Position numbers and translations under genes: made by a program. Shown here in pieces: positions 1 through 64,000 of a stretch of DNA of 64,000 nucleotides (position 1 is the first letter of the stretch; every line of letters starts with the position of its first letter). This stretch comes from a virus. The stretch is taken from IMG/VR virus record IMGVR_UViG_3300030114_000522. One strand, given 5' to 3'. Under the pieces are notes generated by a model. That model had not been told where the DNA came from. It did not search any database and worked only from the letters and a program-made list of their open reading frames with translations.

Positions 1-951
1 GATTTTTTATATAATGAGGAAAATCAGTTGTTATCAAATATTATAATCTTAGATGAAGCAAGTATGGCTAATAGTTCTATCTTTTTATCATTATTAAAAG
101 CAATTAAAAATGGAAGTAAAGTATTAATAGTATTTGACTATGCACAATTACCACCTATAGGTGCTGGAAATATAGCTACAGATTTATTGAAAAGTGATTT
201 TAGTGTAAACATACTAACAAAAGTACATAGACAAGCCGAAGAAAGTGGTATATTATCTGATGCTAATATTATAAGAAAAGGAGAAAATCCTATTGTTAAA
301 CCAGAATATAATATGATACGTGGAAAATTAAAAGACATGCATTATATGTTTAGAATGGATAAACAAGAAATATTTGATTTGACCATTAAATATTTTATGA
401 AGTCTATAGAAACATTATCATTAGATGAGGTATGCATATGTGTGCCAAGGAAAAAAGAGGTATTAAATAGTGCTTTAAATTATAATTTAAAAATTCAAGA
501 ATTACTGTTAGGAACTGAACCTTGCTACATAGAGAAAGGTGATAAGAAATATAAACTTGGAGCGAAAGTTATTCAGAAAGTTAATAATTATGAAAAAGAA
601 GTAGTTAATGGAGAAATTGGTTATATATCAGATATTGATATTATGGAAAAAGTTTTTAAAATAAAATATACTGATGATAAAATAATAGAATATGATTTCA
701 AAGAATTAGACCAATTAGAATTAGCATATGCATTGACAGTGCATTCTACACAGGGTTCTCAATATCATACAGTTATTATTCCATTAGATATGAGTAGCTA
801 TATATTGTTAAGCAAAGAATTGATTTATACTGCTATAACAAGAGCAAGTAAAAGATGTTTGGTAATTGCAGAACCAAAAGCATTTAGTATAGGAATTAAG
901 AGAAGGGCTGGAAAAAGAGATACATGGCTACAATTAGCATTAAATAATTAA
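1..951 (+). CDS. recD2: RecD2-like SF1B helicase, C-terminal part (5' truncated by window edge)
   Basis: Frame open from base 1; Walker B IILDEASM, QLPPIGAG, HRQA, LAYALTVHSTQGSQY, YTAITRA helicase motifs. Confidence 0.9.
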   Translation, partial: DFLYNEENQLLSNIIILDEASMANSSIFLSLLKAIKNGSKVLIVFDYAQLPPIGAGNIATDLLKSDFSVNILTKVHRQAEESGILSDANIIRKGENPIVKPEYNMIRGKLKDMHYMFRMDKQEIFDLTIKYFMKSIETLSLDEVCICVPRKKEVLNSALNYNLKIQELLLGTEPCYIEKGDKKYKLGAKVIQKVNNYEKEVVNGEIGYISDIDIMEKVFKIKYTDDKIIEYDFKELDQLELAYALTVHSTQGSQYHTVIIPLDMSSYILLSKELIYTAITRASKRCLVIAEPKAFSIGIKRRAGKRDTWLQLALNN

Positions 952-958
952 ACTAAAT

Positions 959-1005
959 AATATATTAAACAAACAGTTGACAAAATAGAATAATAAGTTT
1001 AAGAT
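959..1005 (+). promoter_or_regulatory. sigma-A promoter with upstream AAYRTATTAAA motif
   Basis: TTGACA 977-982, 17 bp spacer, TAAGAT 1000-1005; TATTAAA at 963. Confidence 0.7.
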
Positions 1006-1081
1006 AGAGATATGAGGAAAGATTAACCAAATCTAACTTGTATCTTTTCTTTATATTAAAATACATAAGGAGTGAATTAAA

Positions 1082-1288
1082 TTGAAAAAGATAATAGGAT
1101 TTTATCATGTTAACAATACAGAGGTTAAACAATTTGATGAACATTTTTCGAAAGCCATGAATTTGTTACAAGATGATAAACAAGAAGTTGAAGTACAATA
1201 TAAAACCAATGTATTTGATAATGGTCAAATATTATATTCAGCTTTATTAATAGGAAGAAAATATGAGGAGGATAGAATCAATGAGTAA
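1082..1288 (+). CDS. hypothetical phage protein
   Basis: 68 aa ORF, SD AAGGAG upstream, TTG start. Confidence 0.65.
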   Translation: MKKIIGFYHVNNTEVKQFDEHFSKAMNLLQDDKQEVEVQYKTNVFDNGQILYSALLIGRKYEEDRINE

Positions 1289-1700
1289 AAAATTAAATAT
1301 AATCGAGGCTATGAAAATGCCAGAGGATACAGAATTTAAAGTGGTATATAAAGATGGTGGAACTCGACCTTATAATATGTTTAAAAAATGTGATGGTTTT
1401 TTTGATGAAGTTGGTGCTATATTTTGTACCATTAATATTGTTAATGCAACATTTATACCAATTCAACAACCAGTAAGTTTTACAGAAGCAATAACAAGTG
1501 GTAAAAGAATTAAAGTTGACGTTACGGAATTAAATGAAAAATATAAGGATGGACAGTGGATTGTATTAAATAGTTATTGGAATAATGTATATTTCTCAGT
1601 AGACCAAATTTTAAAAATGTTTAGTGAAGGAAATACATACAGGAATGAAATTATACTAGAAGGCAAATGGTACATTGAAGAAAGTGAGGAACAAAATTAA
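1281..1700 (+). CDS. hypothetical phage protein
   Basis: ORF 1263-1700; ATG 1281 preceded by GAGGAGG is the likelier start. Confidence 0.7.
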   Translation: MSKKLNIIEAMKMPEDTEFKVVYKDGGTRPYNMFKKCDGFFDEVGAIFCTINIVNATFIPIQQPVSFTEAITSGKRIKVDVTELNEKYKDGQWIVLNSYWNNVYFSVDQILKMFSEGNTYRNEIILEGKWYIEESEEQN

Positions 1701-1903
1701 TGGATATATTAATAAGATACAAATCATGGTTAGATGATATTGAATTTACAGATGATATTATTTTATATGTAGAAGAAGATATAGAAGAAGAATTATTTGA
1801 GGAATATATAAAAGAAAGATTAGAACAAGAACTAGAGTGTTATGTTGAAATAATTGATGTAATAAGTTTAGTGGATAAAGATGTAAATGTTGAAGAAATA
1901 TAA
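1700..1903 (+). CDS. small acidic hypothetical protein
   Basis: 67 aa, D/E-rich, TAATG coupling to previous gene, SD GAGG. Confidence 0.7.
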   Translation: MDILIRYKSWLDDIEFTDDIILYVEEDIEEELFEEYIKERLEQELECYVEIIDVISLVDKDVNVEEI

Positions 1904-1937
1904 AAACGTATTAAAATAACATAGGAGGTAATATATA

Positions 1938-3854
1938 ATGGCATTTGATAAAATTAGAGCGTTAAATGATAGAGAAAAAGCAAGAGAAAAACTTCCTATA
2001 TTTTATGGTAGTAGAGATAATTTTATGCATGGATTTAGAGAAGTAGGCATAAACAACACTATTGACGAGATAACGAATAATTTTGATAGCGGAACAATAA
2101 ACATATTGTTGCATGACGATTTAGAAACTATTACTATTAGGGATACAGGTAGGGGGATGCCTATAGGAGAAATTACCGACGGAGTTCCTAACTGGGAATT
2201 ATTCTTTACAATACTATTCGCTTCAGGAAAATATGATTCAGAAAACGCTGAGAACTCAGGTGTAAACGGGGTTGGAGGAACTATACTTCAATATTCTAGC
2301 ATTAGATATGATGTGAGGTCATGGTATGATAATAAGGAATATATAATTGAATTTGAAAATGGAGGAGATATAAAAACTCCATTAACTTATATAGGGGAAA
2401 CAGATAAACATGGTACAGAGATAACTTTTAAATTAGATAAAGAATGTTATACTAAAACGAAATATAACCATTTAGATTTAAAAGACATTATTAATAAAGT
2501 AAGTTCATCTTCTCCTAAAACAATTATTGATTTTACATATAATAACGAAACTTTATCATATCATTACGATAGCATAGAAGACTATTATAAATTGAATATA
2601 CAGGAAGATAATTATTTTAAATGTAATCAAAGGATTTTTAATGATGAGAATGAAACAACTAAAATTGAATTATTATTTTCAACATCAATAGAACCTATAC
2701 AGGAATCATATTTAAATAGAAATTATTTATCCGAAGGAGGAATAATTAATAAAGGACTAATTGATGGTATAAAAACATTTACTCATAAATATGCAAAAGA
2801 AAATGGACTATATGCTAAAAATGAAAAGATTATATCAGTAGAAGATGTTTCTAATAGTATTAGTTTTGTGGTCTCCGTTCTTTCTAGTAATGTAGAATTT
2901 CAGTCACAAACTAAATTTTCAAGCCAAAAAGAACTGTATGGTAAATTAACCAAAAAATATATTCAGGATTGTTTAGAAATAATACAAATAGAAAGAAAAG
3001 ATGATTTTAAAAAGTTGGTAGAACAAATTCTTTTAACTAAAAGAGCAAATGAAAAAGCTGAAAATAGTAGAAAAGATATTAGAAAACAATTAGAAGAAGG
3101 TATATCAAATAATAAAGTAAGACCTGAAAAATTCATACCTTGTAGAAGCAAGGTTGCAAATGAAGTTGAACTAATAGTTATTGAAGGAGATTCAGCATTA
3201 AATTCAATTAAGAGTTCTCGTGATGCAAAAACAATGTGTGTTTATCCACTAAAAGGAAAGATAATAAATTCAATTAAGAATAAATTAGATAAAATACTAG
3301 ATAATAATGAAGTTAAAGACTTATTTAAAATACTAGGTTGTGGAATGACATACAAAGGAAAACAAATCAAGGGAGTTCCTATTTTTAATATTAATAATTT
3401 AAACTTAAATAAGATACTAATTTGTACGGATAGAGACACAGATGGGCAACATATTGAAACATTATTATTAACTTTATTTTATACTTTTGCACCAGAATTA
3501 ATAAAACAGAAGAAAGTTTATATTCTTTATACTCCTTTATATATAATAAATTATAAAAAGAAAGAAATATTTGCTTATACCGAAGAAGAAAGAAATGAAG
3601 TAGTAAAATCTTTTAGAGAAGATAATTTTACAGAAACTAGATACAAAGGTATCGGAGGTTTAAAACCACAAGTGTTAAATAAAACAGCTATGGATATTAA
3701 AAAAAGGAATATGAAATGTATAACATGGGAAGAAGTAGAAAAAGGTATAGAAATGTTAGAAATATGTATGTCCGATAAAACATTACTACAAAGAAAAGCA
3801 TTAATAGAATCAGAAGGTCATAATTATTTTGATTTTTCTTTAATTCAAGATTAG
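1938..3854 (+). CDS. gyrB: type IIA DNA topoisomerase subunit B (GyrB/ParE-like)
   Basis: GHKL motifs NxIDE, DTGRGMP, SGVNGVG; TOPRIM EGDSA, PLKGK, DRDTDG; RYKGIG. Confidence 0.92.
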   Translation: MAFDKIRALNDREKAREKLPIFYGSRDNFMHGFREVGINNTIDEITNNFDSGTINILLHDDLETITIRDTGRGMPIGEITDGVPNWELFFTILFASGKYDSENAENSGVNGVGGTILQYSSIRYDVRSWYDNKEYIIEFENGGDIKTPLTYIGETDKHGTEITFKLDKECYTKTKYNHLDLKDIINKVSSSSPKTIIDFTYNNETLSYHYDSIEDYYKLNIQEDNYFKCNQRIFNDENETTKIELLFSTSIEPIQESYLNRNYLSEGGIINKGLIDGIKTFTHKYAKENGLYAKNEKIISVEDVSNSISFVVSVLSSNVEFQSQTKFSSQKELYGKLTKKYIQDCLEIIQIERKDDFKKLVEQILLTKRANEKAENSRKDIRKQLEEGISNNKVRPEKFIPCRSKVANEVELIVIEGDSALNSIKSSRDAKTMCVYPLKGKIINSIKNKLDKILDNNEVKDLFKILGCGMTYKGKQIKGVPIFNINNLNLNKILICTDRDTDGQHIETLLLTLFYTFAPELIKQKKVYILYTPLYIINYKKKEIFAYTEEERNEVVKSFREDNFTETRYKGIGGLKPQVLNKTAMDIKKRNMKCITWEEVEKGIEMLEICMSDKTLLQRKALIESEGHNYFDFSLIQD

Positions 3855-3863
3855 GAGGTAAAG

Positions 3864-6107
3864 ATGAACAATAATATAGAATATGTAGAATTGCACACTA
3901 GAATGAAAGAATCTTATATGTCATATGCTATTGCAACGATAGTAGATAGAGCTATTCCAGATGTAAGAGATGGTTGTCTTCCTATTCATAGAAGGATATT
4001 ATATGCGATGTTTAATAGAGGTTTAACGCATGACAAACCTTATGCTAAATCTTCAGAACCAGTTTCAGAAACTTTAAAGATACATAATCATGGTGACAGT
4101 AGTGCTTATGGTTCTCTAGCGTTATTGACAGATAGAAACGAAACTTTATTACATCCTTTTTTAGATGGTGATGGTTCTTTTGGTAAAGTATATTCAACTG
4201 ATAGTCCAAGCCATATGAGATATACTTTTTGTAGATTGAATAAATTCAGCGAAGAAATGTTTCAAGGACTAAAACAGGGTGCAGTAAAAATAGTAGGAGA
4301 AGATGGACACTATCAACCAATAGTATTACCTAATACATATCCTAATATATTAGTAAAACCAAATAGTGCAATTGCAGTAGGAGAAGCTTGTAACTGGGGC
4401 AGTTTTCCTTTATCAGAAGTATGTGATGTGACAATAGCATACATAAAGAATAAGGATATTGAGGTTATAGATTATTTAACTCCTGATTTTTCTACTGGTG
4501 GACAATTAATATATGATAGGCTACAACTTGAATCAATATATAAAGATGGTCGAGGAAGTATTAGACTAAGAAGTAAATATAGGTATATAGAAGAAGAAAA
4601 CTTGATTGAAATATATGAAATACCATATTCGACAACTGCACAAAAAGTTATTAAAGAGATTACCGAAAAGATGGACAAATATAAAGATATAACTGATGTA
4701 AGAGATGAGACAGGATTCAATAAGGAAAAGAATATTGAAGAATTAAAAATAACCATAGATGTAAAAAAGAATACTAATACTTCGGTTTTAATGGCAAAAT
4801 TATTAAAAGACACATCATTGGAAACTAACTTCTCTTTTAATATGAATTGCTTAGTGAATAATTCTCCAAAAGTATTAGGAATTAAACCTATATTAGACTA
4901 TTGGATAAAGTTTAGAGAAGAATGTATAATTAATACTATGAATTATGATTTAAATAAAAAGAAAGTAAATTTACATTTATTATTAGGATTAAAACAAGTA
5001 TTATTAGATATTGATAAAGCAATAGAAATTATTCGTTTTAGCAAAGATACAATTAATAATTTAATAAAATACTTTTCTATCGACGAAAAACAAGCAATTA
5101 ATGTAATTGAAAATAAGTTAAAAAATATAAATGAAGATTATATAATCAAACAAATTAAAGACATAGAACAATTACAAAAAGAAGTAAAAACATTAGAATA
5201 TAATATTAATGACGAAAATTATATAATTAATATAATTGTTTCAGATTTAGAAAGAGTTAGAGAACAATATAAATTATCTAGAAAAACAGAAATAATATAT
5301 GAGGATAATATACAACAAATATCTCAACAGGACTTAATTCAAGATTATAATTGTAGAATTTTCTATACAAATAATTATATTAAAAAGCATTTAAAACAAT
5401 CAGATAATCATAAATATAAAGAAGATAATATAATATTGGGAGATATAACAACTACCAATAAATCAACATTATTAATATTTACAAATCAATCTAATAGATT
5501 TAGAATACAATGTTCTGAATTAGAGCAATACCTACCTTCTGTTTATGGTTCGTATATTCCTAACTTAATTAACCTACAACCTAATGAAGAAATAATTAAA
5601 ATCATATCAGTAGAAAAACCAACAGGATATATGGTATTTGCTTTTGAAAATGGGAAAGTTGCCAAAATTAAAATAGATAAATTCTTATCATCTTATCAAA
5701 AATTGGAGAACGTTTATTCCACTGAAAGTAAATTGTTAGACTTATATTATTCTGAAAAGGATATTGATATACTAATGGTATCAGACGAAGGAAAGGCTAT
5801 CATATTTAATAGTAGTGAAGTCAATGCAGTATCTAGTAAAAATTCACAAGGTAGTGTAGGTATGAAATTAGACAATAATATTATTATAGGTTCAATTATA
5901 AATGTAGCTAAAGATATTAGTTTTGAATTAATTACATTGAAAGAAAAACAAAAAGAATTTATATTATCAGATATATCACCTACAAATAAAGCAAACGAAG
6001 AAAGAGATTTATATACTTATTTATTTAAAAGGAGAGCAAATCAAGGGAATTTCCTTATAAATACTAGAGTTAATAATGATAAAATTATTTCAGTGAAACT
6101 AATTTAA
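3864..6107 (+). CDS. gyrA: type IIA DNA topoisomerase subunit A (GyrA/ParC-like)
   Basis: RAIPDVRDG, HRRILYAM, HGDSS, catalytic HMRYT, PDFSTGG, C-terminal pinwheel-like region. Confidence 0.92.
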   Translation: MNNNIEYVELHTRMKESYMSYAIATIVDRAIPDVRDGCLPIHRRILYAMFNRGLTHDKPYAKSSEPVSETLKIHNHGDSSAYGSLALLTDRNETLLHPFLDGDGSFGKVYSTDSPSHMRYTFCRLNKFSEEMFQGLKQGAVKIVGEDGHYQPIVLPNTYPNILVKPNSAIAVGEACNWGSFPLSEVCDVTIAYIKNKDIEVIDYLTPDFSTGGQLIYDRLQLESIYKDGRGSIRLRSKYRYIEEENLIEIYEIPYSTTAQKVIKEITEKMDKYKDITDVRDETGFNKEKNIEELKITIDVKKNTNTSVLMAKLLKDTSLETNFSFNMNCLVNNSPKVLGIKPILDYWIKFREECIINTMNYDLNKKKVNLHLLLGLKQVLLDIDKAIEIIRFSKDTINNLIKYFSIDEKQAINVIENKLKNINEDYIIKQIKDIEQLQKEVKTLEYNINDENYIINIIVSDLERVREQYKLSRKTEIIYEDNIQQISQQDLIQDYNCRIFYTNNYIKKHLKQSDNHKYKEDNIILGDITTTNKSTLLIFTNQSNRFRIQCSELEQYLPSVYGSYIPNLINLQPNEEIIKIISVEKPTGYMVFAFENGKVAKIKIDKFLSSYQKLENVYSTESKLLDLYYSEKDIDILMVSDEGKAIIFNSSEVNAVSSKNSQGSVGMKLDNNIIIGSIINVAKDISFELITLKEKQKEFILSDISPTNKANEERDLYTYLFKRRANQGNFLINTRVNNDKIISVKLI

Positions 6108-6119
6108 ATACAACTACAT

Positions 6120-6166
6120 AATATATTAGAATAATAGTTGACAAGAGTTTAAAAAGAGAGTATAGT
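6120..6166 (+). promoter_or_regulatory. sigma-A promoter with upstream motif
   Basis: TTGACA 6138-6143, 17 bp, TATAGT 6161-6166; TATTAGA at 6124. Confidence 0.75.
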
Positions 6167-6205
6167 ATTAATTGTAAGGAATATTAATGAAAGAAAGGAA
6201 GTGAT

Positions 6206-6508
6206 TTGATGAGTCCATATGATATTTTACAAATGATAAATAGAACAAATAGAAACGCCAATGAAACAATTCAAGATGTGAATGATTTAATTGCAGATAT
6301 AGACAATGACCCAAATAAATTTACATATGAATTGTCCCAAGAAGTTGATGAATTTGCTAAAAAATTGAATTTATGTTCTCTATGTGGTGGCGAGATAGTA
6401 CAGATAGGAAGAGATTTTGAAGATAGTGAGTATTTTGGAAATCCAGTTCAAGAACAAATCAATAGATATGGTTGTGATAGCCCTGATTGTAGTTACATAG
6501 TAGATTAG
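6206..6508 (+). CDS. hypothetical Zn-ribbon protein
   Basis: 100 aa, CSLC and CDSPDC, SD AAGGAAG. Confidence 0.7.
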   Translation: MMSPYDILQMINRTNRNANETIQDVNDLIADIDNDPNKFTYELSQEVDEFAKKLNLCSLCGGEIVQIGRDFEDSEYFGNPVQEQINRYGCDSPDCSYIVD

Positions 6509-6560
6509 ATAATAAATTAAAGTAACAATTATATAAAATAAACGAAGGAAGTGAAGTACT

Positions 6561-6650
6561 ATGAACAAAAGAATCTATGCTTTAATATTTTCAAGTTTAA
6601 TTATATTAGGATTTTTAGTAGGATGGATTATAGGCGTTATTTTAATTTAG
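6561..6650 (+). CDS. 29-aa single-TM peptide (MNKRIYALIFSSLIILGFLVGWIIGVILI)
   Basis: Below ORF-track cutoff; SD AAGGAAG, ATG 6561, TAG 6648-6650. Confidence 0.55.
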   Translation: MNKRIYALIFSSLIILGFLVGWIIGVILI

Positions 6651-6666
6651 AAAGGAAGTGATTTAA

Positions 6667-6927
6667 ACGAATAAAGCAATATTAATTGACAATCGTGCAT
6701 ATTGTCCAAGATGTAATCAGTCAAACTATCAATTAACAAATGATTATAAGTTAGTAGAAATAGAAGGTAAAAAATATGATGAATTTGTTGGCAGATGTTT
6801 GACTGATGGTTGTAATGAGAAATTTTATTATCAAAGTGATTCATCCTTATCAGGACAAAGATATGTAATAGATAGGAATAAGGAAATTGAAATTAAAGAT
6901 GAAGTAGAAATTGAACTAGAAGAATAG
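6667..6927 (+). CDS. 86-codon Zn-ribbon ORF with ACG in the start position
   Basis: SD AAGGAAGTG then ACG AAT AAA; CPRC and CLTDGC; open to TAG 6925-6927. Confidence 0.55.
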   Translation, partial: TNKAILIDNRAYCPRCNQSNYQLTNDYKLVEIEGKKYDEFVGRCLTDGCNEKFYYQSDSSLSGQRYVIDRNKEIEIKDEVEIELEE

Positions 6928-6966
6928 ACAATAATTAAATTACATAAAAGAAAGATAGGTGATTAG

Positions 6967-7542
6967 ATGCGAAATAGGACGATGTGTCTGTTTATGGTAT
7001 TACTCTCAAGTAGTTTATTATTTACAATACCATCAGTCACAAAGACACCATTAGCGAATAATATTAAAGAATATGCTAATGTAAATGAAATAATACAGGT
7101 AGACGAATTTGGACTAATTAAAAGTCCTTTTCAAGTACAATACGAAAAAGATAAAGCAGAGAGGGAAAGAATTAGAGCCGAGAAACTTAAACAAGCAGAA
7201 CAGAATATTGTTGAAGAAAATAATAAGGAGTGGCAAACTTTTGTAGTTACATTTTATACGGGATTAGACGAAGAGAACTCTATACATGGGGCAGTTAATT
7301 GTTTAAGTCAACCACTTGAAAGAGGAATGATTGCAAGCAACGTCCTCAAATTAGGAACAAAAATATATTTAGAAAGAGATTATGGAGAAAGGGTAGTGTC
7401 CGATACTGGTGGAGGAAATTTCAATACACCAAATCGTATTGACCTATTTGTGGCACAAAGGGACGGAGAAAATGAAACTCAATGGAAACACAGGGCGAAT
7501 TCTTATGGAATACAATATATAAGAGGATATATTATTAAATAA
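6967..7542 (+). CDS. exported 3D-domain protein (putative lytic transglycosylase/cell-wall binding)
   Basis: N-terminal hydrophobic signal; VTFYTG, IASNVLKLGTKIY, DTGG, RIDLF. Confidence 0.8.
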   Translation: MRNRTMCLFMVLLSSSLLFTIPSVTKTPLANNIKEYANVNEIIQVDEFGLIKSPFQVQYEKDKAERERIRAEKLKQAEQNIVEENNKEWQTFVVTFYTGLDEENSIHGAVNCLSQPLERGMIASNVLKLGTKIYLERDYGERVVSDTGGGNFNTPNRIDLFVAQRDGENETQWKHRANSYGIQYIRGYIIK

Positions 7543-7559
7543 TATAAAGGAGAAGCAAA

Positions 7560-7697
7560 ATGAATAAAAGAATTAAAAAGAAAATAGAGACAAAAGATAA
7601 ATTATTAAGTAATATAGAATATTCACTCAATAATATGGACTTCAAATCTGAAAAGGAAAGAAAACGTTGGATAAAATTTATGACTTATAAAGTGTAA
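7560..7697 (+). CDS. small basic hypothetical protein (45 aa)
   Basis: SD AAGGAG, ATG 7560, TAA 7695-7697. Confidence 0.5.
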   Translation: MNKRIKKKIETKDKLLSNIEYSLNNMDFKSEKERKRWIKFMTYKV

Positions 7698-7774
7698 TTT
7701 TGTATTAAAATCAGAAACCAAATAAATCAATAGTTTTATAACAAATAATATATTAAATTAATAAATAAAAGGAG

Positions 7775-8560
7775 ATGGGTTTTATACATAAGATAGATAG
7801 AACTGGTGAAATAAATATAAATAGTTTTGGAAGTAAAATGACAATTATTAAATATAATAGTGCTAGAGATGTTATCGTTGAATTTGATGATGGTTATAGA
7901 ACTAATGCTAGGTATAAATCTTTCAAAGATGGTTATATATTTAATCCCTATATTAAGACAATATTTAATATTGGTTATATAGGAGAAGGAAAATATATAA
8001 CCAAAAATAAAGAAAATAATAAACTGACATTACAATATGATTATTGGAGAGGAATGTTAAGAAGATGTTATGATAAGAAAATGTTAGAACGCAGTCCTAC
8101 ATATGAAAATAAAGAAGTCTGTGATGAGTGGTTAAATTTTCAAAACTTTGGAACTTGGTTTGATGAAAATTATTATAGCATTGAAAACGAAAGAATGCAT
8201 TTAGATAAAGACATAATAATTAAAGGAAATAAATTATATAGTCCAAATACTTGCATGTTTGTACCAAGTAGAATCAACTTATTATTTACCAAAGGTGAAA
8301 AAGCGAGAGGTAAATATCCTATTGGGGTTAATTATTATGAACCAACTAACGATTTTCAATCTAAGTGTAGAATTTGTGAAGATAATAAATCTACTCAGTT
8401 AATTTTAGGACATTATCCTACATTGATGAAAGCCTTTTATGAAGGATATAAACCATTTAAAGAAAATTACATAAAACAAGTAGCTGATGAATATAAAGAT
8501 AAAATACCACAAAGGTTATATGATGCTATGTATAATTGGAAGGTTAAAATAACAGATTAA
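7775..8560 (+). CDS. free-standing HNH-like homing endonuclease family protein
   Basis: WRGMLRRCY, VCDEWLNFQNF, LDKDI..LYSPNTCMFVP..IN motifs typical of phage HNH-type endonucleases. Confidence 0.7.
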   Translation: MGFIHKIDRTGEININSFGSKMTIIKYNSARDVIVEFDDGYRTNARYKSFKDGYIFNPYIKTIFNIGYIGEGKYITKNKENNKLTLQYDYWRGMLRRCYDKKMLERSPTYENKEVCDEWLNFQNFGTWFDENYYSIENERMHLDKDIIIKGNKLYSPNTCMFVPSRINLLFTKGEKARGKYPIGVNYYEPTNDFQSKCRICEDNKSTQLILGHYPTLMKAFYEGYKPFKENYIKQVADEYKDKIPQRLYDAMYNWKVKITD

Positions 8561-8578
8561 AATAAGGAGTGATATAAA

Positions 8579-9214
8579 ATGAAAATTGCAATTCAAAAAT
8601 GGAAAGAAGGGAACTTTAAAATTAAAGCATTGAAAAGTGATTATAGATGGCTTACAAAAGATAAAATATATGAATTTAAAGATGGAAGAATGACATATGA
8701 TGAAGGTCAAACAAGTGGTTATTACTTAGATTTCAATGATTATACAAGTAGGAATATAAGTTTTGAAGTAGAAGAATATATAGAAACTGAAGTTAAAATT
8801 AAATCTAATGAAGAAATAAATACTAAACCAACATTTGAACAATTAAGCCAATCTCCAATTGATGGCATTGAATTGAATAGTTCTGTAGAAGATTATTTTA
8901 AAAATTTGCTTATGCATAATGGTACGATAGTCTATATTAAAGATGTTTTAAAAAGAGAATCAATTACATATAATAATTTACCTATATTTATAAAATGGCT
9001 ACAAAATGTTTATTCATTATCTACAGAATTAAAGAGTAAAATTGAATATATTGATTTTAATACTGCAAAAGAGCATATGAATAAAGGAAATAAAACTGAA
9101 TTTGAGAATGAAACATATTATATTAAAAACAATGAATTATGGTGTGAAGATATTAATGATGCATGTGCTTTAAAATTAAGAGCAATTGAATCAGACAAAT
9201 GGATATTACTTTAA
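8579..9214 (+). CDS. hypothetical phage protein
   Basis: 211 aa ORF with SD AAGGAG. Confidence 0.7.
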   Translation: MKIAIQKWKEGNFKIKALKSDYRWLTKDKIYEFKDGRMTYDEGQTSGYYLDFNDYTSRNISFEVEEYIETEVKIKSNEEINTKPTFEQLSQSPIDGIELNSSVEDYFKNLLMHNGTIVYIKDVLKRESITYNNLPIFIKWLQNVYSLSTELKSKIEYIDFNTAKEHMNKGNKTEFENETYYIKNNELWCEDINDACALKLRAIESDKWILL

Positions 9215-9400
9215 GAAAGGAGTGTAAAAAAAGATGAACATAAGTAAATTAGAGGCGTTAAATTTATATAGTCAATCTATATAATAATGGATTGAGAATA
9301 GCAAGTGCATTTAAAAGTATTTTTGATAAAGTTACTAGTAAATAAACTGCTGATTTTATACAGATTTAGAAACATATTAAAATGAAAGGAAGTAAATAAT

Positions 9401-9697
9401 ATGAGTAATTTTGTTAATAAATTAAAACAAGAATTAGATAATGAATGTGCTTTACATGAATGTTGTGCTAGTTGTGGTTATTCAATAAAAACTGATTACG
9501 AGGAACATTGTGTTTTTGGTAAAAAAGAAATGGTTTATTCTATAGATAAGATAAATGAATTATTAAATAGTAAGGAGAATAATCATATGTTAAGATATGA
9601 AGTTGATGGAAAAATATATGAAGTGCCTACTATTATGCCAAGTGGTGAGAAATATACTTTAAGTTCTGATGATTTGGAAAACTTACATAAATTATAA
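9401..9697 (+). CDS. hypothetical protein (possible two-gene fusion)
   Basis: 98 aa; internal AAGGAG plus in-frame ATG at 9587. Confidence 0.6.
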   Translation: MSNFVNKLKQELDNECALHECCASCGYSIKTDYEEHCVFGKKEMVYSIDKINELLNSKENNHMLRYEVDGKIYEVPTIMPSGEKYTLSSDDLENLHKL

Positions 9698-9717
9698 AAA
9701 AGAAGGAGAGATAAACT

Positions 9718-9879
9718 ATGGAAGAAGATAAACGAATGCAAAAAGTATTTGCTAATATTAGAGAAACGGATAATAAGAGAATAGAAGAAGCATATGAAGA
9801 ATTCTATAATAGTACAAACGATGGGAATGTATTATGTGGAGCGAAAGCATTTAAGGATTTTATGTTAAATAGGAAATAG
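9718..9879 (+). CDS. small hypothetical protein (53 aa)
   Basis: SD AAGGAG, ATG 9718, TAG 9877-9879. Confidence 0.55.
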   Translation: MEEDKRMQKVFANIRETDNKRIEEAYEEFYNSTNDGNVLCGAKAFKDFMLNRK

Positions 9880-9925
9880 GAAATGAATTAAAATAATAAA
9901 TTAAATAGAAAGAGAGTGATTAAAT

Positions 9926-10108
9926 TTGACAATGATACTAAATCCTAATAAGAAAAAAGCGAGAGAAGTAGCTATGAAAGTATTAGAAAATAATAAATAT
10001 TGTCCGTGCATGATTGTTAAAAATCAAGATACAAAATGCCCTTGCAAAGATAAAAGAGAAAAAGAAATATGTATTTGTGAACTTTTCATAAAAGAGGAGG
10101 AAATTTAA
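9926..10108 (+). CDS. ferredoxin:thioredoxin reductase catalytic-subunit-like protein
   Basis: YCPC...CPC...CICELF: three CxC motifs as in FTR catalytic chains. Confidence 0.7.
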   Translation: MTMILNPNKKKAREVAMKVLENNKYCPCMIVKNQDTKCPCKDKREKEICICELFIKEEEI

Positions 10109-10330
10109 ATGATTAAATTAATTGGAAAAAAGAATTGTTCAGCTTGTAATATGAGTAAGACAGTTTTAATTAATAAGGGAATTGAATTTGAATATAATCT
10201 ATTAGAAGATTTAACCCAAGAAGAACAAGATAGATATATAGCTCTTGCACAAGAAAGTAATATGTTATCACTACCATTAATAGTGGTTGACAATAAATTA
10301 AAAACTTTACAAGAAGTAATAAACAACTAG
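10109..10330 (+). CDS. glutaredoxin/NrdH-like redoxin
   Basis: CSAC near N-terminus, SLPLIVVD cis-Pro region, 73 aa. Confidence 0.8.
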   Translation: MIKLIGKKNCSACNMSKTVLINKGIEFEYNLLEDLTQEEQDRYIALAQESNMLSLPLIVVDNKLKTLQEVINN

Positions 10331-10346
10331 AAGGAGAGATGTAAAA

Positions 10347-13300
10347 ATGTATTTAAAAATAAGTTATGAGCAAGAATTCGATGATTTAATGATGTATCTA
10401 AGGGGGAAATATCCAAGTGAACTATTTGATGTAGATGGAATAGGGGTTCAATTAGATTTAGCTAAATTTTCAAAAAGTTTCTTTAGTAAAAAAGTAAAAA
10501 CAACTACTGATATTTCAGTTGACCAAAATAGTAATGTAGATGATGTATCAGTAATTAGTTACACAAATGAACTTAAAAAGCCCTTTGAAAAGATAAATAG
10601 TTATTATATGATGTGGAAAGAGTCTAAGACCTTATATGGATTAGGATTTGCAAATGAAGTTGTAGAAAAAAACCTTATAGGTGACATTTACATAAATGAT
10701 TTTATAGGTGTGGGAGGAGGTTTACCATACTGTTATAATTACTCTACATACGATATTATGATGAACGGTCTTAGTATGGTAAAGAAAATTCATAGTGTAC
10801 CACCTAAGTATCTAACAGCCTTTAAATCTCAATTAGAACAGTTTGTAGTGGTTGCAAGTAATTCAACATTGGGTGCTTGTGGACTAGCTGATTTATTAGT
10901 TGTGATGAGTTATTATGTTAAAAACATATTAGACAATAAGAGAGATGAACATTTTTCTTTTGTATCAGAAGAAGATTGTTGGGGATATATAGATTCTCAA
11001 TTAACATCATTCATATATACAATTAATCAACCCATGAGAGGAAACCAATCACCTTTTACCAACGTATCAATTTATGATGGTAGGTTCTTAGATAAAATGA
11101 TTAACGATTATATATTCCCAGATGGTAGTCATCCTGATAGAGAAATAGTTAAGAAGATGCAAAATTTATATTTAGACATTATGAATCGCGAGCAAGAAAG
11201 AACTCCAATCACTTTTCCCGTTGAATTAGTAGCGGAATAATATAGTAATATATTATTAAAACCTCGTGAACTCATGGAAACCCTCCTTTGTGAATACTAA
11301 AAACAAAAGCAAAGGAAGTGATATATTTAATGGCAAGAATTCCAAATACACAATGTGAAATTTGTGGAGAAGGAGTATATAGAAATCCTAACATAAAAAC
11401 ACATGCAACTTGTTGCAAAGAATGTAGAAGTATATTAAATAAACAAATAAATGGAAAAATAGTAAAATGTGATAATTGTAATACTGAGTTTTATAAAAAG
11501 AATAGTAGAGTGCGAGAACATAATTTTTGTTGTGCTGATTGTCAAAAAGAATATAATAAACCTAAAATCGAAGTAGAAGAGATGATAACACTTCATAAAG
11601 AAGGTTTATATGACAAAGATATTGCGAAAATTGCAAAATGCTCTAGAGAATTAGTTACCAAAATATTAAATAATAATGGCTATAATGATAGACGTTCAAA
11701 AAAAGATGATTTATCTTTGAGAAATAGAATATCAAAAGCCAATAAAGGAAAAAGAACTGGTAAAGACAATCCTCAATTCAAAGGAAAATCAGATTTTACA
11801 AATATGGCAAGAGGTTTATTTAATAGTATTTCTAAAACATATATGAGAAACCATAATTATACATGTGAGATGTGTGAAAAATATGGAGGTAATTTGAATA
11901 CTCATCATAAAAAACTATTTAGTATTATATTAGATGAATTTTTAAATTTAAATCCAAGTATAACAAAAGAATCTTTTTCAGAAGAAATATTAAAATATAA
12001 AGATTTTATTGATGAAGATAATTTATTGTTATTATGTGAGGAATGTCATAAAAATATTCATAAAGGAGACAATCATGAGCCAAGCCTTGATTAATACTCA
12101 AGGAAGGTGCAACGACTATCGAAAACATTAATCAATATAAGATTTAAAAGAATTGATTAAGAAGTGAGTAGAGTACATTACAAGTTTTTGGTAATGGAAG
12201 TGCGAGGGTTCTTATATTTAATCTAAGATATAAGAATATGATATAGTCTGCTCTATATGGTGACATATAGCTCTATGGAGATAACTAATAGCGAAGTTAT
12301 CTCAAACATTTGGTACAACAGCTTGTTTTAGTATAAATGATAATCAAGAACTACAGGATTTAAAATTTGTTGATTACATAGCAGAGAAGAATCTAAAATA
12401 TGCTTTTATAAATATGTATATGGGTAAGACTAGCACATTATCTTCTTGCTGTAGATTACGTAGCGAAACTACTAATGAATATTTTAATAGTTTTGGAAGC
12501 GGTTCAAGTAAGATTGGTTCATTAGGAGTTTGTACTATTAATTTACCTAGATTATCAATAAAATATAGAAACGATAAAACAAAATTTATGGAAGAATTGC
12601 CTTTATTAGTTGAGATGTGTGCAAAGATTAATAATACTAAAAGAAAGATAGTTCAAAAGAGAATAGATAATGGTAACCACCCATTATATGACTTAGGATT
12701 TGTAGACATCAATACTCAATATTCTACTTGTGGTATTAATGGATTTAATGAAGCTATATCATATTTAGGTGAAGATATAAAAACAGAAGATGGAATGCAA
12801 TTAGGATTGGAAATCATTAATATTATAAATACTGTTAATGATAAAATGCAAAAGAGATTTAAGACTCCTCATAATTGTGAACAAATTCCAGCAGAAAATG
12901 TATCAATTAAATTAGCGTCTAAAGACCAATTATTAAAATATCAAACAGAATATAATTTATATTCAAATCAATTTATTCCATTAATAGTAAATGCAGATTT
13001 ATTAGATAGAATTAGATTACAAGGAACATTTGATAAACATTTTTCTGGTGGTTCTATAATGCATATTTCTTGTGATGAGAGATTGGACAATGTAGAAGAT
13101 ATGAAGTTATTAATTAAAACTTGTGCTAGTCAAGGAGTTATATATTTTGCAATTAATTATATGTTAAGAAAATGTGAAAATGGTCATATGACAGTAGGTT
13201 CAGATAATGTTTGTCCTATCTGTGGTGCAGAAATAGTAGACTTTTATACAAGAGTAGTGGGGTTTCTTACTAATATTAAGAACTGGCATAAGGTTAGAAG

Positions 13301-13364
13301 AGAAGAAGACGCACCAAATAGACAAATGTACAATACAAATTCAATAGGTAAAGCAAGTAAATAA
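10347..13364 (+). CDS. nrdD: anaerobic (class III) ribonucleotide reductase, spliced: exons 10347-11221 and 12314-13364, 641 aa
   Basis: QSPFTN, junction TFPV/TTAC, SSCCRL, GSLGVCTINLPR, EQIPAE, Zn site CENGH..CPIC, glycyl-radical TRVVGF. Confidence 0.92.
11222..12313 (+). mobile_element. group I intron (IA-like) carrying an HNH endonuclease gene
   Basis: P1 CCGU/GCGG with U.G at 11221; P4 CUCAUG/CAUGAG; P7 GACUAU/AUAGUC; terminal G 12313; removal restores GTT (Val) and the frame. Confidence 0.9.
11318..12094 (+). CDS. intron-encoded HNH homing endonuclease with Zn fingers
   Basis: Multiple CxxC; C-terminal CEMC..LNTHH..NLLLLCEECHKNIH. Confidence 0.85.
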   Translation: MIYLMARIPNTQCEICGEGVYRNPNIKTHATCCKECRSILNKQINGKIVKCDNCNTEFYKKNSRVREHNFCCADCQKEYNKPKIEVEEMITLHKEGLYDKDIAKIAKCSRELVTKILNNNGYNDRRSKKDDLSLRNRISKANKGKRTGKDNPQFKGKSDFTNMARGLFNSISKTYMRNHNYTCEMCEKYGGNLNTHHKKLFSIILDEFLNLNPSITKESFSEEILKYKDFIDEDNLLLLCEECHKNIHKGDNHEPSLD

Positions 13365-13826
13365 TTGAACATATTAGCAACTCAATATACTTTAAGTAGA
13401 AAAGCCTTGGAAATATATGTGGCAGGGTGCAAGGGTAATCCTCATTGCACCAATTGCCATAATCCTGAGTCATGGAACTTTGATATAGGAGATTTATATA
13501 ATGAGGTGTATTTTGAGAAGATAAAAACTAAAGTTCAAGATTTTGACAATATGATAACTTCAATACAGATATTTGGTGGAGAAGTTAACGACCAAAATTA
13601 TATAGAGTTAGAAAATATGTTAAAAGATTTAAAGACATTAAACAAAGATATATGGATATTTACTAGATATGATTTAAAAGATTGTCCTAAATTTGAATTA
13701 GAATTATGTGATTATATAAAGTGTGGGAGATACGTTCAAGAATTAAGTTGTGATAATAATTTACAATATGGTATTCAGTTAGCAACGAGCAATCAAAAAA
13801 TATATAAAAAAGGATTAGATTATTAA
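13365..13826 (+). CDS. nrdG: anaerobic RNR activating enzyme (radical SAM)
   Basis: GCKGNPHCTNCHNPESW, GGE, DYIKCGRY, SNQKIY; directly after nrdD. Confidence 0.9.
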   Translation: MNILATQYTLSRKALEIYVAGCKGNPHCTNCHNPESWNFDIGDLYNEVYFEKIKTKVQDFDNMITSIQIFGGEVNDQNYIELENMLKDLKTLNKDIWIFTRYDLKDCPKFELELCDYIKCGRYVQELSCDNNLQYGIQLATSNQKIYKKGLDY

Positions 13827-13835
13827 TTAAAGGAA

Positions 13836-14570
13836 GTGATTAATATATTAGAACTAAACAAGATACATAATATGGATTATAAAGAAGGATATAAACAAAT
13901 AGACAATGAATCAATAGACTTGATTATAACTTCGCCACCCTATAATTTAGGAGGTAAATTTCATACTGGCAATACTAGATATAATCAAGCTTATGATGTA
14001 TATTCAGACAAGCTACCAGAAGAAATTTATCAAGAACAACAAATTCAATTCTTAAATGAAAGTTATGATAAGTTACAAGATGGTGGAAGTTTATTCTATA
14101 ATCATAAGCCTAGAATTAAAGATGGAATATGTATTCATCCTTTAGAGTGGATTTTGAAATCTAAGTTTATATTAAAACAAGAAATAGTGTGGAAGAATAG
14201 AAGTCAAAATTTTGATAAGATTAGATTCTATCCATTTAGTGAAAGGATATACTGGTTAGTTAAAAATCCTAAAACTAAATTGCATAATGAAGTTGGACTA
14301 TCAGATGTTTGGGAAGATATTAAGAATAGTAAAAGAGATGAACTACATAAAGCTACTTTTCCAATTGAATTACCTTTAACAATTATAAAATGTTTTAAAG
14401 ACGCTAAGATTATACTTGACCCATATATAGGAATAGGAACTACTGCAAAAGCAGTCATAGAATACAATAAAGAATTCAATGATGATAAACAATATATAGG
14501 ATTTGATATATCTGAACAATATTGTAATAGAGCTGAAAGCGATATAAATGATAAAAATATTAGATTTTAG
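13836..14570 (+). CDS. N4-cytosine/N6-adenine DNA methyltransferase (beta class)
   Basis: DLIITSPPY before HKATFP and ILDPYIGIGTT. Confidence 0.88.
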   Translation: MINILELNKIHNMDYKEGYKQIDNESIDLIITSPPYNLGGKFHTGNTRYNQAYDVYSDKLPEEIYQEQQIQFLNESYDKLQDGGSLFYNHKPRIKDGICIHPLEWILKSKFILKQEIVWKNRSQNFDKIRFYPFSERIYWLVKNPKTKLHNEVGLSDVWEDIKNSKRDELHKATFPIELPLTIIKCFKDAKIILDPYIGIGTTAKAVIEYNKEFNDDKQYIGFDISEQYCNRAESDINDKNIRF

Positions 14571-14746
14571 AATAAGGCTATAAGCTACTTGTAGAATATG
14601 AAAAATCACTTAGAATAAAACAGATATTTTATTTGAAGTTAGGAAATTAAATGTTCACAACATGTTCATAAAAGGTCTCACTATGGGACTAAATATGAAT
14701 AATATGTAAATAAAATAAAAAGAGTAGAAAGGAATGAATTAATAAA

Positions 14747-15379
14747 ATGAAGTGTATAACAAGATATGAAATGAAATTTGGAGATATTGTAGTTCCAGCT
14801 AGAACTACATGTAAAATTATTAATAAGGCTGATACATTTACAGCAGATGCTTCGGGAGTACAAATAAATATAGTTATTGATAATTATTATATAAATGCTG
14901 AAGATAAACAAAATGAAAATGAAGTTATTAAATTTAAAAGCAATGTAAATGATGCTTGTTTATCTGGAATATTTATTAGAACTAACACTCAATCGGTTTA
15001 TATGGACGCTGGAGACTATATGTATAAAGATTACGGGTTATATGACTGGCAACTTGAAAAAATATTTGGTAAGGATAATATTCCTGAAGGATTATTTAAA
15101 GGGAAACATGTTTATAATGGCAAAGATGCTAAATTACAAGATGTTGTTTGGTATTTGGAAGATGAATTTTCAGAATGGGTAAGCGAGAATTGTGAATTTA
15201 CTACTTTAACAGAAGAAGATATTGAAAATGGATTGGGTTCTGATGGAGCAGAAGAAGGAGATAGTATACTAAGTCAAAAAGGAATAGAACAATTTGAAAA
15301 GAAATGTTTAGAATATCAAAATAGGTTAGAGACAACAGGATTTACATATGATTTTCAAGGTGGCTTGAGTTGGGATTAA
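14747..15379 (+). CDS. hypothetical acidic protein
   Basis: 210 aa ORF with SD AAGGA. Confidence 0.65.
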   Translation: MKCITRYEMKFGDIVVPARTTCKIINKADTFTADASGVQINIVIDNYYINAEDKQNENEVIKFKSNVNDACLSGIFIRTNTQSVYMDAGDYMYKDYGLYDWQLEKIFGKDNIPEGLFKGKHVYNGKDAKLQDVVWYLEDEFSEWVSENCEFTTLTEEDIENGLGSDGAEEGDSILSQKGIEQFEKKCLEYQNRLETTGFTYDFQGGLSWD

Positions 15380-15456
15380 TGTACGATATTAATTTAGATA
15401 TAAAGACAATAAAAACTACATTTGAAGTGGTTTTTAGAAAGTGAGGTGATTAATTA

Positions 15457-15648
15457 ATGACCATATTTCAATTAATATGTTTATATTGTGGAGTATTAAT
15501 ATTATCATCAAAAGGAAGCATAGGCAGTAATCTAAACTACTCACAAGTATATTGTGAATATTGTAAATTATGGTATATACCTAAAACTATTGGAGAAATT
15601 AATAGTTGTCCAAAGTGCAGTTGTAATAACGTACATGGAGATGAATAA
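15457..15648 (+). CDS. small Zn-finger protein
   Basis: CLYC, CEYC, CPKC; SD GAGGTG. Confidence 0.6.
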   Translation: MTIFQLICLYCGVLILSSKGSIGSNLNYSQVYCEYCKLWYIPKTIGEINSCPKCSCNNVHGDE

Positions 15649-15665
15649 TATTTATATAAAAGGAA

Positions 15666-15881
15666 GTGAAAACAATGAATAGAAATGATTTTACATTAAT
15701 ATGTGATGATTGTGAAGAATTATTATATATAACTGATAAATATAAAAAGATATTTATTAAAACTTACGAACCACATGGATATATTACTATTGATGAGGCT
15801 AAAAATTTAATTAAAGCTTTAGAAAATTTAATTAAAGCTTTAGAAACAATGATTAAAGGAATTGAGTGTGAAATTAGATGA
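15666..15881 (+). CDS. hypothetical protein
   Basis: 71 aa ORF. Confidence 0.55.
   Translation: MKTMNRNDFTLICDDCEELLYITDKYKKIFIKTYEPHGYITIDEAKNLIKALENLIKALETMIKGIECEIR
15802..15843 (+). repeat. 21-bp tandem duplication (NLIKALE x2)
   Basis: AAAATTTAATTAAAGCTTTAG twice, in frame. Confidence 0.85.
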
Positions 15882-16048
15882 TTGTAAGTAATCCAGTTAA
15901 AGTTATGGTGGAAATTGAAGATTTAAACACACGATGCACATATGTGTATAAAGGTAATAACGTTGAGGATTGTAAACAGTATTTCAAGTCATTATTTTTT
16001 GGTAGTAGACCTTATAGAATATTATATACAAAACCTTGCAATGGATAA
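15878..16048 (+). CDS. small hypothetical protein (56 aa)
   Basis: ATGA overlap with previous gene, open to TAA 16046-16048. Confidence 0.5.
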   Translation: MIVSNPVKVMVEIEDLNTRCTYVYKGNNVEDCKQYFKSLFFGSRPYRILYTKPCNG

Positions 16049-16079
16049 TATTAGTAATAATTAAAGGAGAGAAAGATAT

Positions 16080-16952
16080 ATGAAAGATTTAAAAACAATG
16101 AAAGAATGGTTTAAAGAAGATTTTGAATATACAGATAACCGATTATTAGATATATTAGACGATGAAATTGAACTTAGACGAGAAGATATTGAAGGAGGAG
16201 ATTGGTTTTTCTTTGATGGAATGGTAATAGAAGAAATTATAGATTTAAGAAATGAATTAAAGAAGGAATTAGAAGGAGAGAATAAAATGAAAAAATCAAC
16301 AATTGGAATAGAGGATATAGGTTTAAATATGGAGGCTAAAATAATGCAAGAAACAATTAAAGAAGCAATGAATAATACAGATAATAACTTATATTTTGCA
16401 AAAGTAGAATCAAATGCAACTATACCAAGTAAAAGAGATGAAGACGCTGGATATGACATATATACATGTGAAACTGAAACAATAATTATTTCACCTTGTA
16501 GTACAAGAATGATTGATACTGGGATAGCAATAGCTTGTAGTAATAATTATTTCCCTAAATTCTTTGATAAAGGTGGTATGGGAAGTAAAGGAATTATTGT
16601 TGGAGCTGGTGTGGGAGATAGTGGATATAGAGATAAGTATTTTATTCCTTTAATTAATACCAACCAAAGTAAATGGGTTGTAATTACAAATCAATCACAA
16701 AATGAAATAGACAATGCTGATTATTTTGATTTGGATGATAAACTATTTAAAAAAGCTGAAGAACATAAATTATATGGTTACAATAATAAGATATTAAAAA
16801 CTGAATGTATTATTAAGCCATTAAATAAAGCAATTACACAATTTGTGATGTTACCAGTTCCTAAACTAAATGTTAAAGAAATTACATATGAGGAACTTAA
16901 AAATATGAAATCAGAAAGAAAATTGGGGAAAATGGGTTCAAGTGGTAAATAA
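16080..16952 (+). CDS. dut: trimeric dUTPase, with an N-terminal extension or fused upstream ORF
   Basis: AGYDI, TGIAI, GVGDSGYR, ITQFV, RKLGKMGSSG; internal SD+ATG at 16287. Confidence 0.88.
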   Translation: MKDLKTMKEWFKEDFEYTDNRLLDILDDEIELRREDIEGGDWFFFDGMVIEEIIDLRNELKKELEGENKMKKSTIGIEDIGLNMEAKIMQETIKEAMNNTDNNLYFAKVESNATIPSKRDEDAGYDIYTCETETIIISPCSTRMIDTGIAIACSNNYFPKFFDKGGMGSKGIIVGAGVGDSGYRDKYFIPLINTNQSKWVVITNQSQNEIDNADYFDLDDKLFKKAEEHKLYGYNNKILKTECIIKPLNKAITQFVMLPVPKLNVKEITYEELKNMKSERKLGKMGSSGK

Positions 16953-17048
16953 TAATGAGGCTATCACTAGCCTAGATTTTTCAATATTTGAATGAAATCA
17001 TGCTTTTTCTTGGAGTTTATAACATATTAAAATAAAAGGAGTATAAAA

Positions 17049-17237
17049 ATGATAGTTAAATGTAATTGGAAAACTTGCAGGAACAATAAAAATAGAATAT
17101 GCAACGCAGAAATTATAGAACTCAAAGATTTTGACTATGAAGAAGATGAGAAAGAACTTGAAGGTTTAAAGTGTAGTAGCTATGAATATGATTCTTGTTG
17201 GACATGTAAAAAGGATGTGATTAATAAATGGATTTAG
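17049..17237 (+). CDS. small Cys-rich protein
   Basis: CNWKTCRNN..C..C pattern; SD AAGGAG. Confidence 0.6.
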   Translation: MIVKCNWKTCRNNKNRICNAEIIELKDFDYEEDEKELEGLKCSSYEYDSCWTCKKDVINKWI

Positions 17238-17464
17238 AACTAGAAGACCATATTGTAATAATAGAAGATAAATTTAATTATAATATGAAATCAGTTAATC
17301 AAAAAGGAGTTATTAAAGGTGTACTTCCCGATGATAAATTATATATGATTTGTACCGAAGATGATATTGAAGGTTGGGGAAACAAACCTTTAGGAATACC
17401 ATGTGGTCATGGAATAACATGCTATAGAGATGAATTAATGTTGGTTAAGAAAGGAGATAAATAA
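17228..17464 (+). CDS. hypothetical protein
   Basis: 78 aa ORF overlapping neighbours. Confidence 0.6.
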   Translation: MDLELEDHIVIIEDKFNYNMKSVNQKGVIKGVLPDDKLYMICTEDDIEGWGNKPLGIPCGHGITCYRDELMLVKKGDK

Positions 17465-17724
17465 TGAATATATTAAAATCAATTGCAAAATTAATAGGAT
17501 GTCTATTGAGTACATTTATTAATTTGATTGGCTCAATAATGGTTATTATAATAATATTTACATCGATAAATGGAGGAAATGCTATTGCTGATAAACCAAC
17601 TTTTATAGTTTTAGTGAGTTTAGGAGGCATACTTACATTATTGAATGACCATTTTATATCAAGGATACATAAGTCTGAGATTATGAAAGAAATGAGAAAT
17701 AATACAAATGATGATGTTAAATAA
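17464..17724 (+). CDS. two-TM membrane protein
   Basis: Two hydrophobic segments; SD AAGGAG. Confidence 0.65.
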   Translation: MNILKSIAKLIGCLLSTFINLIGSIMVIIIIFTSINGGNAIADKPTFIVLVSLGGILTLLNDHFISRIHKSEIMKEMRNNTNDDVK

Positions 17725-17730
17725 TAAATT

Positions 17731-17755
17731 AGACAGATTAATTTCTGTCTTTTCT
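17731..17755 (+). terminator. intrinsic terminator
   Basis: AGACAGA-loop-TCTGTCT followed by T-rich tract. Confidence 0.65.
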
Positions 17756-17786
17756 CATATCTAAAACTATTTACTATAAATTAAAT

Positions 17787-17834
17787 AACGTATTAAAGTA
17801 ATAGTTTACTTATGTGATATAATTGTGGTATAGT
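17787..17834 (+). promoter_or_regulatory. sigma-A promoter with upstream motif
   Basis: TTTACT 17805, 18 bp, TGG-TATAGT 17829; TATTAAA at 17791. Confidence 0.65.
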
Positions 17835-17839
17835 TGTAA

Positions 17840-19426
17840 ATGAAAGGAAAGGTGATATTAGAAATGTTTACTGAAAATCAAAACTTTTACCCTACCCCAA
17901 AAGAACTGGTATTTAAGATGTTAGATAAGATAAAAGAAATACGTGGATTTAAATACGTTCTTGAGCCGAGTGCTGGAAAGGGTAATATAATTGAATACTA
18001 TAAGGAATATTATGATAAACAATATTCTAACAAATTTTGGTCTGGAAATAATAGAGCAGAGAAAGATTTGGTTTTTGATGTGATAGAATTAGATGAAAAC
18101 CTAGCAAATCTATTAAGAGGAAAAGGATATAATCTCGTACATGATGATTTTCTTACATATGAACCACAGAGATTTTATGATTTAATAATTCTAAATCCTC
18201 CATTTGCAGAAGGTGAGAAGCATTTTTTACGATGTTTAGAAATTCAAAAACGAATAGGTGGTCAAATTGTAGGTTTGTTAAATGCTGAAACTATAAAAAA
18301 TCCATACAATAATACAAGAAAAGAATTAATGAATCAAATACAAGAATATAATGGAGAAATAGAATATATAAATAATGCTTTTAGTGATTCGGAACGAAAG
18401 ACAGATGTGGAAACTGCTTTAATATACATAAATGTTCCAATGCAAAAAGATGAATCTATATTTGAAAGACACTTTAAAAGAGATAATCCTGATATGGACA
18501 TTGATAATTTTCAAGCATTACTTCCCAAAATGACGAAACTTCAATCTTTGGTATTAGAGTGTGATATGGTTAAAAAAGCAACTACAGAATTATTTAAAGA
18601 AAAAATGAAAATAAACAAATTATTAAATGGATTCGGTATAAGTTCTGGCGTTAGCATATGTGATGACACAACAACTCCTAAACCATTATCAATTAATGAT
18701 TATTTAGACAAGACAAATTTACAATATTGGAATAAATTCATAGAAGAAACAGATTTTAAAAAGAAACTACCGTCTAAATTAAGAGACAATTTTAATTGTA
18801 ATATGGAGAAGCAAAGAAATATATCCTTTAACATGGATAATATTCATTATTTCTATGAACAATTAATACAATCTATTCCAAAGAGTTATGAGGAAAACGT
18901 AGCAAAAGTCTTCGAAGATTTGACGTATAAGGGATATTATTCAGATGCGATGTGGAATAGTAATATTTATCTTTACAATAGTTGGAAATCTAATAGTTGT
19001 TACAAAATAAATAAGAAATCAATTATTAGATACTATGGAGATTATTTATACAGAGTTCCCGATACTTTGAAGGATTTAAACATTATTTTTAATAATATTC
19101 AAGCAGAAAATTATGATATAGATAATAGAGATGTAATTGAAGCAATAAAAAAATGTGAAAAGAATATAGACACACCTCACTTTTATTTATCGAGTTATAA
19201 AAAAGGAACAATTCATATTACATATAAAGATAAAAGAGCATTAGACGCTTTTAATATCTTGGCAGGGAAGGGTAAGAACTTTTTACCACCTGATTTTGGA
19301 ACTAAGAAATACAGCGACATGGACGAAAAGGAAAAGAAGTTAGTTGTTGATTTTGGATTTACTGTACAAGAATATGAATATGTAACTATTAATAACAATG
19401 GTAATAATTATTTAAGATTAGGTTAA
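17840..19426 (+). CDS. adenine DNA methyltransferase (DUF4942-like)
   Basis: FYPTP, VLEPSAGKG, LIILNPPF, C-terminal YKKGTIHI. Confidence 0.8.
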   Translation: MKGKVILEMFTENQNFYPTPKELVFKMLDKIKEIRGFKYVLEPSAGKGNIIEYYKEYYDKQYSNKFWSGNNRAEKDLVFDVIELDENLANLLRGKGYNLVHDDFLTYEPQRFYDLIILNPPFAEGEKHFLRCLEIQKRIGGQIVGLLNAETIKNPYNNTRKELMNQIQEYNGEIEYINNAFSDSERKTDVETALIYINVPMQKDESIFERHFKRDNPDMDIDNFQALLPKMTKLQSLVLECDMVKKATTELFKEKMKINKLLNGFGISSGVSICDDTTTPKPLSINDYLDKTNLQYWNKFIEETDFKKKLPSKLRDNFNCNMEKQRNISFNMDNIHYFYEQLIQSIPKSYEENVAKVFEDLTYKGYYSDAMWNSNIYLYNSWKSNSCYKINKKSIIRYYGDYLYRVPDTLKDLNIIFNNIQAENYDIDNRDVIEAIKKCEKNIDTPHFYLSSYKKGTIHITYKDKRALDAFNILAGKGKNFLPPDFGTKKYSDMDEKEKKLVVDFGFTVQEYEYVTINNNGNNYLRLG

Positions 19427-19433
19427 ACATAAT

Positions 19434-19480
19434 AATATATTAAAATAACACTTGCATAATATAATCGTATATGTTATAGT
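19434..19480 (+). promoter_or_regulatory. sigma-A promoter with upstream motif
   Basis: TTGCAT 19452, 17 bp, TGT-TATAGT 19475; TATTAAA at 19438. Confidence 0.7.
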
Positions 19481-19571
19481 ATTAATTGTAGGAAGGAAAT
19501 AGAACTAAACCATAAAAATTCCTATAGTTAATACATAATATATTAAAATAAGAATAAAGGAGATATTATAA

Positions 19572-21635
19572 ATGAATGAAGAAATGCTTAAATTGGTTAA
19601 TAAAGTTAATAAATACTCATATGATTACTATTGTAATGACAATCCCTCAATTTCAGATAAACAATTTGATTATCTATATGATAAATTAGTAGCTATGGAA
19701 AAAGAAACAGGAATAGTATTACCAAATTCCCCAACCTTAAAAATTGGTGGAGAGATATTAAAGGGATTTAAGAAAGTAAATCACAATAATAAATTATGGT
19801 CGTTAGATAAAAGACAATCATTTGAAGAAGTGAAAGTGTGGTTGAATAAATGTGAAACTTTTGTGAAAGAATATAATGAAACTAATTTAGTTAAATTACC
19901 ACCTTTAGAATATACAATTCTTAAAAAGTTTGATGGACTCAGCGTTAAAACTAAATACATAAAAGATATTTATGTACAAGCTTCATCTCGTGGAAACGGT
20001 CTAATCGGTGAGGATTTTACAGAGCAAGTCAGGACAACAATAAATTTACCTTTAGAATTAAATCATAATGATAATATAATTAAAGATATATCCTTTCATG
20101 GCGAAGAACTTATGACTAAAAAAGCTTTTGAAGAATATAATAAAAAGGCAAGTACTCCACTCAAAAACTTAAGAAATGGTGTTGCTGGTGCTTTAAGAAA
20201 TCTAAATGTATCTGAGACTGCTAAAAGGAAACCTATTATATATTTCTATAATATAAATGAAATCAATGGTTCAAATGAACTATCGCATTTTAAAACTTAT
20301 GAACAACAATTAGAATATATGAAGCTAAGAGGTTTACCAGTAGCAGAATATGTAATTTGTAATACATATGAAGAAATTGTTCAAGCTATTAATGATATTG
20401 AGGAACAAAGACCAACTCTCGCATTCGATATTGATGGTGCAGTAATTGCAATAAATGATTTAGCTACTAGACAAGCTATGGGATATACTGAAAAGTTCCC
20501 TCGTTTTTCATTAGCTTATAAATATGAAGCAGAAGAAACAACTACAAAATTAATAGATGTAGAATGGAATGTTAGCCGATATGGTAGACTTAACCCGACT
20601 GGAATACTAGAACCTACTGATTTATGTGGAAGTACAGTTGGAAGGGCTACATTGAATAATATAGAAGATATAGAACGCAAAGGCATTAAAATAAATGCTG
20701 AAGTATTTCTAAGAAAATCAAATGACGTAATACCTGAAATAACTAGTGTTATTGACGAGAGTTTAAATAATGAAGATATTATAGATATAACTTATCCTAC
20801 TAAATGTATTTGTTGCAATAGTCCTACTGAAATTAAAAAAGATAATGAGACAAGATACTTATATTGTACCAACGATAATTGTCCTGATAAGATAATTCAA
20901 CAACTTACACATTATGCCAGTAAAGAGGCTGTCAATATTGTTGGACTATCCATCGAAACTATAAGACAATTTATCAAATATGACTTCATTAAAGAGATAA
21001 AAGACATTTATAATTTAGAACAATACAAAGAACAAATAATTAAAATACCTAAGTTTGGAATCAAGAAATATAATAACCTAATTGGAGCTATAAATAACAG
21101 TAAAGCTTGTAAATTAAATAACTTTTTATATGCTTTAGGAATCGAAGGTGTAGGAAAGAAAGCTTCTAAGAATATATGTGAATACTTTAATAATGATTTT
21201 GATAAGATTATGACCGTAGGAACGCATGAATATTTAAAGATTGAAGATATAGGAGATACAATAGCTAATTCAATAGTAGGTTATTTTAGTGAGACTAAGA
21301 CGGTTAGAAAGGTAAATGAAGTTATTGGTTATATTAATTTTATTGAGGACGAAGTAAAAGAAATAATAGTAACTCAACAGACTCTATTTCAAGGAAAGTC
21401 AGTATATCCTACGGGTGGTTTCAACATGAAGAAAGCAGAATTAAAGACATTACTTGAAAGTTTAGGTACTATAGTAGAAACGGGATATAAAGTAAAACTT
21501 GATTACCTTATTTGTGGACATGATATGTCTAAGAGTGGGAAGGATAAGAAAGCTATTGACGATAATGCTATTGGTAAAAGTAATATAACAATTATTACTG
21601 AAGATGAGTTCTTGCAAATAATTAAAGGTAATTAG
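19572..21635 (+). CDS. ligA: NAD-dependent DNA ligase
   Basis: KFDG, SRGNGLIGE, RNGVAG, DGAVI, Zn finger, HhH repeats, BRCT-like end. Confidence 0.95.
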   Translation: MNEEMLKLVNKVNKYSYDYYCNDNPSISDKQFDYLYDKLVAMEKETGIVLPNSPTLKIGGEILKGFKKVNHNNKLWSLDKRQSFEEVKVWLNKCETFVKEYNETNLVKLPPLEYTILKKFDGLSVKTKYIKDIYVQASSRGNGLIGEDFTEQVRTTINLPLELNHNDNIIKDISFHGEELMTKKAFEEYNKKASTPLKNLRNGVAGALRNLNVSETAKRKPIIYFYNINEINGSNELSHFKTYEQQLEYMKLRGLPVAEYVICNTYEEIVQAINDIEEQRPTLAFDIDGAVIAINDLATRQAMGYTEKFPRFSLAYKYEAEETTTKLIDVEWNVSRYGRLNPTGILEPTDLCGSTVGRATLNNIEDIERKGIKINAEVFLRKSNDVIPEITSVIDESLNNEDIIDITYPTKCICCNSPTEIKKDNETRYLYCTNDNCPDKIIQQLTHYASKEAVNIVGLSIETIRQFIKYDFIKEIKDIYNLEQYKEQIIKIPKFGIKKYNNLIGAINNSKACKLNNFLYALGIEGVGKKASKNICEYFNNDFDKIMTVGTHEYLKIEDIGDTIANSIVGYFSETKTVRKVNEVIGYINFIEDEVKEIIVTQQTLFQGKSVYPTGGFNMKKAELKTLLESLGTIVETGYKVKLDYLICGHDMSKSGKDKKAIDDNAIGKSNITIITEDEFLQIIKGN

Positions 21636-21648
21636 GAGGAATTATAAA

Positions 21649-21954
21649 ATGACAAACGGAGATAAAATTAGAGCAATGACAGATGAAGAATTAGCTGAAT
21701 GGCTTGATAAACAATATGACCAAGATAGAGAAGATTGGGAATCCCTTGGATGTTATAATTGCATTAATTATGGTACACATCACTATCCAAAAGACTGTGG
21801 TAATTGTGAATGGTTAGGTGGTTTATTACAATGGCTTAAAAGAGAAGTTAAAACAAAGATTTGTGATATATGTAATACAAAAATAACAGAAACAGAATTT
21901 AAAAATAATGATGGATATTGCCATGAATGTTTTATTAAATTTATTAAGAAATAA
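21649..21954 (+). CDS. Cys-rich hypothetical protein
   Basis: MTNGDKIRAMTDEELAEWL start common in Firmicute phage proteins; several CxxC. Confidence 0.65.
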   Translation: MTNGDKIRAMTDEELAEWLDKQYDQDREDWESLGCYNCINYGTHHYPKDCGNCEWLGGLLQWLKREVKTKICDICNTKITETEFKNNDGYCHECFIKFIKK

Positions 21955-21972
21955 AAGGAGAGTGAATAAATC

Positions 21973-22173
21973 ATGATAAAGTGGATTGTTAAAAGACATT
22001 TAAATAAGAAATATAAATATTTAAAATTTCAAATATTGAGTCTAGAACAGGAATTAGGATATGCAGATGATAATGAAATTGAACCTAATGAAATTCAAAG
22101 ATTATTAATTGTACATGAAGACACTGTAAAAAGTATAAATGCTTTGGAACGTATTTTAAATAAAATTGTATAG
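21973..22173 (+). CDS. hypothetical protein
   Basis: 66 aa, SD AAGGAG. Confidence 0.6.
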   Translation: MIKWIVKRHLNKKYKYLKFQILSLEQELGYADDNEIEPNEIQRLLIVHEDTVKSINALERILNKIV

Positions 22174-22230
22174 TTATCAAAACCACATGAAACTTAAATT
22201 CTATCGCAATATTAGAAAGGGGAGAATAAT

Positions 22231-22698
22231 ATGAAATTAAGAAAAGAAATTAATACATTAGGTGGTGGAGGATACAATATATTTCTTAAAATAGGACAAA
22301 GGGAACAATATAGTTAGTTTAGTTCACCTCCAAATAGTATATCTCATGTTGGACTAGGTTATTTAAATGATAGATATCCAATGATAACTACAGAAATAAA
22401 AAGGAAACAATTTTTCGCCTTATATAATAATTTATGGATTGAAATTACAGATTATCAAAAAGAACTAATGCAACATTGTATTGGATTAGGTAGAAGTAAA
22501 AAGCCATATAGGAATTATTTCTTTACTCAGGAAGACGATAAGGATTGGAATGAATTAGTAGAGAAAAGATTAGCAATAAAAGGTACTAAACATCCTAATG
22601 GCGATGAATTTATTTATTTTTGGTTAACTAAACAAGGAGTCGAATTTGTTTTAGAAAAATCTATTAGTGATAAAGTGTATAAAGATTTTAGAGATTAA
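22231..22698 (+). pseudogene. hypothetical gene with in-frame TAG at 22315-22317
   Basis: SD AAGGGGAG + ATG 22231 is in frame with ORF 22381-22698; one internal stop. Confidence 0.55.
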
Positions 22699-22722
22699 AA
22701 AATAAGGAGATGATAAACAACA

Positions 22723-22830
22723 ATGATAATTCTTATAATTTCATATATCGTAATATCAGTAATAGCACTAGTATTCATGCGAGGTTCACGTATTTATAAC
22801 GAAGAAGATATAAAGGATAATATTAAATAA
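22723..22830 (+). CDS. 35-aa single-TM peptide
   Basis: SD AAGGAG upstream; hydrophobic N-half. Confidence 0.45.
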   Translation: MIILIISYIVISVIALVFMRGSRIYNEEDIKDNIK

Positions 22831-22844
22831 TAAATAAACTACAA

Positions 22845-22891
22845 AACATATTAAAATAATACTTTACTTTATGGAAAATATGTTGTATTAT
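22845..22891 (+). promoter_or_regulatory. sigma-A promoter with upstream motif
   Basis: TTTACT 22863, 17 bp, TATTAT 22886; TATTAAA at 22849. Confidence 0.6.
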
Positions 22892-22927
22892 ATAAAAAGA
22901 GGGAAAATTGAGAGGGGATAGATTAAA

Positions 22928-23221
22928 ATGATAGCAAATTGTATAGAAAACACAAACTTAGAGGAAATGAATCAATCGGAACTTTCAAGTTTCATATCAG
23001 AATTTAAAGAATATATGGAAAGTGAAAAAAGGGTTAAAGAAATAATGCAATATAAAATAAGAGAATTAAAAGCTGATAATGAATCATTACATATCAAACT
23101 GGGAAATAAAATTGATAGCGAAATTGAAACTGATAATAGTAAAAGTGGGTATAAGGAGGAGCAATTTGAGGAACTTGAAAGAGGTTACACAGAAGAATAC
23201 GCTAAATCATGTTACTGTTAG
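22928..23221 (+). CDS. hypothetical coiled-coil protein
   Basis: 97 aa, SD GAGGGG. Confidence 0.65.
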   Translation: MIANCIENTNLEEMNQSELSSFISEFKEYMESEKRVKEIMQYKIRELKADNESLHIKLGNKIDSEIETDNSKSGYKEEQFEELERGYTEEYAKSCYC

Positions 23222-23271
23222 ATATTAAATAATTAATTAGAATAATAATAAATAGAATTGAGGAAATAAAT

Positions 23272-23964
23272 ATGAAAATTGAAAATACAGAAGTTTATGG
23301 ATTTAAAAGAAGCTTTAGCGGAATGAGGAATCCTAAGAACTCGTGGTCATTAAGTGATAGTTATAATGGGTTACTATTAAATAGTCACAATGTTAACATA
23401 GAAGGATTTATTCTCGGAGAAAAAGATTTAAAACTAGCACAAACATTAATACAAGCTGGTAGTGAACATTGCAAATTCATGAGGCAAATACAAGTATGGT
23501 GTGATATTACTGCACCTAGATACTTTTGGAGTGAATTTGACACATATAAAATAGGAATTAGTACTAACTCAACTTCAACAATGCATAAATTATTTGATAA
23601 GAATACAGAAATAACTTTAGATATATTTGAATGTAATTTAGAATTAGAAAAACAATCAATATCAAACATAATAGAAAAATTAAATAGATTAAGGGATAGT
23701 TATTTTGAATCTAAAAATCAACAAGATAAAGATTTTGTATTATCTTCAGCAAAAAGAATATTACCAGAATCTTATCTAAATATGAGAAGTATTAATATGA
23801 ATTATGCAGTTATTAGAAATATAGTATCTCAGAGAAAACATCATAGACTTAAATATGAATGGCAAGATATATTTTGTGGCTGGGCTACTAAGTTACCTTA
23901 TGCAAAGGAATTAATATTTTGTGGGATTAAAAGTGATTATGATAGATTGATAGGAGCTGAATAG
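23272..23964 (+). CDS. ThyX-like (FAD-dependent thymidylate synthase fold) protein
   Basis: EHCKFMR, ITAPRYFWSEFDTY, ILPESY, RKHHRL..EW pattern resembling phage ThyX-like proteins. Confidence 0.55.
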   Translation: MKIENTEVYGFKRSFSGMRNPKNSWSLSDSYNGLLLNSHNVNIEGFILGEKDLKLAQTLIQAGSEHCKFMRQIQVWCDITAPRYFWSEFDTYKIGISTNSTSTMHKLFDKNTEITLDIFECNLELEKQSISNIIEKLNRLRDSYFESKNQQDKDFVLSSAKRILPESYLNMRSINMNYAVIRNIVSQRKHHRLKYEWQDIFCGWATKLPYAKELIFCGIKSDYDRLIGAE

Positions 23965-23965
23965 C

Positions 23966-24187
23966 ATGGTTAATGTAAAACAACTCCAAATGTTAAACTT
24001 AAGCTTATCAATGTTATTTGGTAAGTCTCCAAAAATAAGATATATTTGTGGAAAATGTAACGGATATAATGAAACTAGAATATCAGTAGCTTCGGTGGAA
24101 ATGGGTTATCCATATGTTACATGTATTCATTGTGGTGAAACTAATGATACTGGATTAACTTTAGGTAAATTAGGAGATGAAAATTAA
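23966..24187 (+). CDS. Zn-ribbon protein
   Basis: CGKC and CIHC; SD AGGAG. Confidence 0.65.
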   Translation: MVNVKQLQMLNLSLSMLFGKSPKIRYICGKCNGYNETRISVASVEMGYPYVTCIHCGETNDTGLTLGKLGDEN

Positions 24188-24240
24188 AGCAAATAAATGT
24201 ATAATTTTATCACAAGTTTAACAGATTAAAATAATAGTAA

Positions 24241-24423
24241 ATGAGAGGTATTAATATTATGTATAGAGTAAAAATTAAAGAATCAGTAGACGATTTACAG
24301 TTTATAAGAGATTGTGGTGGATTAGATACAACCACGGTTTATACAGTAAGTGAAAATGACAATGGACTTTATGAAATTCATGGTTTTGAGTTCGAAGAAC
24401 ATGAATTAGAATTTTTAGATTAA
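24241..24423 (+). CDS. hypothetical protein
   Basis: ORF; likely start ATG 24259 after GAGGT. Confidence 0.5.
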   Translation: MRGINIMYRVKIKESVDDLQFIRDCGGLDTTTVYTVSENDNGLYEIHGFEFEEHELEFLD

Positions 24424-24439
24424 TAAATTAAACAGGAGA

Positions 24440-24634
24440 GTGAAAATAATGACCAATAACAACGATATAATAGCTGACCTAACAATTCTATCAAAATATA
24501 TAGGAACGCTTAAAACAAGGGCAGATACGTACCATAGTCAATGTAATGATGGTATGGAATTAGGTAGTGGATACGCTTTTAGTATTTGTATTAAAGAGAT
24601 TGATAAGATATTAAATAAATATAAAGGAGAATAG
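24440..24634 (+). CDS. hypothetical protein
   Basis: 64 aa, SD AGGAG. Confidence 0.55.
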   Translation: MKIMTNNNDIIADLTILSKYIGTLKTRADTYHSQCNDGMELGSGYAFSICIKEIDKILNKYKGE

Positions 24635-24638
24635 ATTA

Positions 24639-25664
24639 ATGAATATAAATATAAATAAATTGGCAAAAGAATTAACTGGGGAAGAATTTTTAAAAGAATA
24701 TGCTTATGATAATGGATGCCCTAGTGAACATGGTATAACCAATGATGAGTGTGATTGTGGCGAAATAAGTTGTAGGGATTGTTGGAATAGAGTAGTAAAG
24801 GATATTCAGTTCAAGGACGATAAACAATTGATATTTGACCTCGAGGAATATAAATCAAAAGACATAGCAATCAATTGTGAAACTGAGGAAGAAGCTAGAG
24901 AATTCTTTAATATACTAATTATGAATGGTATTGATAAATGGAGGGGTGGAGAGAAACTGGATAATAACCAGGGTTATTGGATTTTTCATAAACAAGACAC
25001 TTGCTATTGTTACATAGATAATAATGAAATAGTATATGCAAATAAAGACTGGACTCAAAATAAAATATACAAATTTAAAGATATAGACTTCAGTAATGTA
25101 TATAATAAAGAATCTATTGATAATGTTGCTTTGAATAAAGTAAATGAATTTGACATTACCAAAGTAAAATCTATAACAAGAGAACAATTAGATGCTCGTG
25201 GTTTTAAAACCGGTGATATATTGTTTTTAAGTGATAAACGATATGGACTTATTATATATGATAGAATTTCTTATTTATGTTCATCGGGGTTTGATTATAT
25301 AAAAACTATACAATTTATTATTTCAGGTATAATTCCAATAGAGAATCAAAAGGATATAGCTGGTCGTATTTCTTGGTTTATACAAGATAGATTATATGAC
25401 AATATAAAACGATTTGTAATTACTATACAAAATAAACAAGTAACTATATGCATAGTACAATTTGTTGCAGATACAGAAACTACTAAAGAATTTGTATTGG
25501 AAACCGATGTTAGATTTTTAGATATTCCTAAAAATGGAGATATTATTGAATGTAAAGTTGGAAGTGATGATACTTGGCAATATGCAAGAGTTAAAGAAAT
25601 AGAGAAAAGAGAATTAACTGAAAATGAAATTAAATTATATAGAAAATGCAGAAAATTAAGTTAA
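24639..25664 (+). CDS. hypothetical phage protein
   Basis: 341 aa, N-terminal Cys cluster, SD AAGGAG. Confidence 0.7.
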   Translation: MNININKLAKELTGEEFLKEYAYDNGCPSEHGITNDECDCGEISCRDCWNRVVKDIQFKDDKQLIFDLEEYKSKDIAINCETEEEAREFFNILIMNGIDKWRGGEKLDNNQGYWIFHKQDTCYCYIDNNEIVYANKDWTQNKIYKFKDIDFSNVYNKESIDNVALNKVNEFDITKVKSITREQLDARGFKTGDILFLSDKRYGLIIYDRISYLCSSGFDYIKTIQFIISGIIPIENQKDIAGRISWFIQDRLYDNIKRFVITIQNKQVTICIVQFVADTETTKEFVLETDVRFLDIPKNGDIIECKVGSDDTWQYARVKEIEKRELTENEIKLYRKCRKLS

Positions 25665-25703
25665 AACGAAATAAAATATTAAAGAAAAGGAGGAGGAATT
25701 TAA

Positions 25704-25865
25704 ATGGAACGTAAATTTGACAGTAGAGCATTTTATCAAATGAGTAAAATTCAACATGAAATAGAAGATAAATTAAAGCAAGCAAGAGGAAATGCTAATG
25801 CTGAAGAAAGTTTTAAAGAACAGTTAAAGATAATTAATAGGTGTATTAATACTTTATATCTTTAA
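25704..25865 (+). CDS. small hypothetical protein (53 aa), last gene of the + arm
   Basis: SD AGGAGGAGG, ATG 25704, TAA 25863-25865. Confidence 0.6.
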   Translation: MERKFDSRAFYQMSKIQHEIEDKLKQARGNANAEESFKEQLKIINRCINTLYL

Positions 25866-25879
25866 TTTTATGAGAAAAA

Positions 25880-25945
25880 ATAAGGGAGTCAATATATTGT
25901 ATCAATGCAATTAAGCAGAAATATTATATATTGACTCCCATTTAT
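25880..25945. terminator. long hairpin closing the + arm
   Basis: GGGAGTCAATATA...TATATTGACTCCC inverted repeat. Confidence 0.6.
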
Positions 25946-25951
25946 TGGCTA

Positions 25952-26110
25952 TTGAAAAGTGTTTATTTATTTGTTATAATTAAGTTGGAACTAAAATCGG
26001 TATTCATTGATATATTGACTATTCGCAAAGTTTGTATATCGAAAAGAGAGAAAAATAGAGTAATATAACATTTTCTCAATTACGAGATTAGTTATATTAC
26101 TCTATTTTAA
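25952..26110 (+). ncRNA. candidate small RNA unit 1 (promoter to terminator, no ORF with SD)
   Basis: TTGAAA-17-TGtTATAAT; 18-bp stem 26052-26069/26091-26108. Confidence 0.4.
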
Positions 26111-26127
26111 TTTATTATTATAATTTG

Positions 26128-26224
26128 TTGACTTATTTTTATTTATGTAGTATTATTTAATTGAGAGATAGTCGTAGTTGGTTGTTATTATTTCTTATTG
26201 AGATTACGAAAGTAGTCTCTTTTT
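26128..26224 (+). ncRNA. candidate small RNA unit 2
   Basis: TTGACT-17-TATTAT; GAGATTAC-GAAA-GTAGTCTC-TTTTT terminator. Confidence 0.35.
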
Positions 26225-26627
26225 ATTTTAATCCAAGATATGTTAAAATTCCACCTAAAACACCAGTAGCTAATGTACCTACAACTCCCCAAAATTGCTT
26301 TGTTTTATAAAACTTAATTTTCATATTTTCTGTTATTTGTTTTTCCTGTAATTTGCCTTGAGTACATTCTTTTTCCTTAAAATAGTTCAACATATCTTTT
26401 GTAAAACTATTTAGCATATTTTGTTGCTTTTCTGATTGTTTCATAGCTTCTTTAGATTGTTCTGACATCATCAATTTAATTTCTGCTTGAGATTTTCCAA
26501 TCGAACTGAGTTCTATTCTTTGAGCAACATCAGACTCCTCCAATCTTCTTAATCTATTTTCATGGTCAGTTAACTGTCTTTCAATATAATTATTTTCGTC
26601 CATAATTATAAAAACTCCTTTCAACAT
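26223..26627 (-). CDS. XhlA-like membrane protein (lysis accessory)
   Basis: DHENRLRRLEE coiled coil plus C-terminal TM helix; likely start ATG 26603 after AAGGAG. Confidence 0.6.
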   Translation of the reverse strand: MLKGVFIIMDENNYIERQLTDHENRLRRLEESDVAQRIELSSIGKSQAEIKLMMSEQSKEAMKQSEKQQNMLNSFTKDMLNYFKEKECTQGKLQEKQITENMKIKFYKTKQFWGVVGTLATGVLGGILTYLGLK

Positions 26628-26906
26628 TTATTTGTTTATTTTTTTATTCATTGTTGTCACTATCCTTTCTTTAGATTAATTTTCTTTTGTGCTTTTATAA
26701 TAGGAATTTAATCATTAGGTTTGCTAATTTTTTATTCTAAAATATTTTACCTTTTATATTTAATTTGATTTGTAGATTAATCCTGTAGACTTTTCTATGG
26801 GATTAATTTTTGTTTTGGTTATTTTTGAATTTTTAAGGTCGTGTATGCTAGAGTATGCTTCCATATGCTACTGTTTTTGAGGGGTATTTTGGGTAAAATT
26901 AAGATT

Positions 26907-28307
26907 TTAAAATCTTTTACTGCCAAAAGAACTAGATTGAGTTTCTGCAATAATAAAAGTATTAATAATATCTTCCTCATCAACCTTTTCATCTTTAATT
27001 TCTTTTTTAGCAGATATCTTTTTAATTTGCTTCTTTATTTCATCTCTAATTTCAGTGCTAGATTTAGGTTTTTGATAAAAAGCAAGAGTGGTCGAAACGT
27101 CCTTCATTTATATATTCATATAGGTTCGTTAACTCCTATATCGTTCTCTAATGAACTGCTTATGATTTCCCATAAGATTAGACTATATCACTCTCCTAAA
27201 TTAATAGGAGACTCACCATTTCCACATACTTATGTGTACTTCCCGAAGGAATAGTCGTTAGGCTTTTATAATTAAAAATTACTTTTAATTAATTTAGCAC
27301 GGTAGGTTAGCATGTCTTTTTAAAGATTTAGCCTTCCCCGTATTAAGCGAGTTATTCGAAATGGATTACTCCATTAAGCCACAAGTTTTAGGTTTATGGT
27401 TTAAATATCGACTGACTAAAGATGGGTCTATTCCATTGTTTAACATTGTATTTGAAGCGGTCTTTCTGATACAATGTGGATGGAAGTCTTCAAGCCCTAT
27501 GATTGTTCCTATTTTCTTAACCCTTGTATATAAATTTCCTTTAGACATTCTATTATATTGTTGTGAATACCGACTGATAAATAAAGCATCAATTTCTAAA
27601 TTGTCCATCTTTTCTTTTCTTATTTCTAACCATGCCATAATCAATTCTTTTGTATTGTCATTAAATGACACATCTACGTGATAGCCTTCTTTTTCTCTAA
27701 TATCTTTGAAACAACAATTATCTAAATCCATACTTGATAATGTAAGTTTTTCAATTGCTCCAAGTCTATTAGCTGAATCCAACATTACATTCCATAAAAC
27801 TAAATCTAATAAATCAAACTTATTATCTTTATTTTCTACTAGTCCAGTTTGTATTTGTTGAATTTCATCATCATTTAAAAAATAAGCATTAGTTATATGC
27901 TCATCTCTAGCACCTTTCATTCTATCTAATTGTTGAAATGGATGGTATTTAATTTCTTTTCTCTTTACACTCCATAGATAAAAACTAGATACCGAAGATA
28001 TCTTTGTATTTATAACCTTTTTATTATTCTGTAATTTATCTTGACAAAAACTCATAAAAGATTCCATTATATCTATTGAGTTAGTCATAAAATCTTCTGA
28101 ATATAAGTCAATATTATCCCATTCTTCTGCTAGGAAAACTAAAAATTGATTGAAATAGTTGGCATAAATTTTATACGTGCTATCTTTTACATCTTTATTG
28201 CGTATGATATTGCTTTTTAGGTATTTATCATATTTCTTCTGATTATCCTCATCTACTAAATCATTCTTTTCTTTAGTAAAATAATGTATGTGTACGCTTT
28301 TACCCAT
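26907..28307 (-). CDS. tyrosine recombinase, spliced: exons 28307-27396 and 27104-26907, 369 aa
   Basis: SANR, EKEG, HPHCIRK; junction YLNH/KDVSTTLAFY restores the H and catalytic Y motif. Confidence 0.88.
27105..27395 (-). ncRNA. ORF-less group I intron, 291 nt (IA2-like), copy A
   Basis: P1 CCAU/GUGG with U.G; P7 GACUAU/AUAGUC; P7.1 and P7.2 hairpins; ends AAAUG; removal restores the frame. Confidence 0.9.
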
Positions 28308-28331
28308 TGTTATATCAATTCCTTTCGTTAT

Positions 28332-29960
28332 TTAATTTGTTTTACTTATGAATATATTACTTTTTTCAAAAATCATATTATTGGTAGATAAATATTCTTG
28401 CAAAAATATAAAACCATATGAATTCTTATCTATATCTTTATAACATTTATTACCTTCAAATATTTCTTTATTATTACATTTGTCTTTTATTTTTTGAATG
28501 TTTTTAGTTATATAATAAAACATATTCATACATTTAGTTCTTTGTTTTAGATTAATGCTTATTAATATTTTATTATATTTTTCATAATCAACATAATTAT
28601 TTAATATTACTAATGCTGAGTTAGTAAATTTAACATTTATAGAACTACATATTTCTTTTACGCAATCTATATTTAATATTTCAGTTAAACTTGCAACAAC
28701 CGTTGATGAATCTAACATATCTATCAAATATCTTTTAGTATAAATACCATTAGGTAATTCTTTTAAAAGTTTTATTAATTTAAATTGATTGCCTTCCTCC
28801 CAAATGTTCAAATTGTCGGTTGGAATAGAAGTTTTGATTCCCAATATATCAAAATATTTAACTAATATGTAATTTATATTATTAAAATCCCAATAAGCAA
28901 TTCTTAATAATGGAATATTATTATCTTTACAATATTTTGTTTTAACACCATCATTAAATTGTGTCTTTTTAAATTGTATTTCTCCTCTTTTTGGTTCATA
29001 ATGCTGAATACCGTCATATTCAATTAAAAACATAACATTCCCTTCTTTAGATTTTATAGCTACGTCAAAAGGAAATCTTTTTTTATTTTTACAATCGGGA
29101 TACGTATATTGTTGTTTAAATTTAATTTTATTATATCTTAAAAATATTTCAATCACTTTTTCTCCTTTTGACGTAGCTTCACAAGTACATCGTGCGCCTT
29201 TTAAAATACTATCTGGTCTTACTTTATATTCTTTTCCACATTTATTATGTCTAATTAATATAGTGGTATGCGAACTAACATATTCTCCTAAAACCTCATA
29301 TTCTCCTTGATATGCTTGAAATATTTTTTCTTTAAACCATTGAGTATCTTTTGTTGCTCCAAATCCACAGAATCTACATCCTTTTCCTTGTAAAACATCT
29401 CCTGCCTGTCTATCATATACTCTTCCACAAGGAATGTGTTTTACTGTAACATTCTCCTTCCTACCCTTATATAATGATAGTATTTCAAACTCATTATCAA
29501 ATAATTTAGAAGTTCTAGCACAAAATTCTTCATGACTGATAAACAATTTATCAGCACCTTTTCTATTGCCACATTTAGGGCAACCATTCTTTTTATGCAA
29601 CATACCATCAGGAGTCATCTCAAATTCATATTGGCAATCTTCAGTATTATGTTTTAAAAGAATTTTGTTTTTAGCACTAGTATACTCACCTAAACAAATA
29701 TAATTATCTCCATATAATTCTTTTAATTCATTCTTAAAATAGTCAGTATCTTTATTCATTACTTTGTTGCTACATTTTGGGCAATGACAACCATTTTTTA
29801 AAAATCCATTTGCATTAATAGTCCAAGTATAATTATCCTCTTTACATCTAATAGTTATCTTTTTATCACAACTTTGATATTCTGTTAGAAATTCATACTT
29901 TTCATAACCTACTACTTCTAATACCTCTTTTACAAATTGTTCATGTGTTCTTTTTCTCAT
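28332..29960 (-). CDS. free-standing Zn-ribbon-repeat / PD-(D/E)XK (Vsr-like) endonuclease
   Basis: Repeated YEVLGEY..I.H..CG...CPKC units, then SKGE, FD, IEYDGIQHY, D..K..YC....IPLLRI. Confidence 0.75.
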   Translation of the reverse strand: MRKRTHEQFVKEVLEVVGYEKYEFLTEYQSCDKKITIRCKEDNYTWTINANGFLKNGCHCPKCSNKVMNKDTDYFKNELKELYGDNYICLGEYTSAKNKILLKHNTEDCQYEFEMTPDGMLHKKNGCPKCGNRKGADKLFISHEEFCARTSKLFDNEFEILSLYKGRKENVTVKHIPCGRVYDRQAGDVLQGKGCRFCGFGATKDTQWFKEKIFQAYQGEYEVLGEYVSSHTTILIRHNKCGKEYKVRPDSILKGARCTCEATSKGEKVIEIFLRYNKIKFKQQYTYPDCKNKKRFPFDVAIKSKEGNVMFLIEYDGIQHYEPKRGEIQFKKTQFNDGVKTKYCKDNNIPLLRIAYWDFNNINYILVKYFDILGIKTSIPTDNLNIWEEGNQFKLIKLLKELPNGIYTKRYLIDMLDSSTVVASLTEILNIDCVKEICSSINVKFTNSALVILNNYVDYEKYNKILISINLKQRTKCMNMFYYITKNIQKIKDKCNNKEIFEGNKCYKDIDKNSYGFIFLQEYLSTNNMIFEKSNIFISKTN

Positions 29961-30046
29961 TTTAATTCCTTCTTTCTTATTAAATTCTTATTTTTGTTTC
30001 TAGTTTTAGGTATAATAAAAACGCACCTTCAAATAAAGGAGCGTTA

Positions 30047-30238
30047 CTACTTACTTAATCCATTACTATATTTACTTAGATACTCTCTAAATTCATCACT
30101 ATCCTCGAATAGAAATACACTAAATCTAGGGTTGTCCTTATCTGGAACTACATTCAAGATGTCGTATTTCTTAGCCAAATAATTAGTCATTCTTAATGTC
30201 TTTGATGTATACAATATTTTCTTTTCCATACTTTCCAC
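30047..30238 (-). CDS. small DUF5659-like protein
   Basis: YL....ILNVVPDKDNPRFSVFLFE.S.EF..YL..Y pattern (family call by eye). Confidence 0.55.
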   Translation of the reverse strand: MESMEKKILYTSKTLRMTNYLAKKYDILNVVPDKDNPRFSVFLFEDSDEFREYLSKYSNGLSK

Positions 30239-30253
30239 TCTCCATATTTTAAT

Positions 30254-30868
30254 CTATTTTTTAATAACCTTTTTCTTAACAATTTTCTTTTTAGCTTTCT
30301 TTTCAGACATAGTTGCCTCGCGTTTTTCTCTTTTAATTCTTTCTTTTTCCATTTGTTCTAAGGTAGCTTGTACATTATATTTACAGTTCTCAAAGATAAA
30401 TATCATTTTAGATACTCCTTTTTCATAACTAGCCGTAGTTGTAATACTTTTAATAATAGAATAATTATCGTCTTGAATTACACCTAAATCACTGAAAGCG
30501 TCTAAATATTCTTTCACTCCACACCCAAAATTATCCAAATCATGTCTAATAGATGTACTAAAAACAAAATGCACTTTTAAATCAGTTTCACATATTCCTA
30601 ATATTTCAAGCCCCAGTTCTTTAAGAACGAATTCAGTATATAATCCTCGATTATGTTTATGATTATTTTGAACTATACGGTTTGTTATGACTAATATTTT
30701 ATTCATACTTCTACCAATCGGGCTATCTATTATAGGTTTATCTTTACCCGTTTTCTTTTCTTTTGACATTCTATGAGTTTTATAATACTCACTTAAAAAC
30801 CTGTCTAAATTATCTTGATTAAATTCCACAACTATTTTATCTTTCTGTCTCATATCTTTTACTTCCAA
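30254..30868 (-). CDS. RusA-like Holliday junction resolvase
   Basis: RHDLDN..K..LD....GVIQDD motif. Confidence 0.7.
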   Translation of the reverse strand: MEVKDMRQKDKIVVEFNQDNLDRFLSEYYKTHRMSKEKKTGKDKPIIDSPIGRSMNKILVITNRIVQNNHKHNRGLYTEFVLKELGLEILGICETDLKVHFVFSTSIRHDLDNFGCGVKEYLDAFSDLGVIQDDNYSIIKSITTTASYEKGVSKMIFIFENCKYNVQATLEQMEKERIKREKREATMSEKKAKKKIVKKKVIKK

Positions 30869-30975
30869 ATCTCATATTTTCACTTTTCCTTTCATATTTA
30901 ATTTCTATATTTTCACACAACAAAAAGAGCTTGTACAATTTTATACAAACTCTAAATAATTCTATTTATTTATTT

Positions 30976-31806
30976 TTAATCTAAATCTTCTATAATACTC
31001 AATAATTCTTCTTTACTTTTTCTAGTATATAGTCTGCTTGTCTCAATTGAAGCATGTCCACATAAATCAGCTATAACATCGATTTTAACATCAGCATCAG
31101 CTAGTCTTTTTGCATATTGGTGTCTATAGCTATGACAATGATTCTTCTCAAACTTTATATTAGCTAATTCTCCATATCTTTTTATTATTCTGTCAATACC
31201 ACTTCTAGTTAGTCTTCCTCTTTTCCCTACAAATAAATAATCCCAACCTTTATTAATTCTTCCTAGTTTGCAATAGTCAACCCATATATTGTTTAACACT
31301 TTAGGAATAAATACTGCTCTAATCTTATTACCTTTGCCGATAACTTGAATAGTATTCTTATGTATATCTTTTATCTGAATTTGAGTTACTTCACTTACCC
31401 TTAGACCAGTTAACTCAAGGCATTTAATTATTGCTATAGCCCTATAATCCTTTTTATTTCTAGCAATTTCAACCATACTATCAATTTCTTCTTTAGAAAT
31501 TACATTCTCTAAAAAGTTCTGAGATTGAATTTTAACCTTAGTAGTATTAGCAGGTATTTCACAAAACTTAAAATATTGATGAATTGCTATTAATTTTCTA
31601 TTAACAGAAGTAGGGGTTAAAAATCTTTTATATAATAAATATTCTTTATATTCCTTCAGAGTAATATTATGATATTCTTTTATATTGTGTTCAATAGAAT
31701 AATCTAAAAACTGGTGAATATCTTTTAGGTAAGCATTTATTGTTTTATCACTTTTTTCTCTTTCAATTAAGTAATTCTTAAATTCTTTAGTTTTTATTAA
31801 TTCCAT
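30976..31806 (-). CDS. XerC/D-like tyrosine recombinase
   Basis: TGLRVSE, GKGNKIR, HCHSYRH, LCGHASIETSRLYT. Confidence 0.92.
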   Translation of the reverse strand: MELIKTKEFKNYLIEREKSDKTINAYLKDIHQFLDYSIEHNIKEYHNITLKEYKEYLLYKRFLTPTSVNRKLIAIHQYFKFCEIPANTTKVKIQSQNFLENVISKEEIDSMVEIARNKKDYRAIAIIKCLELTGLRVSEVTQIQIKDIHKNTIQVIGKGNKIRAVFIPKVLNNIWVDYCKLGRINKGWDYLFVGKRGRLTRSGIDRIIKRYGELANIKFEKNHCHSYRHQYAKRLADADVKIDVIADLCGHASIETSRLYTRKSKEELLSIIEDLD

Positions 31807-32065
31807 TAATCATCACCTCATAATACTATTATATCATTATTGGGATGATAATTATAGTTATGTTGCGAACTTTATCCACAATTTCCATAACTCGAAGTAT
31901 TTTCTAATTCAAAATATAATTCTACCATCTATTCTAAGCAAATTTTAAATTTCAAAATAGTATTCATCAAGTAAGTTATCATTGAAAACCTCAAAAAATC
32001 CAAACCAGCTTCTTTTATTAGTATAAAACCTCATAATAAACAAATACTATTTATGAGGTTATTAA

Positions 32066-32272
32066 ATGAAATATTCTTCTAAAATAAAAATATCAGATAA
32101 ACTTACATTCTTTGTAATAGCATGTTTTTTATGTATTACATTTACATTAAAATTATACGATACCTTATCTTATGGTCAGTTAACATTCTCTATAATATTA
32201 ATGATACTTTTAATTCTTCTAATTCAAGTATTTGAAATAAAAGATAATTTATCATTGAAAAATAAAGACTAA
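32066..32272 (+). CDS. small two-TM membrane protein
   Basis: Two hydrophobic helices; SD GAGG inside a 10-bp hairpin. Confidence 0.6.
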   Translation: MKYSSKIKISDKLTFFVIACFLCITFTLKLYDTLSYGQLTFSIILMILLILLIQVFEIKDNLSLKNKD

Positions 32273-32287
32273 TATAGGAGGTAATTT

Positions 32288-32470
32288 ATGATTAATAGAT
32301 TTACTAAAAAATATTCAAAGCGTTCCACTAAAATAACTTTAGCTATATTATTATTTGATTGTATACTTTGGGGTTTCTATAGTATATCACATCATATATC
32401 TCCAATAATCCAATTGCCAGTAGCAGTAATATTTGTAGCTTGTGCAAGAGTAATTGATAGGTTAGACTAA
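32288..32470 (+). CDS. small two-TM membrane protein
   Basis: SD AGGAGG; basic N-terminus then two TM segments. Confidence 0.65.
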   Translation: MINRFTKKYSKRSTKITLAILLFDCILWGFYSISHHISPIIQLPVAVIFVACARVIDRLD

Positions 32471-32854
32471 AATTTTTATACTTTCTTTTACCTTTAATAC
32501 AATCAAATTCAAATAAACATCAATGGCACAAGTTTAAGTACAATAATATTCTGACACCTAAGTTTATTTTGTAGTCTATTTCAATTACAATAATTCTATG
32601 TTATAATAAATGTTTAATACTAAATTGCACAAACAAAAGAGTAGGAAGTACCCACGATGCTTTTCTATTCTTTTATTATTTTAATATGTATAGAATCTAT
32701 AAACATGGATACAATATTAATGTCATGAGGTAACTCTCGTTGATTATTTAATTTTCAGGAATAGGGAAGTTTGATTAATTTCATTCTTCTCTATTTTCAG
32801 TTTATAAGTATAAAATCTCGCTAACAAGTAAATACTAATCACGAGGTGATTTAA

Positions 32855-33043
32855 ATGAAACTTACTAAATTTGAAAAACGTTGGAGCAAAATAGCTGATA
32901 TAGTATTTATATTTAGTATTCCAATTTCAGCTATTATATTAATCCTAAGTTATTTCATTGATATTCCAAATGCTCATGAAACTTTTATTGGAGTATTAGT
33001 TACATTTATAGCAAGTCAATATATAAGAAAAATAGAGTTATGA
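32855..33043 (+). CDS. small two-TM membrane protein
   Basis: SD GAGGTG; same architecture as 32288-32470. Confidence 0.65.
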   Translation: MKLTKFEKRWSKIADIVFIFSIPISAIILILSYFIDIPNAHETFIGVLVTFIASQYIRKIEL

Positions 33044-33102
33044 TTAATAGTTTTATATTTGTAAAACTCGTCATTTTGTGAACTATTAATTATTGCAATA
33101 AA

Positions 33103-33148
33103 TTACATTCCTAGAACATATACGAATTATTTTACATTCCTAGAACAT
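33103..33148. repeat. 17-bp direct repeat x2 (TTACATTCCTAGAACAT), 29-bp period
   Basis: Exact copies at 33103-33119 and 33132-33148. Confidence 0.85.
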
Positions 33149-33210
33149 TGAAATCTTAAATATTAGCATGGTTGTCACATTATTAAATTTCATTATCTCT
33201 TGTTCTCAGA

Positions 33211-34146
33211 TTAGTCTATATTAAGTCTCATATTAAATAATCCTTGTAAATATTTTAAATCTTCTAATCTTGTTCCTTTATAAAATACTTTTGGGTTAAT
33301 TGTTATTAGTTTTTTATTCTTTATTTCATTAATACATACAACAGATTCTCCATTTACTGTCATATCCATTAATCTTTTTTTAAATCTTGTTATATTGGTT
33401 TGCCCTAATATATCCGCTATTTCATTTAAGGTATAAGGATGAATGTGTTCTAAAACTTCTTGGGTCACATCTTCATTTTTACATATTACATTATATCCAA
33501 AATTCAAATAGGGCAATAATTGAAATAGTAAAGCCAATTGTTTATGTTCTGTAGGTTTAGATTTTTCATATAATTCCTTTATCCCATTTTCAAACATTCT
33601 TGTTTTTCCTATCTTTTTATTTTTCATAATATCACCCTTCTTACAATATTTAGGATTTATACTTAAAGTTTTATCATCATTAATTATTAATAATTCTTTT
33701 TCAATGAGTTCTATTTTAGTGCTATATACTTCAGTCCTACTTAATTTTAATATTGATTGTAAATCTTCCTCGTATATTGGAATATGTCTTGTTGTTTTAT
33801 TTATAACCAATAAGTTATCATAATTTATATAACAACTTAAATATAAAAATCTTGTCAAGTGTTGTGGTTTTAGTTTGTCTAATAATCTATTATAAAAGTT
33901 AAAATAAAAATGTCCACAACCATCCAATATAGCTTCTTGAAATTCAGTTTTCTCCTTTTGCCATTGTAAAATTTCTTGTGTCTTTTCTTTCTTTTGCTCC
34001 TCCATATTAACAAAATCCATAGCTATATTTTCTAAACATTTAATATTAGGAGTTATTAATTCTCCATCTATTGTGACTAGTCCATTATTTTTCATTATAT
34101 TTACATAATCATTTATTTTTGCAGTATATTCTCCTGCCATAATCAT
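33211..34146 (-). CDS. RepL-like winged-helix DNA-binding/replication protein
   Basis: Two similar halves ending LSINPKYCKKG and ITINPKVFYKG; HTH-like TLNEIADILG. Confidence 0.5.
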   Translation of the reverse strand: MIMAGEYTAKINDYVNIMKNNGLVTIDGELITPNIKCLENIAMDFVNMEEQKKEKTQEILQWQKEKTEFQEAILDGCGHFYFNFYNRLLDKLKPQHLTRFLYLSCYINYDNLLVINKTTRHIPIYEEDLQSILKLSRTEVYSTKIELIEKELLIINDDKTLSINPKYCKKGDIMKNKKIGKTRMFENGIKELYEKSKPTEHKQLALLFQLLPYLNFGYNVICKNEDVTQEVLEHIHPYTLNEIADILGQTNITRFKKRLMDMTVNGESVVCINEIKNKKLITINPKVFYKGTRLEDLKYLQGLFNMRLNID

Positions 34147-34188
34147 CCTTCCCTTCTGTCATTTTAATTTGTTAAGAGTAATTACTAA

Positions 34189-34299
34189 ACGCCATATAAA
34201 GTAATAAAACTCTCCAAAAGAGAACTGGATTGGCGTAATCCTAATTCTCCTCGGAAGGATAAATTAAGATAACTTTTCAGTTACCTTTTGCAAAGTTCT
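34189..34299 (-). ncRNA. candidate structured leader RNA (multibranch, possible pseudoknot)
   Basis: Closing stem 34299-34285/34220-34206, GAAA and UCCG tetraloop hairpins, ACGCCA complementary to UGGCGU at 34194-34189. Confidence 0.5.
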
Positions 34300-34533
34300 A
34301 AGCTTAACAAAATTTATTTAATTTTTTAGTTATGAGTAATTTTAATTACGAAATAACAAATCAGCTTTAGCTGAAACCACCTCGTAGAGATAAATACATA
34401 ACAAAAAAGAAGGCTAAACCTAAATTCAACCTCCTTAATTGACATTAATTAATTTTTCAAAGCCAGCAATAACCTCATTTAAAAATCTAAATATTGTTAT
34501 AAATTTGTTATTTTATACTGACTTTGTATTATT

Positions 34534-34683
34534 TTAATTTGTTGCAATATAATCTTCTCCAACTATTTCTTTATATTGTTCTTCAGTTATTTTTTCTTTA
34601 ACTACCGCAACCTTAACATTATTCTTATCCCACCTATTTGAAGAATAAAAATCTATTATTTCTTTATACCAATCAATATCCAT
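34534..34683 (-). CDS. XkdX-family small protein (49 aa)
   Basis: MDIDWYKEIIDFY...V..AV.K.KITEEQYKEIVGEDY. Confidence 0.8.
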   Translation of the reverse strand: MDIDWYKEIIDFYSSNRWDKNNVKVAVVKEKITEEQYKEIVGEDYIATN

Positions 34684-35016
34684 CTACAATAAACCTCCAT
34701 TCATTAGCGAAAATAATATTACTGCATTATTATCTTGTAATTTATTATTTTGCTCTTCTAACTTTTTTATTTTATTTTCTTGCCATTTATCTTTTCCTAA
34801 AATAAAATAATCTCTACAATCTTCTAAATTAGAAATATCAATAATATCTCCATTATTTAAATTAATAGTGTCAGATTCTAAAACTATATAATCTGAACCA
34901 TTTCCCAATATAGAAATTGTATTATCTCCACTAATGCTTCCTTCATATGCTGATATTATGTTTTTTATTTTATTTTCAATTTGAAAACTATATTTATCAT
35001 ATACATAAGCTATCAT
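34684..35016 (-). CDS. tail-associated hypothetical protein
   Basis: 110 aa with C-terminal coiled coil, immediately before the XkdX-like gene. Confidence 0.65.
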   Translation of the reverse strand: MIAYVYDKYSFQIENKIKNIISAYEGSISGDNTISILGNGSDYIVLESDTINLNNGDIIDISNLEDCRDYFILGKDKWQENKIKKLEEQNNKLQDNNAVILFSLMNGGLL

Positions 35017-35029
35017 TATATATTACCTC

Positions 35030-36499
35030 CTAACTCTTTACTAATACATTAACATTAACATTTCTAGTTATTGTTGATAGATTTTTAATAGCAAGTGTAG
35101 TATCATTGACCACTTTTACTCCAAATCTTACAGTTGTTTCATCATAACTACCATAACTCGCATATTCAGTGTGTTGTGGTGTCACATAAACTAGTGTTAT
35201 TTTGCCTATACTTGGGGTAACCGTAATATCATTTGTGCTTAGTTGAAATGCTAAATCTAAATTTACTGGAGTTATTCCCAAACTATTTAAATCAGTTGCT
35301 AATGTTGTTTTTGGTAAATTAGTAAAATAAGTAGATAATTCGCTAAATTGATTACTACTAGTCCAATTTATAGCCATATCTCCTGTGAATTTGTGAATAC
35401 CTGTTCCATCTTTATATAACCAATTTGTTTTATTATCTACACTAAACAGACACTTAACAGATGTATTGGTCGGAGTTGTTATAGTCGAACTTAATGACTC
35501 TATCGTTTTTATTGGTGTAAGGTTAAAACTTGATTCTGAAGTTGTCATAAAGTTGGTTAGAAGACTAGATGGCAACATTAGTAATTCAGCAATCTGTAAA
35601 TAAGTATCTCCACCATTAGCCGTTATATTTATTCTATAATATAAATAATTTGTTGTGTTGGTAAAACTATATGATTTATAAGTTCCTGTAGACCAAGATG
35701 TTTGTGCTGTTCTTGTATCAAGTATTGTCCAGCTTATATCATCATTACTTCCTTCGAAAGTCCACGATACAGGAGAGCGAGTTGTAACAAATGTTGCAGT
35801 CGGGACTGGTAGTATTTTATAATTAGTTATACATTTAGAATTTTCAAATTGATATTTTAGCCATCCAGTTTTAACTGCATTTGTTGCCCAAGCATTTGAT
35901 GAAGAACCATTTCCATCGAATGCCAAATATGGGTAAACCTCGGGTAAATATGTACTTGCACTAGCAACTCCTTTAGGGGTAGTTGCACTTGTCATAGTTG
36001 GAATAATTGTATCTATTTTTAATTGTACTTTATTACTACTAAATATAATGTTATAAATATCTTGAAAAACGTATTTAATAACGTCACTAAAATCTACATG
36101 TATATCGGAAACAGTATTTCCTGATATTTCTTCTTTTACATTTAATATCATTTCATCTTCTGTTGCCGTAGGATGTATTAGCATAGCTTCTTGACCTGAT
36201 GTTAATGTAACAGGACTTCCACTAGGAACAATTATGTTTCCTGTGCCATTTACTATACCAGCGACAGCAACTGAAACCCATTCGTTTGTTCCAGTATTTC
36301 CATTATACATAAGCATTCTTTTATCAGCACGGGTAGAATCATCTATAGAGACATCATTGAGTTTTGTAGCGTTGCCACTAACAACTTTATTATCATATAT
36401 TAATTCTCCATTTGAATCTTCTGAAATTTTATCTATATATCCTTTATTACTATGTGAATGCACTTGTTTTAATATTATATTTTGTTTCACTTCCAACAC
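35030..36499 (-). CDS. tail fibre/receptor-binding protein with discoidin (F5/8 type C)-like domain
   Basis: AFDGN...W....WLKYQF...WTFEGSND..WTILD...YYRINIT. Confidence 0.7.
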   Translation of the reverse strand: MLEVKQNIILKQVHSHSNKGYIDKISEDSNGELIYDNKVVSGNATKLNDVSIDDSTRADKRMLMYNGNTGTNEWVSVAVAGIVNGTGNIIVPSGSPVTLTSGQEAMLIHPTATEDEMILNVKEEISGNTVSDIHVDFSDVIKYVFQDIYNIIFSSNKVQLKIDTIIPTMTSATTPKGVASASTYLPEVYPYLAFDGNGSSSNAWATNAVKTGWLKYQFENSKCITNYKILPVPTATFVTTRSPVSWTFEGSNDDISWTILDTRTAQTSWSTGTYKSYSFTNTTNYLYYRINITANGGDTYLQIAELLMLPSSLLTNFMTTSESSFNLTPIKTIESLSSTITTPTNTSVKCLFSVDNKTNWLYKDGTGIHKFTGDMAINWTSSNQFSELSTYFTNLPKTTLATDLNSLGITPVNLDLAFQLSTNDITVTPSIGKITLVYVTPQHTEYASYGSYDETTVRFGVKVVNDTTLAIKNLSTITRNVNVNVLVKS

Positions 36500-36514
36500 T
36501 CCTTTCTTATATAT

Positions 36515-39223
36515 TTAGTTTTTAAGTTTTATCAAATTTTCTCCTGCTGAATTTCCAACTGTTTGTCCTATATAGTGAGGAGATGTATTATCTACAACTA
36601 ATGTACCACTAGAATCTACAATTAAATAGCTAAAAAGTGTGCTTGCATTGGTATTACTGAATACTAAATCCTTTGTTTGTATGTAGCCATAGTTATTTAT
36701 AGTACAATTATTGAGTGCAAATCCTGCAAAATAATCTTTATTAGAAGCGTTTAATTTTTCTATTCCAGTAGGTGTCATAATAAAAGTACCAATCTGATGC
36801 CAACTGTATTGCTTAGATTGGTACACATAGCAAACAGCATCACCTTTAACTATATTAGAAATTCCTATATTTTTTAGATACTTTCTTCCGTTTGACAAAG
36901 GGAATGATTGACATGTCCCATTGAAAGTTTTCATTCTAGGGCATTCAGAATTTACATTCCATATAAAAGCATTTTGGCTATAATTATTTCCTTCTATCAT
37001 TAACCCACCTTCTATATTACAGTTATCAAAAATAATAGTATCTCTAATATTATCACTACTTGTTCTAAAATTAGTCACAAGTCCAGCATAAGTTCCGCCT
37101 ATTATCGTACAATTCTTAAAATCAAATAACGAAGGTTTTCCACCACCATTATCAGCCCAATTATGCATGTTTATACTTGCAGAAGTAATAATATCCGTTA
37201 TAGGGCAAGCTATAATTTGACTATCGTATACATGAATCCTTTGTCCAGAAGTCATCCCAATACCAAGTGCTTGTCCTCCATTTGTATTGTTTATAAAGGG
37301 AGCTAAAGTATCTTTAGTTCTCCTTAATATACAATTTTTTATCCATATATCAAATTCATCTGTATTATTATTTGCATCTGCATGAATACAATATACATCA
37401 TTATTATAACTTTCGATTGTTAAGTCTTGGATTGTACAATCTACGGTTGCAAAAAATCCATCAACCCATTGTTGAATTGTATGTCCTCCATCTGTATGCA
37501 TTATAATTTTTGTTGAGTCTGGAGCTATTCCTTTTAGAGTCCACCCTTTTTTCATATGCAAACCTGTATTTAATACATCATACGTTTCTTTTAGTAATGA
37601 GATTGTTTTTTCACCTTCTGTTTCTGTGCTAAAACAAGTTTCTAAACTTGTATATTTAGCCAAAGGCGAAGTTGCTGATACTATAATTGTTTCTTTTTCT
37701 ACATCTAAAGAACTAGAACAATTAACTATGAGTTCTCCACTAATTGCAGTATCATTTTCTAGCATTATATTATCAATACCAATTCTTCTATATCCTAATA
37801 GACCAGCATCTTCATCTCCATCATACATTACAGGTATTATATTTTTGGTTTTTAATCCATGAGTTATAGTTACCTTATACGTGTTTGTTGAATTATCAAG
37901 AGCCCAATCTGAACTGTTAATTATTATTGATTTGTTTATATTATTATTTATAGTTTTATATGTTCCATCATCTGTTTTAACTTTTGTTCCGTCTCCGTTG
38001 GTAATAATTCCATTTATTTTAGACTCTTGTTCTTCTGTTAATTCTGTTCCACCTCCAGTAGAATTTATAGTAACTTTATTTCCAACTACATTTAAAGAAA
38101 CATTAGTGCCGGCTTCTATATCGGTTACTTCTAATTTATTATTTAATATTCCGTTGATAATATTACCTTGATTAGCACTTAAAGGTTTATATATTTCTGT
38201 TGAATTAAGATTATCTACTATATCAATTGTATTTATTTTAGCTGAAACACTTGATTTAGTAGCATAATTAGTTTGTAAATCACTTATAGTTTCATAATCT
38301 CCTAAATCAGAAGTTTTAACTATTCCTGTTAAATCCATATTTACTTTAGGTAATATATTTTTTACTTCGCTAGTTAAGTCTACTTTATTAACACTTAAAT
38401 CTCTTTGAGTTGCACTAGATAATCCACTATAGTATGGTAATTGCGATGAATTGTTAGTAGTATTATTACAAATATATGTTGTTCCGTCCCCCCCATGTTG
38501 TTCATCAGTTGCTACATATACAATATAACTTTTTCCACTAGATAATGTGGTAAAATTAAAAGCTAATAAATTTGAATATGTAGTAAAAACTCCATTATAT
38601 AGTTCAATTCCACCGTTAATAAAATTAGAAAATTTGGTCATAATATTTTCATCTAACCCACTAATAAAATTGAGTTCCGACAATGTAACTATTTGACCTT
38701 CTAATGATTTAGCAACTATTTTATTATTAGATATTTGTATTGTTGAATTATCTATTAAATTACCTAGATAATCAGATGTTGCAGATGCAGATGTTAATTT
38801 TACTCTTTCGTCACTACTTGATGAATCTTTATTAATCCATTTTGAAGTAGAATTATCATATTTCAATTCTTGGGCATCTGTTGGATTTGTGATATTTATA
38901 TCTGTTATATCGGAAATTACATGAGTATGTATTTTAGTAGAAAATGCGTCATCTATTTCAGTTTTATTATAATAATTACTTAAATCAACTGTTCCACTAA
39001 TTGGTTGACCATTAAACAACAATTTATTATTAGTATCTAATGTAAATTTCTCTAAAATTGTAGCTAAATTACTATGTATATGATTTGCTGGAATTGTTAC
39101 ATTTATAATTCCACTATTTACAGTGGTAAATTTCAATCCCGTGCCAGTAGCTTCTATATTTGATATACCACTAGCAGTAGCTTTTATTTTGTTATTTAAA
39201 AGTGAATAGATAGTTGAATCCAT
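36515..39223 (-). CDS. large tail fibre/tailspike with beta-helix-like C-terminal region
   Basis: 902 aa, HTHVISDIT and PLSANQG fibre motifs, parallel beta-helix-like repeats. Confidence 0.65.
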   Translation of the reverse strand: MDSTIYSLLNNKIKATASGISNIEATGTGLKFTTVNSGIINVTIPANHIHSNLATILEKFTLDTNNKLLFNGQPISGTVDLSNYYNKTEIDDAFSTKIHTHVISDITDINITNPTDAQELKYDNSTSKWINKDSSSSDERVKLTSASATSDYLGNLIDNSTIQISNNKIVAKSLEGQIVTLSELNFISGLDENIMTKFSNFINGGIELYNGVFTTYSNLLAFNFTTLSSGKSYIVYVATDEQHGGDGTTYICNNTTNNSSQLPYYSGLSSATQRDLSVNKVDLTSEVKNILPKVNMDLTGIVKTSDLGDYETISDLQTNYATKSSVSAKINTIDIVDNLNSTEIYKPLSANQGNIINGILNNKLEVTDIEAGTNVSLNVVGNKVTINSTGGGTELTEEQESKINGIITNGDGTKVKTDDGTYKTINNNINKSIIINSSDWALDNSTNTYKVTITHGLKTKNIIPVMYDGDEDAGLLGYRRIGIDNIMLENDTAISGELIVNCSSSLDVEKETIIVSATSPLAKYTSLETCFSTETEGEKTISLLKETYDVLNTGLHMKKGWTLKGIAPDSTKIIMHTDGGHTIQQWVDGFFATVDCTIQDLTIESYNNDVYCIHADANNNTDEFDIWIKNCILRRTKDTLAPFINNTNGGQALGIGMTSGQRIHVYDSQIIACPITDIITSASINMHNWADNGGGKPSLFDFKNCTIIGGTYAGLVTNFRTSSDNIRDTIIFDNCNIEGGLMIEGNNYSQNAFIWNVNSECPRMKTFNGTCQSFPLSNGRKYLKNIGISNIVKGDAVCYVYQSKQYSWHQIGTFIMTPTGIEKLNASNKDYFAGFALNNCTINNYGYIQTKDLVFSNTNASTLFSYLIVDSSGTLVVDNTSPHYIGQTVGNSAGENLIKLKN

Positions 39224-39249
39224 AATATCACCCCTTTCTATATTCTAAT

Positions 39250-39465
39250 TTAACTTATTTTTAACCATGTGCCTTTTTCACTTATACCCGAAGAAGATTT
39301 TGTAAACCAGTATACTTCTAATTCTCCTGTAGATTGATTTATTCCTGATGATGTCGAACCAGTCTCTATTCCATTATCTAAAACATCTAATATATCAACT
39401 GGTGCATTATCTAATGTTACTTCTATTCTTCCATAGGCGTCTCTATTAACTATTTGCCATGCCAT
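39250..39465 (-). CDS. small virion-associated hypothetical protein
   Basis: 71 aa, SD AAGGAA. Confidence 0.6.
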   Translation of the reverse strand: MAWQIVNRDAYGRIEVTLDNAPVDILDVLDNGIETGSTSSGINQSTGELEVYWFTKSSSGISEKGTWLKIS

Positions 39466-39725
39466 AATTAATCACGTTCCTTCCTTATTTTAATTTATTA
39501 TTAAATCTAATTTATACTTTTTATAAATTCTAAAACTTTACCAAATATTGTATGTTTCTAGCTAACAAACACAAAATATAATAATGCTATAACCCAGTTA
39601 TAGCATTATTCTTAAATTTTAAAATTGTGATAAAAAGTGTATTTTATTTACTGTTTTTATTTTAATATATTATAAAAGACCTAGAATTTTTCATCTAAGC
39701 CTTTTAATTCAAATCAATATATAAT

Positions 39726-40475
39726 TTAAATAGATGTGCTTGTTGTATCCACTACAGGTTGTGAACCTTGATTCAAAGTAGCATTTATACTATCTAATTT
39801 AGCTTGAACAGTTTGTTTATCATTAGCTAACTGTGAAACTTGATTATTTAAATCATTTACTTGACTGGATAATTGTGCATTAGCTTGTTCAATATTAGAT
39901 TTATCTGAAGTTACTTGTGCTATTTGTTGAGTTAAAGTATCTTTATCAGATTGCAATTGTGCCAATTGATTTTGTAATTCTGTATTATCAACTACTGTTT
40001 GTGGTATTTCTGGTAATATTGTCTTAGAAACAGAACTAGAATCATCAACCTTTAAATCTCCTAATATTTTTTCTAATCTTGAAGCAATATACCCTTGAAC
40101 ATCTGTTACTTCTTGACTTAATATAGTAGTAGTTTTTTCATTTAATTGATTAGTAACAGAAGCAACTACATCTAATCCTATTGTTTCTAAACTATCTTTA
40201 TTTAATGTCCCATTAGCTATATTTAAAAGAAATTCTTTTTTAGTAGTATTTTCAGCATTAGATATTTCTGTATCTAATAAATCATCTACTCTGTCAAAAC
40301 AATCTTGAACTAATTTTCTTGTCTTTTCATCTTTAATAGTTGCAATTTTAATATTGATATAATCTACTACTTTAGCTTTATATAGTCCAAGGAAGGCTAT
40401 TCCTATTGGTATTGCTATTTGTAATATACTTACTATTGCTCCTAAAGTTTGTTGTGTTAATAATTGATTATCCAT
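39726..40475 (-). CDS. putative holin with C-terminal Gln-rich coiled coil
   Basis: Single N-terminal TM, directly downstream of the endolysin. Confidence 0.55.
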   Translation of the reverse strand: MDNQLLTQQTLGAIVSILQIAIPIGIAFLGLYKAKVVDYINIKIATIKDEKTRKLVQDCFDRVDDLLDTEISNAENTTKKEFLLNIANGTLNKDSLETIGLDVVASVTNQLNEKTTTILSQEVTDVQGYIASRLEKILGDLKVDDSSSVSKTILPEIPQTVVDNTELQNQLAQLQSDKDTLTQQIAQVTSDKSNIEQANAQLSSQVNDLNNQVSQLANDKQTVQAKLDSINATLNQGSQPVVDTTSTSI

Positions 40476-40545
40476 AATTTATCATACTCCTTTTGCCTTT
40501 TATGTAGCATAACATATTATATATTTATATTATTTTAATTTATTA

Positions 40546-41577
40546 TTATAATTTTATAGCACTTCCATCACTAGCGAAATGATATCCATATAAATCAATA
40601 TCATGAATCATTTCACCGCTTGAATATAAACAATAATCCTTACCACCATCTTTAATCCATCCATTTGCCATACTACCATCAGTATTAAAATAATACCATT
40701 TATCTGATATTTTCTTCCAACCTATGGTCATAGCCCCTGTTTCTAAATCAAGATAATACCATTTTTTATCAGTTAACACCCAACCTGTTTTCATAGAACC
40801 ATCATTAGAATTCCCTAGCAAATACCATGAATTACCATCTTTTTTCCAATCATATTCCATCCAACCTTCATAATTAAAATGATACCATTTAGAATCTATT
40901 TTTTCCCAGTTATTAGAAGTATAACTTCCATCTTCATGTTTATACCACCATTTACTATTTTGGTTTATCCATTTACCTGCAATAGTAATATCATTTAGTA
41001 AGACTCCTTCAGTAAATGAATTAACGTCACAGTTACAATTTATTCCATCTATTTTACCCGTTTCAGTGTATTGATGCCCTATTCTATTGGTAAAGAAATT
41101 ATTATTTAAAGACCAAGGTTTATTATTATAATTAGCCTCCCAAAATGGCATATCTTTAATTTTATCACTTATATCTTCTATATAATTAATAAAGCTTGTA
41201 TAAGAATAAATACCTAATTGTAATGGACTTAATTGTTTGAAAGTATTTATAAATCTAATTACATAATTAGATAAACCATTAAAATTAGTTTCAATATCCA
41301 TCATTGGTATACAATCCCACTCATAATCTTTTATTGTTGTATAGAAATTTTGTGCTTGTGCTTCGGGGGATGAAGTACCCACTAAAAAATGGTATGCTCC
41401 TACTTTAAAATTATTAGCTTTACAATCATTGTAGAATTTATCCATATACGAATCTTTGAATGATTGTCCTTCTGTTGCTTTTACATATACATATTGAACA
41501 CCATTAGTTGCTACTTTACCCATATCTATTGAACCATCGTTATTTGAAATATCTATTCCAACTTTATAATTACTCAT
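40546..41577 (-). CDS. endolysin: GH25 muramidase plus choline/cell-wall-binding repeats
   Basis: GIDISNN, YVKATEG, GAYHF, MDIE, HQYT; repeated GW..I..KWYYF. Confidence 0.92.
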   Translation of the reverse strand: MSNYKVGIDISNNDGSIDMGKVATNGVQYVYVKATEGQSFKDSYMDKFYNDCKANNFKVGAYHFLVGTSSPEAQAQNFYTTIKDYEWDCIPMMDIETNFNGLSNYVIRFINTFKQLSPLQLGIYSYTSFINYIEDISDKIKDMPFWEANYNNKPWSLNNNFFTNRIGHQYTETGKIDGINCNCDVNSFTEGVLLNDITIAGKWINQNSKWWYKHEDGSYTSNNWEKIDSKWYHFNYEGWMEYDWKKDGNSWYLLGNSNDGSMKTGWVLTDKKWYYLDLETGAMTIGWKKISDKWYYFNTDGSMANGWIKDGGKDYCLYSSGEMIHDIDLYGYHFASDGSAIKL

Positions 41578-41611
41578 TTATGCATCATCTCCATTATTAT
41601 TCTAATTTATT

Positions 41612-41788
41612 CTAATTTATTTTAATTAAATCTAATCGTCCTAGTATAACTTCAATATCATCAACAATAACAATTATAGTATTATCAACAATTATAAATT
41701 TACTAGAACATTTTTTACATACGTATATTCCATTATTTTCAATTAATTCTGTTTCATCTTCTGTGCAATAATTTTTAGTTACTGGCAC
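41612..41788 (-). CDS. small hypothetical protein (58 aa)
   Basis: SD AGGAG, GTG start, YVCKKC. Confidence 0.45.
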   Translation of the reverse strand: MPVTKNYCTEDETELIENNGIYVCKKCSSKFIIVDNTIIVIVDDIEVILGRLDLIKIN

Positions 41789-41866
41789 AGCAATATCATC
41801 TCCTAAAGGTTTATTTTTTTAATATTTATTTTCGAGTAGATAAATTCATTGTTCCATTTTAATGTG

Positions 41867-43009
41867 TTATTTAACTAATACTTGAATTATATTATCACTA
41901 ATTCTTTTCATTACTCTATATTTTATATCAAAAGTTTTATCACAGACAGTAGCTATTCCTTCGTTATTAGATTTACAATAACCATTAATAATACAAGTTC
42001 CATCATCCCTTACTAGTAATTTACCCATTATACCTATAGGACTCCACTCAGGTCTATTTTCTCTACTAATATATTCCTTTGATGAATCCCAATTAGGATT
42101 ATATTTAGGTATTGTGTCAGTATGTTCTTCTGAAATTAAAACTTCTTTATTATCAATAGTTTCATATTTGGCTGGAACTAATACATCTTCATATTGTACT
42201 CTTCCAAATTCATCAATTACATATTTATCTTGCCATGATTCATAATTATCTCCAACAACTGAAGGAGTAGCTGATACAATTCCTAATATATAATCATCTG
42301 TAGAATTAGCTTTCCGTATCTTATCACCATCAAGTGTTACAAAAAATCCTACTCTATCCTCATTGTCTTTGTTAGAATCTAACCATTCAAAATATTCAGC
42401 ATAATCTGCACCAGTTGAAGCGTAAGCACCATCTGCATAAGTTTTACCATCAAATGTTACTTTAAAGGCATTGCCTAAAGCACTTGAACTTGTACCATTT
42501 CCAATTATAAAAGCATTTGCCGATGCAATATAGCTAGAATAATCCATTTCTAGTGTGTTATACTGACCCATTACAAATTGCTCAAATCCAGCAAGAGTAT
42601 TATACCCTTCTGCATGTGAACATTGATTAATAGCTTGCGTATTCCATCCTCCAGAGTGAGAATATAAACCACTCGCAGTTGTACCATATCCCTCATTCAC
42701 AGAGCCGATAAAAGTAGGATTCGTAAACATGGTTGTTTTTGATTCATTTGTTACATTTCCAAGTCCAACATCGCTTTTAGTTGTCCCATGCGGATTAGTT
42801 CCACTCGGGTGTGTATATACTACTGAATCTACTCCATTTATTTTTATATTTCCATTTATAGTACTTGTCGTAATAGTACTTCCTGAACTTGTTGGTAAAG
42901 CATTAATTGTATCTTGTATAATAGTTGCATTATTATCTATTTTTTGTATATCTAACCCTGTAAGCTTCTGCCCGTCTATTTTACTTACTTTTTCTAAAGT
43001 TATTGCCAT
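41867..43009 (-). CDS. tail protein with peptidase G2 / intramolecular chaperone domain
   Basis: SHAEG repeats, GADYAEYFEW, RPEWSPIGIMGKL. Confidence 0.8.
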   Translation of the reverse strand: MAITLEKVSKIDGQKLTGLDIQKIDNNATIIQDTINALPTSSGSTITTSTINGNIKINGVDSVVYTHPSGTNPHGTTKSDVGLGNVTNESKTTMFTNPTFIGSVNEGYGTTASGLYSHSGGWNTQAINQCSHAEGYNTLAGFEQFVMGQYNTLEMDYSSYIASANAFIIGNGTSSSALGNAFKVTFDGKTYADGAYASTGADYAEYFEWLDSNKDNEDRVGFFVTLDGDKIRKANSTDDYILGIVSATPSVVGDNYESWQDKYVIDEFGRVQYEDVLVPAKYETIDNKEVLISEEHTDTIPKYNPNWDSSKEYISRENRPEWSPIGIMGKLLVRDDGTCIINGYCKSNNEGIATVCDKTFDIKYRVMKRISDNIIQVLVK

Positions 43010-43107
43010 TAAAATACCTCCTTTAATTTATTTTGCACAACAAAAAAAGAACAATATTTCTATTGCTCTTAATTATTTCATATTTATATTTTTCTATTAA
43101 TTTTATA

Positions 43108-43836
43108 TTACATTGTACATTTTAAATGACTATTTAAGTATCCATTTTCTCCATAATTAGTGTTTCCACCCATTTTAACACATTCTTTTCTAAAAGTATC
43201 GGTTTCATCTGTAAAATCTTTATTATTTTTTGATAAAACATAATGTACCAACTCGTGAATTAATGTTTTTTCAGCACATATATCTATGCCTTTCAAACCT
43301 TTATTTATTTGTATAAGTTTAGGTGTTTTATTTTCATATAGATAGTGCCCATTATATTTGTTTCCTAAATCATCATAAATAATTGGAATATCTAAAGTCA
43401 TATTATAATTATCTTTAAGCCATTTAGTTGCGTATTCTTGTAATTTTTCATTTGAAGATAAATTATCACAATATATTTTATCACTATGAAGTGATATTCC
43501 TTCAGTAATAGAATTATTTTTTAGTATAGGTGACATTTCAATGTTATTTTTTTTATTTATGTTTTCACATAAATCTTTGATATTATTAAATTCTATTGCT
43601 GAATCTTTTTCTGTTAATATAAATTTATTATTTAAAAAATCACAAGAGGACCAACTTCCGTTAGAATATTTAATAATAAAAACATTATTACTATCAACAT
43701 ATTGATTATTTATAATATATAAATTATCTTCACAAGCAAAACTTGGCATTATATTACCTACATTAAACATCATTACAATTCCACTAATCATAACAACTTT
43801 TATTAAATTATTAATCAACTTATTCATATCTATCAC
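43108..43836 (-). CDS. exported SprT-like zinc metalloprotease (moron)
   Basis: Signal-like N-terminus; TLIHELVH HExxH motif; own promoter. Confidence 0.6.
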   Translation of the reverse strand: MIDMNKLINNLIKVVMISGIVMMFNVGNIMPSFACEDNLYIINNQYVDSNNVFIIKYSNGSWSSCDFLNNKFILTEKDSAIEFNNIKDLCENINKKNNIEMSPILKNNSITEGISLHSDKIYCDNLSSNEKLQEYATKWLKDNYNMTLDIPIIYDDLGNKYNGHYLYENKTPKLIQINKGLKGIDICAEKTLIHELVHYVLSKNNKDFTDETDTFRKECVKMGGNTNYGENGYLNSHLKCTM

Positions 43837-43883
43837 CTCATAAATTTATTATACCATATATTTCCCTTACTTAGTATAATTTA

Positions 43884-43930
43884 ATTATATAGCATAGAAC
43901 AATGTTTGTCAATTATTGTTTTAATATATT
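43884..43930 (-). promoter_or_regulatory. sigma-A promoter with upstream motif
   Basis: TTGACA 43912-43907, 17 bp, TATAAT 43889-43884; TATTAAA starting 43926. Confidence 0.75.
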
Positions 43931-44002
43931 TTTAGGTTTATTTTCATTTAGTATTTTACGCAATTAAAAAGAACCTAGTTAAGCAAACTTTATTAGGTCT
44001 TT

Positions 44003-44480
44003 TTAATGATTATTAAAATTTGCAACTAATTTTATAGTTTTAATTTCCATGATAAATTCATTTGGATACAATACTTTTATTTCTTTTCCATTATTGTTTT
44101 TTAATAAATCTTTTCTATCTCTCAACTCTTGAACATGTTTATCTTTACTAATAATATAATCTGCATTTCCATCTATAGCACATGAAAAGAACATATTATC
44201 ATCCTTATCACTACATTTCTTAAATTTAGTGGTTGGTTTTATATATTCAGTTCTTAATATAGTCCTTGATAATACTTTTTGAGTATTAAGTATTTCTATA
44301 TTATCAAATTCATGTTCTTTAAACATTTTTACCATCATTCTTTGCAGTTCTTCATGCATTTCATTACTCATTATTAATTGGAACTCCACCTTTATGCTCT
44401 TCTCTTAATATTAAAACGCAATCCTCATTCCCTTCAAAGAAAGCTTCTATAAATACATTTGTATCAAGAATCACATTCAT
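44003..44480 (-). pseudogene. PIN-domain toxin gene, frameshifted near 44389
   Basis: MNVILDTNVF from ATG 44480 stops at codon 39; DKDDNMFFSCA..ADYIISKDKH lies in the shifted frame. Confidence 0.75.
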
Positions 44481-44650
44481 TTTTCAGCCCTTACCTCTCT
44501 TAGTAATCTTTGTGAGGTTTCGTGTACTTGTTCCTTAGTTAGACCTTTTCTTTTAATAGCTTTTTGACATATATTTCTAATAATATCCCATTCGCATTCA
44601 TCATTTTGTGATTTAGTAATATATTTATCCATCATAAGAACATTTTCCAT
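44477..44650 (-). CDS. putative antitoxin (57 aa)
   Basis: SD GGAGGGG before ATG 44650; ATGA overlap with the PIN gene. Confidence 0.6.
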   Translation of the reverse strand: MENVLMMDKYITKSQNDECEWDIIRNICQKAIKRKGLTKEQVHETSQRLLREVRAEK

Positions 44651-45139
44651 ATTATCCCCTCCACTTAATTTCAATAATTTCATATTATACTTATATCTCT
44701 TTATATTCATAATATTATACCACCTTTTACCATATTGCAACACTTTGTCGAACGATTTACAATAATTTTGAACTACTTTTTGAAGTTACTCTAATTATAG
44801 TTTACCATTAATTTACATATATTATATATAGAATCGTGGGCAATATTCTGACAAAAAGTACATACAATTCTCCTATAAAAGTGAATCATCACAAGTAATA
44901 GCAGAAAAGGGAATAAGCTTTAGACAATTAATTCCATTCATTATAATTGCTACGAAGATTAGGACTGATAAAGACATAATAATAGCCCTATTAGATTTAC
45001 TGAAATAAAGAGCATAAATCTATAAGGCTAATCATCAAGCTGGGGATGAGAATATCGTCCAGCTTATTCTTTTATTATTACCATTATATCATAAATATAT
45101 ACTTAGTAACTATAATATTGTGTTAAAAGATATATTTTA

Positions 45140-46657
45140 TCATGAAATTATTATCAATGTACCAGTCATTGCAATACTTGTATAGAATTTACCATTTGCT
45201 GTAGGATAACAACTTCCAATATTCCCAATTATTCCTGAACTACCGCTATAGTGCATAAGTTTTCCACCACCTGCAAGATTTCCTCTTACATCTCCTGTAG
45301 TCGGGTCTGTTGTCCCCATTACTATCCAATAACTAGGTGTAAAATCAATATTAGTTAACGTTGTACCCGAAAGATTATATGTAGCAACCCTTCTTCCACC
45401 CATAGATTGTATTGTAATATTATTAACTAATCCAGCTAAATTTCTTAGTGTATCATTGCCACTAGCAGAAACTCCTTTACTAGTTAAATTAGTTGATAAA
45501 GTATTTTTATCTAATTGTACTTCATTAGATATTTCAGCAAATGTGTTGCTACTTGTTAAATTACCAATAGCACTAGCAACACTAGTCTTTCCGTTATTGG
45601 CATATATAAAAGCCGAATCTGCTCTTGCTTGTGCAGTATTTATTTTAGTCATAGCTTCTGCTAAACATGTTTCACTGTTATTTCCTACGTATAAATTTGC
45701 ACTATCAACTACGGATACTTTACCAGCAGTTAAATCAATGTTGTTAATAGCTACTTTTAATTCAGCTAAAGCACCTTCAACGTTTTTAATAGTAAAATAA
45801 TTACCACTATCTACCAATGTTATATCACTAGCCTTCATATTTTGAGCAATCCATTCATTATTGTCTGAGTATCTTTTAAATACATTTTGATTAGGGTTGG
45901 TATCCCACCAAATTATAAAATGGTCTAATGGTTCATCTGTCCCTACCCATATTTTATCTGCACATGCCCATTTAGTTATATCTGTTACTACTATTCCAAT
46001 AGTTCCATCAGCTAAGCAATAATATAATCTATGATTATAAACACAAGCGTCACCTGTATTATATGTAGTTAATGGGTCATAATTAGCAGTTCTATCTGTA
46101 CCTTTTTTAATAGATATGTTTAGTGATGGGTCTCCTTTATCACCTTTAATTGTAAAACGAATCCAATATCCATCATCGACTTCTTCTTTATCAGGAATAT
46201 GTCCTATATTATCTCCTTCAAGTCTACTTATAAATCCATATCCTTCATACATTACCATGTTTCCTTGTTTGTAAGTAGTTAAAGGTAAATACACTCCCAT
46301 ATATTTATGATTATTTATTATATCAATTAATTCTTGCTTTTGTTGACTAATGAATACTACTACTCCTTCTTTTAAATAAACTTGCATACCATACATACGT
46401 GCGTTTATTCCATTTATAATATTTGCAGTAGGCATATATTGAATTAATTCAGCTTGTAATGTTGTTATTTCTAGTCTTTCTGTATCGGTTGTATAAATTT
46501 TTTTACTTAAAGTCTCAAGCCTATCCATTTTAACCATGTCTTCAGCAGGAATATCTTGGACTAAAATTATATCATCATCTAATGCGAGATTATTTTCTTG
46601 ATAAAATTTTGTATAATTTTTAAAATTTGTATTATCTATATATGCTGTTGTAGCCAT
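45140..46657 (-). CDS. tail fibre/baseplate protein
   Basis: 505 aa; Y..GD.V.Y carbohydrate-binding-like repeats, KGDKGD, NVEGALAEL. Confidence 0.7.
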   Translation of the reverse strand: MATTAYIDNTNFKNYTKFYQENNLALDDDIILVQDIPAEDMVKMDRLETLSKKIYTTDTERLEITTLQAELIQYMPTANIINGINARMYGMQVYLKEGVVVFISQQKQELIDIINNHKYMGVYLPLTTYKQGNMVMYEGYGFISRLEGDNIGHIPDKEEVDDGYWIRFTIKGDKGDPSLNISIKKGTDRTANYDPLTTYNTGDACVYNHRLYYCLADGTIGIVVTDITKWACADKIWVGTDEPLDHFIIWWDTNPNQNVFKRYSDNNEWIAQNMKASDITLVDSGNYFTIKNVEGALAELKVAINNIDLTAGKVSVVDSANLYVGNNSETCLAEAMTKINTAQARADSAFIYANNGKTSVASAIGNLTSSNTFAEISNEVQLDKNTLSTNLTSKGVSASGNDTLRNLAGLVNNITIQSMGGRRVATYNLSGTTLTNIDFTPSYWIVMGTTDPTTGDVRGNLAGGGKLMHYSGSSGIIGNIGSCYPTANGKFYTSIAMTGTLIIIS

Positions 46658-46717
46658 TTTAAATTTATCTCTCCTTCTTGGTGTTATTTTTACATAACAA
46701 AAAAGTTAGGAGCGATA

Positions 46718-49700
46718 TTATTTTCTCCTAACTAACTTATCATTACTGTTTAACCATTGTTTAATATTACTATCATTCCATATTGCGTCACCATTAATTA
46801 ATACATTTTCAGCAACATCAAACGGTTTTATTGTTATTATATCTGTCATCACTGTTACAACTGTTGAACTTTTATCTACTATTGTAAATTCTATATTTTC
46901 ATTTGAATATATTGTAAAGCATTCTTTTATTTTATCTCCTACTTTTAAGTCTTCTAGTGTTTGAGTTACAAATATGTTATTTAATTTTGTTGTAATTATA
47001 TAAGCACCATTATCTTTATAAGTTGTACACCTTGCACTTATAGGTAGATTCAATACTATTCTTTGTCCTGTACTCATACTTAAAGGATATTCACTACTTA
47101 TATTACCTGTAGAATCTATTGTAATTAATTTATTACTATCGGTTGAATCAATTGTTCTAGTATAATATTTATAAGCTTGTCCCTCAGTCAAAGTTAAAGT
47201 AGTATTAGTATTTTTATCTATTGCAGATTGTGTTAAATATCCTTTTGTATTTAATGCTTTACCAAATGATAATTCTTTTGTATATGAGAATCCTGTACTA
47301 TCTATTATTACTATTTGTAAAGTATGTGAACCATATGATATTGTATCCCAAACAGACGTTAAATCTAATATAAATTCTTCTGCTAATATAGTTGATGTTT
47401 TAATATGTTTTCTAATATTAAAAGTTAAATCATCTATTTTTTCATATATAGTTAAATCTGAATTTGTAGCATAATCAAATAATTTATAATTTACTATTAC
47501 TGGATTTGCACCCGTATAATTATTTTTAGTACGAATACTTATATTTGTATTAGTTGTTATATCACTTTCTAAAAGGGTAGTCCCTAATATATATTCACCT
47601 AATATATCTCTTGCTTCTAAATAATCTACATCTTCATTTGGTCTTGAATTTTGAAATATAGAATAAGCATTAGTTCCTATTAGATTATCTTTAGATGGTA
47701 TGAAACAATTAGTATTGACTCCATCTATATTAGTAGGAATTAATATACTTTTCATTCCATTTGATAAATTTGTTAGAAATCCATCTTCTAAATTATATGA
47801 ATTATATAATGTATTTGCTATTGAAGGTGGTTGGTCATTATCCGTTTGTGGTTCGTACCATGTAATTGTTCCATCTGTAATTCTTGTTACATCAAAATTC
47901 ATTAGTCCTGTTTCTGCTACATGTTGAATAAAGAAAAAGAATTGGTCTTCAGGATTTATATCTCCTGATATTGATGAATATTTAGTATATAATTTTACAT
48001 TATTTACCCATTTAGATATCCAAAATTCATTTCCATAACGTGTTAATTCTATATACCCAATATCATTTGATAGTTTGAATAGCATGGAATTGTTTGATTC
48101 TAAGTCTCTTGCCCATAATTTTAGGGTGAAGCCTCCATCAACTTTAAAAGGGGAAGAATCATCAAATAACAAAATTCCACTGTGTCCATCCCACCATTCT
48201 CCATCAACAAACTGAGAATCACCGCTTTCGAGACGCCCTACTATCTGTTTAGCAAAGACTTGTAAAAAAGTCGCTCCTTCTTTTGGTATATTACTTACTT
48301 GTAAAAGTGCATTAAAACGTGTTTGTTGATAAATACAATAAAATTCTTCTGTTATTGATGTTTCAACACCACCATTAGTTAAGACTAATAATTTAATTTG
48401 ATAATTTGTTTTATTATTTAAATTAGTTGAACATTGCCAAGAAAGTAATCCATCTGTTAAAACTGCACTTTCATCAATTTGCTCTCCGTCTTTTAATAAA
48501 ATAAATTGATATGAATAAAGAGTATCCGATGTAGTTACATTTGTTCCATCAGCTTTTATATAGGTATCACTTTGATAATATTCTGCTGTAAAAAGTGGAT
48601 TTTGTATAGTTATTAAATTATTTACAATCCCATTGATAATCAATTCAGGTTTAGAAAATGTTTTTAATAGTACTACATCTGAAAATGCAGAATATTGGTT
48701 ATTATCATTATATGTTCTTATTTTAACTTGATATTCTAATCCATTTATAAGTGAATTTTTTAAAATAATAGATTCAAAATCAAAAGTTTCTAATTTTCTA
48801 TTGTATACTACATTCGCATTAGAATCATTAGTAGTTATATTTATCTCATTAAAATAAATTAAATCTCCACCTAACGATGAAAATGAAATAGTATTTTCTT
48901 CTAAAGAATTAATTGGATTTAATATACCACTATTATTAGTAGTAACTATTAATGGTTTTGTTAAATTAGTAGATTCTCCACTTACTATTTGTATTTTTTT
49001 AAACGTCCATTTTCTTAAAGTAATATTCCCAAAAGAATCAGTAACTTTAATGGTTATAGTATGTGTATCATATGTTAAACTATCCCATATTGATGCTAAA
49101 TCAATGCTTGTGCTAAATCCAGTTGTTTGATTTTCTAAAGTTCTTAATGTTGTCGAATCAACTATTTCTTCTATGTCCATCAAATCTGCGTCACCATCAT
49201 AAATAGTGTAAGCTTTCTTAAAACTAGCAGTATAACTATTTAAGTATCTATCACTGTCTGATATTGTAGAAGGTTCATTGTAGACCTCTAAAATCGGACG
49301 GTACATAACATCATTAGATTTAGCAAATTGATTTATTGTATCATAATATTGAATTGAATTTTTATTTCCTCTTATGGTTACATCATATCCAACCTTATCT
49401 TTAGTTAAACTTGACGCCCCATACCAGTTTAAAATTCCATTGCTTATAGATGTTACTATAGTTGAATCATTATATCCATTAAGAGTTTTATCTTGTCCAC
49501 TTGGTAAAGGAAGTGTACTTAGTCCTATTTCATTACAGAAATATTTATCATAATCATTATCAGATGGATTACAACTAGAGTTTTTATTTCCATTTATTCT
49601 AGTTATCGTTCCACCAGTAGGAAGACGAAGTTTATATTTGATTCCTTCTAACGTAATTATTTGACCATTTACAAGTCCTTGTTTGGATAAATCATCATAA

Positions 49701-49906
49701 GATATATTATTTAATAAACCATTTGTAGCTATTAAATATTGTTTAACTCCATTATTTACTTTTAACCAAGTTATTTGATTTTCAATGTTTAAATCTTTAG
49801 TTCTGAATTCAAGTGGTGAATTTGCTATATATGAAATTCTTGTATTACCTGTGAATTTTGTAGGAATTCCACCCATATATAAACTTCCAAGTGTTAAAAT
49901 TTCCAA
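46718..49906 (-). CDS. large virion structural protein with Ig/FN3-like segments
   Basis: 1062 aa, beta-rich, YQVKIRTY and HTITIKVTD segments, tail module position. Confidence 0.65.
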   Translation of the reverse strand: MEILTLGSLYMGGIPTKFTGNTRISYIANSPLEFRTKDLNIENQITWLKVNNGVKQYLIATNGLLNNISYDDLSKQGLVNGQIITLEGIKYKLRLPTGGTITRINGNKNSSCNPSDNDYDKYFCNEIGLSTLPLPSGQDKTLNGYNDSTIVTSISNGILNWYGASSLTKDKVGYDVTIRGNKNSIQYYDTINQFAKSNDVMYRPILEVYNEPSTISDSDRYLNSYTASFKKAYTIYDGDADLMDIEEIVDSTTLRTLENQTTGFSTSIDLASIWDSLTYDTHTITIKVTDSFGNITLRKWTFKKIQIVSGESTNLTKPLIVTTNNSGILNPINSLEENTISFSSLGGDLIYFNEINITTNDSNANVVYNRKLETFDFESIILKNSLINGLEYQVKIRTYNDNNQYSAFSDVVLLKTFSKPELIINGIVNNLITIQNPLFTAEYYQSDTYIKADGTNVTTSDTLYSYQFILLKDGEQIDESAVLTDGLLSWQCSTNLNNKTNYQIKLLVLTNGGVETSITEEFYCIYQQTRFNALLQVSNIPKEGATFLQVFAKQIVGRLESGDSQFVDGEWWDGHSGILLFDDSSPFKVDGGFTLKLWARDLESNNSMLFKLSNDIGYIELTRYGNEFWISKWVNNVKLYTKYSSISGDINPEDQFFFFIQHVAETGLMNFDVTRITDGTITWYEPQTDNDQPPSIANTLYNSYNLEDGFLTNLSNGMKSILIPTNIDGVNTNCFIPSKDNLIGTNAYSIFQNSRPNEDVDYLEARDILGEYILGTTLLESDITTNTNISIRTKNNYTGANPVIVNYKLFDYATNSDLTIYEKIDDLTFNIRKHIKTSTILAEEFILDLTSVWDTISYGSHTLQIVIIDSTGFSYTKELSFGKALNTKGYLTQSAIDKNTNTTLTLTEGQAYKYYTRTIDSTDSNKLITIDSTGNISSEYPLSMSTGQRIVLNLPISARCTTYKDNGAYIITTKLNNIFVTQTLEDLKVGDKIKECFTIYSNENIEFTIVDKSSTVVTVMTDIITIKPFDVAENVLINGDAIWNDSNIKQWLNSNDKLVRRK

Positions 49907-49928
49907 TATTAATTCCTCCTTTCTTTAT

Positions 49929-51491
49929 TTAATATATTTTTAAGTTATTTAATTTATTTTCTATATCATACTTTATATATTCTTCTAGGTTTAAATCTTT
50001 TATATATTTGAATTTAAAATTATGATGATGATTCCTTTTTCCTAAGCAAACATATATCACGTTACCATTTAATAATTTAACTCCGAACAACTCTTTACTT
50101 TGTCTTTCTAATTCAGCACTAGAAGAAAACACATGTCCAGTTGTTATACATATAATTGGTTTTCCATATAGTTTACCTAATTTGTAACTACGATTATATA
50201 ATTCTTCTTTTGCATTATAATCAATCCAATCCCATATTTTAGAACCCCTTTTAAGATAATTCAGTACAGTAGTTCTTCCCATATTCATCATTTTCCCAAT
50301 TTCACTTGTTGATAAGTCAGGAAAATCCCTTTTTATTTCACAAATAATTTTTAACAAATTACTAAAAGTAAATTCTTCGCAAACTTTCCAATCTATTTTA
50401 TCTAAATCAAAAATATTATTTAGATTGCTTTTTAATATGTTATTCTTAATCCATTCTAATACACTATATCTACAATCAATAATTATGTAATTTTCCTCTT
50501 TAATATTATTGGATAAAGCTAGTTCTTTCTTTAGTTTATCATTAAACTGTTCTTCTTTTAATGTTCTTGCACCTTTTATATTTTTAAAACTATTTTCATA
50601 ATGTTGTAATCCATTTACTTCTAAAATATATTGTTCATTATTATATTCAAAATAAAAATCATATCTATATGCATTTATCCATTCAAAAGTGGTTTTAGTT
50701 AATTGTGTTTGAAAATTTATATTTAGTTGTTCTAACATATTGAAAATTATTTTCTCACTATAAGAAACATTATCTGAACATGAGCAACCTATTGAATGTT
50801 GCTTATAAATTAATCCAATTTTCATTTCTTTGTTTTTAACTCTTCCACAATCAGTACAAGTTGGATTAATTTTAAATCCACTTCCACGAGTATATTTTTT
50901 AGCAACTTCCTCACCTATATATGGAATCATCCACTTATCTGTATCATATATTGTGTTAATGCCTAAGACGGCTTTAAAATTATTACAACATGAACATCCT
51001 TTTTCTTCTAAACTACTCTCTCGTACCCAATCCTCATAGTTGCAAATATTACAATGATACTTGTACCATTTTTCGTTTATATTATTCATATTTATTTTAT
51101 ATTTTGTTATAATCTTCTTATCTATAACTATAATATCACGTTTTTTATCCTTATAAGAAGTGCCAATTTTTATTTTAAAATCTTTTGTATGTTTACCTAA
51201 TAATATACCAAGTTTACATTTTTGCAAATTTAATTTTGATATTTTGTATTCTTTATTATCATATTTTACAAGTATATCATTCTTATTTATCCATTTTTTT
51301 ACTTCAATCCAGCCTTCTAAATCATCATAAATAAAATATATATATTGTTTAATTGATTCTTTCCAATTATAAGAATTTCCCTTTTTAGATAAACATTCTA
51401 AAAATGATTGTCTACATTGACCACTCTCAATTAATTCTTTATTTATTTCTTTAAATTTATTTATAATTTCTAAATATTCTTTTTTGTTCAT
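49929..51491 (-). CDS. free-standing PD-(D/E)XK endonuclease with Zn ribbons and NUMOD-like C-terminus
   Basis: SYSEK, RYDFY, LEVNGLQHY, D..K..LA; paralog of 62343-63701. Confidence 0.75.
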   Translation of the reverse strand: MNKKEYLEIINKFKEINKELIESGQCRQSFLECLSKKGNSYNWKESIKQYIYFIYDDLEGWIEVKKWINKNDILVKYDNKEYKISKLNLQKCKLGILLGKHTKDFKIKIGTSYKDKKRDIIVIDKKIITKYKINMNNINEKWYKYHCNICNYEDWVRESSLEEKGCSCCNNFKAVLGINTIYDTDKWMIPYIGEEVAKKYTRGSGFKINPTCTDCGRVKNKEMKIGLIYKQHSIGCSCSDNVSYSEKIIFNMLEQLNINFQTQLTKTTFEWINAYRYDFYFEYNNEQYILEVNGLQHYENSFKNIKGARTLKEEQFNDKLKKELALSNNIKEENYIIIDCRYSVLEWIKNNILKSNLNNIFDLDKIDWKVCEEFTFSNLLKIICEIKRDFPDLSTSEIGKMMNMGRTTVLNYLKRGSKIWDWIDYNAKEELYNRSYKLGKLYGKPIICITTGHVFSSSAELERQSKELFGVKLLNGNVIYVCLGKRNHHHNFKFKYIKDLNLEEYIKYDIENKLNNLKIY

Positions 51492-51528
51492 TGTTTAATC
51501 ACTTTCCTTTCAATCTTTTATTAATTTA

Positions 51529-51726
51529 TTATTTGGTTTCTATTTCCATATAAAAAGAACTCAAAGCTTTAAATAACTCTGAGTTCTTTTTATATTTATA
51601 TGTACTTATTCCATTAATCTCTTTTACAAACGTATATTTTACACCAATAGATTCAAGATAATCTCTTTCGTAATTCCATTGCGTAGAATACTCTTTATCA
51701 AACTTAGATATGTTATGGTTTGTCAT
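51529..51726 (-). CDS. small protein, possibly DUF5659-like
   Basis: DYL...G.......YKY.K..ELFKAL..FY pattern; SD AAGGAG. Confidence 0.55.
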   Translation of the reverse strand: MTNHNISKFDKEYSTQWNYERDYLESIGVKYTFVKEINGISTYKYKKNSELFKALSSFYMEIETK

Positions 51727-51751
51727 ATTATTAAATCTCCTTTAATTAATT

Positions 51752-52672
51752 TTAAGTGGAACTAATATTATAATCGTAAGTTAAATTGTTTTTTAACAAT
51801 GATAACATATCAGTTCCACTAACTTCAATCCAATCAAAACTCCATTCCCATATTGAGAATACACTATGATTACTATCTGTTATTCTAGTAGGGTTTTGTA
51901 TTTTTACCACTAAGAACAAATTATTATATCTCATTAATTTTGGTTTTCCATCATTTAAATATGCTTCTATCTTTTGATTTAATACATTTTCAGCTTCTAT
52001 TGTATCTGTGTTTGTATTTCCAAAATTGTCTATGCTTTCTTTTGATAGAGCAGTAATATTAATTTTGCCTTTTCTATATTTAGTTGCTGAATTTAATATT
52101 ACAGGATATTGACCAACTAAAGTTTCTATTATAGCTGAATTATTAACAGTAGTAACATCTCCTATTTGCAAATCATATCTGCAAGGCATATTAAATTGAG
52201 AATCGGTTAAAAATAAACTATCATATGAAGTTTTAATTGAAGCCGACATACCTACACCGATAATATTTTGACAAATTGGTGAAAATCTATAAGTCATATT
52301 TACGTTATTTTTTATATAATAATCATATAATTGATAATTATCTATTCCTTTAACGTATTTTATTTTATACATAAGTTCCCATTTTAGAGAACCTTGTTCT
52401 TGACGTTCAAATAATAAATACTGTATTGGAATATTCTGTAATTCTATGTTCCCTGCCTCGTAATTATTTTTAAATTTAGCATCATAAACTGTATTCGACG
52501 ACCAACTTTCTTTTGTTACTACATTGGGGCTATCTAAAGTTTCATCTATTTTAGCTTCATCATATATTCCATTACTTAATCTTAATACATTAAATTGCTT
52601 ACCCATATACGCTTGAGAAACAAATGGACTATTTCCAAATGTTGAACCGATTTTATTCCAAAATATAGTCAT
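51752..52672 (-). CDS. tail/baseplate protein
   Basis: 306 aa in the tail module downstream of the tape measure. Confidence 0.6.
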   Translation of the reverse strand: MTIFWNKIGSTFGNSPFVSQAYMGKQFNVLRLSNGIYDEAKIDETLDSPNVVTKESWSSNTVYDAKFKNNYEAGNIELQNIPIQYLLFERQEQGSLKWELMYKIKYVKGIDNYQLYDYYIKNNVNMTYRFSPICQNIIGVGMSASIKTSYDSLFLTDSQFNMPCRYDLQIGDVTTVNNSAIIETLVGQYPVILNSATKYRKGKINITALSKESIDNFGNTNTDTIEAENVLNQKIEAYLNDGKPKLMRYNNLFLVVKIQNPTRITDSNHSVFSIWEWSFDWIEVSGTDMLSLLKNNLTYDYNISST

Positions 52673-52763
52673 TTATAAATTCACCTACTTTCTATTATTA
52701 TTTCTAATTTTAAATATAATAAAAGACCTAGATTTCTCCAAGTCTTAATTTCATTATTTTTAT

Positions 52764-53621
52764 TTATTCTGAAAAATTATAGTCATCTAATTGTGTATAC
52801 CAATTAAAATTTGTTATATTTCCTTTATCATCATAATTTCTCCAAGTTAAAAATTTAGTAGATTCATAACCAACTTTCAAATTTGGATATTTATAAAAAC
52901 CAGTATAAAAACCACCCATAACTTTCTTATTATTCTTACTACAACCTGATATAAAAGCTTCCCCGATATATTTTTGATAATTTCTTAATAACTCTTTAGT
53001 TTTTTCTTTATCATTATCACTAATTTTAGTTGAATATTCTAAAAGATAGGGTGAGAAAAACGTTATTTCGTAAGGAGAATTGGTTATTTCACCAAAATCA
53101 GTTTGAACCCAACAATCATAATCAGATATACCTAATTTATCTGTATCGATAGTGAATTTAAATTTTAATTTTCCTATTGGTGTATCTAGTGTATTGTATT
53201 TAGTATTAAGACTATCTTGTAAATCAGATAATGACTCTACATTTGAAGTATTAGTATTTCCACTTGAATTATTGTTTACAGTATTAGTTTGAATATTATT
53301 ATTGATTATTTGTCCATTATTAATATTATTTATAATACTATTATTACTATTTATATTATTAGTAGTGTTTTGATTCCAAACTCCATTATTATCTATTTTA
53401 TATCCATTTATTTCAGTATTTGTAACCATATATCCACTCTTATCAAAATAATACCATTTAGAATCAATTTGTTTCCAACCTACAGAATATGAATTTCCTT
53501 CTGTATTCCACCAGCCTTGACTATCTGATTTCCATTCTGCATTTGCTCCTATGCTCGAAGTTCCTAAAATTGTGGTAGTTATAATTGTTAAAGCAATAAA
53601 TTTTTTGATAGATTTTAACAT
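52764..53621 (-). CDS. secreted cell-wall-binding-repeat protein (moron)
   Basis: Signal peptide ending ANA-EW, GWKQIDSKWYYFD repeat, Asn-rich linker, flanking hairpins. Confidence 0.8.
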   Translation of the reverse strand: MLKSIKKFIALTIITTTILGTSSIGANAEWKSDSQGWWNTEGNSYSVGWKQIDSKWYYFDKSGYMVTNTEINGYKIDNNGVWNQNTTNNINSNNSIINNINNGQIINNNIQTNTVNNNSSGNTNTSNVESLSDLQDSLNTKYNTLDTPIGKLKFKFTIDTDKLGISDYDCWVQTDFGEITNSPYEITFFSPYLLEYSTKISDNDKEKTKELLRNYQKYIGEAFISGCSKNNKKVMGGFYTGFYKYPNLKVGYESTKFLTWRNYDDKGNITNFNWYTQLDDYNFSE

Positions 53622-53754
53622 AGATTTCTCACGCTCCCTATATTATTATATAAATATACATTTACTTAGAACATTATACCACATTTTGTTCTTACTGGAT
53701 ATATTTATATAATAATACTTAATAAAAGGACTTAATAAAAATACTAAATCCTTT

Positions 53755-54915
53755 TTAAATACTAGGTACTGGATAAATTTTATGACATTCCATTGTCATA
53801 ACACCAGTAGGTTTAAGGTCAAATGTAACACTGTCAATTAGCCATCTCCCTTCAATAATTATATCATCAAATGTATATTTAATTTCAATAATTCTATTTG
53901 GAATTAAATGATATATAGGTATTAATTCTAAAGTTATAGTTTCTGCTAAATTACTAGCTTGTTGTAGTTGGTATTTGCATTTGGCTTGACATTGTGCGTC
54001 TAAATATAATTTATCATCAGTATAAGTCTTTCTATGTACTCCTATTTTATCAACCGAGAAAGGTGTTCCTGTATCATTTACCATTTCATATAAATACTGA
54101 TAAGTTGAGCTATCTTCTGAATCTGAAACGGTGGCACCAAATACCTTTATTTTATTCCTGATATTTTCAAAATTTTTCTTATAATCGATAGATATTATTC
54201 TTTCATCTTGATTAAGCGATTCAATTGCTAAATCAGTTGTTTTATCTTTTATTGATTGATAACAAAAATATCCATTTTCGTCAAAAAATATTTCAGTATC
54301 TAAATAAAATTCTTGCATTGCTTTAAGTATATCTCCATATGTACTATCAGAACTATATGTTTGGTCACTACCTAAAGTATAAATAAGTGCTTCTATTTTT
54401 CTCTTACTGTAATTCATTTTTTCCGTATCGTTCAATAGACTATATAATATTGTTGTAATTAAGGTATCGGCAGTATAAATAAGAGATACTGGTAAACTAC
54501 CACCAAAAGTACCATTGAAATTATTCATAATGTCACAAATAGTTAATGATATTGTCCTTTCTGATTTACTTAACTTAATATCTGGTGAATTTAAAAGATA
54601 TATTCCTAAATTAAACTCTGCTTTAATATCTGTATTTAAATCATCTTGAACTATTATAAAGATTTGTATATAATTTCTTAAACTAATCTTAAAGTAATCT
54701 GTATTTAAATCTTTACTACTAATTAAAGTTAATGTTCCATCTCTTCTAAGTTGTCCATCATTTTTAAGGGAAATAGAACCTGTAACTATATCTCCTTCTA
54801 AACTAGAAACTTTATTAAGATTTTCATTTAGTAAATCAACTCTACAAGTTACAGTTCTATTCGTTGATTTACATGCTAAATATTGGTTATTTTGATTCAT
54901 ATTAGTATCAGCCAC
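53755..54915 (-). CDS. baseplate hub/tail tip-like protein
   Basis: EIFFDENGYF, NKIKVFG, WLIDSVTFDL; two genes after the tape measure. Confidence 0.65.
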   Translation of the reverse strand: MADTNMNQNNQYLACKSTNRTVTCRVDLLNENLNKVSSLEGDIVTGSISLKNDGQLRRDGTLTLISSKDLNTDYFKISLRNYIQIFIIVQDDLNTDIKAEFNLGIYLLNSPDIKLSKSERTISLTICDIMNNFNGTFGGSLPVSLIYTADTLITTILYSLLNDTEKMNYSKRKIEALIYTLGSDQTYSSDSTYGDILKAMQEFYLDTEIFFDENGYFCYQSIKDKTTDLAIESLNQDERIISIDYKKNFENIRNKIKVFGATVSDSEDSSTYQYLYEMVNDTGTPFSVDKIGVHRKTYTDDKLYLDAQCQAKCKYQLQQASNLAETITLELIPIYHLIPNRIIEIKYTFDDIIIEGRWLIDSVTFDLKPTGVMTMECHKIYPVPSI

Positions 54916-54946
54916 TTATTTATCACCGCCTTAAATTTTAATCTAT

Positions 54947-55234
54947 CTACCAACAATTCCAATCTTTCTTATCAATTATCCAAGATTGATTTGAGTTACC
55001 ATTAAAATACATAATTATTACAATGTTTCCCACTGATAAATCTAAGTTGCTCCTTGCTGGAATTTTAAAAATTTCATCATTTATTTTTATAGTATAGATA
55101 TTACTTCCATCTATTGGAGCAACAGTAACCACTCCCATACTATTCATTCTTGTTATTGCGTTATTTTCAACTGCATCGTTAGAATGTTTCTGCATTGCTC
55201 TTGCAAATCTTTTTCCGAATGATATTTCCGACAT
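54947..55234 (-). CDS. small OB-fold-like tail protein
   Basis: 95 aa, GVV...YTIKI...L.VG..V pattern. Confidence 0.55.
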   Translation of the reverse strand: MSEISFGKRFARAMQKHSNDAVENNAITRMNSMGVVTVAPIDGSNIYTIKINDEIFKIPARSNLDLSVGNIVIIMYFNGNSNQSWIIDKKDWNCW

Positions 55235-55285
55235 TTACATTTCACCTCTTTTAAGGTAGAGAAATTAATCTCTACCTCCTTTTAA

Positions 55286-58200
55286 TTAATTTGATAAATT
55301 TGTTTCACTTTCAACTGCTTCAAGCATACTCTTAATAAATTCTTCAGCATTATTTGCATTAACTTTAACATCTGTAATACTATATTGATTTATTGTTTTA
55401 GCATTAGAATTATTATTTGTTGTACTATTAGTAGATGATAATAAATTAGAACTATCTAATGTATATGATGATAAACCACTATAAGCCGATGTTTCAGTAT
55501 AATTTGCTTTTGCCTTATCACTATATAATGGGTTATTAGAATCATTATATAAACTTAATTTTGAACTAGTTAAATCTAATACTGATTGTTTATATTTTTC
55601 AAAATTAGCTAATTCTTGAGATATGTCTATAGAATTCATAGGTGTAAAATTTTTATCGCCCTCATGCATATTATTATACATCTCTTGAAATTTAACATAT
55701 GAGGATTCCATATCTACTAATAATTGCATTATTAAATCACTACTACTGGTCGCAATACTTACAATATTAGTAAATCTATAATCATAAATTATTTGAACCA
55801 ACTCTAAGAACTTGTCTGTAAATTTAGTATATATATTAGCAAAATTCTTTAAGCTGTTTTGTTGGTCACTTTGTGCTTTTGTTTGCTTATCAAATAATTT
55901 TTTATAATATGAATCATATTCATCTTCAAGCTTTTTATCAGTATCTTGTAAATTTTTTAGATTTTCATTCAGTCCACTTGAATCAATATTTACTATATTA
56001 TTGATTTGATTTTTTCTATTTTTTATATCTTCTTCACTTATTATACTACTATCTTTTTTAGATAATAAATCATCATAAGTTTTAGATAATTGTGTTAAAG
56101 ATTCATTGGCATTATTAGCACTTGAACCAATACTTTTTAAATGATTATCTATATCATTATTATCTACTTTTGATTTTTCAGTAATTTTGTCCTTATTTTT
56201 TTGTAAATACTTTGATATATCTCCACTATTAATAGCATTATCTGCATCATTAGTTGTAAAATTAGCTCTTAATGTTGTTAATTCTTCTAATGATTTTTTA
56301 GTTTTAGTTAATGTTGCATCTATAGAGTTTGCTATTGCATTCCAATCATTATTATTATTTTCCACCAATTTTCCCAATGTATCTTTTGCTAATTTATCAA
56401 TATCTGAATAATAATTTTCAATACGCCTTTTATCTCTATCTTGTGCTTCTTTTAAATTATCACTGTATTTGTCTAGATATTCTTTCTTTTTTTTATATGA
56501 ATTTTCTTCTTCTGTTTTTTCAGATTCAAGAACTTTCTTTTTTTTATCTAATTCATCTTTTCGTTTAATGTCTTCTAAATCTTTATTTGCATCTGTAACT
56601 GCTTTTTTATCATCTATGATTGTTTTTTGAGATAAAACATATTGATACTGCCAACTACCATCATTTTGCTGAACTAAAGTTTGTACACTTCTTTGTTTTT
56701 CATCTCTTGCTAATTGTGCTTCTTTTTCTTTAAGAGTATTATTTTTTTCTTGTAAAGCATTGGCTTTTTCAATTGCATCATTTTCATCATCTAAAGCTTT
56801 TAATTCAGATGCAAATGCTTCTAATTTTGCATTATGAATATCTTCTTCTTTTGTTTTTATAGCATCTAATTTATCATTTTGAGCTTTTTGTTGTGCTTCC
56901 AATTTTTGAGTATCAATTTCTTTTTGTTTTTCTAATATAGATTTCTCTTGTTCTTGTATGGTTTTTTCCATTTCTTGATTTAACTTATAAACTTCAAGTG
57001 TTTGAGTTCGTAGTTCTTTATTTGCTTTAAGTGTTGCATTTTCTAATGATTCATTCGCTTCTGCTGTTGATACTGTAGTATTTTTTAAAGCATCTAGTTG
57101 TTCTTGTGCCTTTTGAACTTCTTCTTTTTGCTTAGCAATTTTTTGAGTAGTTAAATCAATTCTTTGAGTGAAATTAGAGTCATCAGCTTCGCCTAAAGTA
57201 GTTATACTAGCGTCTATTTGTTCTATATCATCTGCTATTGTTTCTTTGCCTTTATTATAAGCATCGGTGATATCGTCTATCATTTTCTTTTCCCGTGCTA
57301 TTAATTCTTGTTCGGCTTTTTTAGACTTAGAAGCAGAGCTACCATCTGGTTCATAACTAGAATCTGATACTCCTCCAGCAGAACTAGTAGGTAATGTCAT
57401 TGAAGTATATAATTTATCTATTGCATCTTTACCAGCTTTTAGCTTTGCTAATTCTTCTTTATCTTTATTTATTTTATCTGCATTATCTGATACTTCTTGT
57501 ACATCTGAACTCGCTTGCCATGCATCTACTGGTGCTGTTGAAGCAGATGAAGCTAAGGTTATTTTTGCATCGATTAATTTTTGAATTTCACCTATTTCTG
57601 CTTGATAATCAGCAATACGAGCAAGTGTATCTGTATATGTTATAGATGTATTATTATACTGCCATGTCGCATTGGCTTTTTGGTCTTCTAATTTTACTTG
57701 AGTTAAAACTTCAACCGTTTTTCCTTCAGTATTCATGTAACTAATAGTATCACTAATTAATCCAGTATTGGTAATATAAGTTTTACCATTAGCATCCATT
57801 TGTGTATCTAAGTTTCCAATTTTTCCTTGTAGTTGTTCTACTACACCAGTTAGTTCTTTCTTTTGTTCTGTTGATAAATTTTCTTGTGCTGATAAATTAT
57901 TATAGGTAGCATATAAACTTTGAACTGTTTCCATATATTTATTATATTCTTCTGTATTTGCTTCGGTATTAGTTCTATGTTCAACTTGTGCTTTTGTTTC
58001 TTCTTTTATTTTATTAACCATATCAATATTAGCAATTTGTTGTTCCGCTTCTGCTAAAGTATCTGTACTAATACCAGCTTTTTTCATAACGTCGGAATAT
58101 TCATCTACTTGTTTATTTAGTCCACTTAAAATGTCTCTTAATTGTTGTGCTTCGGTTAATCCATTTTGACCAACTATTTTAGTTTCGCTTGCGTTATTTA

Positions 58201-61200
58201 ATTTATCTTGCGTTTCTTTTTTTAAATTCATTAGTCTTTCTAATTCAGCTTGGTCTTTTTTAATTTTATCTAAATTAGTTGAGGCACCTTTTGTATCACC
58301 ATTTTTAAGACTCTCATTTACACCATCTAGTGCAGTTTTTAGGTCATTAGATTGCTTTGCTAAACTTGCTTCATGTTGTTGGTATGAAACCATACCGTAT
58401 ACTACCATTGCTAATGCACCTGCTAAAGCTGATAATAATAAACCTAAAGGCGTTAACATAAAAGCAACTGCTGATGCTGTAGCGCCTTTTATACTAGTTC
58501 CGACTAAACCAAATGCAGTAGCTAATCCCGTTGCTCCATCTTCTAAAGCAATCATTCCTGATGCTATTCCCATAAATTTAGTTAGTCCAGTTACGATTCC
58601 ACCCTCAGTAGTTAATAACATTAATTCTTTATTAATTTTAGATAATTTAGTCATGACTAGAACTAATGAACCTATTGTTGCTATATATGCTATTGTTTTT
58701 CCATCAACATTTGATAATACATTTACTAGTTGAGTTGCTTCTGTAACAAAATATTTTAAAGAATCAGAAGACATTATTTTTTCATATAGTCCTTCAAATG
58801 ACCTTTTTAAATCATTTACTTTTGCGTCTAATGAACCATTGTAGGCTTCGTCCATCATTTTCTTTGCAGAGCCAGCAGATTCTCCTACTTGTTTTTGATG
58901 GATATTCAAAGTATCCATATTTTCCATTAATCCCATTAATGTTTCTCTTTGCCTTGTGCATTTACTTTTATTTATAAACGTTACTTTATAAATGTGATTA
59001 TTTAATCACCACTCTCTTTCAAGACGTTAATAAGACTATTTCTTCACCTTCATCTATTTATTTAATTAAATAATGTTAAGGGCATATCTTTTCCACTATC
59101 AATAACTTATAGTGTACTCCCTGTCGGGATAGTCGTTCAACACATTCCTATTCGGAACTTCGCTACCAAATTTCCATTATATTATTTATTTTATTAAATA
59201 ATCAACCACTTAGGATTTAACCATATAGTCATACCTTACGTTTTTAATAGTTTCCCACATTCACACTTGCCCATATTTCATAGCTATGTTGTAGTGTAAG
59301 GTCTTTAGGGTTTACTGGTTTTAGATATGTGTCCTATGCACATTTCTGTACATACGGGGCAGATTTACCCGCTAAAGCTTGAATTCCAGCCAAATAATCA
59401 ACTTGGCTTAGTTGTCCACTTTTAAATTTTGTCATAAATTGTTGCAAAACATCATCAAATTCTTTAAATTGTCCTTTATTAGTTCTAATTGATATTCCGA
59501 TACGATTCATTGCTAATTCTGTATCATTAATTGATTTCCCTTCATCATCTAATCGACCAAGTTTGATGTTACTATATCGTGAGTAGATTGTTTTAAAACT
59601 TTCACCTCATTTATATATTCATATAGGCTCGTTAACTCCTATACCGTTCTCTAATGAACTGCTTATGATTTCCCATAAGATTAGACTATATCACTCTCCT
59701 AGATTTAATAGGAGACTCACCATTTCCATTCACTTGAATGTACTCCATTACTGGATAGTCGTTAGGCTTTTATGATTAAAATTACTTTTAATTAATTTAG
59801 CACGGTAGGTTAGCATATTACTTTAGCAACTTAGCCTTCCCCGTATTAAGCGAGTTATTCGAAATGGATTACTCCATTAAGCCACAAGTTTGTAGTTTAT
59901 GGTTTCGGCACTTTTTCTTGTTTTTTCTGATACTGTCGTAATATATGCTACAAGATTACCTAATGGTGTTCCTGCTTCTTGGGCACTAAAAGCAGTTCTT
60001 TGTATTGCAGATGCTATTTCTTTAAATGAACTAGCCGAAACATTATCCATTTTAGATATCATATCTACAACGCCTTGCATACTTTCACCTGTCATATTAA
60101 AGGCATTTTTAATAGCAATTAATTGTTGAGTTACTTCTTCCGTAGACTGTCCAGAAACTTTAGAACCTATAATAGATGAAGACATCAGAGCTTCTCCTTC
60201 TTTTCCATCTATACCAGCTCTAGTAATTTCTTCCATACCTGTCATCATTTCAGTATTAGTAGTATGTAATTCCGCTCCTAATTGTTTATATTGAGTTACC
60301 ATTCCACTAATTTCAGATTTAGACTTTCCTGTAATCATTTGCATATTTGTGAGAGACTTATTCATGGTTAAAGTGTATTCACTAGCATCTTTAAACTGAT
60401 TTGCTATACCCCATATAACTTGTTGGATTCCATAAAACATTCCAATTTTACTTAAAAAATTAGTCATATTCCCGAAGAATCCGTTACTATTTATTCCTTT
60501 TAATGAATTATCTAATTGTTTAGTTTCATTATTAGTTTGTTCCATAGAAGTTTTTACAGTACCTAAACTATTTTTTATCCCTGTAAAATTAACTCCATCT
60601 ACTTGTTTTAGTTCTGCTAATAATTTTTTTAACTCTTGTTCTGTAGATTCTATAAATCCACTGGGTAATTTCTCTGCAAAAGTTTGTTTCATTTTCTCTA
60701 CTTTTATATGAGCTTCTTCTATTTGCTTGGTCAGATTAGATACAGTAGTTTCCCTACTAGTACTAGTTCCGATAGAACTTAATGCACTATTAATTTCTTT
60801 TAAAGTTGACGCACTTTTAGTCATTTGTTCTAATTTACTAATTTCAGAATTACTAATTATTCCATTTGATTTAAGAACATTAATTGATTGATACGCCTGT
60901 TCTTGCTTTTGTAATAATTCTTGTTCTTGTTGTAATTGTTTTACATTATCAGAATCACCTTTAACTTGTCTTTTTTGGTCTGATTCAACTAATTTATTAC
61001 TTAATTCAACTTCTTTTTGTAATTGTTGAATACGTTCCTGTTCTTGCTTTTGTAGATTTTGTTCTTCTACTTCTAATATTTTTACTTGGTTTAATAAATT
61101 TTTTAATTCATTATCAGAACCTATATTAGTTGTTGAAAGTCCATTTTGTAAATCCCCAATTTTATCTTTGTTTATGACTCCATTAGAAGACATCTTGTTT

Positions 61201-61676
61201 AATTTTTCTTGCGCATTTGCTATATCATTTAAAGCTTTTGTAATTTTGGTATAATTAGTAATTATAGTAGGTGCAATATCTGATTTAGTACCATCCTTAT
61301 TTAACATATCAATTTCTTTTCTTACTTGTCCAATACCTTGTGCTATTTCAGAAAAAGCTTTTATACTTCCATCTTTATAAGTGGTTATTGATTGTTTTTG
61401 TAATTCTCCATTAAGATTACCCATGCTTTCAACTGCACTATTTATTGTTTTATCTATATCTCCTAATGATATATTCCCCCCTAAACTAGATTTGAATTTA
61501 CTAGCTAAAGAAGTTAAAGTTTCTAATTGTCTTGCTACATTTGAGTCTTTAATATTAATATCTAAATCTATTTTTGTATTATTTAATGTTTCTATTAGAG
61601 TTTTTAGTTTACCATCTATATCTTTAGCACTCTCTAACTGTACTCCGAGTCTAATAGAGTTTTTATATTCAGCCAT
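55286..61676 (-). CDS. tail tape measure protein split by two group I introns (exons 61676-59899, 59607-59367, about 58957-55286; about 1895 aa)
   Basis: TP901-type core across junctions: TRKSAETI/GESFKTIYSRY...QALAG/(TR)QRETLMGLMEN; long coiled coil. Confidence 0.88.
58959..59366 (-). ncRNA. ORF-less group I intron, about 408 nt (second tape measure intron; exact junction uncertain)
   Basis: P1 GGGU/GCCC, P3 CAUAUCU/AGAUAUG, P7 GACUAU/AUAGUC, ends near AAAUG. Confidence 0.8.
59608..59898 (-). ncRNA. ORF-less group I intron, 291 nt, copy B
   Basis: About 90% identical to 27105-27395; removal gives AT+A (Ile) and an open middle exon. Confidence 0.9.
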
Positions 61677-61735
61677 TTATTCAATTCCTCCCTTTTTTTG
61701 CAATAAAAAAGAGAGTGTATAATAAATACGCTCCC

Positions 61736-62326
61736 TTACTTTTTGGATTTTTTAGTATATTGTCTTTTAGGTTTATTTTCTTTTTTCATTTTATCAAATA
61801 TATTTTGTTGAAATTCTTCTGTAACTTCTTTATCACCTTGTTGTAATTTAATTAGTTTTTCTTGGTCTAATCCTAAATCGGCTAAAGTTTTATTAATATT
61901 TATATTTGATTTAAAAGCTTCTTTCATTTCTATTAATTTATTATTCATAATATCTAATTTCCTTATATCGTTTAATCTTAAATCCTGTGTTATTTCTAAC
62001 ATAATATCCATTAATGTATTAATAACTAATTTAAAATCTCCATCTGAATAATTTAATATATTATCAAGTTCAATATCATCAATACTATTCCAATATATTC
62101 TATCTTCAACATTTGTTAAATCTATTAACATCTCTCTAGCTATTTTAACTGTATTATTTATTTGAATATCCGACATACCATCTTCTTGTACAGTATTTGA
62201 ATTATCTCTAATCATTTGAGATATTTTATCATAACTATTTTTTATATGTTGTGGATTATATACTTCTAACTCTCCAAATTTAGCTTTTAATTTATTTTTA
62301 ATATATTTCTCTTCTAATTTAATCAT
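61736..62326 (-). CDS. hypothetical protein upstream of tape measure (tail chaperone position)
   Basis: 196 aa, SD AAGGAG; function inferred from position only. Confidence 0.6.
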   Translation of the reverse strand: MIKLEEKYIKNKLKAKFGELEVYNPQHIKNSYDKISQMIRDNSNTVQEDGMSDIQINNTVKIAREMLIDLTNVEDRIYWNSIDDIELDNILNYSDGDFKLVINTLMDIMLEITQDLRLNDIRKLDIMNNKLIEMKEAFKSNININKTLADLGLDQEKLIKLQQGDKEVTEEFQQNIFDKMKKENKPKRQYTKKSKK

Positions 62327-62342
62327 GTAATTTTCTCTCCTT

Positions 62343-63701
62343 TTATATTGCTTGATTTAATTTAGCATTATCTTGAATTTCTTTTATTTGTTCTTCTGTA
62401 AGGTCGGAGGTAAATTTAAATCTATGACCTTTATAGTGTGTTCTTTCACCTCGACAAACTCTTGAAATTCCATTCCTATTTAATATCTCATCAAATATAT
62501 TTACACTTTTTCTTTCATATTCTGCTGAATTTTTAATTATTATTCCATTATCTATACATATTATTTCTTTACCTAACTTAATGCTACTTAATAAACCTGC
62601 TTTTTGTCCACTTCTTTTCATTTCTTCTTTTGGATTATAATAGCATAAACTCATCTCAGATGCTTGTTTTATATAAGTTCTTACTGCACCTGTCCCTAAA
62701 TTAGTTAAAATTACAATATCATTAATTGTCATATTAGGATTTTCATTTTTTATTTGTGATATATATTGAATAATATCCTTACATGCATATTCATGACATT
62801 TTAACCAATCAATCTTACTCAAATCAAATAGTTCATTCAGTCTACTATTTAAAATATGTTCTTTTATCCATTCTAATTCAGATTTTCTACAATCTATAAT
62901 AATGTAATTTTCTTCTTTGATTCCATTAGCTAATGCTAGTGCTTTCTTTAATCTATCATTTTCTTGTTCTTCTTTGAGATTTTTTGACCTTATATTTTGG
63001 AATCCTTCTTCATAATGTTGGTTTCCATGTATTTCCATTAAAATATTATAATCATTTATGTGGAAATCGTATCTTTTGTCACCACATATTTTAATATTTT
63101 TATGGCTAATATCCTTTGACCAATTAAATGTATTTTCTTTTATAAAATTAACAGATAATTGTTGTAAAACATTAAACATAAATTTTTCGCCATATGAGTT
63201 TCCCTTGTTATAACAATTTGGGCACTTAAATCCATCTCTATTTATAATGTGATTTTCAGTTCTTTCATACGTATGGTCACAATTTTTGCATTTAATTTTA
63301 TATCCTTTATGATTAGCTTTTCCAATCCTTAATTGTTTTAATATTATACCTTTTCCAAAATCATCTTTTATAATTTTGTCAATATTAAATCTATATTCCT
63401 TTATATATTTCCCAAACATAGCACCAAGTTGACATTTTTTCAAATTTCCACTTAAAATATCTATTGTTAAATTATTATATTCTAATGTAATTTTTTTATT
63501 ATATTCTGTTATTTTCATATACCCTTGAATTTTATCATAAATAAAATAAAAATAGTAGTCTTTTGTATTTGACCAATCTATTCCCTGTTTAATTTTAGGT
63601 AAATTTTCTAAAAATACTTTTTTACACTTTCCATTTTCAATTAATTCTTTATTCTCTTCTTTAAACTTTTCAATAATATTTAAATATTCATCATTTTTCA
63701 T
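62343..63701 (-). CDS. free-standing PD-(D/E)XK endonuclease with NUMOD-like C-terminus
   Basis: CPNC..SYGEK, RYDF, MEIHGNQHY, ISRVCRG....KGHRFKF. Confidence 0.75.
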   Translation of the reverse strand: MKNDEYLNIIEKFKEENKELIENGKCKKVFLENLPKIKQGIDWSNTKDYYFYFIYDKIQGYMKITEYNKKITLEYNNLTIDILSGNLKKCQLGAMFGKYIKEYRFNIDKIIKDDFGKGIILKQLRIGKANHKGYKIKCKNCDHTYERTENHIINRDGFKCPNCYNKGNSYGEKFMFNVLQQLSVNFIKENTFNWSKDISHKNIKICGDKRYDFHINDYNILMEIHGNQHYEEGFQNIRSKNLKEEQENDRLKKALALANGIKEENYIIIDCRKSELEWIKEHILNSRLNELFDLSKIDWLKCHEYACKDIIQYISQIKNENPNMTINDIVILTNLGTGAVRTYIKQASEMSLCYYNPKEEMKRSGQKAGLLSSIKLGKEIICIDNGIIIKNSAEYERKSVNIFDEILNRNGISRVCRGERTHYKGHRFKFTSDLTEEQIKEIQDNAKLNQAI

Positions 63702-63709
63702 AATAAATT

Positions 63710-63812
63710 CCTCCGATACATATTTAATTTATTTCCGAATTATTTAAAAATAGAAACAGGGAGTTCGGATACTCCTTTTCGATACGGTTTATAACTCCTT
63801 ATCTAGTTCCTA
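63710..63812 (-). ncRNA. candidate structured leader of the endonuclease gene
   Basis: Three-way junction; loop AUCCGA complementary to UCGGA at 63738-63734 and 63716-63712 (overlaps SD). Confidence 0.45.
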
Positions 63813-63862
63813 CAATATATATTATAAAGTATTTCTACTATTATAACCATAACTAAAACGCC

Positions 63863-64000
63863 CTAACATTCCTCAATAACTTCCATAGTGAATCTTTTAT
63901 TCCCATCTCCAACCTTAAAAATTACATTTATTCTACTCTTATCTTCAATGCCATAATCTATGTATACACAACTTATAAAATCTTTTTCTAACCGCCCAAC
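63863..64000 (-). CDS. 3' end of a hypothetical gene entering from beyond the window
   Basis: Open frame VGRLEKDF...VIEEC ending TAG. Confidence 0.45.
   Translation of the reverse strand, partial: VGRLEKDFISCVYIDYGIEDKSRINVIFKVGDGNKRFTMEVIEEC

What the first reader, a model, noticed from the sequence alone, without database searches (positions are those of the whole stretch)
27105..59898. The same 291-nt ORF-less group I intron sits in two unrelated genes at a shared AAACCAT target
Seen: 27105-27395 (tyrosine recombinase) and 59608-59898 (tape measure) are both 291 nt and differ at about 30 positions by hand count. Both follow exon sequence AAACCAU, which pairs with the same guide (CCAU/GUGG with U.G). 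Their 3' exons (AAG..., AGGU...) both pair with the ACUU before it (P10). Insertion phase differs: after a whole His codon in one, inside an Ile codon in the other. Differences cluster in peripheral hairpins and keep pairing: UUCC-UUCG-GGAA vs UCCA-GUAA-UGGA, and ACAU-AAGU-AUGU vs AUUC-AAGU-GAAU. Established: endonuclease homing moves introns between alleles of one gene, while movement to a new gene has been proposed to occur by guide-directed reverse splicing. Inference: this is a natural case of an endonuclease-free ribozyme colonising heterologous genes through a roughly 7-9 nt match, with both copies still under selection to splice.
Basis: partly seen in the sequence, partly recalled or inferred. 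Interest (0 to 1): 0.88.

Follow-up and report, generated by a model that had tools for sequence, protein, structure and literature searches.

The report
One ORF-less ribozyme intron, three sites
A small self-splicing group I intron with no gene of its own sits, about 90% identical, in two unrelated genes of a large uncultivated phage and at a third site in related phages, and the sites share only the few bases that pair with the intron's guide, which suggests but does not prove that the guide directed the intron's moves.

Summary
Window 27105-27395 and 59608-59898 (minus strand) are both 291 nt. They differ at 28 bases plus 2 gaps, and each scores as an Rfam group I intron (64 and 62 bits; threshold 50). 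One splits a tyrosine recombinase just before its catalytic Tyr. The other splits the tape measure protein (TMP). Intronless homologues confirm both junctions.

In public viral and metagenome contigs I found five more variants of this intron (83-95% identical). They sit at the recombinase site and at a third site 31 codons further into the TMP gene. All seven carry the same guide, GUGGCUU. The three sites share only CCAU. Empty alleles read UCAU, CUAU/CAAU or GCAAU.

All variation lies in peripheral elements, mostly hairpins. Ten base pairs show compensatory double changes. The hairpin versions are reshuffled among copies regardless of site.

Guide-dependent movement to new genes is the best reading. 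Reverse splicing itself is not shown: no reverse transcriptase was found in four related phage contigs (all fragments or incomplete by CheckV estimate) and no RNA data could be obtained. The intron is also not endonuclease-free in context, because free-standing homing-endonuclease-like genes lie upstream of both host genes.

It is a new member of a known kind. First-stage notes on this same window had already flagged the neighbouring introns and nucleases.

The parts
27105..27395 (-). Copy A: 291-nt ORF-less group I (IA2-type) intron in the tyrosine recombinase gene
   Evidence: RF00028 64 bits. Canonical P1-P9.2 fold with P7.1/P7.2. Begins after exon ..AAACCAU and ends in omega-G at 27105.
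27376..27382 (-). Internal guide sequence GUGGCUU of copy A (intron positions 14-20)
   Evidence: Pairs with exon CCAU (U.G, A-U, C-G, C-G), then an A.C mismatch, then two A-U pairs. Invariant in all 7 family members.
27396..28307 (-). Recombinase exon 1, ending ..Y L N H
   Evidence: Pfam Phage_integrase PF00589, profile positions 3-157 of 172, E 2.9e-20. The last 15 profile positions, including the catalytic Tyr, are missing from this exon.
26907..27104 (-). Recombinase exon 2 (K D V S T T L A F Y ...), which supplies the catalytic Tyr motif
   Evidence: In frame with exon 1 after intron removal. Intronless homologues L041/L042 read continuously ..H A N H K S T D T T L L Y.. across the junction.
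59608..59898 (-). Copy B: 291-nt ORF-less group I intron in the tape measure gene (TMP site 1)
   Evidence: RF00028 62 bits. 28 mismatches plus 2 gaps relative to A. All core helices identical to A.
59879..59885 (-). Internal guide sequence GUGGCUU of copy B
   Evidence: Same sequence and same pairing as in copy A.
59899..61676 (-). TMP exon 1, ending ..S A E T I(AT)
   Evidence: Pfam PhageMin_Tail PF10145, profile positions 3-133 of 201. TMP homologues in G001, G002 and G003 are continuous across this point.
59367..59607 (-). TMP exon 2 (241 nt; (A) G E S F K T I Y S R Y ...), followed by a second, unrelated intron
   Evidence: PF10145 profile positions 145-187. Collinear with the G001/G002 TMP.
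28332..29960 (-). Free-standing homing-endonuclease-like gene (542 aa) directly upstream of the recombinase gene
   Evidence: phrog_559 (E 5e-77), phrog_9084 'homing endonuclease' and phrog_7140 'intron encoded nuclease'. A 66% identical homologue holds the same position in G003/G004. It is absent in L022, which still has the intron.
62343..63701 (-). Free-standing homing-endonuclease-like gene (452 aa) two genes upstream of the TMP gene
   Evidence: phrog_4538, phrog_559 and phrog_9084. Homologues sit upstream of the TMP gene in G001 and G003, whichever TMP site is occupied there.

Best explanation
Copies A and B belong to one family of small (285-294 nt), ORF-less, splicing-competent IA2-type group I introns. 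The family circulates in a lineage of large (about 200 kb), low-GC, uncultivated phages. It has colonised at least three sites in two unrelated genes: the recombinase site (LNH|K), TMP site 1 (ETI|G, seen only in this window) and TMP site 2 (LAM|N, seen in relatives). The guide GUGGCUU stayed unchanged while the sites changed. I therefore infer that the guide chose the new sites: the excised intron RNA reverse-spliced after an exon ..CCAU that pairs with it, and the product was then fixed in DNA. Once in place, copies are inherited vertically and probably also spread by recombination between co-infecting phages. The neighbouring free-standing endonucleases may help this spread (trans or 'collaborative' homing). 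Copies at different sites also exchange peripheral hairpin modules by recombination. Shown here: the ribozyme identity, the exact junctions, the three sites, the constant guide, the empty-site sequences, the compensatory changes and the mosaicism. Inferred: actual splicing, reverse splicing as the insertion step, and any role for the endonucleases.
For: Both copies exceed the Rfam threshold. A full canonical fold has 95% of cells paired and 10 pairs with changes on both sides, against 0 in all six slid-partner controls. Intronless homologues confirm the junctions: recombinase and TMP. There are seven distinct intron sequences at three sites, all with an identical guide. The exon flanks of the three sites share only CCAU. 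Positions -5 to -7 pair in different ways: A.C, A-U, A-U at two sites and G-C, U.U, U.U at the third. That pattern fits RNA pairing better than a fixed protein recognition site. Empty alleles each lack one C, always at a synonymous third codon position: AAT CAT, ACT/ACA ATA and ACT ATT, GCA ATG. No donor exon sequence accompanies the intron. The identity of A to B (90.5%) equals that between copies at the same site in different phages (87-93%), so movement or exchange between sites is recent on the phage timescale. B shares its P6a hairpin only with A, the copy in the same genome. The review PMC3984707 describes reverse splicing as needing four to six bases complementary to P1.
Against: No reverse transcriptase family (RVT_1) was found in the four related phage contigs, so a cDNA step would need a host enzyme. 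Those contigs are fragments or incomplete by CheckV estimate. Any insertion mechanism followed by selection for splicing in an essential gene would leave only guide-compatible sites, so the site pattern does not separate RNA-level from DNA-level insertion. The 7-nt AAACCAT shared by A and B could equally be a microhomology used in DNA repair. Endonuclease-like genes lie next to both host genes. Sixteen other AAACCAT heptamers in the window are unoccupied, so insertion is rare in any case. PMC3984707 states that the reverse-splicing transposition pathway has no direct experimental support.
Confidence: 0.5

Rival explanations
1. DNA-level ectopic insertion. A double-strand break near the target, for example one made by a neighbouring free-standing endonuclease, was repaired illegitimately using the resident intron copy as template and the short AAACCAT/CCAT microhomology. 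Only events that were precise and guide-compatible survived, because the TMP and the recombinase must be spliced to function.
For: Homing-endonuclease-like genes lie upstream of both host genes and are syntenic in relatives. The conserved TMP core is an intron hotspot with at least four sites, as expected near a nuclease target. A member of the same nuclease family sits inside the second TMP intron of G002. No reverse transcriptase was found. Illegitimate repair is the other published route to ectopic sites (PMC3984707).
Against: Both junctions are exact at all three sites. The 3' junction has at most 1 nt of microhomology, and no donor exon bases were carried along. The two nucleases are only distantly related to each other, and the sites share no extended sequence a protein could recognise. 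L022 keeps the recombinase intron without the adjacent nuclease gene. The TMP-linked nuclease is present whichever TMP site is occupied, so it is not tied to site 1.
Confidence: 0.3
2. Trans-mobilised, IStron-like or IS200/IS605-like single-strand DNA transposition. The element would be a non-autonomous passenger inserted 3' of a short target (CCAT) by a Y1 transposase encoded elsewhere.
For: Insertion is always immediately 3' of the same tetranucleotide, with no target duplication. This resembles IS200/IS605 behaviour, and IStrons do combine a group I ribozyme with such an IS (PMC4227781, listed; general knowledge).
Against: No Y1_Tnp gene was found in the four related phage contigs. The 291 nt are fully accounted for by ribozyme helices P1-P9.2, leaving no room for IS ends. 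All copies lie in sense orientation inside genes.
Confidence: 0.05
3. Artefact, or a simple DNA duplication or misassembly that placed one intron sequence at two places.
For: None beyond the fact that the sequence is repeated.
Against: The copies differ at 30 positions, in a compensatory pattern. Each restores a conserved reading frame that intronless homologues confirm. Independent contigs from other samples carry the recombinase-site copy. No exon homology flanks the copies.
Confidence: 0.02

Closest known systems
TMP-IVS1 / TMP-IVS2 group I introns of Bacillus cereus-group prophages (Tourasse and Kolsto 2008, PMC2504315)
   Same: They are IA2-type introns, closely related to each other and sitting at different positions of a phage tape measure gene. 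The TMP gene is an intron hotspot with three sites there. Some of those introns lack a complete endonuclease gene, and how they reached different phages was called puzzling.
   Different: There the two introns are only 80% identical, and P1 and the guide have diverged to fit each site. Here the copies are 83-95% identical and the guide is invariant. The exon sites match the guide, and one of the sites lies in an unrelated gene (a recombinase).
Related nuclear rDNA group I introns at different rDNA positions, taken as evidence for reverse-splicing spread (Bhattacharya et al. 2005, PMC1299323; reviewed in PMC3984707)
   Same: This is the same argument: related introns at heterologous sites linked by guide complementarity. 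[quoted passage not shown]
   Different: Those cases are in eukaryotic rRNA genes. Here the hosts are two unrelated protein-coding genes of a phage. Empty and occupied alleles are available for all three sites, and the copies are near-identical.
Collaborative (trans) homing of ORF-less phage introns by adjacent free-standing endonucleases (two phage systems reviewed in PMC3984707, its refs 72 and 76)
   Same: [quoted passage not shown] The recombinase locus here has exactly this layout, and the layout is syntenic in G003/G004.
   Different: The cleavage sites of these nucleases are unknown. L022 has the intron without the nuclease gene. Collaborative homing explains spread between alleles of one gene, not the jump between genes.
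Multi-intron phage genes such as orf142 of Staphylococcus phage Twort (cited in PMC11878797; further detail from general knowledge)
   Same: Small ORF-less IA2 introns, several of them in one structural gene. The nearest DNA matches to copy A in GenBank phages are introns of Staphylococcus, Bacillus and Enterococcus myophages, at about 70-79% identity over the 3' core.
   Different: No deposited phage carries this intron: one record covers at least 80% of it, at 70% identity. The host phage is also remote from deposited phages (TMP at most 25% identical).

Membership tests
Group I catalytic intron (Rfam RF00028), subgroup IA2-like | Score above the curated covariance-model threshold | tested here: met
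   64.0 and 62.0 bits against a gathering score of 50, with the full model matched at positions 1-253.
Group I catalytic intron (Rfam RF00028), subgroup IA2-like | Canonical helices P1-P9 including the P3/P7 pseudoknot, supported by comparative data | tested here: met
   76 pairs in 13 helices, with 95.1% of cells paired. Ten pairs change on both sides, against 0 in all six slid-partner controls. The core helices are invariant, so the covariation support comes from P5a, P7.1, P7.2 and P9.
Group I catalytic intron (Rfam RF00028), subgroup IA2-like | U.G wobble at the 5' splice site and a terminal G (omega-G) at the 3' end | tested here: met
   Exon U(-1) pairs with G14 in all 7 sequences, and every intron ends in G.
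Group I catalytic intron (Rfam RF00028), subgroup IA2-like | Extra hairpins P7.1 and P7.2 between P7 and P3', the IA2 hallmark as recalled from the Michel-Westhof classification | tested here: met
   Two hairpins at intron positions 145-156 and 160-173 are both supported by compensatory changes. The subgroup rule itself comes from general knowledge and was not re-derived here.
Group I catalytic intron (Rfam RF00028), subgroup IA2-like | Self-splicing activity | not testable with these tools
Splicing is inferred from restored reading frames that match intronless homologues.
Reverse-splicing (guide-directed) transposition of a group I intron | Related introns at heterologous sites whose 5' exon pairs with an unchanged guide, without donor exon sequence | tested here: met
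   Three sites, an invariant guide and a shared CCAU only; no flank homology.
Reverse-splicing (guide-directed) transposition of a group I intron | A route from RNA back to DNA (a reverse transcriptase) | tested here: not met
   No RVT_1 match in G001-G004. The window's own genome is not held and the host is unknown, so this is weak negative evidence.
Reverse-splicing (guide-directed) transposition of a group I intron | Demonstrated reverse-splicing reaction into the target RNAs | not testable with these tools
   Needs in vitro assays.
Collaborative (trans) homing system | A free-standing homing-endonuclease gene adjacent to a gene that holds an ORF-less intron | tested here: met
   The nuclease gene 28332-29960 ends 25 bp before the recombinase start. 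A second, 62343-63701, lies two genes upstream of the TMP gene. Both match PHROG nuclease families, and the arrangement is syntenic in relatives.
Collaborative (trans) homing system | The endonuclease cleaves the intronless allele at or near the intron insertion site | not testable with these tools
   Needs a cleavage assay. L022 carries the intron without the nuclease gene.

The most novel reading that the evidence does not exclude
This phage lineage preserves a natural, recent record of a group I ribozyme moving between unrelated protein-coding genes by guide-directed reverse splicing. Occupied and empty alleles exist for all three sites, and copies at different sites still trade structural hairpin modules. 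It would be the clearest circumstantial case outside rDNA for a pathway that still lacks direct evidence, and its parts are small enough to test in vitro.
Probability: 0.45. Interest if true: 0.8.

Novelty: new member of a known kind. Interest (0 to 1): 0.6.

Why it matters
How endonuclease-less group I introns reach new genes is an old open question. The 2014 review PMC3984707 says that reverse-splicing transposition has no direct experimental support, and that its best circumstantial support comes from rDNA introns. This intron family offers a compact test set. It has one 291-nt ribozyme and one constant guide. It has three natural target sites in two unrelated genes. It also has natural empty alleles that each differ from the occupied allele by one synonymous base. 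Forward and reverse splicing into the occupied-type and empty-type RNAs can therefore be compared directly. The neighbouring free-standing nucleases can be tested on the same DNAs. The reshuffling of compensated hairpin modules among copies also shows that ribozyme copies at non-allelic sites evolve as one recombining pool.

Tried and rejected
Whole-window Rfam scans, with gathering and with E-value thresholds, found nothing. This is a filter effect, because sub-window scans find both introns.

No whole genome is held for the window.

GenBank phages hold no close copy. The best hits are about 70-79% identical over the 3' core, in Staphylococcus, Bacillus, Enterococcus and Lak phages.

Two pattern scans of bacterial and archaeal genomes found nothing, so no host could be assigned.

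A looser 20-mer from the P7-P9 core pulled in 14 more viral loci. Their 5' halves and guides are unrelated, and most carry ORFs. I therefore did not count them as family members or as extra sites.

An Rfam scan of the G003 TMP locus found nothing, although a different group I-like intron is visible there by eye.

An HMM of the intron core found no fifth intron in the window. That model was built from the four known cores, so it is a weak negative.

As a result no transcript or read-level test of splicing or of presence/absence variation was possible, and read laying was not used.

RNAalifold alone gave a non-canonical fold that pairs the guide with P6. I replaced it with the canonical structure guided by the Rfam alignment and tested that structure instead.

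I considered and set aside misassembly, independent ancient insertions with convergent guides, and IStron-like transposition.
Full report
**The observation**

On the minus strand, 27105-27395 (copy A) and 59608-59898 (copy B) are each 291 nt. A global alignment shows 28 mismatches and 2 one-base gaps. Both copies follow exon AAACCAT and end in AAATG. Outside these boundaries the alignment collapses: similarity is limited to the 7 upstream bases and +1 A.

Rfam's group I model scores 64.0 bits on A and 62.0 bits on B, against a gathering score of 50. Whole-window scans miss both because of the speed filters. No ORF longer than 30 codons lies inside the intron.

**Host genes and junctions**

Copy A splits a tyrosine recombinase. 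Exon 1 (27396-28307) matches Pfam Phage_integrase positions 3-157 of 172. Exon 2 (26907-27104) begins K D V S T T L A F Y and so supplies the catalytic Tyr segment. Two intronless homologues from viral contigs (L041 and L042, 56% identical) read straight through as ..H A N H K S T D T T L L Y... This fixes the junction after the His codon.

Copy B splits the tape measure protein (TMP). Exon 1 (59899-61676) covers PhageMin_Tail positions 3-133 and exon 2 covers positions 145-187. TMP homologues in three related contigs are continuous across this point (..S A S T I G E S F K..). This fixes the junction inside the Ile codon (AT|A).

**Structure**

I placed the canonical group I helices on an alignment of seven distinct family members. 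The helices are P1, P2, P3, P4, P5, P5a, P6, P7, P7.1, P7.2, P8, P9, P9.1 and P9.2.

- 95.1% of cells form standard pairs.
- Ten pairs have changes on both sides.
- All six controls with slid partners have none, and only 33-43% of cells paired.
- P2, P3, P4, P5, P7 and P9.1 are invariant.
- All variation lies in peripheral elements: the P1 loop, P5a, P6a, P7.1, P7.2, the P8 loop and closing pair, distal P9, the P9.1 loop and P9.2.

Every member has the U.G wobble at the 5' splice site and a terminal G.

**More copies and a third site**

Pattern scans of IMG/VR and JGI metagenome contigs recovered five further distinct sequences, 285-294 nt long and 83-95% identical overall.

- Three variants sit at the same recombinase site: the G003 type (on eight contigs across the two collections, one of them held in both), L019 and L022.
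- Two variants (G001 and G002) sit at a third site in the TMP gene, 31 codons downstream of copy B's site. The flank there is ..UUGCCAU|GAAU, inside the Met codon of T E L A M N.
- Copy B's own site is occupied only in this window.
- Each relative holds a single close copy.

**What the sites share**

The guide GUGGCUU is identical in all seven introns. The exons share only CCAU, which forms U.G, A-U, C-G and C-G with the guide. Further upstream, the recombinase site and TMP site 1 continue with A.C, A-U, A-U. TMP site 2 continues with G-C, U.U, U.U.

P10 is 3 bp at the recombinase site, 4 bp at TMP site 1 and 2 bp at TMP site 2, so it is not a common requirement.

The empty alleles are informative:

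| Site | Occupied allele | Empty alleles |
|---|---|---|
| Recombinase | AAC CAT | AAT CAT |
| TMP site 1 | ACC ATA | ACT ATA, ACA ATA, ACT ATT |
| TMP site 2 | GCC ATG | GCA ATG (this window and G003) |

In each case the occupied allele carries a synonymous C that completes CC. This is in a genome with 27% G+C. AAACCAT itself is common: 18 copies in the window against 17 expected. The match is therefore necessary for occupancy but far from sufficient.

**Mosaicism**

The peripheral hairpins occur as discrete, fully compensated versions, and these are shuffled regardless of site.

- Copy B shares P5a and P7.1 with L022, a recombinase-site intron.
- It shares P7.2 with G002 (TMP site 2) and L019 (recombinase site).
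- It shares P6a only with A, the copy in the same genome.
- Of 528 pairs of informative columns, 345 fail the four-gamete test, giving a minimum of about 9 exchange events. A few of these columns, at the 3' end, may be alignment noise.

The identity of A to B (90.5%) matches that between copies at the same site in different phages (87-93%). The flanking recombinase exons of this window and its relatives are only 63-74% identical. The copies therefore behave as one recombining pool, and movement or conversion between sites is recent relative to phage divergence.

**Context**

The window is part of a large phage. It carries gyrase A and B, an NAD-dependent ligase, an anaerobic ribonucleotide reductase, a GH25 lysin with choline-binding repeats, and tail genes. 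Its TMP is at most 25% identical to any deposited phage. Related contigs are 196 kb (with terminal repeats) and 218 kb.

The window holds four group I cores in all: A, B, a dissimilar ORF-less intron after TMP exon 2, and an intron carrying an HNH ORF in nrdD.

Free-standing genes matching PHROG homing-endonuclease families lie directly upstream of the recombinase gene and two genes upstream of the TMP gene. The first is syntenic in G003 and G004. It is missing in L022, which still has the intron. The second has homologues upstream of the TMP gene in G001 and G003, whichever site is occupied there.

**Mechanism**

The constant guide, the exact junctions, the absence of donor exon sequence, and sites that resemble each other only in how they pair with the guide all fit reverse splicing as the literature describes it. 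The review PMC3984707 gives the requirement as four to six bases complementary to P1, and also states that the pathway has no direct experimental support.

There are three points against a firm call.

- No reverse transcriptase was found in four related contigs, all of them fragments or incomplete by CheckV estimate.
- Any insertion route followed by selection for splicing would leave the same pattern.
- Nuclease genes next to both loci make a DNA-break route plausible, and the TMP core is a hotspot with at least four intron sites.

I put guide-directed reverse splicing at about 0.5 and nuclease-triggered illegitimate repair at about 0.3. An IStron-like route is about 0.05, since no Y1 transposase was found. 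An artefact is about 0.02.

**Comparison with known cases**

The closest precedent is the pair of TMP introns IVS1 and IVS2 in Bacillus cereus-group prophages. They are 80% identical, but their P1 and guide diverged to fit each site (PMC2504315). Here the guide did not change, and one of the sites lies in an unrelated gene. The rDNA cases use the same logic in eukaryotes (PMC1299323). Searches of the held literature found no equivalent phage case, but the library is incomplete.

**Verdict**

The intron is a new member of a known kind (an IA2-type phage group I intron). Its distribution gives an unusually clean, testable circumstantial case for guide-directed ectopic spread.

Noticed in passing
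window 58959-59366 (-): A second ORF-less group I intron, unrelated in sequence, follows TMP exon 2 (weak RF00028 hit of 23.7 bits; core found). G001 lacks it and reads ..A L A G T R Q R E... With the usual 5' site after GGU (59367) and terminal G at 58959, one extra C puts the 1216-aa exon out of frame. A 5' site one base earlier (after GCGGG, giving a G-C pair instead of U.G) would be in frame. This is unresolved.
   Followed up: partly
window about 11200-12339 (+): A group I intron carrying an HNH endonuclease ORF (11318-12094) splits the anaerobic ribonucleotide reductase gene nrdD. Exon 1 covers Pfam NRDD positions 17-206 and exon 2 covers positions 258-556. The intron's candidate 3' end is ..AUAAAUG at 12339.
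   Followed up: partly
window 28332-29960 (-) and L022:4619-5173: The 542-aa endonuclease-like gene is itself an insertion. In L022 the homologue of the 204-aa gene (window 30254-30868) abuts the intron-containing recombinase gene, with no nuclease gene between them.
   Followed up: yes
L026:6950-7330 (G003 TMP): The G003 tape measure gene has a different group I-like intron at a fourth site (after ..S I Y S R L). Its sites 1 and 2 are empty. The conserved TMP core is therefore an intron hotspot in this phage lineage. Rfam did not detect this intron.
   Followed up: partly
L024:4081-4506 (G002 TMP): In G002 the intron after ..A L A G T R holds an ORF 36% identical to part of the window's free-standing 542-aa nuclease. 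The same nuclease family therefore occurs both free-standing and inside an intron.
   Followed up: no
window 30976-31806 (-): A second, uninterrupted XerC/D-like tyrosine recombinase (276 aa) lies about 2.7 kb upstream of the intron-split one.
   Followed up: no
whole window: Method note: Rfam scans of the full 64 kb, at either threshold, report no group I intron although four are present. Only sub-kilobase to 1.4-kb scans find them (vs 6, 12).
   Followed up: yes

Follow-up and report, generated by a model that had tools for sequence, protein, structure and literature searches.

Results

Organization of the Recombinase Locus

The window, by which we mean the whole stretch of 64,000 nucleotides analyzed here, belongs to a ~198 kb contig of a large phage from peat metagenomes and carries, on its minus strand, a tyrosine recombinase gene that is interrupted by a 291-nt intron just 5' of the catalytic Tyr codon (Table 1). 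The unspliced ORF encodes 313 aa and ends in ...SRYLNHKPKTCGLME; its frame is closed nine codons past His304 by an in-frame UAA that sits in the GUAA loop of intron helix P2. A second ORF of 66 aa, reading M-KDVSTTLAFYQKPKSS..., starts at an ATG that comprises the final three intron bases and is in frame with exon 2. Scripted excision of the 291 nt fused codon 304 (CAT, His) to AAG (Lys305) in phase 0, and the spliced product is predicted to be a protein of 369 aa that reads ...SRYLNH/KDVSTTLAFYQKPKSS... (here and below, a slash marks the splice site). The full R-K-H-R-H-Y set is present only once the exons are joined and, as the Tyr codon lies 3' of the intron, active enzyme would be obtainable from spliced RNA only.

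Profile searches were in line with this layout. On the 313-aa ORF, the Pfam Phage_integrase match covered residues 144-305 and ended at profile position 157 (positions 3-157 of 172), so that the Tyr end is absent from this frame. The recombinase product was also matched by PHROG 1 and 216, both named "integrase." These observations agree with the original prediction, which had placed R, K, HxxR and H in the unspliced ORF (R181, K206, H278-x-x-R281 and H304) and the Tyr in exon 2 (Y314), had read the unspliced frame as running into the intron and stopping there, and had put the split gene calls down to a terminal AUG in frame with exon 2; gene callers do predict the 66-aa ORF separately. A plus-strand ORF overlapping the intron (26841..27254, 137 aa) was taken as spurious because it is antisense to a structured RNA.

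TABLE 1. Coordinates of the features of the recombinase locus and of the related tape-measure locus in the window.
Feature	Coordinates	Strand	Basis or remarks
Exon 2, codons 305-369 + stop	26907..27104	-	ORF list; joined reading; AF2 model of P0002; purifying selection
Start of exon 2	 	-	begins KDVSTTLAFY
Y314, nucleophile	27075-27077	-	in exon 2; followed by C-terminal helix
66-aa ORF	26907..27107	-	start ATG 27105-27107
ORF-less group I intron, 291 nt	27105..27395	-	Rfam RF00028; pair-checked model; covariation; blastn
Catalytic core of intron	27181..27256	-	P7 (GACUA 27256-27252 / UAGUC 27185-27181) enclosing P7.1, P7.2, P3', P8
P1	27379..27399	-	5' exon CCAU (27399-27396) + intron AA with guide UUGUGG (27384-27379)
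Unspliced 313-aa ORF	27366..28307	-	in-frame UAA 27366-27368
Exon 1, recombinase codons 1-304	28307..27396	-	ORF list; Pfam PF00589 73 bits; invariant columns; XerD alignment
H304	27396-27398	-	catalytic residue, exon 1
R281	27465-27467	-	catalytic residue, exon 1
H278	27474-27476	-	catalytic residue, exon 1
K206	27690-27692	-	catalytic residue, exon 1
R181	27765-27767	-	catalytic residue, exon 1
Free-standing nuclease gene	28332..29960	-	542 aa, Zn-ribbon repeats; 24 nt upstream of recombinase start
Gene of ~200 aa	30254-30868	-	upstream of recombinase
Second, complete Xer-like tyrosine recombinase	30976..31806	-	276 aa, SAM-like N-domain
Sister intron, ~90% identical	59608..59898	-	in tape-measure gene; after exon heptamer AAACCAU
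Tape-measure exon ORF	59877-61676		sister intron splits gene

Identity and Structure of the Intron

With a 341-nt query, the Rfam model RF00028 (Intron_gpI) aligned over its full length (positions 1-253 of 253) to window positions 27159..27399 (-). The match scored 64.0 bits, the gathering score being 50, and its E value of 3.5e-16 puts it far outside chance expectation. Neither a 3-kb scan (E up to 1) nor a scan of all 64 kb of the window (gathering threshold) returned an Intron_gpI match; these larger scans apparently missed the intron because of the speed filters of Rfam searches. Introns of such type can thus escape window-scale Rfam scans.

A secondary structure was modeled by hand and checked pair by pair in the two copies of the intron that the window contains. 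In P1, all six pairs were standard in both copies, with U27396·G27382 as the splice-site wobble, and U·G was the commonest pair type in this column among 66 distinct relatives. The 3' end of the intron reads ..AAAUG, with G27105 as omega-G. Apart from P1, P3 and P7, the model comprises P2, P4-P5-P5a, P6-P6a, P8, P9, P9.1, and P9.2, and every pair listed from P2 to P9.2 was standard in both copies; P3 (ACUCGCU/GGUGAGU) was checked in the two window copies and the Rfam alignment only. By inspection, P10 was weak, with only 3-4 possible pairs (AGG/CCU or GUUU/AAAC). Two further hairpins, P7.1 (UUCC-UUCG-GGAA) and P7.2 (CACAU-AAGU-AUGUG), lie between P7 and P3', and it is precisely here that the Rfam alignment placed an insertion. 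Extra hairpins of this kind between P7 and P3' mark subgroup IA2, which is common in phages. We therefore assign the intron an IA2-like architecture, an assignment made from the P7.1/P7.2 hairpins.

Covariation gave further evidence for the fold. A covariance model seeded with the two window copies found 71 matches, 66 of them distinct, in 88 phage or viral loci plus the window. Across the 66 distinct relatives, 95.7% of pair cells were standard, compared with 35-43% when the partners were slid by 1-3 columns, and two-sided changes occurred in 68 of 72 pairs; these pair counts are somewhat inflated since the alignment was fitted to the model, yet the margin is very large. P7.1 and P7.2 covaried both between the window copies and in the family, and P8 covaried in the family. 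P7 was nearly invariant in the 66 relatives, as is expected of the guanosine-binding helix. An RF00028 score above the gathering score, a U·G splice site, a terminal G and a covarying fold bear out the earlier reading of the interruption as a group I intron.

In blastn searches, the intron matched several hundred phage records. The annotated matches included the split thyA of the Bacillus phage TimeGriffin, the joined CDS g114 of AR9 and the lysK region of phage K, and a feature of Staphylococcus phage PM34 annotated as "Intron_gpI" was homologous to the window intron. In Staphylococcus phage vB_SauM-V1SA20, three consecutive matches to the intron model were found within ~940 nt (L001, 2172-3107); this stretch is annotated with small hypothetical proteins only and resembles a single gene with several unannotated introns in succession.

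The Junction in Intronless Homologs

A search of 5.8 billion proteins yielded 548 homologs of the recombinase. Among the best 120 of these, and leaving aside the product of the window itself, nearly all were uninterrupted proteins of ~330-365 aa. The original prediction had proposed alignment with intronless homologs as a check on the junction, and all 59 such proteins that were aligned read through LNH-KDVSTT-x3-Y with no indel across it. The closer relatives among them read LNHKDVSTTLxFYQKPKSS and the more distant ones NHKS.ETTR..Y, while the nearest homolog (P0002), which is intronless and 77% identical, reads SRYLNHKDVSTTLSFYQ. In viral contigs, a single-sequence search gave two relatives only and an alignment-based search gave 81 loci encoding a homolog, of which 80 aligned unbroken through residue 318 or further. 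The residues R181, K206, H278, R281, H304, and Y314 were invariant or at least 95% conserved (40-60 homologs). The insertion site lies among the best-conserved DNA stretches of the gene and matches the guide of the intron.

One further protein, P0035, has a divergent C-terminus and was considered as a second interrupted homolog; by eye, it resembled a frameshift more than an intron. Among contigs from four peat and wastewater DNA runs, none joined 27396 to 27104, a result of little weight, as contigs drop rare variants. Of the public runs listed as containing the locus, none was an RNA run. The extra read depth over the intron in those runs was attributed to other intron copies in the samples.

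Class, Fold and Family of the Recombinase

The exon 1 product scored 73.2 bits against Pfam PF00589 (gathering cut-off 27.1). Its alignment to E. coli XerD stopped at the LLGH of XerD (His270 motif), a few residues short of the XerD tyrosine. With the NCBIfam XerC, XerD, XerA, and XerS equivalogs, the best scores were 78-85 bits, far from the cut-offs of 220-335. The AF2 model of the intronless P0002 (pLDDT 86) showed the two-domain recombinase fold and matched XerA, Tn1549 Int, IntI, XerH, Cre, and lambda Int in the PDB, all with probability 1.00. Mapped onto this model, exon 2 covers two helices, a short one with the Tyr (308-314) and a long C-terminal one (321-340). The protein was accordingly classified, by profile and predicted fold, as a member of the tyrosine recombinase superfamily outside the XerC/XerD/XerA/XerS equivalogs.

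The window also encodes an intact Xer-like recombinase, separated from the interrupted recombinase (the integrase) by the gene of ~200 aa and the nuclease gene. The trio of Xer-like gene, gene of ~190 aa and integrase is conserved in L012, the viral locus that encodes P0002, and a Xer-like gene precedes the integrase in L136 too; the two recombinases may form a two-recombinase system. The integrase family (L136-L213, IMG/VR) has a wide distribution among large viral contigs, of which many measure 100-350 kb and several come from isolate genomes; Paenibacillus and Bacillus carry homologs on their chromosomes. This distribution suggests large Firmicutes phages of a temperate or plasmid-like kind.

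Other Intron Copies, Lineages, and Selection

The recombinase intron and its sister in the tape-measure gene both follow AAACCAU, and the exons are otherwise unrelated. The two copies differ mainly in P5a, P7.1, and P7.2, and the eight pairs that have changed are all still paired. Elsewhere in the tape-measure gene, at about 58940-59340 (-), we observed a further intron-like stretch with a core of the form GACUA...P7.1/P7.2-like...AAAUAGUCU. It gave no match to the two-copy covariance model at E < 0.001, from which we take the stretch to belong to a different intron lineage.

A second phage lineage (L014-L017, L135) carries the same intron at the same codon of the integrase gene (...AACCAT/intron/AAGGAT...), the integrase protein being 77% identical to that of the window. 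Its counterpart in L012 is intronless and retains the local gene order of the window, namely Xer-like recombinase, gene of ~190 aa and integrase. In exon 2, pN was 0.023 and pS 0.44 between the intron-bearing L017 and the intronless L012; the corresponding values between the window and L017 were 0.18 and 0.59. Exon 2 is thus under purifying selection, a pattern expected only if it continues to be translated within the enzyme, and hence only if the RNA is spliced. In addition, the intron-plus arrangement was stable across several peat samples.

The Adjacent Nuclease and Intron Mobility

The 542-aa product of the free-standing gene next to the recombinase matched PHROG 559, 9084, and 7140, families that are named HNH, homing and intron-encoded endonuclease. 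A nuclease homolog with 66% identity occupies the same position in the second intron-bearing lineage (L014/L016/L017), and L012, the closest intronless relative, is without the intron and without the nuclease gene. Distant homologs of the nuclease (31-34% identical) were found upstream of intronless integrases in L155 (1628-2416) and L178 (1478-2422). By analogy, the arrangement resembles collaborative homing, and the nuclease can be regarded as a candidate mobility partner of the intron, with a link that is partial. As it recurs upstream of intronless integrases, the nuclease may also target the integrase gene by itself, in the manner of intronless homing. A close paralogy between the 542-aa nuclease and a 452-aa nuclease near the tape-measure gene was considered and rejected, only Zn-ribbon-like stretches being shared (E ~0.01).

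From these comparisons, the intron probably reached its site by endonuclease-assisted homing and/or guide-directed ectopic insertion. Since the target of the sister intron is shared over 7 nt only, guide-directed ectopic insertion, e.g., by reverse splicing, would fit at least as well. A separate observation concerns the nuclease gene. In two peat DNA runs, a contig joined 28596 to 29960 with 19 other letters between, at depths of 101 and 33, compared with ~12 for the phage. This contig may come from a related genome in which the nuclease gene is largely missing, or else from a repeat with no relation to the phage.

Discussion

In this study, we analyzed a recombinase gene of a large peat phage whose nucleophile codon is separated from the rest of the active site by an intron. 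The interruption is very probably a mobile group I intron of the IA2 type that has no ORF and was acquired recently, and its removal would restore a functional Xer/Cre-like recombinase of 369 aa. Following the course expected of such elements, the pre-mRNA would fold so that the guide UUGUGG pairs with the exon sequence CCAU/AA, an exogenous G would attack after U27396, and the freed exon 1 would then attack after omega-G27105; the ligated mRNA would encode the enzyme with its complete R-K-H-R-H-Y active site. On unspliced RNA, a ribosome would translate nine intron codons before halting in the P2 loop, and would release a by-product that has neither the Tyr helix nor the C-terminal helix. The position of the intron is probably a by-product of selfish-element biology and not a regulatory device.

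The main competing possibility is that splicing efficiency acts as a switch, for example between lysogeny and induction or with the growth state of the host, between the active enzyme and a dead, DNA-binding blocker of 313 aa. In favor of a switch, a truncated protein would retain both DNA-binding domains along with five of the six active-site residues, the intron has been kept in two lineages with exon 2 intact, tyrosine recombinases with a Tyr-to-Phe change still bind DNA, and splicing of T4 introns reportedly depends on translation and growth state (Sandegren & Sjoberg 2007). From the modeled fold, a 313-aa product that binds DNA and is inactive is plausible; that it would act as a blocker is less certain, as it is also without the C-terminal helix, which contacts and links the neighboring subunit in Cre-type enzymes, and stable blocking of the site is therefore doubtful. 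Furthermore, the family needs no switch, given that 80 of 81 viral homologs are intronless, and the intron behaves as a multi-copy selfish element whose sister occupies the same 7-nt target in the tape-measure gene. The intron-encoded tail is not conserved between the two intron-bearing lineages, with KPKTCGLME before the stop in the window and KLQLVA in the second lineage, so that the tails differ in length as well as sequence. Early in-frame stops are general among the group I introns of phages and bacteria, and such stops are thought to aid intron folding by halting the ribosome (PMC3984707). On balance, we consider the regulatory switch unsupported by these data and unlikely. A narrower version, in which the intron has been co-opted in a small clade of peat phages and incomplete or condition-dependent splicing yields truncated recombinase that occupies sites or poisons tetramers, seems to us quite improbable; if it were true, integration and excision or genome resolution would be gated by ribozyme folding, and hence by host translation rate, GTP or Mg2+.

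The two ORFs could also be what they seem to a gene caller, or relics. A two-piece enzyme, in which the 313-aa and 66-aa products are translated separately and assemble non-covalently, would make use of the AUG at 27105-27107, which is in frame with exon 2, and the 66-aa product is indeed predicted by gene callers. However, no Shine-Dalgarno sequence is suitably spaced from this AUG, the closest AGGAG being ~27 nt upstream and inside the P9.2 stem. The AUG simply belongs to the conserved ..AAAUG end of the intron family, and in the tape-measure copy it falls out of frame. Moreover, the RNA between the two pieces amounts to a complete ribozyme, and we regard such an enzyme as extremely unlikely. 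Alternatively, the insertion may not be splicing, now or ever at this place, and the recombinase may be a decaying pseudogene, made dispensable by the intact Xer-like recombinase nearby. Decay is difficult to reconcile with two intact exons in which the catalytic residues are all kept, with a pN well below pS in exon 2 between intron-bearing and intronless lineages, with an intact ribozyme core in which stem differences between the copies are compensated, and with an arrangement that persists across several peat samples, and we judge a dead gene to be very unlikely.

Read as a mobile, splicing element, the intron resembles the group IA2 introns without ORFs that are known from Gram-positive phages (in Staphylococcus phages, those of phage K lysK/pol and Twort; in Bacillus phages, those of AR9, PBS1, and the SPO1 type), with a P7-P9 core that is 70-85% similar over 60-235 nt. 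It shares with them P7.1 and P7.2, a size within 250-350 nt, an early in-frame stop, a site within conserved protein-coding sequence of a phage gene and the frequent presence of several copies per genome. It differs from them in its host gene, a tyrosine recombinase. The hosts of phage introns listed in a review (PMC3984707) and in the searchable literature are polymerases, ribonucleotide reductases, thymidylate synthase, terminases, lysins, and structural genes, and the review gives polymerases, ribonucleotide reductases and terminases as the typical ones. In the searchable literature, whose coverage is incomplete and which includes this dedicated review, no integrase or tyrosine recombinase gene with a group I intron came to light. 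The host gene is thus unusual, and the biology is otherwise that of an ordinary selfish intron.

The neighboring nuclease invites comparison with collaborative homing, where an intron lacking an ORF has the same target site as a free-standing endonuclease (PMC3984707). Examples are F-CphI and the psbA intron of cyanophage S-PM2, and the DNA polymerase introns of T3/T7-like phages (PMC3984707, PMC6083498). As in these pairs, the ORF-less intron of the window lies beside a free-standing gene resembling homing endonucleases, and both elements are present in two lineages and absent from L012. Unlike in these pairs, distant homologs of the nuclease also stand upstream of intronless integrases, and the recombinase site and that of the tape-measure intron have nothing but AAACCAU in common, which fits guide-directed ectopic insertion better than protein-directed homing.

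The recombinase itself resembles the "simple" recombinases of the Xer/Cre type (XerA, XerH, XerD, Cre, and IntI) in its two-domain fold, its R-K-H-R-H-Y set and the absence of a lambda-type arm-binding domain. It departs from them in a longer N-terminal part and in a long C-terminal helix rich in Lys and Glu; its scores also fall far below the XerC/XerD/XerA/XerS equivalog cut-offs, and its family is mostly located on viral contigs of 100-350 kb.

These findings would add site-specific tyrosine recombinases to the classes of genes that host phage group I introns, and would provide one more clear instance in which an intron occupies the part of its host gene that is best conserved and critical for catalysis. 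They also have a practical consequence for annotation, since gene callers turn this gene into a nucleophile-less "integrase" of 313 aa and an orphan of 66 aa; "integrases" without the Tyr in phage metagenomes should be checked for introns before they are called inactive. Finally, the intron, the nuclease, the sister copy, the intronless relative, and the second lineage would together constitute a compact natural data set on intron movement.
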